Shown: positions 1 through 64,000 of the stretch, piece by piece
Layout: every line of letters starts with the position of its first letter
How positions within the stretch are numbered: the first letter of the stretch is position 1
Assembly: GCA_964637105.1 (NCBI GenBank)
Contig: CAZWVY010000003.1
Span: 373 to 64,372 of the forward strand
DNA: 64,000 bases
Source of the DNA: an uncultured Sangeribacter sp.
GTDB taxonomy: Bacteria > Bacteroidota > Bacteroidia > Bacteroidales > Muribaculaceae
Direction: 5' to 3'
Program-made: the position numbers and the translations under genes
The notes under the pieces: generated by a model
The model's input: only the letters and a program-made list of their open reading frames with translations
Told to the model about the DNA's origin: nothing
Database searches by the model: none

Positions 1-1
1 C

Positions 2-1924
2 ATCATCGACATGATTAAACAAGCCGAATCAAAAGGCGTGTCGCTGATAGTGTTCCCGGAGCTCTGCGTGACAGGCTACACATGCGCGGACCTCTTCAAC
101 CAGTCGCTGCTTCTTGAGCAATCCAAAATCGCGCTCGGGAAGATTGTGGAATTCACTGCCAACAAGACCTGCGCCGTCGTAGTGGGCGCTCCTCTAATGA
201 TAGAGGGTTCGCTTTATAACTGCGCGGTGGTAATCCGAAACGGGGGTGTCGACGGAGTGGTGCCCAAGACCTATCTCCCTAATTACAACGAATTTTATGA
301 GGGCAGATGGTTCACTCCCGGGGCCATGCTTAAGACCCGCACAATCGGGTTATCCTCAATCATCAAACTCGAATTCCGGGATGATTATACAGTACCGGCA
401 GGCACTAACCTGATTTTTGAAGTGGACGATGTGAGCTATGCGATAGAGATTTGCGAAGATCTGTGGGTGCCCTCTCCTCCATCGTCACACCTCGCCATGC
501 AGGGGGCCGAAATCATCCTCAACCTCTCGGCTACCGATGAGAATATCGGCAAACATGCCTATCTGCTCGACCTCATCCGCCAGCAGTCAGCCCGCTGCCG
601 CTGCGGTTATGTCTACGCCTCCGCCGGTGTCGGAGAGTCTTCGACAGACCTCGTGTTTTCCGGCAATGGCATAATAGCCGAAGATGGCTCTATCCTCGCC
701 TCTTCGCCCCGCTTCTCACGCCAGGCTACGCTCACCACGGCCGACATCGATGTTGAGAAACTCCGCAATGACCGCCGGAAATTTGCCACCTTCGCACAAG
801 GCAACGCTTACGCGGGAGTCGAGAGGGCGTGTGTACGTGCCAATTACGCCCCATCCTATGACCCCTTCCCGGGCGAGCTGATACCGGAGCTTATCAGCCT
901 CGGCGCGGACTTCCCTGACCGTCCCGTCAGCCGCCATCCCTTTGTAGATTCCGACCCGGGGAGACGTGATGAAAACTGCGGCGAGATAATTTCCATCCAG
1001 ACCTGGGGACTGGAGCAGCGACTTGAGGCCACGGGATGCAAGAAACTCGTCATAGGCATCTCCGGAGGTCTTGACTCCACTCTGGCCCTGCTCGTGGCCG
1101 CCCGCGCGTTCGACCGCCTCGGCCTTGACAGAAAAGGCATTATCGGCATCACTATGCCCGGATACGGCACCACTACCCGCACACACACCAACGCCACTGA
1201 CTTCATGGAGCTCATGGGGGTGACCTCAATGGAGATTCCAATTTCCAAAGCTGTCGACCAGCACTTCATCGATATAGGCCAGTCAAAGGAGGTGCACGAC
1301 GCCACCTATGAAAACGGCCAGGCCCGCGAGCGCACTCAGATTCTGATGGACATGGCCAACAAAACCGGCGGCATGGTGCTCGGCACGGGCGACCTCTCCG
1401 AGCTCGCCTTAGGATGGTGCACATACAATGGCGACCACATGTCAATGTATGCCGTCAACGCCTCAATACCGAAAACCTTGGTGCGCCACCTCGTGGAATG
1501 GTTTGCAGCCCATGCCGATGAAGCGACGGCCCGCGTGCTGCGCGACATCATCGACACCCCTATCAGCCCGGAGCTCATCCCGGCTGACAGTGGCGAGGAT
1601 ACCATCGCCCAGAAGACAGAAGACCTTGTCGGCCCCTACGAACTGCATGACTTCTTCCTCTATCACACGCTGCGAAACAACTTCGCGCCCAAGAAGATAT
1701 ATACCTTGGCCAAAAAGGCCTTCGCGGGTGTCTACGACAACGAGACTCTCAAGAAATGGTTGCGCAATTTCTACCGCCGGTTCTTCTCCCAGCAGTTCAA
1801 GCGCTCATGCATGCCCGACGGCCCGAAGGTGGGCAGCGTGTGCCTCTCCCCGCGCGGCGACTGGCGCATGCCCTCTGACGCCAAAGCGGCCCTCTGGCTC
1901 CGCGAGACTGAAAGCCTGGATTGA
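2..1924 (+). CDS. nadE: Glutamine-dependent NAD+ synthetase (5' end truncated by the window edge)
   Basis: Nitrilase-fold N-domain (FPELCVTGYTC, EICEDLW) and synthetase domain (GISGGLDSTL, NGQARERT, GTGDLSE, FKRSCMPDGPK). The frame is open back to position 2, so the true start is probably upstream of the window. Confidence 0.95.
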   Translation: MIDMIKQAESKGVSLIVFPELCVTGYTCADLFNQSLLLEQSKIALGKIVEFTANKTCAVVVGAPLMIEGSLYNCAVVIRNGGVDGVVPKTYLPNYNEFYEGRWFTPGAMLKTRTIGLSSIIKLEFRDDYTVPAGTNLIFEVDDVSYAIEICEDLWVPSPPSSHLAMQGAEIILNLSATDENIGKHAYLLDLIRQQSARCRCGYVYASAGVGESSTDLVFSGNGIIAEDGSILASSPRFSRQATLTTADIDVEKLRNDRRKFATFAQGNAYAGVERACVRANYAPSYDPFPGELIPELISLGADFPDRPVSRHPFVDSDPGRRDENCGEIISIQTWGLEQRLEATGCKKLVIGISGGLDSTLALLVAARAFDRLGLDRKGIIGITMPGYGTTTRTHTNATDFMELMGVTSMEIPISKAVDQHFIDIGQSKEVHDATYENGQARERTQILMDMANKTGGMVLGTGDLSELALGWCTYNGDHMSMYAVNASIPKTLVRHLVEWFAAHADEATARVLRDIIDTPISPELIPADSGEDTIAQKTEDLVGPYELHDFFLYHTLRNNFAPKKIYTLAKKAFAGVYDNETLKKWLRNFYRRFFSQQFKRSCMPDGPKVGSVCLSPRGDWRMPSDAKAALWLRETESLD

Positions 1925-1966
1925 CCATCCGCAAGATAAAAAGTTGCACATATCGCGATTTATTAT

Positions 1967-1974
1967 TAACTTTG
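1967..1974 (+). promoter_or_regulatory. Bacteroidota sigma-A -7 element upstream of tsaC
   Basis: TAACTTTG matches TAnnTTTG, 18 nt before the ATG at 1993. Confidence 0.55.
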
Positions 1975-1992
1975 AGGTCAAGAACCAGAGTT

Positions 1993-2553
1993 ATGGAAGA
2001 AGACCTCAAGAAAGCTCTCGCCGTCCTCCGAGATGGCGGGGTTATCATATATCCGACTGACACGGTCTGGGGGATAGGGTGCGATGCCACCAATCCCGAG
2101 GCCGTGGCCAAGGTGATGCGCATCAAGGGGCGCGAGGACGCCAAGGCGATGCTCCTCCTCGTGGGGAGCGACGGCATGCTGCAGCGTTATGTGCGCGACA
2201 TCCCTGATGCCGCCTGGCAGCTGATCGACGTGGCCGATAAGCCCCTGACAATCGTTTACGACCACGTGGAGGGAATAGCTCCGGCGCTGCGCGCCGAGGA
2301 TGGCTCAACGGGAGTAAGGATAACCTCCGAACAGTTTTCGCGCGCTCTCTGCAATCGTCTTGGCCGACCGATAGTGTCGACATCGGCCAATTTCAGCGGG
2401 AAGCCGACACCGCGAGATTTCAACGAGATAGACCCCGCGCTCATCGAGCAGGCTGACTACACAGTCCAGACGGGACGCGCCGGGAAGCCGCAGGCCATAC
2501 CCAGCGGGATAATCAAAGTCAGCAAGGGGGATGTGATCAAGGTGATACGCTGA
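1993..2553 (+). CDS. tsaC: L-threonylcarbamoyladenylate synthase (Sua5/YrdC/TsaC)
   Basis: Motifs YPTDTVWGIGCDA and PIVSTSAN. Start moved from the ORF-track 1921 to the ATG at 1993, which follows the -7 box. Confidence 0.93.
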   Translation: MEEDLKKALAVLRDGGVIIYPTDTVWGIGCDATNPEAVAKVMRIKGREDAKAMLLLVGSDGMLQRYVRDIPDAAWQLIDVADKPLTIVYDHVEGIAPALRAEDGSTGVRITSEQFSRALCNRLGRPIVSTSANFSGKPTPRDFNEIDPALIEQADYTVQTGRAGKPQAIPSGIIKVSKGDVIKVIR

Positions 2554-2582
2554 GATGCAGTTGAGATAATCAAGGTTTCGTC

Positions 2583-4013
2583 ATGAAAGGAAGAATAGTC
2601 TCGGAAAGAATCCAAAGGATCTGGTATGTGGCCGTTGACTGGGTCACAGCTAACCTGGCTTTCGTATTCTTCAACGCGGCCCGATACGTCTTGGTCAACC
2701 ATCATGACCTTGACTTCGAAGGCCTGATTGAGTATCTTGACACCCCCAAACTGCTGGCCGAACAGATTATCATCCCCTTGGTGATGCTCGGGGTGTACTG
2801 GCTCTCAGGCTACTACAACAGCCCCCTGCTGCGTTCACGCCTCCAGGAACTGGTCACCACGATCAGCTCGTCAGTCTTCAACACCATACTGATTTACCTT
2901 GCCCTTCTGACCAATGACCAGATAGTGCACCGCACCACCAACTGGCTCATCATAGCCATACTCTTCACATGCCTCGCCGTCTGCACATACTTGGGGCGTA
3001 TCATTCTCACACAAGCGGCGCGCAGGCGGCTCAAACGCCGTGAATGGGGTATCAACACATTGATAGTAGGCAATTCTGAAGCAGCCGGGAAGGTGGCCGA
3101 CAAACTGTCCGAATCGCGCGCTACGTTAGGCTTCAAGGTTGTTGGCTTTGTCGCTTTAGACGGCGAGAAGCCCCAGCGCCGGGGCAACATACCTGTCATC
3201 ACATATTCCGAGATACCCGAGGCAGTGGAGCAGCTGGAGGTCGACCAGTTCATCATCGTCCCCGAGTCGCGCGACGAGGACAAGGTGCTCGATGTGGTCT
3301 ACAGCCTGTTTCCTTACAACCGCTCCATCAAGATTCTGCCCGACACGCTCTCTATCATCACCTCCTCCATCCGACTTCAGGACATATACGGCGAGCCCTT
3401 CGTAGACCTCGCCTACCCCTCCATAAGCGAGTCGTCAAAGAATATCAAGAGGCTCGGAGACGTCGTGCTCTCCATGCTCGCCCTTCTGGCGCTCTCACCC
3501 CTGTACGCCCTCATAGCCCTGTGGGTGAAGCATGACAGCCCCGGACCGGTGTTCTACCGTCAGGAACGCTTAGGGCTACACCGCAAGCCCTTCAATATCC
3601 TGAAATTCCGCACCATGCGCACTGACGCCGAAAAAGACGGGCCTCGCCTTTCAACGGACGACGACCCGCGCATCACGCGCTCCGGGCGTTTCCTGCGCAA
3701 ATACAGGCTTGATGAGCTTCCCCAGTTCTGGAATGTCCTGAAAGGTGACATGGCCCTCGTCGGCCCCCGCCCCGAGCGCGCTTACTTTATCGACCGCATC
3801 ATCCCCCTCGCCCCCTTCTACGGGCTCATCCACCAGGTGCGCCCCGGCATCACCTCCTGGGGAATGGTGAAATATGGCTACGCCTCTGACATCGACCAGA
3901 TGATAAGGCGTTCCAGATATGACCTCATCTACCTGGCCAACATGTCTGTGTCGGTCGATGTCAAGATACTTATCCACACAATCAAGACCGTCATCACCGG
4001 CAAAGGCAAATAA
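2583..4013 (+). CDS. Polyprenyl-phosphate sugar phosphotransferase (WbaP/WcaJ family)
   Basis: Four N-terminal TM segments, a Rossmann-like middle domain (LIVGNSEAA) and the C-terminal sugar-transferase motifs KRLGD, KFRTM, RKYRLDELPQFWNVLKGDMALVGPRPE and RPGIT. Confidence 0.9.
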   Translation: MKGRIVSERIQRIWYVAVDWVTANLAFVFFNAARYVLVNHHDLDFEGLIEYLDTPKLLAEQIIIPLVMLGVYWLSGYYNSPLLRSRLQELVTTISSSVFNTILIYLALLTNDQIVHRTTNWLIIAILFTCLAVCTYLGRIILTQAARRRLKRREWGINTLIVGNSEAAGKVADKLSESRATLGFKVVGFVALDGEKPQRRGNIPVITYSEIPEAVEQLEVDQFIIVPESRDEDKVLDVVYSLFPYNRSIKILPDTLSIITSSIRLQDIYGEPFVDLAYPSISESSKNIKRLGDVVLSMLALLALSPLYALIALWVKHDSPGPVFYRQERLGLHRKPFNILKFRTMRTDAEKDGPRLSTDDDPRITRSGRFLRKYRLDELPQFWNVLKGDMALVGPRPERAYFIDRIIPLAPFYGLIHQVRPGITSWGMVKYGYASDIDQMIRRSRYDLIYLANMSVSVDVKILIHTIKTVITGKGK

Positions 4014-4038
4014 TCCACTTTGACAACAGAAGCTGATT

Positions 4039-5838
4039 ATGGCATATAAAGAGCATGACAACCGACTGACACGCGCCTGGGCCAAAGCTGTCACCTGGCG
4101 CGAGCGCCATATCAAGGAGAAGAATTTCGTCATTATCCTTGCGCTTGTCATCGGCATCATTTGCGGCCTGGCCTCGCAGCTCCTAAAATACCTCATCCAC
4201 GCCATAGCCCATCTCCTCACCTCGCATTTCAGCGCGACTACAGAGAACTATCTCTATCTTGTTTATCCCCTCGTGGGAATCCTGATAGTGACCATCTTCG
4301 TCAGGTATGTGGTCAAAGACAATATCTCACACGGCGTGACAAGGGTGCTCTATGCCATCTCGCGCCGCAAATCGCGCCTGAAGCTCAAAAACACATACTC
4401 CTCACTCATCGCCTCCTCCATCACCATCGGTTTCGGCGGCTCTGTGGGAGCCGAGGGCCCCATAGTGTTCACCGGAGCGGCAATCGGGTCAAACATCGGC
4501 CAGGCTTTCAGGCTCTCGCCCAAGATACTCATGCTCCTTGTGGGATGCGGCGCGGCGGCGGGCATAGCCGGAATCTTCCGCGCCCCGATAGCCGGAATGC
4601 TTTTCACTCTGGAGGTGCTGATGATCGACCTCACCGGAGCGACCGTCATGCCCCTGCTAATCTCGTCCATCACCGGAGCCACAGTCTCATACGTCCTTGA
4701 GGGATATAGCGCGGAGTTCTTCTTCTCACAAAGCGAGGTATTCCACACCTCACGCATACCCTACACTATCCTGCTCGGAGTGTTCTGCGGATTGATTTCC
4801 CTTTATTTCACCCGCACTATGGGATGGCTCGAAGGCATGTTCGGCAAAATCACCCGCCAGTGGGTCAAGATTCTGGTGGGCGGAGTCGCCCTCGCAGTGC
4901 TCATTTTCCTCCTGCCTCCCCTCTACGGCGAGGGCTACGAGACAATCAACAGGCTTCTCGAGGGGAATCCTTCAGCCGTTGTAGACGGCTCGATATTCTA
5001 CGTTGACAGAGACTCGGTATGGTTCGTCGCTACTTTCATCGCGGCTGTCACCCTCATGAAGGTCTTCGCCACAGCCTCAACCAACGGGGCCGGAGGCGTC
5101 GGAGGCACATTCGCCCCCTCCCTGTTTGTAGGGGCCCTCTCCGGTTTCCTCTATGCCTATATCCTCAACAATCTCTTCCCTGAGTTAGGGCTGTCGCAGA
5201 AGAACTTCGCACTCACCGGCATGGCCGGGGTCATGTCCGGAGTCATGCATGCCCCGCTGATGGCCATCTTCCTCACGGCCGAGATGACGGGCGGCTACGA
5301 CCTCTTCCTCCCCCTGCTCATTGTCTCCACTTTGTCGTATATGACCATCAGGATGTTTGAGCCATACAGCATCTACACCATGCGCCTGGCCAAACAGGGC
5401 GACCTGCTTACCCACGAGAAGGACAAGACGGTTCTCACGCTGCTCAAAATCAGCAATGTCATCGAGCGCGACTGCATGTGCGTCCATCCGGAGATGAACC
5501 TCAAGCAGATGGTGGACATCATATCGCGGTCAAGCCGCAATATCTTCCCGGTGACCGATGAGAACGGGCGCCTCAAGGGCATAGTCACTCTCGATGACAT
5601 ACGGAACATCATGTTCCGCCCCGACCTGTACAGAAAAATGCACGTGTCGCGCTTCATGGCCATGCCCCCGACACGAATAGAGATAACGGATCCGATGGAA
5701 GTCGTGATGGAGAAATTTGACAAGACCGGCGCGTGGAACCTCCCCGTGGTCAACAACGGCATCTATGTCGGCATGGTCTCCAAGTCAAAGATTTTCACTT
5801 CCTACCGCCGCGTGCTGCGGCATTATACTGATGACTGA
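4039..5838 (+). CDS. ClC-family chloride channel / H+:Cl- antiporter with C-terminal CBS pair
   Basis: Motifs GGSVGAEGP, GGVGGTFAPSL and FEPYSIY, followed by a CBS tandem (IFPVTDENG...LPVV). Confidence 0.9.
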   Translation: MAYKEHDNRLTRAWAKAVTWRERHIKEKNFVIILALVIGIICGLASQLLKYLIHAIAHLLTSHFSATTENYLYLVYPLVGILIVTIFVRYVVKDNISHGVTRVLYAISRRKSRLKLKNTYSSLIASSITIGFGGSVGAEGPIVFTGAAIGSNIGQAFRLSPKILMLLVGCGAAAGIAGIFRAPIAGMLFTLEVLMIDLTGATVMPLLISSITGATVSYVLEGYSAEFFFSQSEVFHTSRIPYTILLGVFCGLISLYFTRTMGWLEGMFGKITRQWVKILVGGVALAVLIFLLPPLYGEGYETINRLLEGNPSAVVDGSIFYVDRDSVWFVATFIAAVTLMKVFATASTNGAGGVGGTFAPSLFVGALSGFLYAYILNNLFPELGLSQKNFALTGMAGVMSGVMHAPLMAIFLTAEMTGGYDLFLPLLIVSTLSYMTIRMFEPYSIYTMRLAKQGDLLTHEKDKTVLTLLKISNVIERDCMCVHPEMNLKQMVDIISRSSRNIFPVTDENGRLKGIVTLDDIRNIMFRPDLYRKMHVSRFMAMPPTRIEITDPMEVVMEKFDKTGAWNLPVVNNGIYVGMVSKSKIFTSYRRVLRHYTDD

Positions 5839-5840
5839 TT

Positions 5841-6791
5841 ATGGATAAAAAGAATCTGAAAATAGTATTTTTCGGCACGCCTGAGTTCGCCGTAGCAAGC
5901 CTCGACGCGCTCGTGAGCGGCGGTTATAACGTAGTTGCAGCGGTCACTATGCCCGACAAGGTGGCAGGACGCGGCCATAAGGTCATACAGAGCGATGTCA
6001 AGAAATATTGCGACAGCCGCGGACTGCGCTGCCTGCAGCCTCCCAAGCTCAAGGATCCTCAGTGGATCGAGGAGCTCAGGAGCCTGGAGGCTGACCTGTT
6101 CATCGTCATTGCCTTCCGGATGCTGCCCGAGGCGGTATGGGCCATGCCCCCTCAGGGCACCTTCAATCTTCACGCCTCGCTGCTGCCCAAATACAGGGGT
6201 GCCGCACCCATTAACCACGCGGTGATAAACGGCGAGACTGTCACCGGTGTCACTACCTTCTTCCTCAAGCACGAAATAGACACAGGCGATATAATCGAAC
6301 AGAAGGAAATAGCCATACTGCCTGAAGACAATGTGGGGGATGTCCACGACAAGCTGATGCGCTTAGGCGCCGAGATGGTCATCGCCACTGTTGACAGTAT
6401 TATCGACGGCTCCGTAACCACGCGCCCCCAGCCTGAAGGGGAGTTTACCCCGGCACCGAAGATTTTCAAGGAGACCTGCCGGATAGACTGGTCGCTTCCG
6501 GCCAAGAGAATCCATGATTTCGTCAGGGGGCTTTCGCCATACCCGGCTGCCTGGACGGTGATGACCGACAGACGCGGCAAACCGACTGACCTGAAGATAT
6601 TCAAAACCGCACTCAGCGAGCATCCTCTCACAGAGGGTGCGAAGGCGGGTGAATGCCTCCGGGAGGGAAAGAATCTCTATGTAGCCGCCGGCGGACAATG
6701 GCTGCAGATCCTTGAGCTCCAGCCGGCCGGCAAGCGGCGCATGGACGCAGCCTCCTTCCTGTTGGGATACGATCCCGTGAGAATGGATTGA
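5841..6791 (+). CDS. fmt: Methionyl-tRNA formyltransferase
   Basis: Motifs IVFFGTPEFA, FNLHASLLPKYRGAAPI, IDTGDII and GLSPYPAA. Confidence 0.97.
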   Translation: MDKKNLKIVFFGTPEFAVASLDALVSGGYNVVAAVTMPDKVAGRGHKVIQSDVKKYCDSRGLRCLQPPKLKDPQWIEELRSLEADLFIVIAFRMLPEAVWAMPPQGTFNLHASLLPKYRGAAPINHAVINGETVTGVTTFFLKHEIDTGDIIEQKEIAILPEDNVGDVHDKLMRLGAEMVIATVDSIIDGSVTTRPQPEGEFTPAPKIFKETCRIDWSLPAKRIHDFVRGLSPYPAAWTVMTDRRGKPTDLKIFKTALSEHPLTEGAKAGECLREGKNLYVAAGGQWLQILELQPAGKRRMDAASFLLGYDPVRMD

Positions 6792-6800
6792 AAAAGCATC

Positions 6801-8522
6801 ATGAATATTGAGCTCATGGATACAGCCAACATTTACTGCCGCATTTTCATAGATGTGCTCATCGAGCAGGGAGTCGGCACAGCCGTCTGCTCGCCGGGAT
6901 CGCGCAACGCGCCGCTGCTCATAGCCGCCGCTGACCGCGAGGCACGGGAGCAGCTTGATTGCGTAGTTGTCAATGACGAGCGCACCGCAGCCTTCACGGC
7001 CTTGGGCATCGCCCTCGTTTCGCGGCGTCCGGTCGCCCTGATATGCACTTCAGGCACCGCTGTCCTGAACTACGCCCCTGCCATCGCGGAGGCTTACTAC
7101 CGTGGCATACCTCTCATAGTGCTCTCCGCAGACCGTCCCGAGGAGTGGATAGACCAGGATGATTCCCAGACGGTGCGACAGCCCGGAGCCCTGGCCAATT
7201 TCGTAAAGGCTTCATATTCTTTTCCCGCCGTTCCTCCTGGAATGCCCGAAAAAGAGTGGTATGCCAACCGCATGGCCAACGAGGCCATGATGACGGCCCT
7301 GTCGGGACGCCCGGGCCCTGTGCATATCAACGTGGCCCTTGACAATCCGCTCAACGCTATGACTGATGCCCCTCTCCCTTTGCAGCGACTCATCACTCAG
7401 GAATCGGCATCCGGCTCGCTCCCCTCGCCTATAATGAGAGAATTGCTTGACGAGGCCCGGGGGCGGCGCATCATGCTCGTGGCCGGATTCATGCAGCCTG
7501 ACCACAGTCTCAACGAGGCAGTCGCCCGTCTGGCGGCCCTGCCCAATGTGACCGTAATGGCCGAAAATCTCTCCAATCTGCATCTGAAGGATGATGCGTC
7601 CTCGGTGGATGCAACCTTGATGAGGCTCACCGAGGAAGAGAAGCGCGAACTCGCCCCGGAACTGGTCATATCCATCGGCGGCGCTCTCGTATCGCGCAAG
7701 CTCAAGGAATACCTGCGCAGCGTGCGCCCTTTGCAACACTGGAGCATAGGACATTCCATTTACACCGCAGACTGTTTCCAGGCCCTGACAAGAAAAATTG
7801 AGACCGGCCCGGCCCCCTTCCTGAAAAAACTGGCCGGAATGCTCCGCCATGCCGGACCGGATCACACCGGGACAGCAGGAGACTATGCCACAAAATGGCG
7901 TGCGGCGCGCCTGCGCGCACGTGCCTACATCACAGCCATGGCTGAGAAAGCCGGATGGTCCGAACTGAAGGCCTTCTCCATCCTCAGCCGCCACGTCAGC
8001 TCCGGCATCAACCTCTTCCTTTCCAACGGCACAGCCGTCAGATACGCGCAGCTCTTTCCATTCCATGCTCATGCAGCATACTGCAACCGGGGCGTCTCCG
8101 GCATTGACGGCATGACCTCGACCGCCATCGGTGCATCATTGGCTTATGGCGGCATGACACTGCTTGTCACAGGAGACATGTCGTTTGCATACGACCTGGG
8201 CGCGCTGGTCACAAGACTCATGCCGCACCGTATGCGCATTATTGTGATAAACAATGGCGGCGGAGGAATTTTCCGCTTCATCCCATCGACGCGAGACCTC
8301 CCCGCGCGCGAGAAATTCTTCTGTTCGGACCCCGCTCTGCCCGTAGAGGGCATCGCCGGCGCTTTCGGACTGGAATATATCATGGCCGACTCGCCAGACA
8401 CCTTTGAGCAGGGACTCGCGCGACTGCTCAACCCGCTGAGGCGAGCCGCAGTGCTTGAGGTGAAAGTCGACCCCGCTTCAAGCGCGGAGACCCTGCTCCG
8501 GCTCTTTCAAAAAAAATCATAA
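6801..8522 (+). CDS. menD: SEPHCHC synthase (ThDP-dependent)
   Basis: Motifs CSPGSRNAPL, DERTAAF, CTSGTAVLN, SADRP, NRGVSGIDG, GDMSF and NNGGGGIF; first gene of the men cluster. Confidence 0.95.
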   Translation: MNIELMDTANIYCRIFIDVLIEQGVGTAVCSPGSRNAPLLIAAADREAREQLDCVVVNDERTAAFTALGIALVSRRPVALICTSGTAVLNYAPAIAEAYYRGIPLIVLSADRPEEWIDQDDSQTVRQPGALANFVKASYSFPAVPPGMPEKEWYANRMANEAMMTALSGRPGPVHINVALDNPLNAMTDAPLPLQRLITQESASGSLPSPIMRELLDEARGRRIMLVAGFMQPDHSLNEAVARLAALPNVTVMAENLSNLHLKDDASSVDATLMRLTEEEKRELAPELVISIGGALVSRKLKEYLRSVRPLQHWSIGHSIYTADCFQALTRKIETGPAPFLKKLAGMLRHAGPDHTGTAGDYATKWRAARLRARAYITAMAEKAGWSELKAFSILSRHVSSGINLFLSNGTAVRYAQLFPFHAHAAYCNRGVSGIDGMTSTAIGASLAYGGMTLLVTGDMSFAYDLGALVTRLMPHRMRIIVINNGGGGIFRFIPSTRDLPAREKFFCSDPALPVEGIAGAFGLEYIMADSPDTFEQGLARLLNPLRRAAVLEVKVDPASSAETLLRLFQKKS

Positions 8523-8523
8523 T

Positions 8524-8558
8524 ACCCCGCCTCATAAGAATTTTATGTCTCAGGGGTC
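8524..8558. repeat. Palindromic intergenic repeat, family B copy 1
   Basis: ACCCCGCCTCATAAGAATTTTATGTCTCAGGGGTC, near-identical to 27442-27477. Confidence 0.75.
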
Positions 8559-8581
8559 AAAATCCTGCAATATAAGAAACA

Positions 8582-9397
8582 ATGATAAACTGGACTAAAA
8601 TCAAAGACTATGAAGACATCCTCTTCGATCAGTGCGAGGGGATAGCCAAAATCACCATCAACCGCCCGCAGGTCTACAACGCTTTCCGGCCCAAGACCAA
8701 CGAGGAGATGCTCGATGCAATGAGGATATGCCGCGAGCGTCAGGACATTGGCGTAATTATTCTCACCGGCGCGGGAGACAAAGCATTCTGCTCCGGCGGC
8801 GACCAGAATGTCAAGGGCAACGGCGGATACATCGGCGAGGATGGCGTTCCCCGCCTCAATGTGCTGGAGCTGCATCATGCCATACGCTCGATTCCGAAGC
8901 CCGTGATAGCCATGGTGAACGGCTACTCAATCGGGGGAGGCAATGTGCTTCAGGTGGTGTGCGACCTCTCTATCGCCTCCGAGAATGCTCGCTTCGGCCA
9001 GACAGGGCCGAAAGTAGGCAGTTTCGACGCCGGTTTCGGATCATCATACCTGGCTCGTTGCGTTGGCCAGAAGAAGGCCCGTGAGATATGGTTCCTCTGC
9101 AAGCAGTACACTGCGCGCGAGGCCCTCGAGATGGGCATGGTCAATGAGGTCGTCCCCTTTGACAAGCTGGAGGAAACCACCGTCGAATGGTGCCGCACGA
9201 TTCTGAAACGCTCCCCCTTCGCCATACGCATGATCAAACGCGCCCTCAACGCCGAGCTTGACGGACAGCATGGCATCATGGAGTTTGCCGGCGATGCAAC
9301 TCTGATGTATTACACAATGGCCGAAGCCCAGGAGGGAAAGAACGCATTCCTTGAGAAGCGTGACCCCGATTTCGACCAGTTCCCGAAATTCCCCTGA
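8582..9397 (+). CDS. menB: 1,4-dihydroxy-2-naphthoyl-CoA synthase
   Basis: Crotonase fold with [23 protein letters not shown] and TLMYY. Confidence 0.97.
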
Positions 9398-9399
9398 CT

Positions 9400-10458
9400 A
9401 TGAGACTGGCATACGCTCCGTATATTCTGAAGTTCAAAGAGCCTGCAGGCACTTCCCGGGGCATACTGACGGAGAAACCTACATTCTTCATCAAAATCTA
9501 TGATGAGAATAACCCGGAGCTGTACGGCCTGGGCGAGTGCTCGGTGTTTCCGGGCCTCTCGCCCGAGGCCGATGGCCGCTACGGATACAAGCTCATTGAG
9601 CTGCTGGCCAACATCGCCATAGGCAAGGAGACGGATCTGAGCGGTCACTCTTCAATCATGCTCGGCCTTGAGGAGGCCATCAGAGATTTCTCCTCCGGCG
9701 GCAAAGGACTCTATTTCCGCTCCCCCTTCACTGAGGGAAAACAGGAGATAACGATCAACGGACTCGTGTGGATGGGGTCAATCGAGGAGATGACCGAGCG
9801 GGCCGCACGCAAAGTGGAGGATGGCTTCAAATGCCTGAAATTCAAAATCGGGGCGCAAGACCCCCGGCGTGAGTTTGAGATGATCTCAGCAGTGCGGTCC
9901 CTCTTCCCCGCTTCAGAGCTTGAAATCAGAATCGATGCCAACGGGGCTTTCACTCCCGATGAGGCTTTAGGACGCCTGGAGGCACTCTCCCCCCTTGAGA
10001 TTCATTCATGCGAACAGCCCATAGCCCCGGGAAATCCGGCGGCTATGGCCGAAATTTGCCGCTTGTCACCAATTCCGGTGGCATTGGATGAGACATTGAT
10101 CGGCATACGCACACAAGGGGGGCGCGAGACGGTGCTCGACACTATAAGGCCGCAATATATCATCCTGAAGCCCTCGCTGTGCGGCGGATTCTCCGGAGCT
10201 GAGGCCTGGATAGCGGCCGCAGAGGAGCGAGGCGTGGGATGGTGGGCCACTTCGGCGCTGGAATCCAATGTCGGCCTGACGGCAATAGCACAGTGGGCTG
10301 CTACGCTTAACACCAAAATGCCTCAGGGACTCGGAACCGGCGCACTTTACACCAATAATTTCACCACTCCCCTCTCCCTGCATGGCGACCGGCTTTCATA
10401 CCTGCCGGGCGACTCCATTTCCCGCGAACAGTTTGATTCGCTCGACTGGCATTCGTGA
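9400..10458 (+). CDS. menC: o-succinylbenzoate synthase (enolase superfamily)
   Basis: Motifs KFKIG, RIDANGAF, EQP, ALDE and IILKP; position between menB and menE. Confidence 0.9.
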   Translation: MRLAYAPYILKFKEPAGTSRGILTEKPTFFIKIYDENNPELYGLGECSVFPGLSPEADGRYGYKLIELLANIAIGKETDLSGHSSIMLGLEEAIRDFSSGGKGLYFRSPFTEGKQEITINGLVWMGSIEEMTERAARKVEDGFKCLKFKIGAQDPRREFEMISAVRSLFPASELEIRIDANGAFTPDEALGRLEALSPLEIHSCEQPIAPGNPAAMAEICRLSPIPVALDETLIGIRTQGGRETVLDTIRPQYIILKPSLCGGFSGAEAWIAAAEERGVGWWATSALESNVGLTAIAQWAATLNTKMPQGLGTGALYTNNFTTPLSLHGDRLSYLPGDSISREQFDSLDWHS

Positions 10459-11462
10459 TACACCCCGGCACGACACAACAGATTATGACCTACGATGAAC
10501 TGAAAAGCCAATGGACTTCGGGAGCGGAATTCCTGGAGGCACGCACCTCCGGCTCCACCGGCTCCCCAAAGATGATACAGCTGCCCCGCTCCATGGTCAA
10601 GGAGAGCGCCTGGCGCACTATCCGCGCCTTCAGCCTCACACGCGACTCACGTCTGCATTCATGCCTGTCTGCTGACACTGTAGGTGGGAAGATGCAGTGC
10701 ATACGGGCCTTGGAGTTAGGGGCACAGTTCACTGCGGAGCCCCCGTCAAACACACCGCTTTTCATGTTTGGCCCCGCTGACTGGCTCACTCTTGTCTCTG
10801 TCGTGCCCTCCCAGGTGCATCATATCCTGGACCGTCTCGACAATAAGACGCTCCCTTTCATAGAAGCTCTGCTCATCGGAGGGTCGCCCATCCCCCCTAC
10901 GCTGCGCGAGAGAATCGCCGCCTCCCCTCTGAGGGCCTGGGAAAGCTACGGAATGACGGAGACCGCGTCACACATTGCTGTCCGCCGGGTTTCTCACGAG
11001 GATGTGCCCTTCACCCCCCTGCCCGGCGTGGAAGTCTCACTCACTGAGACCGGCTGTCTGAGAATCCTTCTGCCCGGGCAGCAGCCTGTGGTGACCAACG
11101 ACCTGGCTGCGCTCTCTCCTGAAGGCTTCCGAATAATAGGGCGATATGACAATGTGATTATATCGGGGGGAAGGAAGATTATTCCCGAGGAGATAGAGGC
11201 CATGATGTCGGCTGCAGGTTGCGAAGCGACGGTGGCTCCGGCCCCGGACGACAAGTGGGGAGAAAAAGCCGTGGCAGTCATTACCTCCGAAGAGAACAGA
11301 CGACTCGCAGAGGAAGCGGCCGCGGCGATTGAGCCTCACTGGAAACGCCCCAAGGAGATAATAGTCGCGGAGAATATCCCTTTGACCCCCTCCGGAAAGA
11401 CTGACCGTCCCGCTCTGAAAAGCCTTTTGGCGCGGATGAAAGCAAATAATTCTGCTTTATAA
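10455..11462 (+). CDS. menE: o-succinylbenzoate-CoA ligase (short Bacteroidota type)
   Basis: Motifs TSGSTGSPK, SYGMTETASH, GRYDNVIISGGRK and TPSGK; the GTG start overlaps the menC stop (GTGA). Confidence 0.85.
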   Translation: MIHPGTTQQIMTYDELKSQWTSGAEFLEARTSGSTGSPKMIQLPRSMVKESAWRTIRAFSLTRDSRLHSCLSADTVGGKMQCIRALELGAQFTAEPPSNTPLFMFGPADWLTLVSVVPSQVHHILDRLDNKTLPFIEALLIGGSPIPPTLRERIAASPLRAWESYGMTETASHIAVRRVSHEDVPFTPLPGVEVSLTETGCLRILLPGQQPVVTNDLAALSPEGFRIIGRYDNVIISGGRKIIPEEIEAMMSAAGCEATVAPAPDDKWGEKAVAVITSEENRRLAEEAAAAIEPHWKRPKEIIVAENIPLTPSGKTDRPALKSLLARMKANNSAL

Positions 11463-11485
11463 CAGATTTTGTCAGATAATTTTCG

Positions 11486-11493
11486 TAAATTTG
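11486..11493 (+). promoter_or_regulatory. -7 element upstream of the Crp/Fnr gene
   Basis: TAAATTTG, 33 nt before the ATG at 11527. Confidence 0.55.
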
Positions 11494-11526
11494 CATTCGA
11501 TTCTCCTCTTCTATATCTGAACTGAC

Positions 11527-12228
11527 ATGCTCAAGAAAAGTACACTCGAACATATCATCAGCACCGACCTCTCGGAATTGTGGGGAGTGCTCCGACCCGA
11601 AGAAAAACGGATTATCACCGATAACTTCGAGGTCAGGGAGTTCAAGAAGAACGAAATCATATATTCCGAAGAGGAGACTCCGGAATTTTTGTGGTGCCTG
11701 CTGAGAGGCAAGGTAAAAATGTACAAGAACGGCATAGGCGCCCGCTCGCAGATACTGAGGCTATACCGTCCGGTGCAGTATTTCGGCTACCGCGCATATT
11801 TCGCCGGGGAGCCTTACGTATCCTCCACTGCCGCCGTAGAGTCTTCCAATCTCGGACGCATACCGATGAGCGTGGTGGAATCCATAATCCGTGGCAATAA
11901 TGACCTGGCGATGTTTTTCATCCACGAGCTGAGCCGTAATTTAGGGGGCTCGGACACCAAAATTGTCAATCTCACCCAGAAGCATATCCGCGGACGCCTC
12001 GCTGAGTCGCTTCTGCTGCTGCTCGAGAATTACGGCCTTGAGGATGACGGCGCCACATTGAAAATCTATATGAGCCGCGAAGACCTGGCCAACCTCTCCA
12101 ACATGACCACCTCAAACGCCATCCGCACCCTCACCTCTTTCGCCCAGGAGCACCTCCTGACCGTAGACGGCCGGCGTATCAAGATACTCGATGAGGCCCA
12201 GCTCCGCCGCATATCCTCCTACGGGTAA
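11527..12228 (+). CDS. Crp/Fnr family transcriptional regulator
   Basis: cNMP-binding domain (GKVKMYK, YFG) and C-terminal winged HTH (SREDLANLSNMTTSNAIRTL). Confidence 0.93.
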   Translation: MLKKSTLEHIISTDLSELWGVLRPEEKRIITDNFEVREFKKNEIIYSEEETPEFLWCLLRGKVKMYKNGIGARSQILRLYRPVQYFGYRAYFAGEPYVSSTAAVESSNLGRIPMSVVESIIRGNNDLAMFFIHELSRNLGGSDTKIVNLTQKHIRGRLAESLLLLLENYGLEDDGATLKIYMSREDLANLSNMTTSNAIRTLTSFAQEHLLTVDGRRIKILDEAQLRRISSYG

Positions 12229-12265
12229 ACAGTGGCCTCTGCCGCCTGATTGTGAGGATAGATGC

Positions 12266-14215
12266 CTATTTCCGAATGCTGAGGGTATTATCGTTCAGCC
12301 GGGTGGAATAATCCTGCATGAAGGCTTGCGCCCAAACAGTCATGCGGCGTACCTCCTCGCGGTCGTACTCACTGAGCGCATGCTCCATATAGGGGTCGTT
12401 GACCCGGTCATACACCCCCTCGGCACCGCTGAAGTCAGCCGTCATACTCACGGCATATTCTTTGCCATATAGGCGGTACGCCCCCTTGATGTACATCAAT
12501 GCATATCCGCTCCTGTTCTCATCAAGCAGAGGGGTGCCTAAAGATATGTAATCCTCGTCATATTCGGCCAGGCTCAGCAGCGTCGGAGCGATGTCATACT
12601 GTCCTGCCACACGGTCGTCACGTCCGGGAGCCACTGTCCCGTCCGGAGCGTATATCATGGTGATAATATGAGGCAGTATGCCTGGCGAGTCGTAGATTGT
12701 GCCTTTGAGATCGCGGAAACCGTGGTCGCCCACAAACACAAACACCGTGTTGTCAAACCAGGGCTGCGAGGAGGCCACTTCGAAAAAGTGGCGCAACGCC
12801 CTGTCTTCATACTCCACTGTGCGCCTCATCAGATCGGCTGACCTGTACCCCTTATCATTCCAGCCTGATGGCACGCCATAAGGGCCGTGAGGATTCAGAG
12901 TAAACCATCCTGCTATGAATGGCTCCGGAAGCTGCGAGAGGTCGCGGGCTGCATATTCCCCCATCTTGTGGTCCCAGATGCCCCAGGCTCCGTCATAATC
13001 AGCCTCGTTGCCGTACTCGCTGCGCGTCACCACTTCATCGAAGCCGAAGGCTTTAAGCGTCTGGTCGATATTGAAGGAGCCATGGTTGCCCCCGAAATAA
13101 AAGCGGGTCGAATATCCCTTCTTTTTCAGCAATGCGACTGGGGCATCGAAGGTGTTGGCATAATAGGGAGAGGAGAGCAGAATCATGTCGCCGAATGTGG
13201 GAATGCCTCCGAAGATATTCGTGATTCCCTCTATTGACCGCACTCCGGTGGTGAATGTATTGGGAAACACCAGCGATGCCGAGGCGATTGAGTCCAGGAA
13301 GGGCATCAGCTGACGCACGGTGTCTCCGGGCACGGGGTTAAGACGGTCTACCCATAGCGATGCGCCGCTCTCAAGAGCGATGACCATAATGTTCTTCCTC
13401 CTTGTCACTGTGTCCGGGTGGCCCTTATGTCGTGAGTCGCGGATTTCACGGAGCCGGTCTTCGGTAAAAAATAGCATGGGAGGGATTTTGCCTTCATCAT
13501 GCAGTGTGCGGATGATGCAGAAGGGGGTATTGAGCACGGCATCAATCTCGCCGGTGTCTTCGGTGTGCCACACTGCGTCGGCTATGGACAGGGGACGGCC
13601 TCCGCCGACATGCCCACGGATGCAGACAAACGTCAGACCGGCTGCCAGGATGAAAATCCCGGTCCGCGCTGCGAAGCCTCTCCATCTGCCCGAAAGCGCC
13701 AATGCGCCCCCTGCGGGCTTTATGCAGAAGGCGCTCCAGGCAAGTATAAAGGCTATGACCAGGCCTCCGATGAAATATATCCCATAGTCTTTAGCAAACG
13801 AGAGCACAATCCGGCCCATCGAAGGATCCGACCAGATGGCAGTGACGGAATGCCAGCGGAGATGCGTGGCATTAAACTGAAAAAAGGGTATGTCGGCCAC
13901 TGCCGGAAGCAGCATGAGAAGGTTGCTGACCAGGTATATGATGTTGCACGCCAGAAGATACTTCTTCGCCGCCGCAAAGGGCAGCGGCAAGAACTTCATC
14001 AGTATGAACAGGGAATTGAACCATGCCCAGGCGCATAAATCGAATTGAAGCCCGTAAAACGAGAGCTCCAGCAGACGGGCTAAAGAGGGGTTTCCGGTCG
14101 CCTCAATGTTCTCATGCACAAAAGGGAACCTCAGCGCCCATAGCAGTGCGAGAGGGATAAGGAGCTGCAGCAGCGTAGCGGGATAATATTTCAGTTTTAT
14201 GGTCAATCGCTCCAT
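12266..14215 (-). CDS. LTA synthase family / alkaline-phosphatase-superfamily membrane transferase
   Basis: About five N-terminal TM helices, then IALES, RSIEG (putative Ser nucleophile), PHGPY and GDHG motifs. Confidence 0.8.
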   Translation of the reverse strand: MERLTIKLKYYPATLLQLLIPLALLWALRFPFVHENIEATGNPSLARLLELSFYGLQFDLCAWAWFNSLFILMKFLPLPFAAAKKYLLACNIIYLVSNLLMLLPAVADIPFFQFNATHLRWHSVTAIWSDPSMGRIVLSFAKDYGIYFIGGLVIAFILAWSAFCIKPAGGALALSGRWRGFAARTGIFILAAGLTFVCIRGHVGGGRPLSIADAVWHTEDTGEIDAVLNTPFCIIRTLHDEGKIPPMLFFTEDRLREIRDSRHKGHPDTVTRRKNIMVIALESGASLWVDRLNPVPGDTVRQLMPFLDSIASASLVFPNTFTTGVRSIEGITNIFGGIPTFGDMILLSSPYYANTFDAPVALLKKKGYSTRFYFGGNHGSFNIDQTLKAFGFDEVVTRSEYGNEADYDGAWGIWDHKMGEYAARDLSQLPEPFIAGWFTLNPHGPYGVPSGWNDKGYRSADLMRRTVEYEDRALRHFFEVASSQPWFDNTVFVFVGDHGFRDLKGTIYDSPGILPHIITMIYAPDGTVAPGRDDRVAGQYDIAPTLLSLAEYDEDYISLGTPLLDENRSGYALMYIKGAYRLYGKEYAVSMTADFSGAEGVYDRVNDPYMEHALSEYDREEVRRMTVWAQAFMQDYSTRLNDNTLSIRK

Positions 14216-14230
14216 GCCGGTATATGTGTT

Positions 14231-14267
14231 AGACCCCGTCTCATAAAATTATCATGAGACGGGGTCT
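14231..14267. repeat. Palindromic intergenic repeat, family B copy 2 (symmetric form)
   Basis: AGACCCCGTCTCAT-aaaattatc-ATGAGACGGGGTCT, with perfect 14-bp arms. Confidence 0.8.
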
Positions 14268-14284
14268 TAGGTTATGCTATTGTT

Positions 14285-15055
14285 TCAAATCGCAGAACGG
14301 ATAATTCCGCGGCCCGAATTGACTACGAAATCCACTATCTCGTCTCGATAGGGCGACTCAGGCACTGTCTCCAGTATCAGCTTGACAGCTGATGTGACGT
14401 TCAGGTCGCTCAGATACAGCACCCGGTATATTTCCGCAATAGCGGCAATGTCCTCTTTGGAAAACCCGTGTCGCTGCAGCCCCACGCTGTTGAGGCCAAC
14501 ATAGGAGATCGGTTCACGGGCCGCCTTGACGAAGGGAGGTATGTCCTTGTTGACCAAAGCGCCCCCCTGGAGCATTATGTTGCGCCCGATGTGGCAGAAC
14601 TGGTGAATCAGGCTGCCTCCGCCGATTACGGCGCAGTCATCTATGACCACCTCTCCGGCCATCTGAGCCGAATTGGAGATTATCACTCCGTTGCCGATCT
14701 TGCAGTCATGGGCTATGTGGGTATAAGCCATCAGGAGACAGTTCTCACCCACTGTGGTCGTCCCCTTCGAGGCTGTGCCGCGGTGCACTGTGGCGCATTC
14801 GCGGATAGTGGTGCCGTTGCCGACTACGGCAGTGGTCTTTTCACCCCGGAATTTAAGGTCCTGGGGCTCTCCGCCCACGGCCGCTCCGGGGTACACCGTC
14901 ACTCCGTCGCCGATGCGGGCGCCGGGGAAAATGGTCACATTGTTGTATATCTTGCAGTTGTCGCCAATCTCGACATCGTCATATATGACCGAGTAATGGC
15001 CTATGCTGCAATTATTGCCGATTTTGGCGGCGGGGTCTACATGATAAGTGCTCAT
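14285..15055 (-). CDS. lpxA: UDP-N-acetylglucosamine acyltransferase
   Basis: Hexapeptide repeats, PQDLKF, IRECATVHRGT, HIAHDC and HQFCHIG. Confidence 0.96.
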   Translation of the reverse strand: MSTYHVDPAAKIGNNCSIGHYSVIYDDVEIGDNCKIYNNVTIFPGARIGDGVTVYPGAAVGGEPQDLKFRGEKTTAVVGNGTTIRECATVHRGTASKGTTTVGENCLLMAYTHIAHDCKIGNGVIISNSAQMAGEVVIDDCAVIGGGSLIHQFCHIGRNIMLQGGALVNKDIPPFVKAAREPISYVGLNSVGLQRHGFSKEDIAAIAEIYRVLYLSDLNVTSAVKLILETVPESPYRDEIVDFVVNSGRGIIRSAI

Positions 15056-15067
15056 GTCAGGCTCGCA

Positions 15068-16450
15068 TTACTTGTTCTTGATAATCTGAGCCATAAACTC
15101 AGCCTCGCATACGACTTTCTCTCCCACGAAGGCGTAACCCTTGACGACAGCGCAGCCGCGGCGTATCTCGGTCATGAGTGACACGCTGAGCAGCAGAGTG
15201 TTGCCCGGCACGACCTTCTGGCGGAACTTCACGTTGTCAATCTTCATGAAATATGTGCTGTACTTCTCGGGATCATCGAGGAAGTTGAGCACGAGCACCC
15301 CGGCGGCCTGGGCCATGGCTTCGACCTGAAGCACTCCGGGCATGACGGGCTCCTGCGGGAAATGGCCCTGGAAGAAGGGCTCGTTGACCGTGACATTCTT
15401 CACTGCCACCACGTGGCGGCGGTCGATTTCGATTATCTTGTCAATCAGCAGGAAGGGATAGCGGTGAGGGAGCATCTTCTTGATGCCGTTGACATCAATG
15501 AGCGGCTCGAGGTTGGGATTGTAGACGGGGGCCTGCACCTGGTTGTGCTTCACCTCCTTGCGTATCATGCGGGCGAACTTGTTGTTGACTTTGTGGCCCG
15601 GGCGTATTGCCACGACGCGCCCCTTCAGCGGGCGCCCGATGAGGGCTATGTCGCCTATGACATCCATCAGCTTGTGGCGGGCAGGCTCGTTGTCCCACTT
15701 CAGAGGCTGGGGATTGATATACCCGATATTGCTGAGGTGCTGGTGAGGCACTCCGACCATGTCGCAGATTTTGTCAATCTGCTCCTGCTCGATGGGCTTG
15801 TCGTAGATTACTATCGCGTTGTCAAGGTCTCCCCCCTTTATGAGCCCTGCCTTGAGAAGCTCCTCTATCTCGCGGACAAAAACGAAGGTACGCGCACCCG
15901 ACACCTCCTGGCGGAAGTCTGCCAGGTCGTCAAGCACTGCGAACTGGTTGGGGAGCACCGGGGAATTGTATTCCACCATCACCTCTACGCTGAATCCGTC
16001 ATCGGGATATACCGTGAGAGTCGCGCCCGTGGCCTCATCCTTATATGTGGTCTTCTGCTTGATGATATAGTAATCTTTCTCGACGGCAAGCTCCTTGAGG
16101 CCCACCTTCTCTATCCCCTCCACATACTCGCGGGCGCTCCCGTCGAGAATGGGCATCTCGGGGCCGTTGACCTCGATGAGGCAGTTGTCAATTCCGGCTG
16201 CGTAAAGGGCGGCCAGGCAATGCTCAACGGTGCTGACGCGAGTCTCGCCGATTCCGAGCACGGTGCCGCGCGTAGTGTCCACTACGTTCTCTGCCAGCGC
16301 CGGTATCTCAGGCTCTCCCTCAAGGTCCGTTCTCTTGAACCTTATGCCGGTGTTCTCGGCTGCGGGATTGAAGGCGGCCTCAATCATGAGGCCGCTGTGG
16401 AGGCCTTTGCCCTTCACGCTGAAGGGGGCGCTGAGTGTAAGCTGATTCAT
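15068..16450 (-). CDS. lpxC-fabZ: Bifunctional LpxC / FabZ
   Basis: LpxC motifs GKGLHSG, STVEHCLAAL and HKLMDVIGD; FabZ motifs LPHRYPFLLID and GHFPQEPVMPGV. Confidence 0.96.
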   Translation of the reverse strand: MNQLTLSAPFSVKGKGLHSGLMIEAAFNPAAENTGIRFKRTDLEGEPEIPALAENVVDTTRGTVLGIGETRVSTVEHCLAALYAAGIDNCLIEVNGPEMPILDGSAREYVEGIEKVGLKELAVEKDYYIIKQKTTYKDEATGATLTVYPDDGFSVEVMVEYNSPVLPNQFAVLDDLADFRQEVSGARTFVFVREIEELLKAGLIKGGDLDNAIVIYDKPIEQEQIDKICDMVGVPHQHLSNIGYINPQPLKWDNEPARHKLMDVIGDIALIGRPLKGRVVAIRPGHKVNNKFARMIRKEVKHNQVQAPVYNPNLEPLIDVNGIKKMLPHRYPFLLIDKIIEIDRRHVVAVKNVTVNEPFFQGHFPQEPVMPGVLQVEAMAQAAGVLVLNFLDDPEKYSTYFMKIDNVKFRQKVVPGNTLLLSVSLMTEIRRGCAVVKGYAFVGEKVVCEAEFMAQIIKNK

Positions 16451-16475
16451 AATATATAGTCAGATATATAGTCAG

Positions 16476-17534
16476 TTAATTTTCTTTCTGTTTCTTTTCA
16501 AGTTCGGCCACGCGGCGGAAAAGGTCGCCGAGGCGTGTGCGGTACACTGCTGCCCGGGCGAACTCCCCTGCTTTGACCACTGGGTAACCAATCAGCCGGT
16601 TGCCATCCCCGACATGATTGGGGATGCCCGACTGCGCGCCGAATTCATTATCGGAACCTATGGAGATATGGCCTGCGAAACCGCATTGTCCGCCGACACG
16701 GTTCCGGTCGCCGATACGGGTGCTTCCGGCTACCCCGGTCTGGGCGGCGAATACGTTATCACGCCCTATGACCACGTTATGGGCCACCTGGATAAGATTG
16801 TCGAGCTTGGTGCCGCGCCCAATGACGGTGCTGCCGAATGTGGCGCGGTCAACGGTGGTGTTGGCCCCGATTTCGACATCATCCTCAATCACGACGTTTC
16901 CTATCTGCGCTATTTTCTCATATCCGTCGGGCGTGGGCGCAAACCCGAATCCGTCAGCGCCTATCACGGCTCCGGAGTGGATTATGCAGCGGGCACCTAT
17001 CCTGCATCCCTCGTAAATTTTCACTCCGGGACGCACCACGCTCCCTTCGCCTATTTCAACCCCCTCGCCGATATATGCCTGGGGATACACCTTCACCTCT
17101 TTGGCAAGCTTCGCCCCTGCGCCGATATAAGCGAATGCCCCGATGTAACATCCTTCGGGAATCTCCACGCCCGGGGCGATGAAGCATGGCTGCTCTACGC
17201 CCTGCGGAGCGGGCTTCTGCGCCTGCACGAGCGCCAGGAGACGCGCCAGGGTCGAATAGGGGTCGCTCACACGCAGCAGCGCCGGACGCCCGGGGGCCGT
17301 GCGCACAGGCAGCTCCGGATCCGCTATTGCCGACTCGGGGTCGAAATCCTTGGATACGAGCACCGCCGAAGCGTTGGTGGAATGTATGAAATGGGAATAC
17401 TTCGGGTTGGCGATGAAGGTTATGTCGCCCTCACCGGCCTCCTCAATCTTGCCGAAACCGCGGATTATCACCGAGGGATCACCCTCGACTTCTCCTCCGG
17501 CCAGTCCGGCGATAGCGCCTATGCTGATCTCCAT
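16476..17534 (-). CDS. lpxD: UDP-3-O-acylglucosamine N-acyltransferase
   Basis: Motifs [27 protein letters not shown] and [10 protein letters not shown]. Confidence 0.96.
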
Positions 17535-17573
17535 ATCTGTTGCTGATCGGTTGATGCAGTGTTAAATTTTGTG

Positions 17574-17581
17574 CAAAGTTA
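17574..17581 (-). promoter_or_regulatory. -7 element for the lpxD operon
   Basis: TAACTTTG on the minus strand. Confidence 0.6.
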
Positions 17582-17706
17582 ACAAACAATTCCAATATCA
17601 CCGAAAAAATCGGCATTAAACCTTTCATAAACCGCCGTTTTGACCATCTTTGACCATAAAAAAATTTATTCTCACCCCTTTTTGAGGTTTTTAAAGAAAA
17701 AATCAT

Positions 17707-17714
17707 TACTTTTG
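17707..17714 (+). promoter_or_regulatory. -7 element for the mce-mmd operon
   Basis: TACTTTTG, with a TTTG at 17681-17684 as a possible -33 element. Confidence 0.6.
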
Positions 17715-17796
17715 CACCGGATTCCGCCACCGCTCGACTCGGGCGGCATCCCCGAGACAAAATACGATTACAACAACCTAATAACAGAAACACTCA

Positions 17797-18219
17797 ATGG
17801 AAATCTCACACATTGAACACATCGGCATCGCGGTGCCCAACCTCGAAGAGGCAATCAAGTATTACGAGAACGTGCTCGGCCTGAAATGCTACAAGCAGGA
17901 GGTCGTGGAAGACCAGAAGGTGACTACCGCGTTCTTCAAGGTAGGCGACACCAAGATCGAGCTCCTCGAGGCTACTTCCCCCGACAGCACAATCGCTAAG
18001 TTCATCGAGAAGAACGGCGGCCGCGGAGGCATGCACCACATGGCCTTCGCCGTTGAGGACGGCGTGGCTAACGCTCTTGCAGAGTGTGAGGAGATGGGCG
18101 TCAAGCTCATCGACAAGGCCCCCCGCGGAGGCGCTGACGGCCTCCAGATCGCCTTCCTCCACCCCAAGTCGACCGAGGCAGTGCTCACCGAGCTTTGCGA
18201 AGACCCCTCCAAGAAATAA
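17797..18219 (+). CDS. mce: Methylmalonyl-CoA epimerase
   Basis: VOC fold with HIEHIGIAV, IELLE, HHMAF and AFLHPKST. Confidence 0.95.
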   Translation: MEISHIEHIGIAVPNLEEAIKYYENVLGLKCYKQEVVEDQKVTTAFFKVGDTKIELLEATSPDSTIAKFIEKNGGRGGMHHMAFAVEDGVANALAECEEMGVKLIDKAPRGGADGLQIAFLHPKSTEAVLTELCEDPSKK

Positions 18220-18290
18220 TCACGGAAGGCTCCTCATCTTTCCTCTCCCCTGATAACTAAACTACACAAACCTTCATCACTGACTCCATA

Positions 18291-19844
18291 ATGAGCAAGC
18301 AAGAAGAAAAAATCCAGGAACTCATCGCCAAGCGCGCCCAGGCTCGCCTCGGCGGTGGTGAAAAGGCTATCGAGAAGCAGCACCAGCGCGGCAAGTACAC
18401 CGCCCGCGAGCGCATTGACCAGCTCCTCGACAAAGGCTCCTTCGAGGAGCTCGACATGTTTGTCACCCACCGTTCCACCAACTTCGGAATGGACAAGAAG
18501 CATTACCTCGGCGACGGCGTCGTAACAGGTTTCGGCACAATCGAAGGCCGTCTGGTATACGTTTTTGCACAGGACTTCACCGTGCTCGGCGGCTCCCTCT
18601 CCGAGACAATGGCCCAGAAGATCTGCAAGGTCATGGACCTCGCAATGAAGATGGGCGCTCCCGTCATCGGCCTTAACGACTCGGGCGGCGCACGTATCCA
18701 GGAGGGTGTCAACGCCCTGGCCGGCTATTCCGAGATTTTCCAGCGCAACATCCTCGCTTCAGGCGTCGTGCCCCAGATTTCCGCTATCCTCGGCCCCTGC
18801 GCCGGCGGCGCTGTTTACTCTCCCGCTCTGACTGACTTCACTATCATGGTCAAGGGCATCTCATACATGTTCCTCACCGGTCCCTCCGTCGTGAAGACCG
18901 TGACGGGCGAGGATGTCACCCAGGAGCAGCTCGGAGGCGCATCCGTGCACGCTTCCAAGTCCGGCGTGACACACTTCGCATGCGAGGACGGCGAGGAGGC
19001 TCTGGCTCTCATCCGCAAGCTCATCAGCTACATCCCCCAGAACAATATGGAGGAAACTCCCCTCGTGGAGTGCTCCGACCCCATCGACCGTCTGGAGGAC
19101 AAGCTCAATTCCATTATACCCGACAGCCCGAAGCGCTCCTACGACATGTATGACGTAATCGGCGCTGTGATCGACAACGGTGAGTTCCTCGAGGTGCAGC
19201 CCGCTTATGCCAAGAACATCATCTGCGGTTTCGCACGCTTCAACGGCCAGTCCGTAGGCGTTGTGGCTAACCAGCCCAAGGTGCTCGCCGGCGTGCTTGA
19301 CTGCAACGCTTCGCGCAAGGCTGCCCGCTTCGTGCGCTTCTGCGACGCCTTCAACATTCCTCTGGTGACTCTCGTAGACGTGCCCGGATTCCTTCCCGGC
19401 ACCGGCCAGGAATACAACGCAGTCATCCTGCACGGCGCCAAGCTGCTCTATGCATACGGCGAGGCCACTGTGCCCAAGGTGACTGTCACCCTGCGCAAGA
19501 GCTATGGCGGCTCCCACATCGTGATGAGCTGCAAGCAGCTCCGCGGCGATGTCAACTACGCATGGCCCTCCGCTGAGATCGCCGTGATGGGCGCCGAAGG
19601 CGCTGCCGGCGTGCTCTACGCCAAGGAGGCTAAGGAGCAGGCTGATCCCGCTGCGTTCCTCAAGCAGAAAGAGGAGGAATACACCAACCTCTTCGCCAAC
19701 CCCTACAATGCTGCCAAGTACGGCTACATCGATGATGTCATCGAGCCCCGCAACACCCGCTTCCGCATCATCCGCGCCCTGCAGATGCTCGCTACGAAGA
19801 AGGTCAGCAACCCGCCCAAGAAACACGGCAACATCCCTCTGTAA
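18291..19844 (+). CDS. mmdA: Methylmalonyl-CoA decarboxylase carboxyltransferase subunit
   Basis: Motifs [26 protein letters not shown] and KKHGNIPL; operon context. Confidence 0.92.
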
Positions 19845-19866
19845 TCACAAATCTCCAGACAGCTCT

Positions 19867-19896
19867 CCCGGCTGCGGACTACGTTCCGCAGCCGGG
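19867..19896. other. GC-rich intercistronic hairpin without a U-tract
   Basis: CCCGGCTGCGGA-ctacgt-TCCGCAGCCGGG, a perfect 12-bp stem. Confidence 0.7.
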
Positions 19897-19922
19897 GAGG
19901 CGTATTTCAAGAATACCCGAAT

Positions 19923-20510
19923 ATGCTTAAACATAAATTATTCGCGCTGACCCTCTGCGTGGCCCTCGGCGCGGGGTGCTACACGGCGGCCGCCCAGGAT
20001 GAGCAGCCTGTCGCCACTGAAGAGGTGGCTGCGCTCCCCGACGGACAGGAGGAGATCACCGGCGACTGGGCCAACTCCACCGAGACCAACACCATCGTGG
20101 AGTCTGCCATCGCCAAGAAGATGACGCAGGCCGAAAAGGCCCAGAACGCCGCTGAAAATGATGAGTACGGCGTGGCCATCACGATAATCGCAATGTGCAT
20201 CGTGCTCGCTGCCCTCGTCGTGCTCTGCATCCTCTTCCAGCTCTTCGGCAAGATCTCCACCGGCATGCTCGCCAAGAAGAAGCATGAGGTGACCGGCAAC
20301 CCCGACAACAATCCCGACAACCACGAGGCGCTCGACTCGGGCGAGACCATCGCAGCTATTGCGGCAGCTCTGGCCGAACATTTCGGACAGGGCCACGACA
20401 TCGAGGACACTATCCTCACCATTCGCCGCATGAAGCGCGCATACTCACCCTGGAACTCGAAGATCTACAATCTCCGCCAGACTCCCGAGCTGCACCGCAA
20501 CGTGCGCTGA
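19923..20510 (+). CDS. OadG/MmdD-family decarboxylase membrane subunit with N-terminal extension
   Basis: Signal peptide, one TM helix (AITIIAMCIVLAALVVL), AAIAAAL and a C-terminal SPWNSKIYNLR. Confidence 0.85.
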   Translation: MLKHKLFALTLCVALGAGCYTAAAQDEQPVATEEVAALPDGQEEITGDWANSTETNTIVESAIAKKMTQAEKAQNAAENDEYGVAITIIAMCIVLAALVVLCILFQLFGKISTGMLAKKKHEVTGNPDNNPDNHEALDSGETIAAIAAALAEHFGQGHDIEDTILTIRRMKRAYSPWNSKIYNLRQTPELHRNVR

Positions 20511-20587
20511 TCAACAAATACTTCCCCGGAGACGCCGGCCAATTGCTCGGCGAATCCCGCTAACTCAACAACCACACAACAGCAGAT

Positions 20588-21037
20588 ATGAAACTCAAGG
20601 AATATAAATACAAAATCAACGGCATCAAGTTTACAGTAGGTGTCGGCGAGGTTAACGACAACCAGGTGGAGGTCCAGGTAAACGGCGTCCCCTATACCGT
20701 GGAGCTTGACAAGGCCCCCGCCACAAAGACCACCATCTCCGGCGCTCCCAAGGCCCCCGCAGCCGCTCCCCGCACCGAGCAGGGCGAGAAGGTCATCTCC
20801 AAGCCCGCTCCGGCCGCCGGCGGCGCAAATGCTGTCAAGAGCCCCCTGCCCGGCACTATCATGTCTTTCTCTGTCAAGGAGGGCGACACTGTCAATGCAG
20901 GCCAGACCGTATGCGTGCTTGAGGCCATGAAGATGGAAAACGACGTCCACACCCTGCATGGTGGCACTGTCAAGAAAATCCTCGTAGGCGTCGGCGACGC
21001 TATCCTCGAAGGCACCGACATCATGATCATCGAGTAA
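20588..21037 (+). CDS. mmdC: Biotin carboxyl carrier subunit
   Basis: Ala/Pro linker and the biotinylation motif EAMKMEN. Confidence 0.93.
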   Translation: MKLKEYKYKINGIKFTVGVGEVNDNQVEVQVNGVPYTVELDKAPATKTTISGAPKAPAAAPRTEQGEKVISKPAPAAGGANAVKSPLPGTIMSFSVKEGDTVNAGQTVCVLEAMKMENDVHTLHGGTVKKILVGVGDAILEGTDIMIIE

Positions 21038-21090
21038 GGCGCTCCCGGGAGATTATTATCACCAAATCATAATTTTCACTTCGGAACGTC

Positions 21091-22260
21091 ATGATCCTCA
21101 ATGCCACATATTCTTTCGGCGAGTTCTTCTCCCAGACGCTGAAGACCTTCTGGGAATTCACCGGATTCTACAACTGCGAATGGACCAACCTGGTGATGCT
21201 GGCCGTAGGCTGCTTCTTCATCTGGCTGGCTATCAAGAAAAATTTCGAACCCCTCCTGCTCGTGCCCATCGGCTTCGGCATGCTCATAGGCAATATCCCC
21301 TTCCAGCCCGGAATGGAAATCGGCATCTATGAGGAAGGGTCCGTGCTCAATATCCTCTACAACGGTGTGGAGAAGGGATGGTATCCCCCCCTCATCTTCC
21401 TTGGCATCGGAGCTATGACCGATTTCTCCGCTCTCCTTGCCAATCCTAAGCTCATGGTGATAGGCGCTTGCGCGCAGTTCGGCATCTTCGGAGCTTACAT
21501 GCTCTCGCTGCTGCTCGGCTTCGATCCCCTCTCAGCCGGATGTATCGCTATCATCGGCGGCGCCGACGGCCCCACGGCCATCTTCACCACCTCCAAGCTC
21601 AATCCCTCGATGCTCGGTGCCGTGGCAGTGTCGGCCTACTCCTACATGGCTCTTATCCCCCTGATCCAGCCCCCGTTGATGCGCCTCTTCACCACTGAGA
21701 AGGAGCGTCTGATCAAGATGAAACCGGCGCGCATCGTCAGCCAGGGCGAGAAGATTGTCTTCCCCATCGTGGGCCTCATGCTGACCTGCTTCGTTGTCCC
21801 CTCGGGCCTGCCGCTGCTCGGCATGCTCTTCCTGGGCAACCTGCTCCGCGAGAGCGGCGTGACTACCCGCCTGGCCAAGACCGCCTCTAACGCCATGACC
21901 GACATCGTGACCATCCTGCTCGGCATGACCGTGGGTGCATCGACCCAGGCTGACATGTTCCTCACCGTGGACACTATCAAGATCTTCGCTCTCGGCTTCT
22001 GCGCATTCGTCATCGCCTCCTCCGCAGGCGTGCTCAGCGTGAAGCTCTTCAACCTCTTCCTCGCTAGGGACAAGAAGATCAATCCCCTCATCGGCAATGC
22101 CGGAGTATCCGCCGTGCCTATGGCTGCGCGTATCTCCAACAACGTCGGACTGGAATACGATCCCACCAACTACCTGCTCATGCATGCCATGGGCCCCAAC
22201 GTTGCCGGTGTGATCGGCTCCGCAGTCGCCGCAGGCGTACTGCTCAGCTTCCTCGGCTGA
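21091..22260 (+). CDS. mmdB: Na+-translocating decarboxylase beta subunit
   Basis: Motifs EPLLLVPIGFG, IIGGADGPTAIF, YSYMALIP and HAMGPNVAGVIGSA. Confidence 0.95.
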   Translation: MILNATYSFGEFFSQTLKTFWEFTGFYNCEWTNLVMLAVGCFFIWLAIKKNFEPLLLVPIGFGMLIGNIPFQPGMEIGIYEEGSVLNILYNGVEKGWYPPLIFLGIGAMTDFSALLANPKLMVIGACAQFGIFGAYMLSLLLGFDPLSAGCIAIIGGADGPTAIFTTSKLNPSMLGAVAVSAYSYMALIPLIQPPLMRLFTTEKERLIKMKPARIVSQGEKIVFPIVGLMLTCFVVPSGLPLLGMLFLGNLLRESGVTTRLAKTASNAMTDIVTILLGMTVGASTQADMFLTVDTIKIFALGFCAFVIASSAGVLSVKLFNLFLARDKKINPLIGNAGVSAVPMAARISNNVGLEYDPTNYLLMHAMGPNVAGVIGSAVAAGVLLSFLG

Positions 22261-22312
22261 TGACTCGCGGCAGCCGTCTCCGGCAATATCGCAGACGCGC
22301 TGTCCTACTAAT

Positions 22313-22350
22313 AAAAAGGCCTCAATCCAAGTGCGGATTGAGGTCTTTTT
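22313..22350 (+). terminator. Intrinsic terminator after the mmd operon
   Basis: AAAAAGGCCTCAATCC-aagtgc-GGATTGAGGTCTTTTT. Confidence 0.85.
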
Positions 22351-22483
22351 CGTGCTTATCTCCGGCGGAAATGTTAAATGTGAGATTGCATCAAACTAAT
22401 TCAAATCCTGCAGTGTTTTAATTTCGAGCCTGAGCGCCTATGGTGCACTGAGACTGATCAAACCACTATAACGTTCACCGATT

Positions 22484-22825
22484 ATGATTACAGACAAGGT
22501 CATAAAAGAGATATACCGCAACTTCTCCAAGCCCTGCACCGACCGTGCAGAGCTTCGGCTTGATTATTTCACGGATCTGCTCAAACATCACAACATCCGG
22601 ATTGACAACGATGAGATTATTATGGATAACCTTGAGGAATTCAACCCCTTCAAAAGGTTTCTTCTCAGGAGCGTCAACGCAATTCTCGAGTTTGACCGCA
22701 TGGTAGCCATTGTCTTCCGCAACCATATCATTTTCTTAGGAAAGCGTGACAACCAGATGCGCATTCACATGAAGCCTGAAAAATCAAACTCACTCTTCAA
22801 CCGCATCTTCGGCCGCGGCGACTGA
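22484..22825 (+). CDS. Conserved Bacteroidales hypothetical protein
   Basis: 113-aa ORF with an AT-rich start context; it resembles a small conserved Bacteroidales protein (recall only). Confidence 0.75.
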   Translation: MITDKVIKEIYRNFSKPCTDRAELRLDYFTDLLKHHNIRIDNDEIIMDNLEEFNPFKRFLLRSVNAILEFDRMVAIVFRNHIIFLGKRDNQMRIHMKPEKSNSLFNRIFGRGD

Positions 22826-22910
22826 CTGCTCGCCCCTCAAGGGCCCATTCAGACACCCGCAATGAGAGAGGCGGAAATATAAGTACCACCCTCCCAATCA
22901 TAACAAAACT

Positions 22911-23126
22911 ATGAAAACACCGAAAAACCTGACGGCCATATTGCTGGTCGCGTTAGCAGGACTGTTCTTTGCCACCTCCTGCACTTACAAGGTCTACGAC
23001 AACGGGCCGCGTCACGAATACGTCTATAAGAATAAACCTAAAAAGGCAAAGAAGCCCAAAAAGCCTAAAAAACCGAAAAAGGCCCATCACCATGACAACC
23101 GCCCCGGCGGCCATCACCGTCATTGA
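22911..23126 (+). CDS. Small Lys/Pro/His-rich lipoprotein
   Basis: MKTPK, a hydrophobic stretch and lipobox ATSC (Cys24); A-rich start context (aacaaaactATG). Confidence 0.75.
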   Translation: MKTPKNLTAILLVALAGLFFATSCTYKVYDNGPRHEYVYKNKPKKAKKPKKPKKPKKAHHHDNRPGGHHRH

Positions 23127-23178
23127 TTGATAAGCGAGGACACCCCGTGTGAAACTCGGGGGAGAGAGCAATATAAAA

Positions 23179-23228
23179 CCGTCCCGGAGGGGTGGCACAA
23201 AGATCTTTGTGCCACCCCTCCGGGACGG
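23179..23228. repeat. Perfect 50-bp palindrome: doublet of 17-bp GGA-loop hairpins (family A, REPIN-like); may also act as a bidirectional terminator
   Basis: CCGTCCCGGAGGGGTGGCACAAAGA|TCTTTGTGCCACCCCTCCGGGACGG; imperfect outer arms extend it to about 23159-23248. Confidence 0.85.
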
Positions 23229-23263
23229 AGTCCTATATTACCCTCCCCACAAATCAGAGGGCC

Positions 23264-23806
23264 TTACAGCTCCATTTCATCAAAGCCTTCGGGAAGCTCG
23301 TCATCATTATACTGGCTGTCTCCGAAAAAATCCTCATCAAGGTCGGTAGCAACTCTTTTAGCCGCCTCGTCAAGCTTCGAATCGAACTCCTCTATATCCA
23401 TTGACTGGCGCGGAGGATTGCCCCGCTTAAGCGTGCATACGGGCTCATGCAGCGTTCGGCCCGGGATTTCCTCCTTCATCTCCATGAAGAAAGAGCGCTC
23501 CGTCAGATAGTCGAACACGAACATGAGCTTCTGGCCCTCCTCTTCAATCATCTCATCAAGGGGCGTATCTTCCATCAGCCACAGGTCGCGGTCGCTTGAG
23601 GTGTCGCCCATATCTTCCAGTGTGATTTCTTCGTGCACCCCCCAGTCATCGTCACAAAGGAAGAAAGAGTTCATCTCGTCCTTAGTGTAACCCACGCTGT
23701 CGAGCACGGCATTGCGCAGGTCAAGGAAGGATGCCGAAGCATCAATCTCAATCTCACGCGCGAAGTTGCTCACTTCGTCGCTGACCAGTTTAAATCTGTA
23801 AACCAT
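23264..23806 (-). CDS. pRiA4b ORF3 / IS1096 passenger TnpR-like family protein
   Basis: Motifs MVYRFKLVSDEV..REIEID, SFFLCDDDW and VFDYLTERSFF, with an acidic tail; recalled as a conserved Bacteroidales gene. Confidence 0.7.
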   Translation of the reverse strand: MVYRFKLVSDEVSNFAREIEIDASASFLDLRNAVLDSVGYTKDEMNSFFLCDDDWGVHEEITLEDMGDTSSDRDLWLMEDTPLDEMIEEEGQKLMFVFDYLTERSFFMEMKEEIPGRTLHEPVCTLKRGNPPRQSMDIEEFDSKLDEAAKRVATDLDEDFFGDSQYNDDELPEGFDEMEL

Positions 23807-24097
23807 CTGTATATGAGTATGTTTAGTTTCGTATTGCAGTTAGACAACAGTTTCGGATGCGAATTTATAACATTTACATCAATCTTGCAAGCTATACCGC
23901 AAAAAAAGTACTGCGCCTCTTTGACGCACCTCTTTTCCACACTGTTCCACTCCCCAAGATGCAGCCTGTAACATATTACAAATCGAGTGCATTATAATGT
24001 GGCTGCCTGTTATCCGCAAAGAAAAATGTAATAAATCCGATTCATGATTTGCATATTAACCGTATTTTTCGTACCTTAGTGCGATAAAAAGATTTCT

Positions 24098-24979
24098 ATG
24101 GAAGAATTGACCAGCTTCATTAACCTTCAAACCGACTTCGGTTTCAAGAAAATCTTCGGCACCCCCGAGAATAAAAATATTCTCATCAGATTTCTGAATG
24201 CTCTGCTTGGAGACCAAGTGGTGACTGAGGTAATATATCACGATAAAGAGATGCTTCCTGCGTCTGAACAAGGGAAACGTATCGTCTATGACATTTACTG
24301 CACAAGTCAGGACGAGACGCATCACTTCATCCTGGAGATGCAGAATATATACGAATCACCTTTTGAGGACAGAATTCTATACTATACTGCCAAGGCTATA
24401 GCAAGTCAAGGCAAATCCGGATGGAAATATCGATTGAAGCCCGTAATTTCAATCGTGGTTACGGACTTTGATTTCGGGCACATGAAGAAAGCTTTAGTCC
24501 ATGATGTGCGGGTCGCTGATATCACAAGTGGCGATGTCTTGACAGATAAAATGCGAATCATGCTGTTATCCTTGAAACAAATTGGGGAAAAAACCTGGAG
24601 AGAATGCAAGAATGAAGTAGAACAGTTTTTATATCTGATTAAAAATATGGACAAATTGGACAAGAATTCGGAGATTTACCGCAGCAAGGCATACCAAGAG
24701 CTTTTCGATGCAGCAGAGACGGAGCATCTTGCAAAGGAAGACGTTATAGCCTATAGTCAATCGCTCCAACGCCTGCATGATTTCCAGTCAGGTCTTGCAT
24801 ATGCCAGGGAAGAATCCTTCGAAGAGGGCAGAGCAGAGGGCAGAGCAGAGGGCAGAGCGGAAGGCAGAGTAGAGGGCCTTCGGGAATCAGCAAGAAATAT
24901 GCTGAAAGCGGCTCTTGACCCAGAATTAATTCATCGGATAACCGGACTTCCGCTCGAAGATATTCTCTCCCTTAAATAA
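24098..24979 (+). CDS. Rpn family recombination-promoting nuclease / putative transposase (PD-(D/E)XK)
   Basis: Motifs DFGFKKIFG, YDIYC..HFILEMQ and RILYY, C-terminal (EGRA)n and ITGL; AT-rich. Confidence 0.9.
   Translation: MEELTSFINLQTDFGFKKIFGTPENKNILIRFLNALLGDQVVTEVIYHDKEMLPASEQGKRIVYDIYCTSQDETHHFILEMQNIYESPFEDRILYYTAKAIASQGKSGWKYRLKPVISIVVTDFDFGHMKKALVHDVRVADITSGDVLTDKMRIMLLSLKQIGEKTWRECKNEVEQFLYLIKNMDKLDKNSEIYRSKAYQELFDAAETEHLAKEDVIAYSQSLQRLHDFQSGLAYAREESFEEGRAEGRAEGRAEGRVEGLRESARNMLKAALDPELIHRITGLPLEDILSLK
24824..24877 (+). repeat. In-frame 12-bp tandem repeat (EGRA)
   Basis: GAGGGCAGAGCA occurs about 4.5 times, with drift in the later units. Confidence 0.9.
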
Positions 24980-25005
24980 CCCCTCATTTAGTGCTTCATT
25001 GAAAT

Positions 25006-27441
25006 ATGGGCATATATGAAAGGTTCGGCGAGCTTCCGGCGGCAGAAATTACGGAAGAGGTCAATGAGGCGCTGGCGCACTGTTCGCGCCTGGTGATTAC
25101 TGCGCCTCCGGGCGCCGGCAAGTCTACGCTGCTGCCCCTCACTATCTTGGAAAATCTTCCGGAAGGCAAAATTCTCATGCTCGAACCCCGCCGGATTGCT
25201 GCTCGTCAAGTTGCTTCGCGCATGGCCGATATGTTGGGTGAGAAAGTAGGTCGCACCATTGGATATCGGGTTCGATTTGATACCAAGGTCTCCCCTCTTA
25301 CCCGTATCGAGGTTATAACAGAAGGTATTCTGGAACGTATTCTGATTCAAGATCCCACCCTCGAGGGCGTGGCGGTCGTCATCTTCGATGAGTATCACGA
25401 GCGAAGCCTCTCCTCGGATCTTTCATTGGCCCTGACCCGAGAAATACAAAATGTCCTCCGGCCCGACCTCCGGATTATCATAATGTCGGCTACAATAGAT
25501 TCCGACTTGATAGCATCACGACTGGTAGCACAGCAAATCCAGAGTCCGGGCAAAAACTACGAGGTTAAAATCGAATATGGCCGTGACTACGATATCAGGG
25601 AATGTGCGGCAGAAGTTGCCGGAGTCGTTAAGAAAGCTTTACATAATCATGAAGGGAATATCCTTGCTTTCCTGCCGGGACAGGCGGAGATACTTAAATG
25701 CCGGGAGATACTTTCAGATAGATTGGAGAATGTCGAGATTCTGACACTTTACGGAATGATGCCGCCGGCTGACCAGCAAAGGGTCCTGTCTCCATCCAAA
25801 GATACGAAGCGGAGGGTCTTCCTGGCCTCTCCAATCGCCGAGACCTCACTTACCATCGAGGGCATATCCGTAGTCATTGATTCCGGACTGCACCGCACTC
25901 CGGTCTTTAACCCCTCCACTACTCTAACCCAACTGGAAACTGTCCGGATTACGATGGATATGGCTGTCCAGCGCGCCGGACGCGCCGGACGTCTGATGAA
26001 CGGCGTATGCTACCGGCTGTGGACCAAAGCGGCTGAGTCCAGAATGAAAGAGAGCCGACATCCCGAAATAGAGACTTCAGATCTCGCCTCGATGTTATTG
26101 ACTGTGGCAGCCTGGGGCGAGACCGATCCGCTGCGGCTGCCCTGGATTACCCCTCCTGCCCCCGGTCATGTGGAGAATGCCAAGAAGCTCCTCCTGGCAC
26201 TTGAAGCCATAGATAAGTCAGGAAGACTGACGGAAAAAGGTAAACGAATCGCCGCTCTCCCCTGTCATCCTCGAATCGCTAACATGCTTGCGGAAGCGGA
26301 TCACACCACTTCCCTTGCCTGTGATATAGCAGCCCTACTCGAAGAAAAAGACCCGATAAAGGATGAGACAGATGCCGATTTGACCACCCGTCTCGCCACA
26401 TTGCACCAATTTCGCAAAAGCCGCCTCTCCGGAGTGTGGAAGAGAATTGACAGCATCGCTTCCCAATACCGCCGCCTTACCCATGCATCATCACCCCCTC
26501 GCATGCTGGTGCACGAGGAAATAGGCAGACTCGTTGGTCTGGCCTTTCCGGAAAGAATCGCTATGCGCGCCGGTAACGGACAATACCGCATGGCCCAGGG
26601 AGGAAACCTCGTGTGTCTTCATCCCACGGATGACCTTGCACGGCACGAGTTTCTTGCAATAGCTTCAGTAGGAAGCCGCATCTATTTGGCAGCCCCCATA
26701 GATAAAGAATATGTCATGTCCCTGGGCAAGTGGACTGAGACAGCATCGTGGAACGCCCGCGAAGGAAAAGCAGTCGCAAGAGAAGAATTGCGGCTCGGTT
26801 CGCTGATTTTATCTACGCGCCCCTTAAAAGGGGATGCGGGCCCCCGGATTATTGCTGCTATAGCTGAAGCTGCTCCCAAAGAGGGTCTGTCAATGTTTGA
26901 TTTCAACGATGACGTTGAAGAACTTCAGCTCAGGATTCAGACCGCCTCTGCATGGCATCCGGAATTGGCTCTGCCCGATGTTTCCACCGAAGCGCTTCTT
27001 AATTCAGCGGACTCCTGGCTCCCCATGTACATAGGAAAATCCACCTCCGCCCAGGAAATGAAAAAAATAAATCTGACGAAGGTGATTCTCGGGTTGTTGA
27101 GCTATGACCAACAGCAGGCGTTGGAAAGATTAGCCCCCTCCTTTATCCTGCTCCCTTCGGGCCGACGGGCCAAGGTACGGTACAGAAAAGGAGCGGACGC
27201 ACCCGTGGTCAGTGCCCGTCTGCAAGACTGTTTTGGTATTCTGACCACTCCAATGGTTGATGGAGGAAAACGTCCCGTCCTTATGGAGCTCCTCTCACCG
27301 GGATTCAAGCCCGTGCAGCTCACACAAGACATGGAAGGGTTCTGGCAAAACACCTATCATGAAGTGCGCAAGGAGCTACGCCGCCGCTACCCTAAACACC
27401 GCTGGCCCGAAGACCCGCTCTCTTATGCCTCAGACACCTGA
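25006..27441 (+). CDS. hrpB: ATP-dependent DEAH-box helicase HrpB
   Basis: Motifs APPGAGKST, LEPRRIAAR, DEYHERS, MSAT, QRAGRAGR and the HrpB C-terminal signature QLTQD...FW...Y.EVRKELRRRYPKHRWP. Confidence 0.95.
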   Translation: MGIYERFGELPAAEITEEVNEALAHCSRLVITAPPGAGKSTLLPLTILENLPEGKILMLEPRRIAARQVASRMADMLGEKVGRTIGYRVRFDTKVSPLTRIEVITEGILERILIQDPTLEGVAVVIFDEYHERSLSSDLSLALTREIQNVLRPDLRIIIMSATIDSDLIASRLVAQQIQSPGKNYEVKIEYGRDYDIRECAAEVAGVVKKALHNHEGNILAFLPGQAEILKCREILSDRLENVEILTLYGMMPPADQQRVLSPSKDTKRRVFLASPIAETSLTIEGISVVIDSGLHRTPVFNPSTTLTQLETVRITMDMAVQRAGRAGRLMNGVCYRLWTKAAESRMKESRHPEIETSDLASMLLTVAAWGETDPLRLPWITPPAPGHVENAKKLLLALEAIDKSGRLTEKGKRIAALPCHPRIANMLAEADHTTSLACDIAALLEEKDPIKDETDADLTTRLATLHQFRKSRLSGVWKRIDSIASQYRRLTHASSPPRMLVHEEIGRLVGLAFPERIAMRAGNGQYRMAQGGNLVCLHPTDDLARHEFLAIASVGSRIYLAAPIDKEYVMSLGKWTETASWNAREGKAVAREELRLGSLILSTRPLKGDAGPRIIAAIAEAAPKEGLSMFDFNDDVEELQLRIQTASAWHPELALPDVSTEALLNSADSWLPMYIGKSTSAQEMKKINLTKVILGLLSYDQQQALERLAPSFILLPSGRRAKVRYRKGADAPVVSARLQDCFGILTTPMVDGGKRPVLMELLSPGFKPVQLTQDMEGFWQNTYHEVRKELRRRYPKHRWPEDPLSYASDT

Positions 27442-27478
27442 GACCCCGTCTCATATGATTTTTATGTCTCAGGGGTCT
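27441..27478. repeat. Palindromic intergenic repeat, family B copy 3
   Basis: AGACCCCGTCTCATATGATTTTTATGTCTCAGGGGTCT, directly at the hrpB stop. Confidence 0.8.
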
Positions 27479-27560
27479 AAGTCATCACTCACTGACTTAT
27501 ATCTCTCTGAACGTAGCCCTTCATTTCCGAAAAAAATTTGCATAATCGGAAATTAGTTAC

Positions 27561-27568
27561 TACTTTTG
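27561..27568 (+). promoter_or_regulatory. -7 element for the AAA/DUF234 gene, overlapping the 70-bp palindrome
   Basis: TACTTTTG, with TTTG at 27536-27539. Confidence 0.6.
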
Positions 27569-27631
27569 CGTTCCGACACAGCCGTTTCCGACACAGCTGT
27601 GTCGGAAACGGCTGTGTCGGAACGCAAAAGT
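27562..27631. repeat. Perfect 70-bp palindrome with internal direct repeats
   Basis: ACTTTTGCGTTCCGACACAGCCGTTTCCGACACAG|CTGTGTCGGAAACGGCTGTGTCGGAACGCAAAAGT: 35+35 bp, no loop and no mismatch. Confidence 0.92.
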
Positions 27632-27639
27632 CAACAAAT

Positions 27640-28959
27640 ATGAAGTTTTTTGATAGAGAGAAAGAAACCGGGATACTGCAGGAAGTAAAGAATCTCAGTC
27701 ATGAAAATGCGCAATTTACTGTACTGACCGGACGTCGCCGCGTCGGCAAGACATGGCTCGTCACTCACGCGTATCCCCAAGACGATTTACTATACTTTTT
27801 TGTGGCAAGAAAATCTGAAACCGAATTATGCAAAGGCTATGCAAAGGAAATAGAGGCAAAACTCCATGTCCCACTGCTTGGTGCTCCTGAAAGCTTTGCA
27901 GAAATCTTTGAGTTCCTGATGAAATATTCCCAAAACCATCCGATAACATTATTTATCGATGAGTTTCAAGATTTTTTAAGAGTAAATAAATCCATCTTCA
28001 GCGACATGCAACGGATATGGGATCTTTATAAAGAAAATTCTAAGATGAACCTGATTGCAGGCGGTTCGATATATACCTTGCTGTCTAAAATCTTCAGGGA
28101 TCAAAAAGAACCTCTCTACGGTCGCCAGACAAGATTTCTGAACATAAAACCCTTTAAAACTGCCGTTATCAAAAACATCCTGAACGCCTATAATCAAAGT
28201 TATAAGCCCGATGACCTTCTTACACTATACATGTTGACCGGAGGTGTGGCAAAATATGTCAGTTCATTGATGGACACAAATGCCGTCACTTCGGAAGCGA
28301 TGATTGAACGTGCGCTCTCAGAAGATTCACCTTTCATATTGGAAGGAAAAAACCTTCTGCTCGAGGAATTCGGGAAGGATTCATCTGTCTACTTTTCCAT
28401 ACTGAGCGCAATCGCATCCGGACGCAACACACGCAATGAGATAGAGACAGCCGTGGGAAAAGAAGTAGGCGGATACCTGTCTAAACTTGAAGAAGATTAT
28501 AACCTGATTACCAAATATCTGCCCGTATTGACCCCCAATTCATCAAAGAATGTGCACTACGAACTTGACGATATGTTTTTCAAATTCTGGTTCCGTTTTG
28601 TATACAAGTATAATTACATGCTTGAGATTGGGAAATATGACAAACTAAGGGAATTGGTAATGCGTGATTATAAGACATACAGTGGCCATGTTTTGGAAAG
28701 GTATTTCCAAAACAAACTTGCGGAGGAGGCTGACATCACGCGCCTTGGAAACTGGTGGGATCGTAAAGGAGAGAATGAAATAGACATAATAACGGAAAAT
28801 GAACTTGTCGGCAAACTTGTATTCTATGAAGTGAAAAGGCAGAAAGAGAATATCTCTATAGGTGAACTAAAAAAGAAAGCCGAAGCCTTCTTCACTAAAA
28901 ATAAGATATCAAGTAAGTATGATGTCGAATACAAAGGGTTGACATTAGAAGACATGTAA
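27640..28959 (+). CDS. AAA ATPase (archaeal ATPase / ATPase_2 type) with C-terminal DUF234 restriction-endonuclease-like domain
   Basis: MKFFDRE, Walker A GRRRVGKT, Walker B LFIDEFQ, TGGVAKY and C-terminal WW..KGENEIDI..FYEVK. Start moved from 27538 to 27640. Confidence 0.88.
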   Translation: MKFFDREKETGILQEVKNLSHENAQFTVLTGRRRVGKTWLVTHAYPQDDLLYFFVARKSETELCKGYAKEIEAKLHVPLLGAPESFAEIFEFLMKYSQNHPITLFIDEFQDFLRVNKSIFSDMQRIWDLYKENSKMNLIAGGSIYTLLSKIFRDQKEPLYGRQTRFLNIKPFKTAVIKNILNAYNQSYKPDDLLTLYMLTGGVAKYVSSLMDTNAVTSEAMIERALSEDSPFILEGKNLLLEEFGKDSSVYFSILSAIASGRNTRNEIETAVGKEVGGYLSKLEEDYNLITKYLPVLTPNSSKNVHYELDDMFFKFWFRFVYKYNYMLEIGKYDKLRELVMRDYKTYSGHVLERYFQNKLAEEADITRLGNWWDRKGENEIDIITENELVGKLVFYEVKRQKENISIGELKKKAEAFFTKNKISSKYDVEYKGLTLEDM

Positions 28960-28970
28960 AATGGTAAAAT

Positions 28971-29008
28971 AAAAAGGATGCTGTCCATGCATGGACAGTA
29001 TCCTTTTT
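28971..29008. terminator. Bidirectional intrinsic terminator between the ATPase gene and dnaK
   Basis: AAAAAGGATGCTGTCCATG|CATGGACAGTATCCTTTTT, with one G-T pair. Confidence 0.85.
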
Positions 29009-29031
29009 TACTATTTAGATTTTATAATGTA

Positions 29032-30933
<1,902 letters not shown>

Positions 30934-31149
30934 GGTTTCTATAAATTTAATGTTATGTTTTTACGGTTTATGTTTTTCAGAGTATCGGGAATCTGTACTT
31001 GCGGTTCTCGAATCTCGGTTATTTTCTCTCTTCTGCTTTATTAACAAATAGCGTGCGAAATGTTTCACTCCCTGCGCCAAAAAGCAGACGATATTAACAT
31101 ATATTACTGTATATCTGAATATTAAAATAATATTACAAATTTATTCAAG

Positions 31150-31169
31150 TTTTGACAAATCTGTCAAAA
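31150..31169. promoter_or_regulatory. Candidate operator in the divergent dnaK/spt region
   Basis: TTTTGACA-aatc-TGTCAAAA, with perfect 8-bp arms. Confidence 0.35.
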
Positions 31170-31340
31170 ATCGTCTGCTGAATGTCACTGTATGCCGGGC
31201 TGTAGCATAATTTATTGCAGGATATTTGCATATATCGCCAAAAAATTAGTAAATTTGCAGTCTACTTCCACCTCGTGCCCGGCAAAGTCTCTGCGCCGGG
31301 TGCGGAAACGCAGTTTTGTACAAACCGCACAGTATAACAT

Positions 31341-32528
31341 ATGAAGCTTCTACAAGAAAAACTGGGCCGTTACGATGCCCCTCAGAAAGCTAAGGCCGCA
31401 GGAATCTATCCCTATTTCCGCCCGATTTCGAGCGAACAGAATACTGAGGTGATGATGAACGGCAAGAAAGTGCTCATGTTCGGCTCCAACAGCTACATGG
31501 GCCTCACCAACCATCCCAAGGTAATTGAGGCCGCTATCGAGGCCACCAAAAAATATGGCACCGGCATGGCCGGTTCCCCCTTCCTCAACGGCACCCTTGA
31601 CATCCACAAGGAGTTCGAGGCCCGCATAGCCGACTATGTCGGCAAGGAGGATGCGATGCTCTATTCCACCGGCTTCGGAGTTAACCTCGGAGTCGTCTCC
31701 ACCCTCACAGGCCGCGAGGACTATGTCATACTCGACGAGCAGGACCATGCCTCTATCATAGAAGGCCGACGCCTCTCATTCTCCAATTATCTGAAATATA
31801 AGCACAACGATATGGAGTCGCTTGAGAACCAGCTCAAGAAATGCGACCCCGACAAGGTTAAGCTTATTGTCAGTGACTCCGTTTTCTCTATGGAGGGCGA
31901 TGTGGCCAACATTCCCGAAATCGTGCGCCTGGCCAAGAAATACAATGCCTCTATAATGATTGACGAGGCACACGGCATCGGCGTATTCGGAAAGGGTGGC
32001 CGCGGAGTGGTCAACCACTACGGCCTCCAGGACGATGTTGACCTCATCATGGGCACATTCTCGAAGTCCTTTGCCTCCCTGGGCGGATTCATTGCCACCG
32101 ATAAGGAAATCACTAATTTCCTGCGCCATCACTCGCGCTCATATATCTTCACGGCAAGCATCACCCCTGCCTCCACCGCAGCCGCCAATGCGGCGATGGA
32201 CATCATGCTCGCAGAGCCCGAACGCCAGGAGCACCTTTGGGAAATCACCAACTACGCCCTGGAGTCCTTCCGCAACATGGGCTGCGAGATAGGCCATACC
32301 TCCACTCCCATCATTCCCCTCTTCATACGCGATGACTACAAGACCTTCCACGTCACTCACGACCTGCTCGAAGAGGGAGTCTTCGTAAATCCTGTCGTCA
32401 CCCCCGCCGTGGCCCCGCAGGACACCCTCATCCGCTACTCCCTCATGGCCACTCACACCAAAGAGCAGGTGACACGCTCGCTCGAGGCCATTGAGAAGGT
32501 GTTCCGCAAACATGGAGTGCTGAAATGA
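31341..32528 (+). CDS. spt: Serine palmitoyltransferase (alpha-oxoamine synthase family)
   Basis: Motifs YPYFR, FGSNSYMGL, DHASII, DEAHG and GTFSKS (PLP Lys); closely resembles the Bacteroides Spt as I recall it. Confidence 0.85.
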   Translation: MKLLQEKLGRYDAPQKAKAAGIYPYFRPISSEQNTEVMMNGKKVLMFGSNSYMGLTNHPKVIEAAIEATKKYGTGMAGSPFLNGTLDIHKEFEARIADYVGKEDAMLYSTGFGVNLGVVSTLTGREDYVILDEQDHASIIEGRRLSFSNYLKYKHNDMESLENQLKKCDPDKVKLIVSDSVFSMEGDVANIPEIVRLAKKYNASIMIDEAHGIGVFGKGGRGVVNHYGLQDDVDLIMGTFSKSFASLGGFIATDKEITNFLRHHSRSYIFTASITPASTAAANAAMDIMLAEPERQEHLWEITNYALESFRNMGCEIGHTSTPIIPLFIRDDYKTFHVTHDLLEEGVFVNPVVTPAVAPQDTLIRYSLMATHTKEQVTRSLEAIEKVFRKHGVLK

Positions 32529-33655
32529 AGTTCACGCTTGAGGCCGTCGCCCCCGGCTCCGCTGCGCGCGCCGGGCAGTTCACTACAGCCCACGGCACCG
32601 TGCAGACCCCCATTTTCATGCCTGTCGGCACGGCAGGCACAGTCAAGGGCGTGCACCAGCGCGAGTTGCGCGATGACATCAAGGCCCAGATCATACTCGG
32701 CAATACCTATCACCTCTATCTCCGCCCGGGCCTGGATGTGCTCAGAGCGGCAGGCGGACTGCATAAGTTCAACGGATGGGAGAAACCGATTCTGACCGAC
32801 TCGGGAGGCTTTCAGGTTTTCTCCCTCTCAGGCATCCGCAAACTCTCCGAGGAGGGGGCCCACTTCAGAAGCCATATCGACGGCTCGAAACATCTCTTCA
32901 CCCCTGAAGGTGTCGTGGACATCGAGCGCGCCATCGGTGCCGACATCATGATGGCTCTCGATGAGTGCCCTCCGGGCGATTCAGACTATGACTATGCTAA
33001 AAAGTCCTTGGGCCTCACCCAGAGATGGCTCGCGCGCGGATGGAAGCGATATAAGGAGACCGAAGGCCATTACGGCTACTATCAGTCTTACTTTCCTATC
33101 GTGCAGGGGTGCGTATATCCCGATTTACGGCGCGAGTCAGCGAAATATGTGGCTGACTTCGGAGCAGACGGCAACGCCATCGGCGGCCTCGCTGTCGGCG
33201 AGCCGACCGAGAAGATGTACGAGATGATAGAGATTGTCAACGACATCCTCCCTGCTGACCGTCCCCGATATCTGATGGGCGTGGGCACTCCGGCCAACAT
33301 CCTGGAGGCAATTGACCGCGGAGTGGACATGATGGACTGCGTGATGCCCTCGCGCAATGGCCGCAACGGCATGATATTCACGCGCCATGGCATCATGAAC
33401 ATGCGCAACCTCAAATGGGCGAAGGACTTCTCTCCGCTCGATGAGGGGGGCGCCGCATGGGTCGACGAGGTGTATTCCAAGGCATACGTCCGGCATCTCT
33501 TCCACGCCAATGAGCTGTTAGGAATGCAGATAGCTTCAATCCACAATCTCGCCTTCTATCTCTGGCTCGTCGGCGAGGCCAGACGCCATATTCTCGAGGG
33601 TGATTTCGCCCAGTGGAAAAAAGGAATGGTCGAAGCCGTCACCAGGCGACTGTGA
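32525..33655 (+). CDS. tgt: Queuine tRNA-ribosyltransferase
   Basis: Motifs TPIFMPVGT, LGNTYHL, DSGGFQV, MALDEC, YLMGVG and DCVMP. Confidence 0.97.
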   Translation: MKFTLEAVAPGSAARAGQFTTAHGTVQTPIFMPVGTAGTVKGVHQRELRDDIKAQIILGNTYHLYLRPGLDVLRAAGGLHKFNGWEKPILTDSGGFQVFSLSGIRKLSEEGAHFRSHIDGSKHLFTPEGVVDIERAIGADIMMALDECPPGDSDYDYAKKSLGLTQRWLARGWKRYKETEGHYGYYQSYFPIVQGCVYPDLRRESAKYVADFGADGNAIGGLAVGEPTEKMYEMIEIVNDILPADRPRYLMGVGTPANILEAIDRGVDMMDCVMPSRNGRNGMIFTRHGIMNMRNLKWAKDFSPLDEGGAAWVDEVYSKAYVRHLFHANELLGMQIASIHNLAFYLWLVGEARRHILEGDFAQWKKGMVEAVTRRL

Positions 33656-33704
33656 TTATTGCCACGCCATCTCTTGAATGTGATGCCATCTCTTGAATGA
33701 GCGC

Positions 33705-34862
33705 ATGAAGTTTACCGTCAACATACCCCCTATGCTCCTCTCCCCTTTCCGACGCCGGAAGGGGGAGAAGCGCAATTTGCGCCTCTTCAAGATTCTTGAC
33801 CTCTACATTCTCCGGAAGTTCCTCGGCACCTATTTCATGGCCACGCTCCTCTTCCTGGCCGTGATAGCCATGTTTGATGTCACCGAGAAACTGGACGCTT
33901 TCCTCACAGCTCCCCTCAAGGAGACCCTTTTCGACTATTTCCTCTCGTTCCTCCCCTATTTCGGCAACCAGCTCTCCCCTCTTTTTGTCTTCATCTCGGT
34001 AATATTCTTCACCACCAAGCTTGCCGGCAACTCCGAGATCATAGCCATCCTATCCAGCGGCGTGAGCTTCAAGCGCCTCCTGCGCCCATATATGATCGGC
34101 GCTGCCGTCATAGCGGCGATGACATTCGCCCTGACAAATTACATCATACCTCCGACCAACGTCAACCGTATCAAGTACACCAACAAGTACGTGCGCAACA
34201 AGAGCGTGCAGACCGGCACCAACATACAGCTTATGGCCAGGCCCGGCGAAGTGGCGTTTATCGGCAGGTTTGAAAACTCCAACAAGACCGGCTACCGCTT
34301 CTCGCTCGATAAATTCGACGGCAAGAAGCTCGTGTCCCGCCTGACGGCCCAGACAGCCGTCTATGACTCCACCCGCCTATACCACTGGACCATGCATGAC
34401 TACATGATCCGTGACTTCAACGGAATGCGCGAGCACATTCGGCGAGGAGCCTCACTCGACACAATCATTCCCATTGAGCCGCGCGATTTCCTGATTTCGG
34501 TCAATGACCAGGAGACGCTGACCACTCCGCAGCTCACAGAGTATATCGAGAGGCAGAAAATGCGCGGCGTAGCCAATATCAAAGGCTTTGAGATAGAGAA
34601 GGCCCGCAGGTACGCTTCGACTGCGGCCGCATTTATCCTCACCCTTATCGGCATGTCCCTCTCGGCCAAGAAATCAAAGGGAGGAATGGGCATCAACATC
34701 GGACTGGGCCTCCTGCTGAGTTTCAGCTACATCCTCTTCTCCACAGTCACCAGCTCCCTGGCTGTGTCAGGCTATGCATCGCCCGAAGTGGCGATGGAGA
34801 TACCCAACATTGTATATCTCATCATCGGCATCATCCTCTACCGGCGCGCCTCGAAATTCTAA
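33705..34862 (+). CDS. LptF/LptG family LPS export permease
   Basis: ILDLYILRKF, NSEIIAILSSGVS..RLLRP and C-terminal TM helices. The start is uncertain (TTG 33693, ATG 33705 or later). Confidence 0.88.
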   Translation: MKFTVNIPPMLLSPFRRRKGEKRNLRLFKILDLYILRKFLGTYFMATLLFLAVIAMFDVTEKLDAFLTAPLKETLFDYFLSFLPYFGNQLSPLFVFISVIFFTTKLAGNSEIIAILSSGVSFKRLLRPYMIGAAVIAAMTFALTNYIIPPTNVNRIKYTNKYVRNKSVQTGTNIQLMARPGEVAFIGRFENSNKTGYRFSLDKFDGKKLVSRLTAQTAVYDSTRLYHWTMHDYMIRDFNGMREHIRRGASLDTIIPIEPRDFLISVNDQETLTTPQLTEYIERQKMRGVANIKGFEIEKARRYASTAAAFILTLIGMSLSAKKSKGGMGINIGLGLLLSFSYILFSTVTSSLAVSGYASPEVAMEIPNIVYLIIGIILYRRASKF

Positions 34863-34865
34863 AGC

Positions 34866-34936
34866 AACAGAGAGTCACCGTATAAAAAGTGCCGCTGAGT
34901 CAGTCAGCGGCACTTTTTATACGGTGACTCTCTGTT
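34866..34936. terminator. Long perfect inverted repeat, probable bidirectional terminator
   Basis: 33-bp perfect arms (AACAGAGAGTCACCGTATAAAAAGTGCCGCTGA) with a 5-nt loop, between convergent lptF/G and tpx. Confidence 0.8.
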
Positions 34937-34938
34937 TG

Positions 34939-35439
34939 TTACTTTTTCAGAAGGTCGTGCACGAACTCATAGTCGGGCTCCTCGGTGATTTCCTTGCAGA
35001 GGGAGGTGCCCATCACCTTGCCATCCTTGTCGATGACCACGACGCCGCGCGCGAACAGGCCGCGCAGAGGGCCGTCGAGAATCTCGACACCATAGTTCTG
35101 ACCGAAATCGCTGCGGAATGCAGAGGCCGTGCGCACATGGTCAATTCCCTCAGCCGCGCAGAAACGGGCTGCTGCGAAAGGCAGGTCCATCGATACGCAG
35201 AGCACCTCAGTGTCTGCATACTCGCTTGCATCCTTGTTGAAACGGCGCACCGAAGCGGCGCACACATCAGTGTCGATTGAAGGGAAGATGTTGAGCACGA
35301 CGCGCTTGCCGCGAAGGTCATGGAGCGCAATCTCGGAGAGATCGCGGCCTACAAGCGCGAAGTTGGGAGCCTCCTCGCCTGCCTTGGGCAGTGCGTGAGC
35401 GATATGTATGGCGTTGCCGCCTAAGGTTACAGTTTCCAT
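34939..35439 (-). CDS. tpx: Thiol peroxidase
   Basis: Motifs LNIFPSIDTDVC, SMDLPFAAARFC and EITEEPDY. Confidence 0.95.
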   Translation of the reverse strand: METVTLGGNAIHIAHALPKAGEEAPNFALVGRDLSEIALHDLRGKRVVLNIFPSIDTDVCAASVRRFNKDASEYADTEVLCVSMDLPFAAARFCAAEGIDHVRTASAFRSDFGQNYGVEILDGPLRGLFARGVVVIDKDGKVMGTSLCKEITEEPDYEFVHDLLKK

Positions 35440-35502
35440 TGGTAATCTGATTTAGATAATATGTTACAGCACTATAACCCCGGCTCCCCTCCTATTGTTC
35501 GC

Positions 35503-35937
35503 TCAGGAGTGCAATTCCTCATAGCCGATGCGGAAGAACCGCTGGGAGAAATCACGAGGCCGGACCACTTCGCCACCGCTTAACACCAGGTCAAGGTCAA
35601 TCGGCACATCCCCGCGCAGTCTGCTCGCCAGGTCTCTGCCGTGGAGCACTTCATATCTTTTCAGCCTGCGGTTAAGCTCGGCATCCGGCAGAGTGGTCAC
35701 CCCTGCCACAACGGCATTTAGATACGGGCGCGTTCCTCCCCCGGCCGCCGGAGTCTCATATACGCTCGAGGCCCTGCCGCCGCTCAGAAGTCCAAGGAGC
35801 TCTCTGATAGCATCTGCCATGGCCGCGTCCCGGTCGCCGCAATTGCTCCCAACGCCTATCACCACCTCCCTGGGCTCAGGCTGCCCGGGCCCTGCGGCAG
35901 ACGTTTCCTGCTCAAGACTTACTGGCTCTGCGTTCAT
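35503..35937 (-). CDS. FolK/HPPK-like protein (short, degenerate)
   Basis: Motifs IGVGSN, YET, YLNAV and IDLD are present; the WGPR and PH motifs are absent. Confidence 0.75.
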   Translation of the reverse strand: MNAEPVSLEQETSAAGPGQPEPREVVIGVGSNCGDRDAAMADAIRELLGLLSGGRASSVYETPAAGGGTRPYLNAVVAGVTTLPDAELNRRLKRYEVLHGRDLASRLRGDVPIDLDLVLSGGEVVRPRDFSQRFFRIGYEELHS

Positions 35938-37268
35938 TTCACACTTTGCCTGTTGTCAGAGTCAGGCCCTTTTCGGAGAGTGATGACAGTAATCTCAGGA
36001 GTCGCGCCGATGCGGAAAGGCATACCGACTTCGCCGCTTCCGATGTTGACATAATTGTGCACCTTCTGCCCCCTGTTGTTAGTCCGCTCAAACATTCCGG
36101 CCCACTCCTCATACCGGTATTGCGCCGGCGACCAGCGCCAATTGCCCGACTCAAGCATCATCTGCATGGCATGCGTATGACCCGAAAGGGTCAAGTCGAT
36201 GTTCGACTGACGCGACACCACCCACCTCCAGTGAGACGGGTCATGGGTAAGGAGTATCTTGAAGCGGTTATCATTGAGGTGCATGATAGAGTCCTCGCTC
36301 ATGGCATACGCTTTCTCCAGGTCAGCATACTGCTGGAAAGGGGGCAGTCCCCAGTTCTCTACTCCGAGGAGCACCAGCGTGTCGCTGACTTCCTCAGTTG
36401 ACTCTTCCGTTGCCGGACGCCGCCGTGAGATGAAGAACCTCTCATTATTGAGCATCGTCCATCCCATCTGGCGCTGTATCTCGCGCAGCAGCTCATTATT
36501 GGCATCCTTGGCCTCCTGCGTGGGCCAGTCGCAATAGTCGCCGTAGTCATGGTTGCCCAGGATGCTGTACACTCCGTCGGGAGCCGACAGGCGGCTCAGC
36601 ACAGGTATGAACGGTATGATCTCATTGGTCTGGCGGTTAACTATATCGCCCGTGAACACTATCATGTCCGCTTTCTGAGCGTTGATGCTGTCTACAAGCC
36701 GTGATATGAATGTGGTGTCACTCCCCCACGTACCCACGTGCGCGTCGCTGAACTGCACTATCCGGTACCCGTCAAAAGCCTCGGGCACCTTCTCGGAGAA
36801 GAACTCCACCTGCCTGACTTCCATCTGTTTCCTCCCCCAGATAGCTCCCCACCACATGAGCAGGAACACCAGGATGGCCGCGGGAAGCCCGAACCAAAGC
36901 CCGGAACGGTAGCGGCGCAGCTTGCGCTGCCGCCAGTCGCCAAACACCTTATGATGGAATATCCTCCATTTGAAAACTAACGGTATCCGCCCCAGCAGAG
37001 AGAATATCACGTATACCGTCTTGGCGCCATAGACGCTCATGTAGCCGTACAGGCACCACATCACCGGCAGGATGTCATTCTCCGGGTTGCGCCGAGGCAG
37101 CATGAGCACCACCGCCAGGAAGATATAGCAGCAGATGCACGTGAGGATATAAAGCCTACCCCAGCGGCGCGGCTTGCTCGAGTATTTCCTGATGTCATCA
37201 TATATGGCCCAGTCTACAAGCAGCGACAGGACTGCGAGGAAGAGGGCCATGGGCAGAGTTATACGCAT
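35934..37268 (-). CDS. Membrane-bound metallophosphoesterase
   Basis: Motifs SDAH, TGDIVN, LGNHDYG, LTH and SGHTH, after N-terminal TM helices. Confidence 0.92.
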   Translation of the reverse strand: MRITLPMALFLAVLSLLVDWAIYDDIRKYSSKPRRWGRLYILTCICCYIFLAVVLMLPRRNPENDILPVMWCLYGYMSVYGAKTVYVIFSLLGRIPLVFKWRIFHHKVFGDWRQRKLRRYRSGLWFGLPAAILVFLLMWWGAIWGRKQMEVRQVEFFSEKVPEAFDGYRIVQFSDAHVGTWGSDTTFISRLVDSINAQKADMIVFTGDIVNRQTNEIIPFIPVLSRLSAPDGVYSILGNHDYGDYCDWPTQEAKDANNELLREIQRQMGWTMLNNERFFISRRRPATEESTEEVSDTLVLLGVENWGLPPFQQYADLEKAYAMSEDSIMHLNDNRFKILLTHDPSHWRWVVSRQSNIDLTLSGHTHAMQMMLESGNWRWSPAQYRYEEWAGMFERTNNRGQKVHNYVNIGSGEVGMPFRIGATPEITVITLRKGPDSDNRQSVK

Positions 37269-37301
37269 TCTTTTATGGGATGGGGGTAAGGGGTTGACTA
37301 A

Positions 37302-38483
37302 TTACTCCATGCCTCCAAGCAGAGCCTTGAGCTTGTTTTTCAGGGGATTCGCGTACATGGTCAGTATCAGATGGCGCATGTATTCACGCTCCTCGTCGGT
37401 GATGTCGGGCAGGTCCACCTTGGCCAGCTGCGCCGCGAAATACTCTTCGGCCGACTTTTTCTCCTCCTCGGTGTATTTTCCCGCGAAACGCTTGGTGTCG
37501 TGCAGCAGGTCGAAGGCCACATAGTTGATGCTGAAAATCTCATAGCTGCGGTGTATGGCCTGGTCGATGATAGCCACGATATACTTAGCCGAGGTATTTG
37601 TGTCCCGGAATTCGCCGATCTGGTCAATTCGGGTGTTTATGAGCGGCGTAAGCTGGAAATGCACGCGCCCCTTGAACTGCAGCAGGCCCGTCTCCATCGA
37701 GAAGAGGTCATCATGCTGCGATTTCTTGAATTCCGGATCGCGCCGCTTCAGCAGAAACTCCCTGACCTTCAGATAATCGTTGGGATCAAACTCATAGCTT
37801 ATTGAAACGGGCATCAGGTTGATTTCCTTCAGTTTCTCGTTGAATGTGCCCTCTCCTCCGTAGGCAAGCATCTTCACCAGAGACTCCTGGGTGCGGTCGC
37901 TGCTGTCCTTGGCTCGCCCCTCGCGCTGGGCTATCCAAACTGACTCGCGCTTGTCGACTATGGTGTGATGGATATAGGCCGAGAGCTTGCGAGCTGCGGC
38001 AAGCCCCTCGCGCAGCCCTGTGTTGCGCTTCACTATGAAACTCTTGTTAAGCCTCACCAGGTCGGAGATCCAGTCATATATCAGGAGATTGTTTCCTATG
38101 GCCACCTCCGTAGTGGGCATGTTGCGCCTCAGGAAGGCAAGGTTGAGGAAGGAGGCGTCGAGCACAATGTCGCGGTGGTTGGTTATAAAGGTGTAGCTCC
38201 TGCCGGGATTATAGTATTTGATGCCTCCGAGTGTGATGCCGGAGGTGGTAGTCTTGGCCAGCATCTCCAGGAAGGGGAACATCACTTGGTGCTGGAAGTC
38301 ATATTTATTATCGATCCTCAGCAATTCGTCAATCATGGTGGGCACCATCTCCTTGGGGACGGCGTACCCCATCACATGAAGGAACCCCGGCTCCTTGACG
38401 AGATTCTCCATTTTTTCATGGAAGATGTCATCAGTGTAAGGGGCAATATCGCTGAAGTCAAATTCTTTGTGTCTGTCAGTCAT
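37302..38483 (-). CDS. Glycerolipid acyltransferase (PlsC-like)
   Basis: HX4D motif NHRDIVLD and EGRAKDSSD. Confidence 0.85.
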   Translation of the reverse strand: MTDRHKEFDFSDIAPYTDDIFHEKMENLVKEPGFLHVMGYAVPKEMVPTMIDELLRIDNKYDFQHQVMFPFLEMLAKTTTSGITLGGIKYYNPGRSYTFITNHRDIVLDASFLNLAFLRRNMPTTEVAIGNNLLIYDWISDLVRLNKSFIVKRNTGLREGLAAARKLSAYIHHTIVDKRESVWIAQREGRAKDSSDRTQESLVKMLAYGGEGTFNEKLKEINLMPVSISYEFDPNDYLKVREFLLKRRDPEFKKSQHDDLFSMETGLLQFKGRVHFQLTPLINTRIDQIGEFRDTNTSAKYIVAIIDQAIHRSYEIFSINYVAFDLLHDTKRFAGKYTEEEKKSAEEYFAAQLAKVDLPDITDEEREYMRHLILTMYANPLKNKLKALLGGME

Positions 38484-38624
38484 AGCTCTGGGCGGTATTA
38501 GCGTGCCGCAAATATAACACTTTTCCCTGAGAAACCGATTATTAAAGGCCTAAAAAACGCCCCGCGACCCCGATATGGCTGAATTTGACAGCTATTATGC
38601 GGCCTGACTGCTCCCTGTCCCCCC

Positions 38625-39785
38625 CTATTCGGAAGCGCGGTAACGGCGCCATCTCTCGAAGAGATCGGCCATGTCTGCCGGAAGCGGAGCCTCGAAATCC
38701 ATCTCCTCACCCGTGCGCGGATGCACGAAACCGAGCGTGCGGGCATGCAGCGCCTGGCGCGGGCAGGCAGCGAAGCAGTTCTCGACAAACTGCCTGTATT
38801 TGGCGAATGTCGTCCCTTTAAGTATCCTGTCGCCTCCATACCGGGCGTCATTAAACAGCGGATGGCCCTTGCTGAGCATGTGCACACGTATCTGATGTGT
38901 GCGCCCCGTCTCGAGCACGCACTTCACAATGCTGACATACCCCAAGGATTCCAAGACTTCATAATGTGTCACGGCATGCTTGCCTATGCCCGGGTCATCG
39001 AAGACGGCCATCTGAAGCTTGTTGCGGGGATTGCGGGCTATGTTGCCCGTGATAGTGCCCCGTTTTTCGGGAAAGTCGCCCCACACCATCGCCACATACT
39101 CGCGCCGCGTTGTCTTATGAAAGAACTGAAGCCCGAGATGCGTCTTCGCCTCGGGAGTCTTGGCCACGACAAGGAGCCCGGAGGTATCCTTGTCAATACG
39201 GTGTACGAGCCCGAGCCTGGGATCGCTGACATCATAGTCAGGATTGTCGCGGAAATGCCAGGCCAGTGCGTTGACCAGGGTGCCGTGATAGTTGCCGTGG
39301 CCCGGGTGCACCACTAATCCTGCCGGCTTATTGACCACTAAAAGATCCTCATCCTCATACACAATGTCAAGCGGGATATCCTCCGCAATGATCTCAAATT
39401 CATATCGCGGACGGTCCATGACTATGGACACGACATCACCCGGCTTCACCTTATAGCTTGACTTCACAGCCTTGCCGTTGACGATGATGCATCCGGCGTC
39501 GGCAGCCTGCTGTATGCGGTTGCGCGAGGTCTTGACCATGCGGTCCACCAGGAACTTGTCAACCCGCAGCAGCTGCTGCCCCTTCTCGGCCTCAAACCGG
39601 AAATGCTCATACAGCTCGCGCCCGTCCTCCATCACGAAGTCCGGCGCCGGCACCTCCTCTTCGGGACCCTCCTCTTCGGGACCCTCCTCTTCGGGACCCT
39701 CCTCTTCAAAACCCTCCACTTCCCGGGCAAGCCCTTTTTCCACCGGCTCTGCGTCGGCAACTGCCATTTCGTCAAGCTCTTTCAT
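38625..39785 (-). CDS. RluA/RluD family pseudouridine synthase
   Basis: S4 domain (RVDKFL), NKPAGLVVHP, HRIDKDTSG and TGRTHQIRVH. Confidence 0.95.
   Translation of the reverse strand: MKELDEMAVADAEPVEKGLAREVEGFEEEGPEEEGPEEEGPEEEVPAPDFVMEDGRELYEHFRFEAEKGQQLLRVDKFLVDRMVKTSRNRIQQAADAGCIIVNGKAVKSSYKVKPGDVVSIVMDRPRYEFEIIAEDIPLDIVYEDEDLLVVNKPAGLVVHPGHGNYHGTLVNALAWHFRDNPDYDVSDPRLGLVHRIDKDTSGLLVVAKTPEAKTHLGLQFFHKTTRREYVAMVWGDFPEKRGTITGNIARNPRNKLQMAVFDDPGIGKHAVTHYEVLESLGYVSIVKCVLETGRTHQIRVHMLSKGHPLFNDARYGGDRILKGTTFAKYRQFVENCFAACPRQALHARTLGFVHPRTGEEMDFEAPLPADMADLFERWRRYRASE
39653..39712 (-). repeat. In-frame 15-bp tandem repeat (EEEGP)
   Basis: CCTCCTCTTCGGGAC three times, plus one degenerate unit. 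Confidence 0.92.
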
Positions 39786-39790
39786 ACGCG

Positions 39791-40597
39791 TCAGTTAAAG
39801 ATACCCTCGGAATGTTCGGTCTCCTCGCTGCCGGTCTCGCGCGATGCGCGCCCCGTCTGGGAGGCCTGCGATGATGTCTGCGCCTGTGACTGGCTCCGGG
39901 CCGATGACCTCTCTTCAGGCACCCCCGAAGGCACCGGATCGCTGCCGTATCCGTAGCCATAGTCGTTCTCACCCCCGGCATCATAAGTCGACTGCGAGTT
40001 GAGATACTCGTAATATTCGGCATTCTGCAGGGAGTCCCGAAGCTCGACAAGCCGCCCGTCATACACCTCCACGGTTATCTTGGCGTTCACAGGCACCTTC
40101 TCCATCTTCTTGACTGTCTTGCCGTTGGCCAGGATTTTCACGATGCAGTCATTATCTCCCAACACCTTGACAACCTTGATATCCTTGAATCCCAGTTCCT
40201 CCAGGCGTGCCATGCCCTGGCGGAACGAGAAACTCTTCAGCGCATCCTCGCGCGGATTATTGTCTTGGTCAATCACCACCTCCTTGGGATGCACGGCGTT
40301 GATATAGAGAAAAATCTTTCGACCGGGCTTCACAACGGAGCCCGATTTGGGGAACTGCTCAATGACGTATCCGGGCTTGACATGGTCCACATACAGGGAG
40401 TCTCGTATATCGACGCGGAAACCGCGCTCATGCAGAGTCTCGACAGCCTGTGTGTATGACATGTTTTCCACCCCCGGCACAGTGTCGCTCTGGCCGTGGC
40501 GCGTGAACAGGGCTATCGAAAGATATACAATCCATATCCCGATAAACCCGACCAATATGATGATTATCAGATTGACGATGACCGGATGCTTTCCCAT
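39791..40597 (-). CDS. PASTA-domain membrane protein
   Basis: TM anchor, then VPGVENMSY..A...L..RG and EQFPKSGSVVK. Start placed at ATG 40597 because a -7 box at 40705-40712 lies inside the longer ORF-track call. Confidence 0.8.
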   Translation of the reverse strand: MGKHPVIVNLIIIILVGFIGIWIVYLSIALFTRHGQSDTVPGVENMSYTQAVETLHERGFRVDIRDSLYVDHVKPGYVIEQFPKSGSVVKPGRKIFLYINAVHPKEVVIDQDNNPREDALKSFSFRQGMARLEELGFKDIKVVKVLGDNDCIVKILANGKTVKKMEKVPVNAKITVEVYDGRLVELRDSLQNAEYYEYLNSQSTYDAGGENDYGYGYGSDPVPSGVPEERSSARSQSQAQTSSQASQTGRASRETGSEETEHSEGIFN

Positions 40598-40650
40598 CAG
40601 GCCTGATGCTTTTCCTGTCTCTTTTTCCACTGTATGAAGTCTTTTGCCAT
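40597..40650 (-). CDS. Putative 17-aa upstream ORF (MAKDFIQWKKRQEKHQA) coupled to the PASTA gene
   Basis: Lies downstream of the -7 box; its TGA overlaps the PASTA ATG (TGATG). Confidence 0.3.
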   Translation of the reverse strand: MAKDFIQWKKRQEKHQA

Positions 40651-40704
40651 GCGGCAGCCGCGCGAAACGGCCCCCGCAAGGTGCGTCTGGAGGAAATTTC
40701 GCCC

Positions 40705-40712
40705 CAAAGTTA
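40705..40712 (-). promoter_or_regulatory. -7 element for the PASTA-rluA operon
   Basis: TAACTTTG on the minus strand. Confidence 0.6.
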
Positions 40713-40755
40713 CTAAAAATCCCGCTAATATGCGCGATATTCAGAGATTTTTTAT

Positions 40756-40763
40756 TAACTTTG
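40756..40763 (+). promoter_or_regulatory. -7 element for bamD-rpoZ
   Basis: TAACTTTG. Confidence 0.6.
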
Positions 40764-40809
40764 CACGTTAGAAATGTCACTAACGGCAGAAATGCCATAT
40801 CCGGCAATT

Positions 40810-41625
40810 ATGACAAGACACTTTAGGTTTCTCCCCATGCTCGCGGCTGTCCCGCTCCTCGTGCTCGCCTCGTGCGGCGAATACAACAAGGTGCTCAAGA
40901 GCCGCGACGCCGGTGTGAAATACGCTTTCGCCAAAAAGGCGTACGACCGAGGAAAATATGAGCAGACCATCAATCTGCTCACCGACCTCATCACCCCCCT
41001 GCGCGGTACGCCCGAGGGTGAGGATGCTCTGTACACCCTCGCGTTAGCTCACTACAACAACCGCGACTATCTCAATTCCGCCGTCTACTTCAAGACCTAC
41101 TACCAGCGTTACCCCAAAGGGAAAAACGCCGAGGATGCGAGATTCTTCAGCGGCTACGGCTACTATCTTGACTCCCCCGACCCGCAGCTCGACCAGTCGG
41201 GCACAATCAAGGGCATCGAGGAGCTGTCATCGTTTCTCGACTACTACCCCTCCAGCGAAAAGGCCGAGATGGCTCGCGACGCCATATTCGAGCTCCAGGA
41301 CAAGCTCACTCTCAAGGAGCTCCAGAATGCCCAGCTCTATTATAATATGGGAAACTTCATGGGCAACAATTACCAGGCTGCCATCATCACTGCCAAAAAC
41401 GCCCTCAAGTCTTACCCCTATTCCAAATATCGCGAAGACTTCGAGCTGCTTATCCTCAAATCCAAATTCCAGGAAGCCAAGGAAAGCGTCGAGGAGAAGA
41501 AGCTTGACCGCTTCAGAGAGGTAATCGATGAGTATTACTCCTTCATCAACACATACCCCGATTCGCCAAATGTGCGCGAGGCCAAGAATATCTATGCCAT
41601 CGCGCAGAAATATGTCCAGGACTGA
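40810..41625 (+). CDS. bamD: Outer-membrane assembly lipoprotein BamD
   Basis: Lipobox LASC followed by GEYNKVLKS, TPR-like helices and DQSGT. The start could also be 40792 or 40774. Confidence 0.9.
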   Translation: MTRHFRFLPMLAAVPLLVLASCGEYNKVLKSRDAGVKYAFAKKAYDRGKYEQTINLLTDLITPLRGTPEGEDALYTLALAHYNNRDYLNSAVYFKTYYQRYPKGKNAEDARFFSGYGYYLDSPDPQLDQSGTIKGIEELSSFLDYYPSSEKAEMARDAIFELQDKLTLKELQNAQLYYNMGNFMGNNYQAAIITAKNALKSYPYSKYREDFELLILKSKFQEAKESVEEKKLDRFREVIDEYYSFINTYPDSPNVREAKNIYAIAQKYVQD

Positions 41626-41737
41626 CCTCCTCCTCCGGCTCTCGCTTCCCACCCGGCACAATCCCCTCTCCGCAAGCATCTCGCCGGCCTGTCCCGACAG
41701 ATAACTCAGAGTAAAAACAAAGAAAAACCAATATAAA

Positions 41738-42073
41738 ATGGATTACAAGAAGACCAACGCTCCCCTCACCACCGTCACCCGCGACATGATCGCCATGGCC
41801 GAACAGACCGGCAACGTCTATGAGACCGTCTGCATCATCGGACGCCGTGCCAACCAGATCGCCGTGGAGATGAAAAAGGAACTGGAGAAGAAGCTCCAGG
41901 AGTTCGCTTCCACCGACAACCTCGAGGAGGTGACCGAAAACCGCGAGCAGATTGAGATCTCCCGTTTCTATGAGAAGCTCCCCAAGCCCACGCTGATCGC
42001 CACCCAGGAATACATCGAGCACAAGCTCTATTTCTCCAACCCCCTTAAGGAGAAGGACTCCCTCAACGACTGA
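41738..42073 (+). CDS. rpoZ: RNA polymerase omega subunit (Bacteroidota type)
   Basis: MDYKKTNAP..T.TRD, GNVYE, RRANQI and EQIEISRFYEKLPKPT; located after bamD. Confidence 0.9.
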   Translation: MDYKKTNAPLTTVTRDMIAMAEQTGNVYETVCIIGRRANQIAVEMKKELEKKLQEFASTDNLEEVTENREQIEISRFYEKLPKPTLIATQEYIEHKLYFSNPLKEKDSLND

Positions 42074-42149
42074 TACTGTCCGCGAGGTCTCTCTCAACGG
42101 CTAATCACGCCCTGAGACCTCCTCTCCGGGCTCTCCCCCCGCCCCGACG

Positions 42150-43148
42150 ATGAGCATTACGCTTCACATATTTAATCCGGATACCGACTATGCGCTGGCA
42201 TCCGGATCAACTTTTTATACCCCTCCCGCCAAAATAAAGGCCATGCGGGCCTCCATGGCCCTGCTCCCTGCGAGATGGGCGCGCCCCGGCGAGGCTATCC
42301 TGCTGCTTGATGACCCCTCCGTACCCGTTGAGACACTCCGTGACTACGAAACAGCGGTAAACAAGTGTCTCACTATTGTCACCCCTCACTCACAGACACA
42401 TGCCCGTACCGGGGAGGCCGCGTCCGCGCACTTCAGGGAGTTCAAGCCCGTTCCGTGGGGTTGGAATCCTGCCCTGCGCCATTATTTAGCGGAAATAGGC
42501 ATCCCCGAAGAGAAGATGCCCTCAGTATCTGATGTGGCCACCATCCGCCTCCTCTCCCACAGACGCACCGCTTCACAGATAAACACCCTCTTGGGTTCAC
42601 CGCATATTGCAGCCGAGCTTAAGAGCCTCGAGGAAGTTGAGGCATTCACAGCGAGAAATCCTCGGGCATGGCTCAAGGCCCCTTGGAGCAGCTCGGGACG
42701 CGGCGTAATCAATTGCGCCGACCTGGAGCCGCGCCATATCATCCCCTGGGCGCGCGGGATTATCCGGCGCCAGGGGAGCGTTATGGCCGAGACACCGGCT
42801 GACCGCATCCTCGACTTCGCTACCGAATGGACATGCCATGACGGGATGGCCGATTTTGAGGGATTCTCCGTCTTCTCCACCTCCTCCCGAGGGAAATACC
42901 ACGGAAATCTTGAACTGCCGCAGTCAGAGCTGGAGAAGGTTATAAAAAACGCTGTCCCTGCTTGGGACAGCGAAATAATAGAGAGGCAGAAGGAAGCATT
43001 GGAAGCCATAGTGGCAGGGCATTACTCCGGGCCGGCCGGAATTGACATGATAGCGGAGCGCGACGGCTCCCTGCGCCCCTGTATAGAGCTGAACCTGAGA
43101 ATGACCATGGGCTTTGCTACCCTCCTCACCAATCGTCCTCCCAAATGA
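42150..43148 (+). CDS. Hypothetical protein with ATP-grasp-like motifs
   Basis: Motifs WLKAPWSSSGRGV, DFATE and GPAGIDM...IELNLRMTMG. Confidence 0.7.
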   Translation: MSITLHIFNPDTDYALASGSTFYTPPAKIKAMRASMALLPARWARPGEAILLLDDPSVPVETLRDYETAVNKCLTIVTPHSQTHARTGEAASAHFREFKPVPWGWNPALRHYLAEIGIPEEKMPSVSDVATIRLLSHRRTASQINTLLGSPHIAAELKSLEEVEAFTARNPRAWLKAPWSSSGRGVINCADLEPRHIIPWARGIIRRQGSVMAETPADRILDFATEWTCHDGMADFEGFSVFSTSSRGKYHGNLELPQSELEKVIKNAVPAWDSEIIERQKEALEAIVAGHYSGPAGIDMIAERDGSLRPCIELNLRMTMGFATLLTNRPPK

Positions 43149-43186
43149 AGCGACAAATAATAGGTGATGTAAAATGGCCCCGGAGG

Positions 43187-43768
43187 TCAGAAGGCCTTGA
43201 GCTCCTTGTAGAGTCGCTGCACCGGGAGTCCCATCACGTTATAGAAGCTGCCGTTGATCCCCTCGACAGCCGCACACCCTATCCACTCCTGTATGCCATA
43301 GGCCCCGGCCTTGTCCAAAGGCCGGTAATGCGTCACATAAAAGCGCGCCTCCTCCTCAGAGAGGGGACCGAAAGTGACATCTGTGCTCACAGAGAAATCC
43401 AGGCTCCTCTCCTTTGTGGTGACTGACACTCCGGTCACAACCTGGTGCGTGCGCCCCTGCAGGGTCATGAGCATCTGCACGGCCTGCTCCTCATCGAAGG
43501 GCTTGCCATAAATCACGTTGTCAAGTATCACTACGGTGTCAGCGGTTATGACCAGCTCGTTATCCTTTATCAAGTCGCGGCATGCCATCGCCTTCTTTCT
43601 CGCAAGATAGCCCGGCACATCTACTGCGTCCATCTCCTGCGGAAAACTTTCATCGACGCCTGTCAGCCGCACGGTTTCAAAGGGAATGTCGAGCATTCCC
43701 ATCAGTTCGCGGCGGCGTGGCGACTGGCTCGCTAAGAGCACTCTGTATTTTTTTATATTATCCAGCAT
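43187..43768 (-). CDS. maf: Maf-family nucleotide pyrophosphatase
   Basis: Motifs LASQSPRRREL, ITADTVV, DKAGAYGIQ and GSFYNVMGLP. Start set at MLDNIKKY. Confidence 0.93.
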   Translation of the reverse strand: MLDNIKKYRVLLASQSPRRRELMGMLDIPFETVRLTGVDESFPQEMDAVDVPGYLARKKAMACRDLIKDNELVITADTVVILDNVIYGKPFDEEQAVQMLMTLQGRTHQVVTGVSVTTKERSLDFSVSTDVTFGPLSEEEARFYVTHYRPLDKAGAYGIQEWIGCAAVEGINGSFYNVMGLPVQRLYKELKAF

Positions 43769-43872
43769 AATCAAAATTTTAGTCAGTTTATATTCCCGGT
43801 ACATCGGCAATTAATACTCGCTATCGGCTAATATTACTCGAATAACCGCTTATATCACTGTAGTTTTGGCCT

Positions 43873-44388
43873 TTACCAGCCGAAGGCCTTCTCATTGCCG
43901 AGCCAATGGCCCTGCGCTTTGAGTATCTGCTCGAGTATGTCGCGTGCGGCCCCGTACCCTCCGCCGAAACGGGAAATGTATACCGCCGTCTCCCTGGCTT
44001 CGGCAGCGGCATCATGAGGAGCGCAGGGGAGGCCGACGAAGCGCATGCACCTCAGGTCGGGAATGTCATCGCCCATGTAGGCCACCTCCTCCGGCTCCAG
44101 TCTCACGCCTCCCATCCACTCCTGCAGCACCGGAAGCTTGTGGGCTGCTCCTTGATATATGTCCATAATGCCCAATGCCTCGAAACGTTTGCGCACAGCC
44201 TCGCTCCGGCCTCCGGTGATTATGGCTATGCGCAGTCCACACTTCACGGCCAGCTGCAACGCGTAGCCATCTTTGATATTGACCATGCGACAGGGCATCC
44301 CGTCCTCCCCCAATGGAATGGTTGAAGGCGAAAGCACTCCGTCTACATCAAATACCACCCCCCGAATTTTTTTCAAATCATAATTCAT
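43873..44388 (-). CDS. kdsC: KDO 8-phosphate phosphatase (HAD family)
   Basis: Motifs FDVDGVL, KDGYAL, ITGG, MGDDIPD and GGYGAARDILE. Confidence 0.9.
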   Translation of the reverse strand: MNYDLKKIRGVVFDVDGVLSPSTIPLGEDGMPCRMVNIKDGYALQLAVKCGLRIAIITGGRSEAVRKRFEALGIMDIYQGAAHKLPVLQEWMGGVRLEPEEVAYMGDDIPDLRCMRFVGLPCAPHDAAAEARETAVYISRFGGGYGAARDILEQILKAQGHWLGNEKAFGW

Positions 44389-44477
44389 ATCACCTCATTC
44401 TTTATGACCCAGTATTTTTTAAATCATAATTAACAGCTCCTCATTAAGTGCCCCGGCTCATGGAATTGGATAGGTTC

Positions 44478-45215
44478 TTATTTCGTGTTATCCTTGGCAT
44501 TAATTATGACCTGCGAAAGCAGCCTGTACACCTCGGCTTCCAGAGGGCGTTCCTTTAGCTCCTCCTCCTGGCGGGCCATCACATTAAAATCGCCGCGCAC
44601 GGCCGGCCCGGTCTGCGCCTCAGCCGGACTCATCTCCTCCAATTTAGCTGCCGTCTCCCCTATCAAAGGGAGCAGGTCTTGGATGCAGTATCCCTCCTCC
44701 TTTAAAATATCATCGGCAATCCCCCACAGGGCGTTTGCGAAATTACATGCGAACACTGCGCCGAGATGCAACACCCCCCTTCGTCTTGAGTCGGCGACCT
44801 TTATCTTGCCGCTGACCAGCCGGGCCGTGTCAATGAGCATGCTCTCAGTGGCCGCGCAATCCCCCTCGATGAAAAAAGGGATGTCGGAGTAATCGAGCGC
44901 GCGACCTTTGGAGAAGGTCTGCATAGGATAAATGACCCCCTTAGGACCGGGCCACGCCTCCAATGCGTCAATCGGCACGCTCCCCGATGTGTGCGCGAGC
45001 ACCGGGACCTTCCCGGCTCTCTCAGGGAGGGCTGCGGCAAACCGTCCGGCCACTTCGGCAATAGCGGAATCGCTGACGGCGATTATGATGAGATCCGCGT
45101 TTGCGGGAAGCTCAGCTTCCCGCAAACGCGGATCAATCTCTATCATATCCGTGACGGCGGAGAACGCCTTCGCCAGATGGCTCCCTACGTTTCCGCGTCC
45201 GGCTATGGCTATCAT
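44478..45215 (-). CDS. Rossmann-like and DUF2520 domain protein
   Basis: Motifs GRGNVG, HTSGS, YPMQTFSK, LHLGAVFACNF and QTGPAVRGD. Confidence 0.88.
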   Translation of the reverse strand: MIAIAGRGNVGSHLAKAFSAVTDMIEIDPRLREAELPANADLIIIAVSDSAIAEVAGRFAAALPERAGKVPVLAHTSGSVPIDALEAWPGPKGVIYPMQTFSKGRALDYSDIPFFIEGDCAATESMLIDTARLVSGKIKVADSRRRGVLHLGAVFACNFANALWGIADDILKEEGYCIQDLLPLIGETAAKLEEMSPAEAQTGPAVRGDFNVMARQEEELKERPLEAEVYRLLSQVIINAKDNTK

Positions 45216-46252
45216 CAGAGTTCAGTGCTCTCGGAGGCTGCGGGGAGCACGACCGGAGCAAGGTTCTGGTTGGCCTGATACTGGTATTTGGCCTCCCAGC
45301 CCAGGGCGCTCGCGCCGAGCACTGCGGCATCGCTCTCCTTGAGTTCGGAAATAAGTATCTTGATTTTCCCCTTGTAGACGGGGAACAGGGCGTTGTCGAA
45401 GGCCTCGCGCATGGGCTTCATCAGCAGGTCGCCGCTCTTGGCCAGGCCGCCGAAGAGGATGATGGCTTGAGGCGATGAGAAGGCGCACATGTCTGCGCAG
45501 GCCTCGCCGAGAATCTTGCCGGTATAGTCGAAAATCTCCTTGGCCAGTTTGTCGCCGGCTACGGCTGCGTCATACACATCCTTGGAGGTGATGGCCTCGA
45601 TGTCGAGGTTGCGGAGCATGGAGGGCTCAGTGCGGATCTCGAGGAATTCGCGGGCCGTGCGGGCCACGCCCGTGGCAGAGGCGTATGCCTCCAGGCAGCC
45701 GGTGCGTCCGCAGCCGCAGACACGCCCGTTGTTGCGCTTCACCACTAAGTGGCCCAGCTCGCCGGCGTTGCCGTCATGGCCGTATACCATCTGGCCGTTG
45801 ACCACGATGCCCGAGCCTACGCCCGTGCCGAGAGTGATCATGATGAAATCCTTCATGCCTCGGGCAGCGCCGTAGGTCATCTCGCCTAATGCAGCTGCGT
45901 TGGCGTCGTTGGTCACAGCCACCGGCAGCCCGTCGAAGGCCTTGCTGACTTTCTCCGCCAGGGGGATGATGGGACCCCAGGGGAGGTTTGGCGGATTCAC
46001 GATCTCGCCCGTGTAGTAGTTGGCGTTAGGAGCACCGATACCGATGCCCTTGATTTTGCCTTCGGCATCGTTGGCCTGCAGCAGACGGGTCACTTCCGTG
46101 TGGAGCTCTTCGACATAGTCGTCGAAGTTGGCATGCTTCTTGGTCTTGATCGAGCCGCTGGCCACCACCTGGCCGCGCGCGTCGACTATTCCGAAGACCG
46201 TGTTGGTGCCTCCGACATCGACACCCAATACATAAGGTTTTGTCATGGTCAT
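45215..46252 (-). CDS. ROK family sugar kinase (glucokinase-like)
   Basis: Motifs GVDVGGT, NDANAAALGE, TLGTGVGSG, GELGH and CGCGRTGCLE. Confidence 0.93.
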   Translation of the reverse strand: MTMTKPYVLGVDVGGTNTVFGIVDARGQVVASGSIKTKKHANFDDYVEELHTEVTRLLQANDAEGKIKGIGIGAPNANYYTGEIVNPPNLPWGPIIPLAEKVSKAFDGLPVAVTNDANAAALGEMTYGAARGMKDFIMITLGTGVGSGIVVNGQMVYGHDGNAGELGHLVVKRNNGRVCGCGRTGCLEAYASATGVARTAREFLEIRTEPSMLRNLDIEAITSKDVYDAAVAGDKLAKEIFDYTGKILGEACADMCAFSSPQAIILFGGLAKSGDLLMKPMREAFDNALFPVYKGKIKILISELKESDAAVLGASALGWEAKYQYQANQNLAPVVLPAASESTEL

Positions 46253-46510
46253 ATCTACTTTATGATATATAATATGTGTTTTTGCCCGAATTTGATTTTA
46301 AGGCTAACATCACGTCCGGTCGCCTTCCGATAAGGAACCCGGCCGCGCATGCCGCGCAATCTTCAAATTGATTCTGCAAATATAACAAAATAAAATCAAA
46401 CCAATCAAATTTTCTTTTGTTAAATATATAGAAATTACTTATGGAAAACGCCGCGGTCCCCTCCCGGCCCCTCCGGGCTTGACACGGGTGCCGCTCATAA
46501 AGTAGGTTTT

Positions 46511-49111
46511 ATGAACTTCAACAACTTCACAATTAAATCGCAGGAGGTTGTGCAGAAGGCTATCGAGCTTTGCCGGTCAAACGGCCAGCAGCTCATTGAG
46601 CCGGCCCACCTGCTTAAGGCCCTCATCGACGAGGCCGAGACCATCGTGAACTTCGTGTTCCAGAAGCTCGGCGCCAATCTCAATGCCGTCAAGACGGGCC
46701 TTGACCGCGACATCGCGGCCCTCCCCAAGGTCTCCGGAGGGGATGTGACCCTCAGCCGCGAGGCCAACGAAGCCCTGCAGAAGGCAGTGGATTTCTCCAA
46801 GTCAATGGGCGATGAGTATGTATCTGTAGAGGCCATGCTCATGGGCATTCTCAAGACCCGCTGCTCCGCTTCGCGCATCCTCAAGGATGCCGGAATCACC
46901 GAGGATGGCCTCAAGGCCGCTATCCAGGAGCTCCGAAAGGGCAACAAGGTGACACAGCAGAGCGCCGAGGAGTCATACCAGGCTCTTTCTAAATATGCCA
47001 TCAACCTCAATGACCGCGCCCGCAGCGGCAAGCTCGACCCGGTCATCGGCCGTGACGAGGAGATACGCCGCGTGCTCCAGATCCTTTCGCGTCGCACCAA
47101 GAACAATCCTATGCTCGTCGGCGAGCCCGGCACCGGTAAGACAGCCATCGCCGAGGGCCTGGCCCACCGTATCGTGCGCGGCGATGTGCCCGAGAACCTT
47201 AAGTCAAAACAGATTTACTCGCTCGATATGGGCGCACTCGTGGCCGGAGCGAAATACAAGGGCGAGTTTGAGGAGCGCCTCAAGGCTATCGTAAATGAGG
47301 TAACCCAGTCTGACGGCGAGATCATCCTCTTTATCGATGAGATCCACACTCTTGTAGGCGCCGGCAAGGGCGAGGGAGCTATGGATGCAGCCAATATCCT
47401 CAAGCCGGCGCTGGCGCGCGGCGAACTCCGCTCTATCGGCGCCACCACCCTCGACGAGTATCAGAAATATTTCGAGAAGGATAAGGCCCTCGAGCGCCGC
47501 TTCCAGAAGGTGATGGTCGATGAGCCTGACGAGATGTCTGCCATCTCCATCCTCCGCGGCCTCAAGGAGCGTTATGAAAACCATCACAAGGTGCGCATCA
47601 TGGATGAGGCTATCATAGCCGCCGTCCAGCTCTCTGTGCGCTACATCACAGACCGCTTCCTCCCCGACAAGGCTATCGACCTTATTGATGAGGCCGCTTC
47701 CAAGCTCCGCCTCGAGATGGACTCAATGCCCCAGGCCCTCGATGAGGCGCAACGCAAGATTGCGCAGCTCGAAATCGAGCGCGAGGCTCTTAAGCGTGAG
47801 GGCAACGACTACAAGATCAAGGAAATCGATGAGGACCTCGCCAACCTGCGCGACACCGAGAAGGCCATGAAGGCCAAGTGGCAGGCTGAGAAAAACGAGA
47901 TCAATAAGATTCAGCAGAACAAGATTGAAATTGAGCAGCTCAAGCATGAGGCCGAGATGGCCAAGCGCGAGGGTGACTATGCCAAGGTGGCTGAGATAGA
48001 ATACTCCAAGATCAAGCAGAAAGAGACTGAGAACGCCGAAATCCAGGAGCGCCTCAAGCAGCTCCAGGGCGAGGGCGCCATGATCAAGGAGGAGGTCGAT
48101 GCCGAGGATATCGCCGAGGTTGTCAGCCGCTGGACCGGAATACCTGTCAAGAAGATGGCCCAGAGCGAGAAGGAGAAACTGCTCCATCTCGAGGAGGAGC
48201 TCCACAAGCGCGTGGTCGGCCAGGATGCGGCCATCAAGGCAGTCAGCGACGCAGTGCGCCGCTCGCGCGCAGGCCTCAATGACCCGCGCCGCCCCTTAGG
48301 CTCGTTCATCTTCCTCGGCACCACCGGTGTCGGCAAGACGGAGCTCGCCAAGGCCCTCGCAGAATACCTCTTCGATGACGAGGATATGATGACCCGTATC
48401 GATATGTCAGAATACATGGAGAAGCACTCCGTGAGCCGACTGGTAGGAGCGCCTCCGGGATACGTCGGATACGAGGAGGGTGGCCAGCTCACTGAGGCAG
48501 TGCGCCGCAAACCTTACAGCGTCGTGCTCTTCGATGAGATAGAGAAGGCTAACCCGGATGTGTTCAACATCCTGCTGCAGGTGCTTGATGACGGCCGCCT
48601 CACAGACAACAAGGGCCGCTTCATCAACTTCAAGAACACCATTATTATCATGACCTCCAATGAGGGATCGCCCATTATCCGCGAGAACTTCAAGGACATC
48701 GACTCCAAGACTGAGGAGGAGCGTGAGAATGTCATCTCGAAGACCAAAGAGGATGTGCTCGACCTTCTGAAAATGAAGATCCGTCCCGAATTCCTCAACC
48801 GTATCGATGAGATTGTGATGTTCACACCTCTCAACAAGAAGGAGATTCAGGAGATTGTCGACATCCAGGTGAAGAGCGTCCAGAAGATGCTCGCCTCCAA
48901 CGGCGTAGAGCTTAAGATCACTAAACCTGCTCTTGAGCTCCTGGCTGAAGACGGCTACGATCCCGAATTCGGTGCACGTCCCGTGAAGCGCACCATCCAG
49001 CGCATGGTGCTCAACCAGCTCTCGAAGGACATCCTGGCGCAGAAGGTAGACCGCGACCATCCCATCGTCATCGATCGCGAAGGCGACGAACTGGTCTTCA
49101 AGAACCACTAA
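46511..49111 (+). CDS. clpB: Disaggregase ClpB
   Basis: Two AAA modules ([16 protein letters not shown]), a coiled-coil M domain and [12 protein letters not shown]. Confidence 0.97.
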
Positions 49112-49134
49112 ACCCTGAAATAATTATCAATACC

Positions 49135-49166
49135 AAATGGTCGGCCCCGCACGGAGCCGACCATTT
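49135..49166 (+). terminator. Probable terminator hairpin after clpB
   Basis: AAATGGTCGGC...GCCGACCATTT, followed by T. Confidence 0.6.
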
Positions 49167-49209
49167 TCCGCTTGTGCCGTCCCATATGCCCCCCTCATTG
49201 ATGAACCTT

Positions 49210-49378
49210 GCGGGCTGGAAGCCCGCCCTCCTTGACCACTCCCGCAATAGCACAAGGACTACCCAAGGACTGTCCAAGGACTGCGGGCTTCCAGCCCGCA
49301 ATAGCTTCCAGCCCGCAATAGCACAAGGACTGCGGGCTTCCAGCCCGCAATAGCTTCAGCCCGCACTCCTTGTGCTAC
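49210..49378. repeat. REP/BIME-like mosaic (family A, GCGGGCT-GGA-AGCCCGC)
   Basis: Full hairpins at 49210-49226, 49283-49299 and 49332-49348, plus half copies. CAAGGACT occurs 4 times and CCCGCAATAGC 4 times. A 20-bp IR (19/20) pairs 49319-49338 with 49358-49377. Confidence 0.88.
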
Positions 49379-49392
49379 TGCAGCCCCTCGTC

Positions 49393-49434
49393 ATAAAAAA
49401 GCGGGGCATCCGTTTGGATGCCCCGCTTTTTTAT
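49393..49434. terminator. Bidirectional intrinsic terminator
   Basis: ATAAAAAAGCGGGGCATCC-gttt-GGATGCCCCGCTTTTTTAT. Confidence 0.9.
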
Positions 49435-49460
49435 TGTGGGATTGTTGTCTCAGAGATGGA

Positions 49461-50618
49461 TTACTTCACGACCTTGACAGCCTTGCCGTTCTGCACGCGG
49501 ATGTACATTCCCTTCTCGGGGTTAGCCACGCGTACGCCCTGCATGTTGAAGTAAACAGCCTCGCCGTTGGCAGCTGCGATTACGTTGATGCCAGTCTCTA
49601 CGTCGATGACGCGGATTTCGTTGGTAGCGCAGTTGAACTCTACGTTATACTCGCTGTTCTCAGTAGCGCCATCGATTGTCATGTTAGCATCCCAGTTGTC
49701 GGGGATAGCATAGAACTCCTGAGTCTGGAGAGCCTGGCCGTTGGAGTGCCATACATCAGCTGCGCCGTTCCAAACCTTTACCTTGAAGCCGCTGGTGCCG
49801 ATGGGAAGTGACTCGTGCATGGATACACCCTCCTCATTGGGGTTGACACCATTGTCAAGCCAGTTGTTGAAGTCGCCGAGCACGTTTACATACCATGTGG
49901 TGTAGTCGGTCTCGATTATCTGGCCGCCCTCACCTGTGATAGTGAGCTCTGCAGTGTCGAGGTTGAAAGTAAGAACAGCGTTCTCAACATTCATACCCAT
50001 TGCCATGTTGTTGCTATTGTTATAGTAGCAGACATAGGGAGTGTTCAGTTCCATGGCATTGATACCGGAGCTGTAGTTTACGTCAGCCCAGTCAGCATCA
50101 GCAATCTTGAACTCCTGACCGGCAACGAGGTTAGCGACTTTAAGCTCGAACACATTGTTACCCTTGTCAGTAAACTTGTACTCATCTGTTGCACCCCAGC
50201 CGTTCATTGCGCCGCGGAGGTACATGACAGTCTCTGTGGGAGGAACAACGATTTCGCCGCCGAGACCGTTTACGGTCAGCAGATTGTTGTTGGTGTCGAG
50301 AGTGAAAGTCACATTGGTCACCTCCTCAGTGAAACGGAAGTTCTGACCGTCCTGACGCAGACCGTAGTCACCGTTCTCTGTGATGTTTTTGATGCCGCTT
50401 GCGTCAGCGCCGAGGTTAGTTGTCCAGCCTGCATCCTTACGGAACTTAAACTGACCCTTGAGGGATTCCATGGTAACAGTGAACACGCCGGACTCAGTCT
50501 CGGTCATGTCAACATCACCTGCCCAGCTGTTGAACTCGCCGATGACACCCCATCCGGCGTTTGCGCTACCTGCGGTCAGGAAGAGACCGGCAGCGAGTGC
50601 GAGTAAACCTTTCTTCAT
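49461..50618 (-). CDS. Secreted protein with three SusE/F-like carbohydrate-binding repeats and a T9SS-type C-terminal domain
   Basis: Sec signal peptide; three G-x-(F/M)-N-x-W repeats with FK(F/I/V) strands; tail TGI...YFNMQGVRVANPEKGMYIRVQNGKAVKVVK. Confidence 0.7.
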   Translation of the reverse strand: MKKGLLALAAGLFLTAGSANAGWGVIGEFNSWAGDVDMTETESGVFTVTMESLKGQFKFRKDAGWTTNLGADASGIKNITENGDYGLRQDGQNFRFTEEVTNVTFTLDTNNNLLTVNGLGGEIVVPPTETVMYLRGAMNGWGATDEYKFTDKGNNVFELKVANLVAGQEFKIADADWADVNYSSGINAMELNTPYVCYYNNSNNMAMGMNVENAVLTFNLDTAELTITGEGGQIIETDYTTWYVNVLGDFNNWLDNGVNPNEEGVSMHESLPIGTSGFKVKVWNGAADVWHSNGQALQTQEFYAIPDNWDANMTIDGATENSEYNVEFNCATNEIRVIDVETGINVIAAANGEAVYFNMQGVRVANPEKGMYIRVQNGKAVKVVK

Positions 50619-50784
50619 GATAAGATTACTTTTGTGTTAAAAAATATGGTTAATTATAAAGTATTTGTTTGCCTGTAAAAAAGATGAATCTCTTTGCGTA
50701 CTGTTTTTTAGTTAAGCCTTTTAATTCATTCCTTTTCTTGTCACATTGAATCCCTCCGGCCCGTCGGCCTTCCGGATTCGGTAG

Positions 50785-50792
50785 CAAAGGTA
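50785..50792 (-). promoter_or_regulatory. -7 element for the triple-CBM gene
   Basis: TACCTTTG on the minus strand, about 165 nt above the ATG. Confidence 0.6.
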
Positions 50793-50860
50793 ATATCTTT
50801 TTACGAAATAATGGTTATAATTTTTTAAAATTAACTTTTATTAACAATTAGGAGGGGCTT

Positions 50861-51235
50861 AGAAGTGGCGGAGGCGCAGCAGTGGCGGAGGCTTTCTTGC
50901 CTCCGCGTGCAGGAGTGGAGTGGATGGTGATGCAGACCTGTAAGTTCCTGCGGGTCTCTGACCCGCAGTTCCAATAAACACCCTCAGAGGATGATGAAGT
51001 CGTGCGCTGAGAATTAGGGCTGCGGGTCAGAGACCCGCAGGAACTTACAGTACGGCGACACCATCAGGGAAATATTAAGGAGGCTGGAAGCCTCCTCTAC
51101 TTTTGCGGAGGCTGGAAGCCTCCTCTACTTTTGCGGAGGCTGGAAGCCTCCTCTACTTTTGCGGAGGCTGGAAAGCCTCCTCTACTTTTGCGGAGGCTGG
51201 AAAGCCTCCGCCACTGTTGCGCCTCCGCCACTTCT
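50861..51235. repeat. Nested REP/REPIN-like composite element (375 bp)
   Basis: Outer 36-bp IR (50861-50896 / 51200-51235, 35/36 match); inner perfect 31-bp IR (50938-50968 / 51020-51050); 28-29 bp tandem array from 51079. Confidence 0.9.
51079..51209. repeat. Tandem array GGAGGCTGG(A)AAGCCTCCTCTACTTTTGC, 4 units plus a partial
   Basis: Units at 51079, 51107 and 51135 (28 bp), 51163 (29 bp), and a partial at 51192. Confidence 0.95.
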
Positions 51236-51249
51236 TGCTTCCGCCGGTG

Positions 51250-52128
51250 TTACAGCTGGGTGTAGGGGATGTCCCAGGTGGACCAGGCCGTCGGGTCGCC
51301 GCTCTGGATGCCCCGCTTGAACCAGGTGACGCGCTGCGCGCTGCGGCCATGGTTGAAGCTCTCCGGCATCTCCCTCCCGTAGGCTTTCTTCTGCAGGTAG
51401 TCGTCGCCTATCTTGGAGGCGGCATTCAGGGCGTTCTCTATGTCACCCGGCTCGATGCTGCCAAACATTTCGTTGTCGTTATATCCCCACACTCCCGCCA
51501 GGTAATCGGCCTGCAACTCTATGCGGACACTCACTTTGTTGGCCTCCGTCTCACTCATCTTCGCCATCTGTCCGTGCGCTTCGGAGAGTATTCCCAACTG
51601 ATCCTGCACATGATGCCCGACTTCGTGGGCTATGACGTATGCATATGTGAAATCACCGTCGGCCCCTATGTCGCGCCGCATGTTCTTGAAGAAGTCAAGG
51701 TCGAGATATATCGTCTTGTCGGCCGAGCAGTAGAAGGGGCCGGTCTGAGCCGTGCCGTGGCCGCAACCGGTCTGGATGCTCCCACGGTATATGACCATCT
51801 TGGGGGGCGTATATGTCCCCCACCCCTGCCGCTTGAACTCGCGCGTCCACACATCTTCGGTGCCGGCAAGCACTTTGGAGGCAAGGTCGAACAGACGCTG
51901 CTCCTCCGGGGAATCAGCCTCGGGTGCGGAGGTCTGCTCGGTGAGGCCGGTCAACTGGCCGGAGCCGATGACATTGCTCACCACATCCCCGATGCTTCCG
52001 CCGGAAAGCAGTGTGAAGATGGCTCCGATCACTACGGCGAGGATGCCCCCGCCTACTCCAACTGCGCGGCCCGACACGTGGCGCCGGTCGCTGACATTGC
52101 TGCTGGTTCGTCTTCCGTCAAGTCTCAT
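51250..52128 (-). CDS. Neutral zinc metallopeptidase (YpfJ family)
   Basis: Motifs SSNVSDRR, GPFYCSAD, YVIAHEVGHHVQ, ELQADYLAG and HGRSAQR. Confidence 0.92.
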   Translation of the reverse strand: MRLDGRRTSSNVSDRRHVSGRAVGVGGGILAVVIGAIFTLLSGGSIGDVVSNVIGSGQLTGLTEQTSAPEADSPEEQRLFDLASKVLAGTEDVWTREFKRQGWGTYTPPKMVIYRGSIQTGCGHGTAQTGPFYCSADKTIYLDLDFFKNMRRDIGADGDFTYAYVIAHEVGHHVQDQLGILSEAHGQMAKMSETEANKVSVRIELQADYLAGVWGYNDNEMFGSIEPGDIENALNAASKIGDDYLQKKAYGREMPESFNHGRSAQRVTWFKRGIQSGDPTAWSTWDIPYTQL

Positions 52129-52208
52129 AATATATGTGGTTCGTCAAAGGTTAAACGGTGGTTATGCTTCCTCCCTCAGGCTGCCGCGGAGTGCGGCCGA
52201 CGTGTGAG

Positions 52209-55200
52209 TCATCGCGCCAGCGACATCTGGACTGATATGCCGAAATCGGTGTTGCTCGTCGGATAGGAGTTGTTCGACACCAGGGGATTGTTGGTCTGGT
52301 GATCGAAGTAGGCTCCGATGGTCAGGCGCTTGCTCAGCTGATAGTTGGCCATGAAGTTGACCGAGAAGGTCTGCGTTCCCTGAGTGGCCTGCGTGTAGGC
52401 GGTCTCAATGCGGCGGATGAGCGTGGCATTGTTGGCAAACGACAGGTCAAGGTTGAGCGACAGGTCATTGCTCACGCTCCCCTGCTTCGACCCGATCTTG
52501 AGTATCTTGGCGAAGTTGGCAATCTTGAATCCGGCGCCGATGGTGAGCTGGCGTGTGCCGGTCTCCACCACCTGTCCTGCGGCAGAGTTGAGGTTGAGGG
52601 TGCGTGCGTCGTTGTATTCGGCCTTAACTGACAAGTCATTCTTGAAGGTCATGTTGACTCCGAGCAGCGGTCCGAACTTCTCCGTGATGGCCACGCTCGA
52701 GACGTTGTAGGGCGATGACGGTATGGGAGCCTGCGAGAGCTCGTCGAATGTGAAGCCGAGGTTGCCACCTATGCCTACCCAGTTGAGATAGCTGCCGTAG
52801 GACCCGATGCTGTATGTGCACTGGTATGCATGGCTGAGGGTGAAGGATTTGAAGATGTTCTTCATGTTTCCTACCTGCAGGAGGCCGTCGTAGGTCACCT
52901 TCCAGTTGGGGAGCATTGAGGCTATGCCGGGGAAGAGGTCCAGGGTGATGCGGTCGGGATTCTGGCCGCTGTATGCGGCGATGAATGCCGGGATGAGCAC
53001 ATCCGAAGAGGTCGGGCTGACGCTTCCAACCTCCGGATTATAGGTGGTGCCTCCGAGGGGATTGTCCTCCATGAAGCCGGAGGTCGGGTATGACGTGCCC
53101 CGGTAGAGCTGTTCATAGCGGGCCGATACCTTCGGGATATACTCGAGGAACCGGTCGAAGGCGTCAGACTGATAGCCGTTGTCGGCCTTGCTGCTGCGCA
53201 GGGCCGTGGCGATGGCCACATGCGTGCGGGTATAGTTGCCGCTGCGGGCCGTAGGCATGCCGGCAAACATGAACTGCACCTGGCGGGTGCGGTTGTCCGT
53301 CAGATTGTCGGTCAGCGTGATCTTGAGTCCGCGGATAGGCTCGAGGGTAAGCTCGAAATGGAACTCGCTTCCCTGGTTCCACACGGCCGGGGAGGTCTGC
53401 TCGGGATTGGTCAGGAGCCAGCCGCGGTCAAGGGCCTGCTGCACATAGCTCTCGTCATAGAATCCGAAGGCAAACCCGAGGCCCGGGGCCATGGGGCCGT
53501 ACTTGGTCGACTGGCCGAAGATGTCGCCGATATTGGGCGAGAACTGCGGCAGGGTCAGCGAGTGGGACGAGCGCCAGCGGAAGGAGAGGTTGCGAGGGCT
53601 CATGAGCAGGCGCAGGCTGTAATCCCGCATTTCGTGCAGGATATTCTTCTTTTCCTTCTTTTCAGCCTCGCGCACGGTCACAGATACCGAGTGGCTGCCG
53701 CGCGTCAGGATTTCGATGGTGTTCTCATCCACTACCCTGGTCTCGAGTTTGAAGGGATTGCCGCCGTTGGTGGCGGTGATTTTGACATCCTTGTTCTTCA
53801 TGTTGTGCTTGACCAGCGTGGTGGTGTCGGGAGAAAGATTGATGACCCTCACATATTTCTTGGGCTTCTGTCCTTTCCCCTTGCCGGAGCTCGAGCGGTT
53901 TCCTCCGCGATTGCCCGATGAGGCGAAACGGCTGTTGATATCCTTGAGCAGCTTCGACTTATTGAAGAGGCCCTCGAAGTTGAAACGGGCATCGGCATTC
54001 CAGGTAGACTGGTTGCTGATTGAGTTGCCCAGATAGAGGTCATCCACGGTGGTGCCGCGGTCCCAGGCGTATGTAGAGGTATATGTGACGGACCCCTGCA
54101 GGAAGTCCATGAAGGGTATCTTGTTGAAAGGAGCGCGGTAGGAACCGGTGAAGGTCTGGTTGTAGTTCCAAGGAGTGCCGAAGCCCTTGATGCTGCTCCA
54201 TACTGTATCTTTCCAGTCGCGGTATTGGTCCGGGAAGAGCTTCTTGTTGACCGCTCCTACAGTCTCCTCGATACGCGCCGTGGTGTTAGAGGAGAAGCTC
54301 AGCGAGAGCGACTGGATGAGATTCCAGGTGATGGACATCTGGCGGTTCCAGAGGAAGTTCTTGCTGACCTGCACGGGGAGCTCCACATCGACATCCACTT
54401 CGTTGCGGCTCTGCTGCTCGTAGTAATGGCGGTTCATCGAGGTGAAGAGGGTGAGGTTGTTGAAGAGCCAGTTGATCTGCCAGTCTTTGAGAAACTGCAC
54501 GAACTTCGACTTGGAGTCGCCCCCTATCTTGCTGAAGGGCTTCCAGGGCTTGATCATCGGCGAATAGCTGTATTGCAGCGAGCCTCGGTAATCGCTCGTG
54601 TTCTCGTAAGCAGTCGTGGGGTCAACGTCCCTCTGCTTGGCAAAGGAGAAGGCGGCCTGGAAGTTAGCGGGATCCCAGGGCATCGGAGTCTTGCTCTGAA
54701 CGTTGAAACGGAGGTTGGAGATGGAGAAGTTTTCCGTGACGCGGCGCGTCATGGCATAGTTGTTGATAGAGTCGCGCTCCTGCTTGGTGGCGGCGGCGTC
54801 GAGGGCATCCTTGAGCAGCACATCCTGGTCGAGAGGGTTGTATTTCGGTGTTGTGGTCTCCTGCGAGCGCGAATAATAGATAGGAGCCGCGAGCTTGGCC
54901 TTCTCGGGCATGATTTTGCCCAAGTCGCCCTGCACGGCCACGTTATAGAGGTCATAGGTCTCCATGCGCCGCGAGGCGAGGCTCTGGTCTACGCCTCCGA
55001 AGCCGTCCGACTCGTGATGGAAGTTGAAATTCACACTCGCCACATCGGAGAGCGACAGATTGGCGGTGCCTTTGGCTGCCCAGCCGCCGCTCTGGTTGAA
55101 GTCTGTCACCTTGAGTTCATTGACCCAGATGGTGCCATCCTTGACGGACGCCGACTTGTTGCGCACGCCTATGAGCATGGTGCGCACATCGCTCAGCGAG

Positions 55201-58200
55201 GGGTTGCCGAGCACCGATACCGTGTTGCGGGCATTGTCGGGGTCGAGCATGGAGAAGAGTGTGGTGTACCCTATTCCGGGCTCGCCGAGCCCTTTGCGGT
55301 GGTTGCGCTCGGTCTTGACCTTCGTGAAGACATCGAAGGGGACATTCATGAAGTTGGAGATGGGCCACACCATAGCTCTGTCGGCCGAACTGAAGTTATT
55401 GTAGTTGCCAGCCGGAGTCAGCTCCAGGGGAATCTCATACTCATAATAGTTGTTTTTGACATCGCTGCCGAGGCGCACGAAGAGGGCCAAGTCGCCATTC
55501 TTAAGGTCAGTGATATTGTCTATCAGAGCCTCGGCGTGCACCCACATCTGCATGCGGCGGTAGATGCGCAGGTCAAGCTGCGTGTTCTTGTATATGCCGC
55601 GCGCGTCACCGGGCTGCAGTCCGGTGACCTTCAGGGAGAGCGACTGCTCGTTGAGCTGCGTGGCCTGCGACTGGCCGGGGTCCTGCACGCGGGTCACGCC
55701 GGGAGGGAGCACGTAGTTGACGGGCGTGCGGGTGCCATTCTCCTCAATGTTGACCACCGACATATCCAGCTCACCCTCTGCGGGCGAGTCGTTGCGGCTG
55801 TTGAGGTTGAAGGCATAGTCGCGCCATTCGCCGCGCACCAGCTCGAGGGTGGCGAAGCGGAGATGGGTGGGCTTTTGGAATCCGGTCATGAACATGCGGG
55901 CGAAGCGCACGGTAGAGAAATCGTTGATGTCGCCGACCACTCGGTCAGGGCTGCTCAAAGGTATCTTGAACTGATACCACACCACGCGGGTGCGTCCCTC
56001 GCGGGTGGGCTGCTCAGACTCCTGGATGTCGGTTATGTAGTTGCGGCCGACCACGAGGTCCTCGGGACGGATCGACACCTTATACTCGAAATAGCGCTCA
56101 TACTCGTTGAGCGTGTTGTCCTGGTTGATGTCCTCGACATCGGGGGTGGAGCGCGATGACTGGTACTGAGTGTTGTCGCTCTGGTCAGGCGACAGGGAGT
56201 TGCCCTCCACGCCGTTATAGCGTTTGTAGCGGTCCAGGATGCCGGCGCGGATATTGTCGTAGTAATCCGAGCGGTAGAAATGGTAGTTGTCGCCCGCGGG
56301 GTCGTTCATGGGCGAGAAGGGATCCTCCTGCATGGACGCGATGGTTGTGGCCGGAAGACGCTGGCGCAGAGCCTCAACATACTCGCCGTAGGAGGGGAAG
56401 GAATACTCGGCGTCATTGGGGAGGCCGTCGAGGCCCACGTCCTGGCGGGGGCGGGCGTTGGCTGAATTCTCGAAGGCGTAGGTGAGCGAGTTCTGGCGCG
56501 ACACGCGGCCCCAGGCCGTCTCGGTCATGAACTCCTCGTTACCGTCGATAGGTATGCCGTTCTCGTAGCTCTTCATGCCATCCTTGAGGATGTCCTCACT
56601 GATTTCGCCGAAGTTGAAATAGAGGTCTCCCCCTTCATAGTTCGGATTCTCCTCATCCAGGAAGGGGTCGAGCAGCCAGAACTGCAGGTACTCCACGTTG
56701 GAGGCCTCGAAGTTCGTGTTGTCCATCTTGCGCATGATGCCTCCCCAGCGCTTCTCGGGATGCAGCAGGGCGCCATCCTGGTCGATGTCGGTGACGTCCA
56801 GGTTGTAAGGGCCGCGCTCAGTCGGGTAGAAACTGAGGTTGAGCGTCTGGATATAATTCGCCTCGCCGTAATTGAGGTCGCGGGCCGGGAAAATCTCGTT
56901 GACCGTCACCTCGCGTATATAGGGATTGGAGAGCTGGTGAAGGTCATTTTTGAGATAGCCGGGTATGGATGAGGAATTCTTCTGTGTGAAGATGCGGTCG
57001 ATGTAGTTCCAGGCAAGCAGGGCGCGGTTTTTGCCGTAATCCACATTGTTTGACAGCTGGGCCTCGGGGAAGAGCGCTGAGGCGCTGTTGTCCCACGGGG
57101 TGGAGGCGAGCTGCCAGCTGTAAGGCGACCGCAGGTCGATGGCCGTCTGCGTGCTCTCGAAGTCATCTATATAGCTCGAGCCGGATGCTGAGCCGCTCTT
57201 CTGGCCGTGCGGCACGAGCTGGGCAAACTCGGCATTGAGATTGAACGTCGAGGGGGCCGTGGCATTGATGGTCGGCACCTTGGCCAGAAGGTTGGTGAGC
57301 CACATGAAGGATTTGTTGTAGCTCAGGTTGACACCGAACATCGAGTTATTGATCACCTCATCGCCGATGTTCACCTTCTCCGTGAGCGATTTCTCGGAGA
57401 AGTGCAGCAGCGAGGCGCCGAGTGTGAAGTCTTTATTGAAGCGGTACTGGGCATCCAGGCCGAGCAGGGTCTTGCGCTGCATGGAGAACATTGACTGGTT
57501 CTCAAGCGAGACGCTGACGTTGGTGCCCGAGTCGATGATGCTCTGGTTGGTGATGGTGACTATGCCCATGGTGTAGTCCACGGTATAGTCGCTGTTCTCC
57601 TGGAGCACGACGCCTCCGGCCATTACCCGCACGGAGCCTCGAGGCACGTTCATGGCGTTGAGGCGGATCTGGCTTCCCTTTGACGACTGGAACTCGCCGA
57701 CGAGCGAGAACTTGTTCTTGTCGGCAAACTGGCGCGCTACGACAAGCGTGGAGTCATACAGCTCCTTATATACGTAGGGGGCGGCAAGATCTTTATTGCC
57801 TATGCGCCTCTCGAGGTTGGAGCCGAAGGGCTCGGCCACAGGGAATATGATGCGGCCCGTGGCAGACTGGACGGTGTATCCCTCGATATAGTCGAAAAAA
57901 CCGTCGGCGTTTGACTCGCCGTTGGAGTCGATGCGGTCAGCGTTCATCACCTGAAGCAGGGGCACGTTGGCTATGTCGCCGACCTGAATGTATGACACTT
58001 CGGTTCCCGTCGTGTCAGACAGGAACTTTACGTTGAGCTTGAAGTTCTGCTTCTGGAGCTGGGTGGCGTTGAGGTTGTAGACGTTCTTCATCATCAGCTT
58101 CCACATCGGGAGCTTGGGAGAGACGGTCGTGCCGCGCAGCATCTTGAGGTAAAGCGACTGGTCAGTGGAGGTGACATCGCCGGAGAACTCGCCGACCTGA

Positions 58201-59693
58201 TAGACCTTTCCCTGCCAGGTGTATTCGTAGGCCACAGCCAACACCTCGTCCGTGCGCAGGGCCTGCTTGAGGGAGATGTAGCCGAGCGTGGAGTTGAGGG
58301 TGTATTCGCTCTTGGTGAGCAGGCGCGCGCTCTCCACCTTCTCGAAGTCGCGGCCTCCGCGTATGCCGTAGGCCTGGAGAGGCTCGAGAGCCTGCGTCAC
58401 CTTATTTATGTTTCGCGCCTCGGGATACTCATTCTTTATGACCGTGAGCAGGTCGTTGCTGTTGTTTGAAGGGACCGGTATGGAGGTGTCGGGAATCCAG
58501 TAGTCGGTGGCCAGGCGCGTCTGCTCGCCGAGGTCCATGAAGGCCACGAAGTTGCGGCTCTCCTGGTAGTTGTTGCTCTTATTGGTCACCCACACCTCGA
58601 TGCGCGTGATGTTGATGCCCGAAGAGACATGCGGCAGGCGCGAGGCAAACTGGTCATAGTTGTCGTAGAAGTATTGGCCGAGGAAGAAGTGGCGGTTGTC
58701 GTCATAGTCATCGGCCTTGATGGTGAAGGGAGACTTCTGTATGCCGCCGGTGGTGTTGATGGTCTTCGACTCGCTGTTCTGCTGGCTGATGAGGCCCGTA
58801 AGGGTCAGCTTGCCAAACTGCAGCTTGGTCTTCACGCCGAAGAGGGCCGTGCCTCCGCGTATCAGGCTCGACCCGGTGGTCATGGAGACGTTGCCCGCCT
58901 CGAGCGACTTGATAATCTCGTCCTCCTTGCCCTCATAGCCGAGCTTGATGTTCTTCGAGTCGAAGTCGAAAGTAGCGTCGGTGTTGTAGGTCATGTTGAA
59001 CTTCAGCTTGTCGCCGACAGAGGCGGCCACCGTGGCCTGTATCTTCTGGTCGAGATCGAAGAAGGTCTTGCGGCGCGAACGCAGCGAGAGCGAGGGATTG
59101 TCAGTCTTGTTGCTCTTGATGCCCATCTTGATCTGGGCGGTTCCCTGTGTGGTAAGGCGCACGCCTCCCGGGCCGAACACCTTCTCCAGGGGGCCGAGAG
59201 CGAAGTTCATGTCGAGGATGTCAAACGGCTGCTTACCCTTGTCGGCCACTGCTGCGGCATTCTGCTCGCGGAAGTATTGGTAGAGGTCGCGGCGGTTCTG
59301 CATCTCATGATACTCGTCAGCCTTCATCATGAAGGGGGTGACAAGCTCAGTCTGCCCGAGGCGCGTGCGTATGACATACATGCCCGTCTCGGGATCGTAG
59401 GTCGCCTCGGTCTTGATGTTCTCGGGAGTGGTCAGGTCAGCCACATACTCGCGGTCCATATACTCCTCCATGTTGAGGGGCAGAGTAGTCTGCACCGGCG
59501 AGGGGAGTATCACGCTGTCGGGTATCTCGGTGCCCGGCAGGTATTCCGACTCCGCAGGAGGCGGCGGTGGAGGCGGGGGTATCGATGGGGCTTTCTGGTA
59601 TTGAGAGAAAGTCAGCAAAGTGCCCGACAGCGCCATGACAGGCGTTGCCAGCATCAGCGCGGCGTTGCGGATTTTCCTTAATACGTTCTTCAA
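52209..59693 (-). CDS. sprA: Type IX secretion system translocon SprA (Sov)
   Basis: 2494-aa outer-membrane protein with YNTDATFDF, KRWGGIMR, EDINQDNTLNEYERY, HLRFATLELVRGEWR, IWVNELK and PNWKVTYDGL; located directly after ruvA. Confidence 0.95.
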   Translation of the reverse strand: MKNVLRKIRNAALMLATPVMALSGTLLTFSQYQKAPSIPPPPPPPPAESEYLPGTEIPDSVILPSPVQTTLPLNMEEYMDREYVADLTTPENIKTEATYDPETGMYVIRTRLGQTELVTPFMMKADEYHEMQNRRDLYQYFREQNAAAVADKGKQPFDILDMNFALGPLEKVFGPGGVRLTTQGTAQIKMGIKSNKTDNPSLSLRSRRKTFFDLDQKIQATVAASVGDKLKFNMTYNTDATFDFDSKNIKLGYEGKEDEIIKSLEAGNVSMTTGSSLIRGGTALFGVKTKLQFGKLTLTGLISQQNSESKTINTTGGIQKSPFTIKADDYDDNRHFFLGQYFYDNYDQFASRLPHVSSGINITRIEVWVTNKSNNYQESRNFVAFMDLGEQTRLATDYWIPDTSIPVPSNNSNDLLTVIKNEYPEARNINKVTQALEPLQAYGIRGGRDFEKVESARLLTKSEYTLNSTLGYISLKQALRTDEVLAVAYEYTWQGKVYQVGEFSGDVTSTDQSLYLKMLRGTTVSPKLPMWKLMMKNVYNLNATQLQKQNFKLNVKFLSDTTGTEVSYIQVGDIANVPLLQVMNADRIDSNGESNADGFFDYIEGYTVQSATGRIIFPVAEPFGSNLERRIGNKDLAAPYVYKELYDSTLVVARQFADKNKFSLVGEFQSSKGSQIRLNAMNVPRGSVRVMAGGVVLQENSDYTVDYTMGIVTITNQSIIDSGTNVSVSLENQSMFSMQRKTLLGLDAQYRFNKDFTLGASLLHFSEKSLTEKVNIGDEVINNSMFGVNLSYNKSFMWLTNLLAKVPTINATAPSTFNLNAEFAQLVPHGQKSGSASGSSYIDDFESTQTAIDLRSPYSWQLASTPWDNSASALFPEAQLSNNVDYGKNRALLAWNYIDRIFTQKNSSSIPGYLKNDLHQLSNPYIREVTVNEIFPARDLNYGEANYIQTLNLSFYPTERGPYNLDVTDIDQDGALLHPEKRWGGIMRKMDNTNFEASNVEYLQFWLLDPFLDEENPNYEGGDLYFNFGEISEDILKDGMKSYENGIPIDGNEEFMTETAWGRVSRQNSLTYAFENSANARPRQDVGLDGLPNDAEYSFPSYGEYVEALRQRLPATTIASMQEDPFSPMNDPAGDNYHFYRSDYYDNIRAGILDRYKRYNGVEGNSLSPDQSDNTQYQSSRSTPDVEDINQDNTLNEYERYFEYKVSIRPEDLVVGRNYITDIQESEQPTREGRTRVVWYQFKIPLSSPDRVVGDINDFSTVRFARMFMTGFQKPTHLRFATLELVRGEWRDYAFNLNSRNDSPAEGELDMSVVNIEENGTRTPVNYVLPPGVTRVQDPGQSQATQLNEQSLSLKVTGLQPGDARGIYKNTQLDLRIYRRMQMWVHAEALIDNITDLKNGDLALFVRLGSDVKNNYYEYEIPLELTPAGNYNNFSSADRAMVWPISNFMNVPFDVFTKVKTERNHRKGLGEPGIGYTTLFSMLDPDNARNTVSVLGNPSLSDVRTMLIGVRNKSASVKDGTIWVNELKVTDFNQSGGWAAKGTANLSLSDVASVNFNFHHESDGFGGVDQSLASRRMETYDLYNVAVQGDLGKIMPEKAKLAAPIYYSRSQETTTPKYNPLDQDVLLKDALDAAATKQERDSINNYAMTRRVTENFSISNLRFNVQSKTPMPWDPANFQAAFSFAKQRDVDPTTAYENTSDYRGSLQYSYSPMIKPWKPFSKIGGDSKSKFVQFLKDWQINWLFNNLTLFTSMNRHYYEQQSRNEVDVDVELPVQVSKNFLWNRQMSITWNLIQSLSLSFSSNTTARIEETVGAVNKKLFPDQYRDWKDTVWSSIKGFGTPWNYNQTFTGSYRAPFNKIPFMDFLQGSVTYTSTYAWDRGTTVDDLYLGNSISNQSTWNADARFNFEGLFNKSKLLKDINSRFASSGNRGGNRSSSGKGKGQKPKKYVRVINLSPDTTTLVKHNMKNKDVKITATNGGNPFKLETRVVDENTIEILTRGSHSVSVTVREAEKKEKKNILHEMRDYSLRLLMSPRNLSFRWRSSHSLTLPQFSPNIGDIFGQSTKYGPMAPGLGFAFGFYDESYVQQALDRGWLLTNPEQTSPAVWNQGSEFHFELTLEPIRGLKITLTDNLTDNRTRQVQFMFAGMPTARSGNYTRTHVAIATALRSSKADNGYQSDAFDRFLEYIPKVSARYEQLYRGTSYPTSGFMEDNPLGGTTYNPEVGSVSPTSSDVLIPAFIAAYSGQNPDRITLDLFPGIASMLPNWKVTYDGLLQVGNMKNIFKSFTLSHAYQCTYSIGSYGSYLNWVGIGGNLGFTFDELSQAPIPSSPYNVSSVAITEKFGPLLGVNMTFKNDLSVKAEYNDARTLNLNSAAGQVVETGTRQLTIGAGFKIANFAKILKIGSKQGSVSNDLSLNLDLSFANNATLIRRIETAYTQATQGTQTFSVNFMANYQLSKRLTIGAYFDHQTNNPLVSNNSYPTSNTDFGISVQMSLAR

Positions 59694-59724
59694 GTCAGTC
59701 AGTTAAAATACACTCAAGAAACAC

Positions 59725-60312
59725 TCAAAGCATTTTGAGGGCCTTGCGCACAGCCACCTCGGTGGAGAGTCCCGGCTCGGCCTGGAAGAGTTTCTTCAGC
59801 ACGGCGCGGCTCTGCGGCTGAGGGAAGCCTAAGACCACCAGAGCCGACACGGCATCGGCGAAGGCTCCGGCGAGCGCAGGCTCACTTGAAGTTAACGAGG
59901 AGACATCCACTTTTATTTTATCCTTGAGGTCTATGATGATGCGCTGGGCCGTCTTGGCCCCAATCCCCTTGACCTGCTTGAGCAGGCCGACATTCTCCTC
60001 GGCTATCACCCCTTCGAGCTGGTCAGGGGTGAGCGAGGAGAGGATGAGCCGGCCCGTGCCCGGCCCGACGCCGCTCACGCCGATGAGCAGGCGGAACAGC
60101 TCCCGCGCGCGCTTGGTCAGGAATCCGTACAGGTCATGGGCATCCTCGCGGATCACCTCGTGGATGTAGAGACGCACCGTCTGCGCCCCCTTCGACTGAA
60201 GGGCGCTGTAGTCGGTGAGCGTTATGTTGATCTCATATCCCAGTCCCGCGCAGTCTATGACAGCCGAGGCCGGATTCAGTTCGGCCAGGGGGCCGGAAAT
60301 GTAATCTATCAT
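59725..60312 (-). CDS. ruvA: Holliday junction branch migration protein RuvA
   Basis: Motifs [20 protein letters not shown] and [11 protein letters not shown]. Confidence 0.96.
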
Positions 60313-60367
60313 GCCAAGTTAACCGATTTCCTTCAAAGAAATTGCCCCGGAATCCAAAAAATTTGAC

Positions 60368-60375
60368 TAAATTTG
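60368..60375 (+). promoter_or_regulatory. -7 element directly before the recR ATG
   Basis: TAAATTTG; the ATG begins 5 nt after the final G. Confidence 0.6.
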
Positions 60376-60379
60376 CATC

Positions 60380-61003
60380 ATGAACCAGACCTTCAATTCT
60401 CGCTTGCTCGACACTGCGGTCGCCGAACTCTCCAAACTCCCCGGCATCGGACGCAAGACCGCCCTCCGCCTCGCCCTCCACCTGCTGAGGCGCGATCCAG
60501 AGGAGGCCGAGGCTTTAGGACATGCAATCATTGACATGCGCTCCAATATATGCTACTGCTCACGCTGCCATAACATCAGCGAGAGTCCCGTCTGCGCCAT
60601 CTGCTCGGATTCATCGCGCGATGCCTCCACGGTCTGCGTGGTGGAGAATGTCAAGGATGTCATTACCGTGGAGGCCACTCGCGAGCACCGCGGCCTCTAT
60701 CATGTCTTAGGGGGCGTGATTTCTCCTCTCGACGGAGTGTCACCCTCTGACCTGGAGATTGATTCCCTGGTCAAGAGGGTCAGGAATGAGGGCATCAGAG
60801 AGGTGATATTAGCCTTGAGCCCTACCATGGAGGGGGATACCACCAATTACTATATCTTCCGCAAACTCGCCCCGCTGGATGTCGAGATCACTATCCTGGC
60901 ACGCGGCGTGAGCATTGGCAATGAGCTGGAATACACTGACGAGCTGACTTTAGGGCGCTCAATCCTCAACCGCATCCCTTTCCGCGACACCTTCAGCAGC
61001 TGA
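60380..61003 (+). CDS. recR: Recombination mediator RecR
   Basis: [10 protein letters not shown], a C4 zinc finger (CSRC..CAIC), YHVLGG and TMEGDTT. Confidence 0.97.
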
Positions 61004-61558
61004 GCCCTCCCTGCGCAGGCAGAACAGCCGCACAGCGTCCCGCCCTTTTGATGTGCGTCTCCATCCGGGCAGCCTTCCGCAATCCTCCCAACTTGAGAAG
61101 AGCCGCAGGCTCGCTTCATTGCTCTGCGCCACCTTGGCTCCGAGAGCATACAGGCCCAACCGCGAAAATGCCAGGCGCGCAATGGCCTCCACTGCCATCC
61201 GCCCAATGCCCCTGCGCCTCCATTGGGGAGCTATGTATATCCCTGCCCAGGCGGTGAGGTCTCTGACTGAGATGTCATACAGGTCAGCTATGCCGGCCCC
61301 CTCCCATTCTGCCCCCGTCATGCCTCTTCGAGGCTGCGCTACGGCTTCTTCACCATATTCACGGCATACCTCCACAATCAGACGCAGCTGCCCGGCCCTG
61401 AAGGGGTCGGCATCGTAGCCTAAGGCATAGTCCAGCACCTGGCGCCGGCTCAGGGGCGCCATATAATCGGAGCTGTCCGCGCACGTGCCGTCATTCTCGG
61501 CAAGCCACATCAGCTCTGCATCCTCAGGCTCGACGGCCCTCAAGCGTATCTGCATCAT
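60959..61558 (-). CDS. GNAT family N-acetyltransferase (RimL/SpeG-like)
   Basis: [28 protein letters not shown] and NEASLRLF. Start moved to ATG 61558, after the yqgE stop. Confidence 0.8.
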
Positions 61559-61571
61559 CAGTGGAGAGCCT

Positions 61572-62183
61572 TCAATTGAGCCAGGGCGTTTCGGGCACCA
61601 CCAGCCAGCTGCGGCAGGCATCGCCGAGGCGCGCCACTTCGCGCCGCCAGTATTCATTCTCGCTTCCTTGGAGCAGGCGCACCACATCTTCGCGCTCAGT
61701 GCCCGGCCCGGCTACGGCCCATGACCTCGAGAGAAGCTCCTTGTCAAGCTGCCCCGCGCCCCAGCCGCTGTAGCCAAGGAAGAAACGTATCTTCCCCTCT
61801 ATTTCACCGCCTGACTTGATATATCTGCTGATGGCCTCGAGCTCTCCCCCTACATACAGGCCGGGCAGAATCTCGTGGCTGCCGGGAAAGATGTCTCCCA
61901 AGGTGTGGAGCATGAAGAGACGCTGCTCCTCCACCGGGCCACCGCTGTAAACCTCAATGTCGGCGCCATGCACCCAGTCTTTGAAAATATCGCCTAAGCG
62001 CAGGCCTGCCCGCTTGTTTAGCGTCAGGCCTATATAGCCCCCGGCCTGGTCCTTCTCCAGAATCAGGACGACTGAGCGCCGGAAGTATGGCTCCTTCATC
62101 AGCGGCTCGGCCAGAAGGAGAGCCCGGCGCGTGGGCGCCGTGCCCGGCTCGAGTCCGTCAAATAGCAATTTTTCTATATCCAT
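61572..62183 (-). CDS. YqgE/AlgH (UPF0301) family protein
   Basis: Motifs LLAEP...YFRRSVV, GGPV and RFFLGYSGWGAGQL. Confidence 0.92.
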   Translation of the reverse strand: MDIEKLLFDGLEPGTAPTRRALLLAEPLMKEPYFRRSVVLILEKDQAGGYIGLTLNKRAGLRLGDIFKDWVHGADIEVYSGGPVEEQRLFMLHTLGDIFPGSHEILPGLYVGGELEAISRYIKSGGEIEGKIRFFLGYSGWGAGQLDKELLSRSWAVAGPGTEREDVVRLLQGSENEYWRREVARLGDACRSWLVVPETPWLN

Positions 62184-62187
62184 GCCG

Positions 62188-62195
62188 CAAAATTA
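62188..62195 (-). promoter_or_regulatory. -7 element directly before the yqgE ATG
   Basis: TAATTTTG on the minus strand; the ATG begins 5 nt after the final G. Confidence 0.6.
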
Positions 62196-62301
62196 ACCTA
62201 TTTCCCCGATATGCGCCCCCCATAGCAGGATTTTTTGATAAAAAATTTAGGTTTCCTTGCAATTTTATCGAAATTTATTGCGCATACTCCGCGAGATTAA
62301 T

Positions 62302-62309
62302 TAACTTTG
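62302..62309 (+). promoter_or_regulatory. -7 element directly before the aspartokinase ATG
   Basis: TAACTTTG; the ATG begins 6 nt after the final G. Confidence 0.6.
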
Positions 62310-62314
62310 CAATC

Positions 62315-63685
62315 ATGATTGTTCTGAAATTTGGAGGCACTTCCGTAGGCACCCCGGACAGTCTGCGGAACGTGCGCGAAATCGCATACGGTCTCAAGGA
62401 GCCGGCCATAATCGTGGTGTCGGCTCTGGGAGGATTGACCGACAAGCTCATAGCGACCGCCCGCGCTGCGGCCGCCGGCGAAGACACGGCCCCCGAGATG
62501 GAGGCCATCGCAAACAGACACCACCAGATCATCAGCGAGGTCGTGCCCCAGGAGCGGCGCGAGGAGGTGCTCCGACAAGTGGACCCCCTGCTTGCCGAAC
62601 TCGGGCGCATCTACGAGGGCCTCGCCCTCATCGGAGACCTGCCTGACCGCACGCTCGATGTCATAGTCAGCTTCGGCGAACGCATGTCTGCGCCCATAGT
62701 GGCCGGAATGATCGACGGCGCCAGATGCCACTACTCCCCCTCATTCGTCAAAACCGAAAAATGGTTTGGCAAGAACATCGCCGACACTCCGCTCACTACC
62801 CGGCTGATCCGCGAGGAATTTGACGAGGTGAAGCTCGAAGTCACCGGCGGTTTCATCGCCTCAGACCGCGATACGGAGGAGATTACCAACATCGGGCGCG
62901 GCGGCTCCGACTACACCGCCGCACTCATCGCCGCCGCCCTCGATGCCCGCTTGCTCGACATCTGGACCGATGTCGACGGTTTCATGACCTCCGACCCCCG
63001 CATCATACCCTCAGCCCGGGTCATTCCGGCCATGACCTTCGTGGAGAGCATGGAACTCTGCTCCTTCGGGGCCAAAGTCATATATCCTCCGACAATCTAT
63101 CCCGTGTTCCATAAGAACATCCCTATACGTATACTAAATACGTTCAATCCCTCCGCGCCAGGAACGTTCATCTCCGACCGTTCCGCGGAGGACCGCACCG
63201 GTCCCGTGACCGGCCTGTCCACCCTGCGCGCCACATGCCTGGTGACGCTCAGCGGTCCCATGACCGCCAATATCGCCACCCTGAACTCCCGCGCCTACAA
63301 TGCCATGGCTCGAAATGGCATACAGGTCTACCTCCTCGCCCAGCCGGGCGACTCTCCCAATTTTTCTTTCGCTGTGGCGCAGGCTGACTCACAGTCAGCC
63401 ATCAATGTGCTCAACGAAGAATTTGCTCCAGAACTTATCGACGGCGATCTGGAAGCCATCTCCCTCAAGGAGGGCCTCGCCACTATCGCAGTGGTCGGCG
63501 ACAACCTCCGCGACGAGGCCGGACTCGGCGCCCGAATCGTCCACTCCCTCACCCGTGCCGGCTTGAATGTGGAAGCCGTCTCTGACGGATCCTCGGAAAC
63601 CACCGTGACCATCATGGTGCCCGAAGAGGCCGCCAATGACGCACTCCGACTCCTGCACGGCCTTTTCTTCCCCGAATCTTGTTAA
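62315..63685 (+). CDS. Aspartate kinase (ThrA-type kinase plus two ACT domains, no HSDH domain)
   Basis: Motifs LKFGGTSVG, VVSALGG, SFGERMS, GRGGSDYTA, IWTDVDG and FGAKVIYP. Start moved from 62087 to 62315. Confidence 0.9.
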   Translation: MIVLKFGGTSVGTPDSLRNVREIAYGLKEPAIIVVSALGGLTDKLIATARAAAAGEDTAPEMEAIANRHHQIISEVVPQERREEVLRQVDPLLAELGRIYEGLALIGDLPDRTLDVIVSFGERMSAPIVAGMIDGARCHYSPSFVKTEKWFGKNIADTPLTTRLIREEFDEVKLEVTGGFIASDRDTEEITNIGRGGSDYTAALIAAALDARLLDIWTDVDGFMTSDPRIIPSARVIPAMTFVESMELCSFGAKVIYPPTIYPVFHKNIPIRILNTFNPSAPGTFISDRSAEDRTGPVTGLSTLRATCLVTLSGPMTANIATLNSRAYNAMARNGIQVYLLAQPGDSPNFSFAVAQADSQSAINVLNEEFAPELIDGDLEAISLKEGLATIAVVGDNLRDEAGLGARIVHSLTRAGLNVEAVSDGSSETTVTIMVPEEAANDALRLLHGLFFPESC

Positions 63686-63715
63686 GTGTATATAATCTTA
63701 TCTCAATTTACGACT

Positions 63716-64000
63716 ATGGAAATTAAAAACGCAAAATATGTAATTTCTAACACCAGAGCAGACAAATGCCCTGACACCGACGTCCCCGAATATGCCTTTA
63801 TCGGTCGTTCAAACGTCGGCAAATCTTCTCTCATCAATATGCTTGCAAACAACAAAAATCTCGCGAAGACCTCCCAGCTTCCCGGCAAGACTCTTCTTAT
63901 CAATCACTTCTCCGTCAACAGCGGCGACTGGTACATAGTCGACCTGCCCGGCTACGGATATGCCCAGCGCGGCAAATCACAGCGCGAGGAAATCAAGCGC
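63716..64000 (+). CDS. engB: Ribosome biogenesis GTPase YihA/YsxC (3' end truncated by the window edge; not in the ORF track)
   Basis: Translated by hand: [12 protein letters not shown]...[17 protein letters not shown]...[12 protein letters not shown]...VDLPGYGYA. Confidence 0.95.

Follow-up and report, generated by a model that had tools for sequence, protein, structure and literature searches.

Two adjacent hairpin-repeat clusters, probably of REP/REPIN type, flank a starch-binding protein gene in a gut Muribaculaceae genome

Two clusters of GC-rich hairpins, E1 (49208-49381) and E2 (50861-51235), lie on either side of a single gene (49461-50618, minus strand) in the genome of an uncultured Sangeribacter sp., a member of the Muribaculaceae from the mouse gut. 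The 64-kb stretch of DNA that was analysed is called the window below. Both clusters were inserted at transcriptionally safe 3'-intergenic sites in this Muribaculaceae species and later grew locally by tandem or slipped duplication, as seen from identical repeats of 34 and 28 nt, from half-units and from repeats of the foot alone. We consider E1/E2 a probable REP/REPIN-type cluster. The evidence leans on balance towards this fuller reading of both clusters, in which stem-loops with a short 5' foot are arranged as inverted doublets and tandem arrays. Proteobacterial REP/RAYT systems are well studied; no description of such a system in gut Bacteroidales was found in the literature. The parts of the locus, in which V1, V2 and V3 are three hairpin variants, are as follows.

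49208-49234, minus strand: E1 unit a, CAAGGAGG-GCGGGCT-TCC-AGCCCGC-AA, with a V1 hairpin at 49210-49226
49241-49284, plus strand: E1 partial unit CCCGCAATAGC, then three 11-nt foot repeats CAAGGACTNNC (TRF, 49253-49284)
49275-49305, plus strand: E1 unit b, CAAGGACT-GCGGGCT-TCC-AGCCCGC-AATAGC
49306-49322, plus strand: E1 half-unit, TTCC-AGCCCGC-AATAGC
49324-49354, plus strand: E1 unit c, identical to unit b (49275-49308 equals 49324-49357, 34 nt, 100%)
49355-49381, minus strand: E1 unit d, truncated and inverted, GCAGTAGCACAAGGAGT-GCGGGCT-GAA
49393-49434, no strand: bidirectional terminator hairpin, 19-bp arms between A/T runs, between the 385-aa gene and E1
49461-50618, minus strand: the flanked gene, 385 aa, a homologue of SusE/F-type starch-binding proteins with a signal peptide
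50785-50792, minus strand: -7 box TACCTTTG of the 385-aa gene, outside E2 and conserved in both sister loci
50861-50906, plus strand: E2 outer-left arm, two GTGGCGGAGGC half-sites and the hairpin GCGGAGGC-TTTCTT-GCCTCCGC
50923-50975, plus strand: E2 inner-left arm, V3 hairpin CTGCGGGTC-TCT-GACCCGCAG at 50948-50968; inverted repeat of 53 nt, 85%
51013-51065, minus strand: E2 inner-right arm, V3 hairpin at 51020-51040
51075-51189, minus strand: V2 tandem array, four units of 28-29 bp, GTAG-A-GGAGGCT-T(T)CC-AGCCTCC-GCAAAA
51190-51235, minus strand: E2 outer-right arm, the terminal V2 unit, GTGG-CGGAGGCT-TTCC-AGCCTCCG, then the second GTGGCGGAGGC half-site

Units a and b of E1 form an inverted head-to-head doublet, and the truncated unit d is predicted to pair with unit c in a second long hairpin. 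The ClpB terminator (49135-49166) and the bidirectional terminator (49393-49434) place E1 between two terminators, each belonging to one of the two genes that converge on it. E2 measures 375 bp, is bounded by outer inverted repeats of 46 nt (93% identity) and contains a REPIN-like doublet, made of its inner arms with a 37-nt spacer between them. It starts 14 nt past the stop codon of a Zn-peptidase gene and lies upstream of the promoter of the 385-aa gene; both clusters are extragenic and at gene 3' ends, as is typical of REPs. The 385-aa protein ends in ...VYFNMQGVRV...VKVVK, which we take to resemble a T9SS C-terminal sorting domain.

The repeats are far above chance, with folding z-scores of -15.4 for E2 and -12.4 for E1. 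All eight perfect hairpins with a 3-nt loop of the RGA type in the window fall inside 49210-51151, in the intergenic regions E1 and E2. Their stems of 7-9 bp, together with two units that have 4-nt loops, agree with the REP format of at least 7 bp and a loop of 2-5 nt. The clusters are composed of inverted doublets, partial units and a 28-bp tandem array of five, and their nested inverted repeats and predicted folds correspond to the clusters and head-to-head or tail-to-tail dimers that are typical of REPs (PMC3733652). The repeats are linked to flanking Muribaculaceae genes in Logan unitigs and in one NCBI metagenome contig, over more than 10 runs. Against the REP reading, none of 5.8 billion predicted proteins overlaps E2-like sequence. 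Assemblies of this species are short, and every short-read one breaks at this locus.

An earlier note on this DNA had described four sequences sharing one hairpin shape, in a family ranging over 23179-51235. V1, V2 and V3 were found where it had placed them, whereas the range was not borne out: the finding is two adjacent repeat clusters rather than a 28-kb-wide family. In the rest of the window, a relaxed descriptor gave 5 matches, against 4.8 ± 2.0 in shuffled sequence, all unrelated to the E1/E2 hairpins, and BLAST with E1/E2 returned nothing longer than 13 nt. REPs usually number tens to hundreds of copies scattered over a whole genome; the 64 kb contained the two adjoining clusters and no dispersed single hairpin copies. 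The fourth sequence, CCGTCCC-GGA-GGGGTGG at 23179, proved spurious and was rejected as a family member; it belongs to the 5' arm of a perfect palindrome of 50 nt (23179-23228; 23-bp stem, GATC loop) whose sequence is unrelated to V1, V2 or V3.

V1 is GCGGGCT-GGA-AGCCCGC at 49210, with reversed copies at 49283 and 49332; V2 is GGAGGCT-GGA-AGCCTCC at 51079, 51107 and 51135, followed by GGAA-loop units at 51163 and 51190; and V3 is GCGGGTC-TCT/AGA-GACCCGC at 50950 and 51022, an exact motif seen at the E2 locus only. A further copy that had escaped the earlier reading, with an 8-bp stem and a 6-nt loop, occupies 50885-50906. Comparison of the stems agrees with the earlier claim that V1, V2 and V3 differ from one another by compensatory changes, and they may be versions of one recognised shape. 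V2 can be aligned to V1 equally well with a 2-bp insertion per arm, GCGG[AG]GCT...AGC[CT]CCGC. The feet read on the minus strand were also as claimed: GTAG-A at four array units, GTGG at the terminal unit and GTAG at 49378-49375, the last of these 10 nt away from a truncated half-hairpin. Their proposed value as a REP signature holds for one variant. The published descriptor, which asks for GT[AG]G at a distance of 0-2 nt on the 5' side of the stem (PMC6006769), picks out the five V2 units, four with GTAG and one with GTGG, where shuffled sequence yields 0.32 ± 0.53 matches. No such foot within 0-2 nt of the stem is present at V3 or at V1, whose foot is AGGAGT or AGGACT. Written out further, the V1 foot in the window is CAAGGAG(T/G), CAAGGAC or CAAGGACT.

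Outside the window, the exact V1 hairpin recurs, among the matches listed, at dispersed sites in MAGs of Binatia, Bdellovibrionales and other groups, and its 19-mer TTGCGGGCTGGAAGCCCGC is multi-copy within single genomes, with at least 14 loci in one Bdellovibrionales MAG and at least 8 in one Binatia MAG. Its foot in these other phyla is conserved as CTGGGAG(T), similar to the CAAGGAG(T/G) of the window. In at least four of the five loci found (L011, L081, L106 and L076, all from other phyla), V1 or a one-base variant directly adjoins a Y1_Tnp/RayT gene, and at the fifth, L118, the downstream hairpin is a one-base loop variant of V1. The Y1_Tnp domain (PF01797) was confirmed by Pfam for the genes of L081, L011 and L076, and the clade of V1-flanked genes carries the annotation RayT. 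L076 also contains a V3-like copy, GCGGGCC-AGA-GGCCCGC, one compensatory pair away from V3, and an unrelated metagenome contig of 62% GC (L131) carries V2 as an inverted doublet, with the same AGTGGC foot as in the window. In about 1 Mb of loci retrieved by the V1 motif, the three inner pairs are all intact in 229 of the 254 occurrences of GCGG-NNN-RGA-NNN-CCGC (90%), in 14 distinct paired variants, a number reached by none of 2000 shuffles. This pairing and the RayT-flanking position of V1 elsewhere support the earlier proposal that the hairpins belong to a structure-constrained, REP-like class.

Comparison with sister Muribaculaceae, which had been suggested as a check, showed that the copies are absent from orthologous sites. 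One sister (L128) lacks both clusters and the other (L130) lacks E2, with synteny kept in both; the L130 contig stops short of the E1 site, so that its comparison covers E2 only. The spacer upstream of the 385-aa gene is 213 bp in L128 and 328 bp in L130, as against 631 bp here, and the downstream spacer is 194 bp in L128, as against 349 bp. The clusters are therefore lineage-specific insertions, and with these two sister genomes they show the presence/absence polymorphism of REPs. A point against the REP reading is that no V-type hairpin was present in the non-redundant DNA of relatives, about 60 kb in all.

The repeats might also have been built without a transposase. Near the end of the Zn-peptidase gene (3' side) and in the space that separates the convergent terminators, replication slippage and template switching would have turned native sequence into palindromes and arrays, and the likeness to REPs would be due to convergence among simple GC-rich hairpins. 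Three degenerate 16-17-nt units directly after the Zn-peptidase stop codon (AACACCGGCGGAAGC, AAGAAGTGGCGGAGGC and GCAACAGTGGCGGAGGC) suggest such a history, as do the half-units, foot-only repeats and exact tandem copies, the restriction of the family to one 2-kb neighbourhood of the 64-kb window, and a 43-nt perfect palindrome in a nearby gene, which indicates that palindrome-forming mutation is active in this genome. Convergence would nevertheless have to account for the match between V1 and the RayT-flanking repeats of other phyla over a 19-nt seed and 5 to 6 of 8 foot positions, for the AGTGGC foot common to V2 and the L131 doublet, and for the acquisition of related units at two separate intergenic sites. 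We regard a purely local origin as possible, though unlikely. Local duplication, which needs no transposase, does explain much of the copy number, and short GC-rich palindromes could partly match the REPs of other phyla by convergence.

If the clusters are of REP/REPIN type, their founding copies would have been made by an IS200/IS605-like HUH tyrosine nuclease (RayT), which would act on single-stranded DNA at the replication fork, recognising the folded hairpin with its foot before cutting and rejoining it. Such a putative RayT may be encoded elsewhere in the genome or have been lost since; no RAYT gene was present in the 64-kb window or in about 60 kb of non-redundant DNA of other Muribaculaceae, and no Muribaculaceae appeared among the best 120 matches of a RayT profile search. 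RAYT subclasses 2.4 and 2.6 are present in Bacteroidetes (PMC6006769); a survey from 2013 recovered no GTAG REPs from this group (PMC3733652). Any current role would be secondary, for example as a terminator or an insulator that separates the Zn-peptidase gene from the starch-binding gene. That the family is spreading in this lineage is unproven: the case for it consists of the two lineage-specific insertions and the local tandem duplication.

On the plus strand of the V2 array, adjoining units create TTTG-N20-TAnnTTTG, and three sites match the strict Bacteroidota promoter consensus TTTG-N19-21-TAnnTTTG. E2 could accordingly be an invertible promoter switch (inverton), whose array promoters now point away from the starch-binding gene and would drive it once inverted. 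The only four other matches to this consensus in the window all fall in intergenic DNA beside genes; at least three lie upstream in the correct orientation, and the chance expectation is 0.27. As in Bacteroidales invertons, inverted repeats (here the 46-nt outer pair, 93% identical) enclose such motifs beside the gene of a secreted or surface glycan-binding protein, the usual inverton target in this order. E2 departs from them in that its inverted repeats are unusually long and hairpin-built, the 385-aa gene retains its own fixed, conserved promoter outside E2, and the annotated flanking genes (44.5 to 61.7 kb) include no recombinase. Moreover, only one orientation was found: in at least 8 runs, unitigs, together with one contig, span both inner inverted-repeat boundaries unbranched and in the orientation of the window. 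E1, built of the same type of units, has nothing to switch, and E2 is wholly missing from the sister genomes. We give an inverton very little credence. It also seems improbable that the V2 array has been co-opted, with the complement of each unit's GTAG foot and its T-rich tail forming promoters at the 28-bp period, so that E2 would be a REP-built invertible or antisense switch, selfish hairpins now serving phase variation.

The long terminal inverted repeats of E2, its length of 375 bp, its intergenic position and its absence from sister genomes would also suit a MITE, in which case a DDE-type transposase, or another that recognises TIRs, would have moved E2 and perhaps E1, rather than a RayT. 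We consider this origin very unlikely: no target-site duplication is clear (the best candidate is GCTT near both E2 ends), no second copy was found in the window, exact V1, V2 and V3 motifs had no match in viral contigs, and the arms of E2 are themselves REP-type hairpins. Least credible of all is that the GGA-loop hairpins act as functional RNA, either an Rsm/Csr-type protein sponge or a terminator stack. Four plus-strand units are terminator-like (a hairpin followed by TCTACTTTTG) and the array has a weak RsmW match (32.7 bits, E = 0.004), but this Rfam score falls far short of the 52 needed for gathering, the GGA strand runs antisense to the genes on either side, and E1 is already enclosed by two terminators. 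To our knowledge, CsrA is not a known regulator in Bacteroidota.

Returning to the REP/REPIN reading, its significance depends on the complete genome. Should dispersed copies and a RayT be present there, Muribaculaceae would possess a REP family whose hairpin is base-identical to the RayT-flanking REPs of soil and aquatic phyla; this would point to transfer between phyla, or else to RayT specificity being very strongly conserved, and either outcome would contrast with the mostly vertical picture of REPIN-RAYT systems. Should there be no copies beyond these, the locus is simply a local expansion of repeats and of limited interest.

Compared with the REP/REPIN-RAYT systems of E. coli and Pseudomonas, the clusters share GC-rich stem-loops with a 5' foot (GTAG/GTGG on V2), inverted doublets that form long hairpins, extragenic clustering at gene 3' ends, compensatory stem variants and presence/absence differences among related genomes. 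They differ in the non-canonical V1 foot (AGGAGT/AGGACT), the footless V3, the gut Muribaculaceae host and the lack of a cognate RAYT in the window and in about 60 kb of relatives. Enterobacterial BIMEs (bacterial interspersed mosaic elements) are likewise mosaic clusters at gene 3' ends, in which REPs alternate in orientation and are joined by short linkers; their unit sequences are different, and the 28-bp head-to-tail array of the window is more regular. The RayT clade with an N-terminal RGYLPH motif (MPNHVH ... YIxNNP), found in Binatia, Chloroflexota, Planctomycetota and Bdellovibrionales MAGs, has the REPs GCGGGCT-TCC-AGCCCGC. Its genomes carry many dispersed copies and flanked RayT genes, whereas the window has two clusters and no RayT, and their foot is CTGGGAG as against CAAGGAG or CAAGGAC. 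They nevertheless share tandem or doublet arrangements (spacing of 63 nt in L011 and 166-182 nt in L026) and co-occurring variants of the RGA-loop, 7-bp-stem shape, and their REPs resemble V1 in an identical 17-19-nt hairpin, an identical AA tail and a related foot.

The window, from a member of the Muribaculaceae, carries genes for the type IX secretion component SprA, ClpB, RuvA and a Zn-peptidase, and the named closest homologues of its proteins come from Muribaculaceae MAGs. A scan of the 64-kb window turned up 15 hairpins that combine a perfect 7-bp stem with a 3-nt loop; in eight of them the loop is RGA or TCY. All eight are located at 49210-51151 and are the same hairpins that an earlier note had read there. 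That note had also counted a hairpin at 23179 as a triloop family member and let the family span 28 kb. The bases at this site really belong to the 5' arm of a perfect palindrome of 50 nt and unrelated sequence; the real feature therefore covers about 2 kb and consists only of E1 and E2, two GC-rich repeat clusters on either side of a gene for a 385-aa SusE/F-type starch-binding-like protein. Away from these two clusters, a relaxed descriptor gave 5 matches in the window versus 4.8 +/- 2.0 in shuffles, which is the chance level, and BLAST of the clusters against the rest of the window found only matches of at most 13 nt.

Features of the window (window coordinates)
23179-23228: 50-nt perfect palindrome (23-bp stem, GATC loop) between convergent ORFs
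45092-45134: 43-nt perfect palindrome GATCCGCGTTTGCGGGAAGC-TCA-GCTTCCCGCAAACGCGGATC inside the DUF2520 gene (44478-45215, minus strand)
46511-49111, plus strand: ClpB gene
49135-49166: ClpB terminator
49208-49381: E1, between the ClpB gene and the 385-aa gene
49393-49434: bidirectional terminator of the 385-aa gene
49461-50618, minus strand: 385-aa gene
50861-51235: E2, between the 385-aa gene and the Zn-peptidase gene
51250-52128, minus strand: Zn-peptidase gene

The 50-nt palindrome lies in a segment of lower GC content (about 22-32 kb, 48-51% GC) that encodes a PDDEXK_2 (Rpn-like) putative transposase (24098-24979), a PRiA4_ORF3-like protein, HrpB and an ATPase_2/DUF234 protein. The 43-nt palindrome is in frame and leaves the length of the DUF2520 protein unchanged relative to its sister protein; its core, TTGCGGG...CCCGCAA, resembles the base of the V1 stem found in E1, and it may be the template-switch correction of a quasi-palindrome. 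Two copies of the 13-mer GGATGCCCCGCTT, at 49402-49428 in the terminator 3' of the 385-aa gene and at 51292-51318 within the 3' end of the Zn-peptidase gene, stand 1890 bp apart and bracket the 385-aa gene and E2. This pair is probably a coincidence, its number being about what chance gives in a 2.6-kb region.

E1, flanked by the ClpB terminator and the bidirectional terminator of the 385-aa gene, is composed of V1 units of the form foot-GCGGGCT-TCC-AGCCCGC-AATAGC. It comprises a unit a in inverted orientation, the 11-nt foot in three tandem copies, units b and c, identical to each other over 34 nt, two half-units and a truncated inverted unit d. Its predicted fold consists of two long hairpins (z = -12.4). 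E2 is a nested palindrome (fold z = -15.4). Its outer arms (46 nt, 93% complementary) each contain two GTGGCGGAGGC half-sites and one hairpin of type V2 (GGAGGCT-GGA-AGCCTCC), while its inner arms (53 nt, 85% complementary, 37 nt apart) each contain one V3 hairpin (GCGGGTC-TCT/AGA-GACCCGC). A tandem array of V2, with a 28-bp period and 5.0 copies including the terminal unit, separates the inner-right from the outer-right arm. On the minus strand, the V2 units read GTAG-A-GGAGGCT-TCC-AGCCTCC-GCAAAA and the terminal unit GTGG-CGGAGGCT-TTCC-AGCCTCCG. These hairpins could alternatively be an Rsm-like RNA, but the match score is far under the Rfam threshold, and the Rfam search returned no family at gathering score. 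As for E2 being a MITE, it has no clear target-site duplication, and no second copy was found in the sequences searched.

Comparison of V1, V2 and V3 confirmed that their stem changes are compensatory; an equally good alignment derives V2 from V1 by insertion of 2 bp per arm. The published descriptor of REPs (short palindromic repeats), namely GT[AG]G, 0-2 nt, a stem of 7 bp or more and a loop of 2-5 nt (PMC6006769), retrieves exactly the five V2 units from the window, versus 0.32 expected. The GTAG/GTGG feet attributed to the whole family thus hold for V2, but V1 and V3 fail on the foot.

Parts of E1 and E2 joined to the flanking genes were found in Logan unitigs and in an NCBI metagenome contig, from more than 10 runs. 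All of these sequences terminate within the repeats; the home species is represented in sequence collections by short unitigs (3-4 kb). We compared the orthologous sites of two sister Muribaculaceae, L128 (GCA_029066815.1, 74% amino-acid identity) and L130 (79%). Both keep SprA, the Zn-peptidase and the starch-binding gene in this order, and synteny extends to ClpB in L128 only. Neither cluster is present in L128, and E2 is missing from L130, whose contig ends before the E1 site. The spacer upstream of the starch-binding gene measures 213 bp in L128 and 328 bp in L130 versus 631 bp in the window, and the downstream spacer 194 bp in L128 versus 349 bp. About 60 kb of non-redundant DNA from relatives yielded no V-type hairpin. 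On the sequences compared, E1 and E2 are lineage-specific. L128 carries a small hairpin family of its own, GGACGYGR-N4-YCRCGTCC, with copies at three intergenic sites within 13 kb (4881-4900, 7249-7268 and 12808-12825); GTAG precedes one copy. One of the L128 hairpins occupies the position orthologous to E1, so that this site bears a different hairpin family in each of the two lineages.

All three genomes conserve the -7 box of the 385-aa gene (TAnnTTTG, 50785-50792) and the A/T-rich region upstream of the gene, both of which are located outside E2. E2 has therefore been inserted between the stop codon upstream and the promoter region. Three strict matches to the Bacteroidota promoter consensus TTTG-N19-21-TAnnTTTG arise from adjacent V2 units on the plus strand of the array (51102-51190) and are directed antisense into the Zn-peptidase gene. 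The consensus occurs at only four other places in the window (27537+, 31136-, 31225+ and 46377-; 0.27 expected by chance), all intergenic beside genes, and at least three are upstream of a gene and correctly oriented. Each V2 unit is also terminator-like on the same plus strand. The array sites would suit an inverton, in which E2 switches orientation; however, both inverted-repeat boundaries are crossed in a single orientation in assemblies from at least 8 runs, no recombinase gene lies among the neighbouring genes annotated between 44.5 and 61.7 kb, and E1 has nothing to regulate. Because of this single orientation and of the 385-aa gene's own promoter outside E2, we regard the inverton as only a minor rival.

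A genome-collection scan with TTGCGG-N0-2-GCTGGAAGCCYSC, which covers V1 and V2, listed at least 120 loci in Binatia, Bdellovibrionales and similar MAGs; the absence of Muribaculaceae among them is uninformative about this family. Among the matches listed, single genomes hold the exact V1 19-mer as a dispersed repeat in multiple copies, with at least 14 loci in one Bdellovibrionales MAG, at least 8 in one Binatia MAG and at least 4 in a Thermodesulfobacteriota chromosome. The foot of these copies is conserved as CTGGGAG(T) and their tail is AA, versus feet CAAGGAG(T/G) and CAAGGACT in the window. In the 254 GCGG-NNN-RGA-NNN-CCGC instances at the loci retrieved, all three inner pairs are kept in 229 (90%), with 14 distinct paired variants, a number reached in none of 2000 shuffles. 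The 19-mer TTGCGGGCTGGAAGCCCGC and its foot CTGGGAG recur in high copy number across Binatia, a Bdellovibrionales MAG, Thermodesulfobacteriota and others (L007-L126). In Binatia, this repeat makes up a composite of two hairpins (GCGGCCATCTTGGCCGC + V1) that CTGGGAG/CTCCCAG closes. The REP hairpin appears conserved across phyla.

At five of the at least 120 loci listed, a V1-type hairpin lies near an ORF with the motifs MPNHVH ... YIxNNPV. V1 or a one-base variant abuts this ORF in L011, L081, L106 and L076, and a one-base loop variant follows it in L118. Pfam confirmed Y1_Tnp, the RAYT (RayT) transposase domain (PF01797), in three of them (L081, L011 and L076), and a profile search gave more than 8000 members of the clade, many annotated RayT. 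The L076 RayT gene is also flanked by GCGGGCC-AGA-GGCCCGC, which is V3 but for one compensatory pair. In this Planctomycetota MAG (JADLAK010000018.1, 1103-4612, plus strand), a single uninterrupted 1170-aa ORF combines alanyl-tRNA synthetase with a complete in-frame Y1_Tnp/RayT domain (residues 816-895) between the catalytic core and the tRNA_SAD domain. REP hairpins bound the insertion, so that an essential gene in effect contains a complete REPtron.

The V2 21-mer has two matches in JGI metagenomes, both in high-GC organisms; one is an inverted doublet on a 62% GC contig, with the AGTGGC foot of the E2 outer arms. V3 "copies" at other loci proved to be unitigs of the window locus itself. V1, V2 and V3 had 0 matches each in viral contigs, and all E2 reading frames searched against 5.8 billion predicted proteins gave nothing at E <= 10.

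Slippage or template switching could have generated E1 and E2 locally, as the half-units and exact tandem copies suggest, together with a degenerate 16-17-nt periodicity that begins right at the Zn-peptidase stop codon. Such an origin, however, leaves unexplained the foot, hairpin and tail matches to RayT-flanking repeats of other phyla. E1 and E2 are most probably, and we say so with modest confidence, REP/REPIN-type elements (a REPIN being an inverted REP doublet), clustered at two sites of insertion in one species of Muribaculaceae and amplified there locally. It is plausible that the family spreads through the genome served by a RAYT, as initially proposed. Neither motif scan nor tblastn found a RAYT in the window or in other sampled Muribaculaceae DNA; the 120 proteins listed of the more than 8000 from the profile search include no Muribaculaceae RayT, and tblastn against plasmids matched Cytophagales as the only Bacteroidota. 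A 2013 survey reported GTAG REPs in Proteobacteria, Cyanobacteria, Chloroflexi and the PVC group, not in Bacteroidetes (PMC3733652); RAYT subclasses 2.4 and 2.6 are known from Bacteroidetes (PMC6006769).

Follow-up and report, generated by a model that had tools for sequence, protein, structure and literature searches.

A run of five short hairpin units, arranged head to tail beyond the 3' end of a zinc metallopeptidase gene in an uncultured Sangeribacter sp., carries the letters of a Bacteroides-type promoter consensus in its tails. The locus raises the question of whether these units are promoters in series, firing antisense into the metallopeptidase gene with an output tuned by their number, as the original prediction proposed, or whether the promoter letters arise incidentally within a repeat of another kind. 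The window analysed is a stretch of 64,000 nucleotides, whose coordinates equal those of contig C3 minus 372; G000 denotes the window's own genome, and C numbers denote its contigs. We consider that the array is probably an ordinary REP/BIME-like cluster that underwent recent local amplification, and that its likeness to promoters is incidental.

Structure of the repeat locus

The genes neighbouring the array include those for a ROK kinase, ClpB, YpfJ, SprA, RuvA and RecR (Table 1). Since 14 nt separate the stop codon of ypfJ from the composite element that contains the array, the array belongs to the ypfJ 3' flank. The composite element also lies upstream of the next minus-strand gene, which encodes a 385-aa secreted protein and has a -7 box of its own with a context score of 17.9, the 47th percentile of native promoters. 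On the + strand, no gene start was found within 9 kb downstream of the array, and there is no co-oriented target gene. A + strand ORF of 387 aa (51103-52266) was rejected as a shadow of ypfJ, because codon scoring and Pfam favoured the minus strand.

Table 1. Genes, repeats and promoter-like sites around the array (window coordinates)
Feature	Position	Strand	Remarks
ClpB	46511-49111	+	
385-aa secreted protein	49461-50618	-	
Native-looking -7 box TACCTTTG, preceded by AAAAAGATAT	50785-50792	-	belongs to the gene for the 385-aa secreted protein
Outer inverted repeat, left arm	50861-50906	-	one family-1 REP module in opposite orientation; hairpin 50887-50904
Inner palindromic element (repeat family 3)	50923-51065	.	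arms 50923-50975 and 51013-51065
Five head-to-tail REP units (family 1)	51079-51220	+	hairpin GGAGGCT-GGA(A)-AGCCTCC plus 11-nt tail each
Promoter-like site 1, TTTG-N20-TACTTTTG	51102-51133	+	consensus match
Promoter-like site 2, TTTG-N20-TACTTTTG	51130-51161	+	consensus match
Promoter-like site 3, TTTG-N21-TACTTTTG	51158-51190	+	the only site without a further terminator-like unit downstream
Outer inverted repeat, right arm	51190-51235	+	unit 5 plus half unit; repeat search
Terminal half unit GCCTCCGCCACTTCT	51221-51235	+	adjoins unit 5
YpfJ-type zinc metallopeptidase	51250-52128	-	PF04228, E=7e-94; NF050010
SprA	52209-59693	-	

Tandem Repeats Finder delimited the array at 51079-51221, with a period of 28, 5.0 copies, 96% matches and a score of 247. 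Direct reading gives units of 28, 28, 28, 29 and 29 nt, starting at 51079, 51107, 51135, 51163 and 51192, a copy number of five that rests on one short-read MAG contig. Units 1-3 are identical 28-mers (GGAGGCTGGAAGCCTCC+TCTACTTTTGC), and unit 4 (GGAGGCTGGAAAGCCTCC+TCTACTTTTGC) differs from them by one inserted A in the loop; unit 5 combines the hairpin of unit 4 with the tail GCCACTGTTGC. In a search of the window's own genome, the TCTACTTTTGC tail was confined to this array. Each unit has a 7-bp GC stem and a loop of 3-4 nt, with hairpin energies from -11.9 to -13.7 kcal/mol, and its total length of 28-29 nt falls within the 20-40 nt of REP/BIME repeats. The expectation of a tandem array of REP type was thereby borne out, the dispersed family and the GTRG foot being described below.

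The whole array lies inside a nested palindrome of 375 bp (50861-51235), composed of REPs and of a second kind of palindromic repeat. Its outer inverted-repeat arms are 46 nt long and 93% complementary in the repeat search. The inner arms are 53 nt long and 85% complementary, and each contains a small palindrome, CTGCGGGTC...GACCCGCAG. We interpret the composite as BIME/REPIN-like, in that two inverted REP modules enclose the second kind of palindromic repeat.

A dispersed REP family and its distribution

A BLAST search with the 386-bp region against its own genome (2.75 Mb, 143 contigs) gave more than 220 matches. The REP of the array (family 1) occurs in 82 copies at no more than one mismatch, or as 120 oriented units by a looser definition, and has the canonical form tttac-GGAGGCTGGAAAGCCTCC-GCYACTTYTGG. 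In 95 of the 120 units the tail reads GCYAC (complement GTRGC), and in 18 it reads TCTAC. Read on the other strand, it supplies a GT[AG]G foot, as expected of a GTAG-type REP, since this foot defines the GTAG super-family (PMC3733652).

Only two of 79 family-1 units lie in coding sequence. Among 31 REP-bearing spacers, whose orientation was taken from gene calls made by codon-usage scoring, 10 are convergent, compared with a 12% share genome-wide, 19 are tandem and 2 divergent. Family-1 REPs are mostly located at gene 3' ends, and are extragenic and dispersed, in the manner of REP/BIME repeats.

Head-to-tail arrangement is not peculiar to the window. Other arrays have periods of 28-49 nt (for example C1:7693, C8:11910, C8:14627, C67:14259 and C103:2906), and C121:4457 and C16:24785 each have a dimer with the compact 28-nt period. 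The TACTTTTGC junction of the window array recurs in a paralogous array at C54:12247. The natural compact period of the family, an 18-nt hairpin followed by a tail of 10-11 nt, is 28-29 nt. We propose that the array arose by tandem amplification of one unit of this genome-wide, selfish-type family, most likely through slippage during replication or unequal exchange between direct repeats with hairpins.

Exact-protein look-ups with both flanking genes retrieved 14 contigs of identical sequence from other samples. Contigs from ten other samples were identical in the overlap, and every contig retrieved ends within the array or at one of the palindromes; because these assemblies break in the array, the unit number is unreadable from them. 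Exact-protein look-up of two small ORFs spanning the array gave no match. The unit junction GCCTCCTCTACTTTTGCGGAGGC had 0 matches in genome_contigs and 0 in metagenome_contigs, and the left junction of the array had 0 matches in metagenome_contigs. The canonical REP with its tail had two unrelated single matches in genome_contigs.

Comparison of the orthologous locus in 40 relatives showed a match at the coding end of ypfJ only, and the spacer was not conserved. G003, the closest relative that matched, has a convergent gene in the spacer after ypfJ. In this spacer (G003:C57, about 1360-1450), a run of short GGTTTTAGG-like repeats stands in place of REPs.

Among 60 sampled same-genus species, 55 contained 0 family-1 copies. 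Of the other five, four contained 7-19 copies of a hairpin-core variant and the fifth a single copy. In the copies sampled from G019, G021, G022 and G007, the hairpin core GGAGGCTGGGAAGCCTCC is joined to another flank, which ends in CCATA. The presence of the core with a CCATA tail in four same-genus species points to an element different from family 1. Judged by this distribution, the family-1 REP is species- or lineage-restricted.

Possible role of the 3' structure

An effect of the element, if any, is more likely to be exerted on the minus-strand transcript, through its very stable 3' structure. The fold computed for 50850-51250 as minus-strand RNA has an energy of -253 kcal/mol, compared with -138 ± 5 for shuffles (z = -22.5). 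REPs of E. coli are described as a barrier to 3' exonucleases or as an aid to termination, and by analogy the structure after ypfJ could act in either way.

A stronger version of this idea is that the host uses the structure after the fashion of E. coli BIMEs, either as a site where gyrase or an IHF/HU-like protein docks, or as a selected 3' stabiliser or terminator of the sprA-ypfJ mRNA. Its position directly after the ypfJ stop codon, the extreme folding energy of the minus strand and the enrichment of the family at gene 3' ends all agree with such a use. So does the lack of a canonical terminator between ypfJ and the next promoter, except for a weak one at 50979-50993, compared with the textbook bidirectional terminator that follows clpB (49397-49432, AAAAAAGCGGGGCATCC...GGATGCCCCGCTTTTTT). 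However, no U run follows the array hairpins on the minus strand, and the spacer is not conserved in same-genus relatives. We therefore regard host use of the structure as unlikely, and favour the simpler reading of an amplified REP/BIME-like cluster.

Promoter-like letters in the unit tails

The consensus for sigma-ABfr is TTTG at -33 and TAnnTTTG at -7 (cited in PMC7366714). The array contains TACTTTTG, a match to TAnnTTTG, in four tails (51098-51105, 51126-51133, 51154-51161 and 51183-51190), and its sites combine this -7 box with a -33 TTTG at a distance of 19-21 nt. In these respects the original prediction was accurate: its box coordinates and TTTG gaps are exact, giving three sites with spacers of N20, N20 and N21. 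The TAC of the box is indeed the complement of the REP GTAG foot, as seen in CTAC at 51097-51100, and the sites face the 3' end of the zinc metallopeptidase gene, which encodes a protein of YpfJ type. The proposal that each unit ends in a box, so that n units create n-1 promoters, holds for the four box-bearing units and fails for the fifth; because unit 5 lacks a box, five units yield only three complete sites. Promoters of this type are expected to start transcription about 4-8 nt after the box; the predicted + strand starts, about 6 nt after the boxes, are at about 51139, 51167 and 51196.

In family 1 as a whole, TACTTT occurs in register in 29 of 120 tails. It is followed by TG in 4 of 17 loci, and the -7 box is no commoner in REP tails than expected by chance. 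The box-bearing loci are the window array, C54:12267, C84:4508 and C127:2825; all four face gene ends and none faces a gene start. The locus on C127 (G000:C127:2825-2857, minus strand) has a single REP between TTTG and TACTTTTG (N21) and so forms another complete promoter consensus. Its context is equally poor (-11.5), and it faces a gene end in a convergent spacer.

The promoter letters of the array are probably a by-product of how the REP is built. On the opposite strand the GTAG foot appears as CTAC, with a T-rich tail after it; the TTTTGC variant of the junction, which is two changes away from the usual compact junction CTACTTTAC, completes TAnnTTTG, and the compact period of 28-29 nt then puts the preceding TTTG at the -33 distance. 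Because the box occurs at chance level and the compact period is natural to the family, such a coincidence is not improbable for one of about ten arrays.

Comparison with native promoters

The genome does use this promoter type. Genome-wide, sense-strand TAnnTTTG is most frequent at 20-60 nt upstream of ATGs. There are 208 exact matches to the full motif, about 30-fold more than the roughly 7 expected from base composition by an arithmetic estimate, and 190 of the 208 matches are intergenic, most of them aimed at gene starts. An exact -33 TTTG at N19-21 accompanies only 78 of 298 gene-proximal -7 boxes. In native promoters an A/T tract 4-9 nt upstream of the box, at -16 to -11 counted from its final G, is strongly conserved, with C at no more than 3% at -14, -13 and -11. 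They are also A/T-rich before the -33 element, and have A at the third box position and CA right after TTTG.

The array sites lack the native A/T tract, having GCCTCC in its place, as well as the A/T-rich stretch before -33 and the CA after the box, and they have C at positions where native promoters have C at no more than 3%. The GC content of their spacers is 0.67-0.70, compared with 0.2-0.45 in typical full-motif sites.

Context was scored with two models, one built on the non-fixed positions only and the other anchored on the box and built on 298 gene-proximal boxes; the score is a correlate of promoters, and not a measure of promoter activity. With the first model, the three array sites scored -21.1, -19.6 and -12.6, below all of the 70 native N20 full-consensus sites (5th percentile +9.0, median +17.2) and comparable to random sequence (-19.9 ± 8.3). 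With the box-anchored model, the four array boxes scored -10 to -12, which ranks them near the 2nd percentile among gene-proximal boxes and near the 60th among boxes located inside genes. Among full-consensus sites with a context above +5, 149 of 193 face gene starts. Seven other full-consensus sites have a context below -5; one of these faces a gene start, two are directed at gene ends and the remaining four are intragenic.

The reading under which the units form a stack of active sigma-ABfr promoters, directed on the + strand antisense to the ypfJ 3' end, with sprA beyond, and with an output set by the unit number, draws on three letter-perfect sites of a consensus that is strongly over-represented in the genome and mostly associated with promoters. 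Antisense starts are moreover common in Bacteroides, accounting for 24% of the TSSs in B. thetaiotaomicron (PMC7366714). Against this reading stand the random-like non-fixed positions with GCCTCC in the place of the A/T tract, the lack of association with genes among comparable low-context consensus sites, the absence of box enrichment in REP tails, none of which is aimed at a gene start, and the lack of conservation of the locus in relatives.

The geometry of the array presents a further difficulty. On the + strand, every array unit was flagged as a terminator-like hairpin followed by a T run, and such a hairpin follows each predicted start on the same strand. If transcription began about 6 nt after a box, its first nucleotide would belong to the 5' arm of the following hairpin. 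RNA made from either of the first two sites would then encounter intact units of hairpin plus U run, and only the last site, with its start near 51196, would have a free path into ypfJ. Promoters 28 bp apart fall within one polymerase footprint, and closely spaced ones cannot act independently. Because transcripts from upstream units would meet the terminator-like hairpins of later units, and because the footprints at this spacing would overlap, output should not scale with unit number.

The promoter stack is thus quite unlikely, and two parts of the original prediction fare poorly: working + strand promoters are at odds with the random-like context and the terminator-like hairpins of that strand, and the tuning of antisense output by copy number with the later units and the overlapping footprints. 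On the reading that we prefer, an amplified REP/BIME-like cluster, little or no productive + strand transcription is predicted. The + strand sites are probably silent or negligible. There is a small chance that at least the last site initiates measurably, and it is most improbable that unit number tunes an antisense RNA of biological meaning. A perfect core might nevertheless drive some initiation despite its poor context, since the exact consensus is a strong predictor genome-wide, and weak antisense initiation from the array may occur.

The REP consensus, TTTAC-hairpin-GCTACTTYTG, is one or two substitutions short of TTTG-N21-TAnnTTTG. Family 1 thus provides a permanent supply of near-promoter sequences for the sigma factor of Bacteroidota. 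A bolder reading makes the family a reservoir of proto-promoters, which at this locus would have been turned by substitutions and the 28-nt period into a real antisense stack of variable copy number, directed against ypfJ-sprA; we consider this very unlikely. If the promoters were active, the array would be a case of a selfish repeat seeding regulated antisense transcription in Bacteroidota, with the unit number as its dial. For promoter prediction, the array advises caution: the minimal TTTG/TAnnTTTG consensus is insufficient, and here it is the A/T-rich context that cleanly separates native promoters from chance matches.

Inversion and small RNA readings

Invertible promoters are common in Bacteroidales (PMC8748976), and the inverted repeats of 46 nt (93%) bracket the promoter-like sites of the array. 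Recombination between these outer repeats would invert 50907-51189 and make the sites face the start of the gene for the 385-aa secreted protein, giving phase variation. However, the arms are ordinary copies of a REP present in 80-120 copies, with no dedicated site, and the gene already has a promoter of native quality. None of the seven neighbouring genes encodes a recombinase. In four other samples, contigs extend across the left outer arm in the orientation of the window with 0 mismatches, and none shows the inverted form, which is weak evidence because contigs drop rare variants. An inverton is highly improbable here.

A + strand small RNA of CsrB/RsmW type, with GGA loops sequestering CsrA, has next to no chance of being correct and is refuted for practical purposes by the lack of a CsrA gene in the genome: the Rfam scan of the array region gave no match above threshold, but only sub-threshold RsmW and miRNA models, and although the RsmW match (51100-51222, + strand, E=0.007) has GGA in each loop, its 32.7 bits are below the gathering threshold of 52 bits, and the loop is a family-wide REP feature present on both strands.

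Relation to known repeat systems

The family resembles the REP/BIME/REPIN elements that accompany RAYT (TnpA_REP) proteins in Enterobacteria and Pseudomonas. It has in common with them a GC-rich hairpin with a 7-bp stem, an unpaired GT[AG]G foot, and a preference for gene 3' ends among its tens to hundreds of extragenic copies. Inverted partners likewise cluster into larger hairpins, sub-families show compensatory changes in the stem, and the genome contains a RAYT-like gene that is flanked by inverted REP pairs.

This RAYT-like gene (G000:C72:3708-4388) matches PF01797 above the cut-off and NF047646 with E=1e-14, which is below the 80-bit cut-off. It contains the motifs of a tyrosine transposase, NHVH (HuH) and YIHKN (Y). 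On either side of it lie inverted pairs of a sister REP, GCGGGCTGGAAGCCCGC, which has the GGCTGGAAGCC core in common with family 1 and a GGAGC foot. In this the genome differs from known REP and RAYT systems, as the gene is flanked by the sister REP and not by family 1; no RAYT gene flanked by the exact family-1 REP was found in its own assembly, which is 91% complete.

TnpA_REP subclass 2.6 (Bertels group 5) is found in Bacteroidetes and is associated with 'atypical secondary structures' (Quentin 2018, PMC6006769). Its published motifs are NH[LIV]H and YIH[QN]NP (PMC6006769), to which NHVH and YIHKN are close. The phylum is the same, and in both cases the hairpins on either side of the gene have further copies elsewhere in the genome. 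By its motifs only, the RAYT-like gene resembles this subclass. The tandem arrays and the promoter-like tails lie outside the published description of the subclass (PMC6006769).

In the survey of GTAG REPs, tandemly reiterated clusters were described (Di Nocera 2013, PMC3733652), whereas head-to-tail dimers were absent or rare in most of the families surveyed (PMC3733652); head-to-tail arrays are frequent here. The hosts differ as well: the survey reported GTAG repeats from Proteobacteria, Cyanobacteria, Chloroflexi and the PVC group, while Bacteroidetes yielded CGTC repeats only (PMC3733652), whereas the present host belongs to the Bacteroidota, as its SprA and its use of promoters also indicate. 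With family 1, a REP family that has a GTAG/GTGG foot and frequently forms head-to-tail arrays is documented for a phylum with hardly any descriptions of such repeats.

The array units also invite comparison with intrinsic (Rho-independent) terminators. On the + strand they likewise have CUACUUUUG after a GC-rich hairpin of -12 to -14 kcal/mol, but no + strand gene ends upstream of them, and the U run is short and interrupted. Genuine terminators of the window, such as the one at 49397-49432, have longer stems and flanking runs of A and T.

A further parallel is provided by the Correia elements (CREE) of Neisseria, whose promoters were reportedly shown by experiment by Siddique, Buisine and Chalmers in 2011 to act on adjacent genes. 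These, too, are dispersed miniature repeats with an end that resembles the host promoter consensus, and their insertions or variants can create promoters. In the present case, by contrast, the context is poor, no gene lies downstream, and the likeness to promoters is known from sequence alone.

Other repeats in the window and genome

Two further repeat families co-occur with family 1. One is a second REP family (GCGGGCTGGAAGCCCGC, the sister REP of the RAYT-like gene), of which a cluster with CCTCCTTG/CAAGGA as the foot occupies 49209-49375 of the window, directly beyond the stop codon of clpB. The cluster includes a 17-nt tandem stretch at 49287-49365, identified with Tandem Repeats Finder.

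The other, repeat family 3, a palindrome of about 107 nt with about 50 copies in the genome, supplies the inner element of the composite. It is built on CTGTAAGTTCCTGCGGGTC...GACCCGCAG and often adjoins family-1 REPs. Examples occur at G000:C18:3584-4155 and C11:18569-18679, and on C18 the family forms tandem arrays with a period of about 143 nt.

In a six-frame search of the genome, a 333-aa ORF (G000:C65:4044-5045) gave a weak Y1_Tnp match (21 bits, below the cut-off). As a protein it had no Pfam match, and it is flanked by other short direct repeats (AAATACGGCCAACTGCACCAATG, three times). A hairpin array of a different kind is present at G000:C17:16776-16857, where three units of 33 nt each consist of GGAGGCTGAAGCCGCC and GGGCAGTGTGGGGCTCC.
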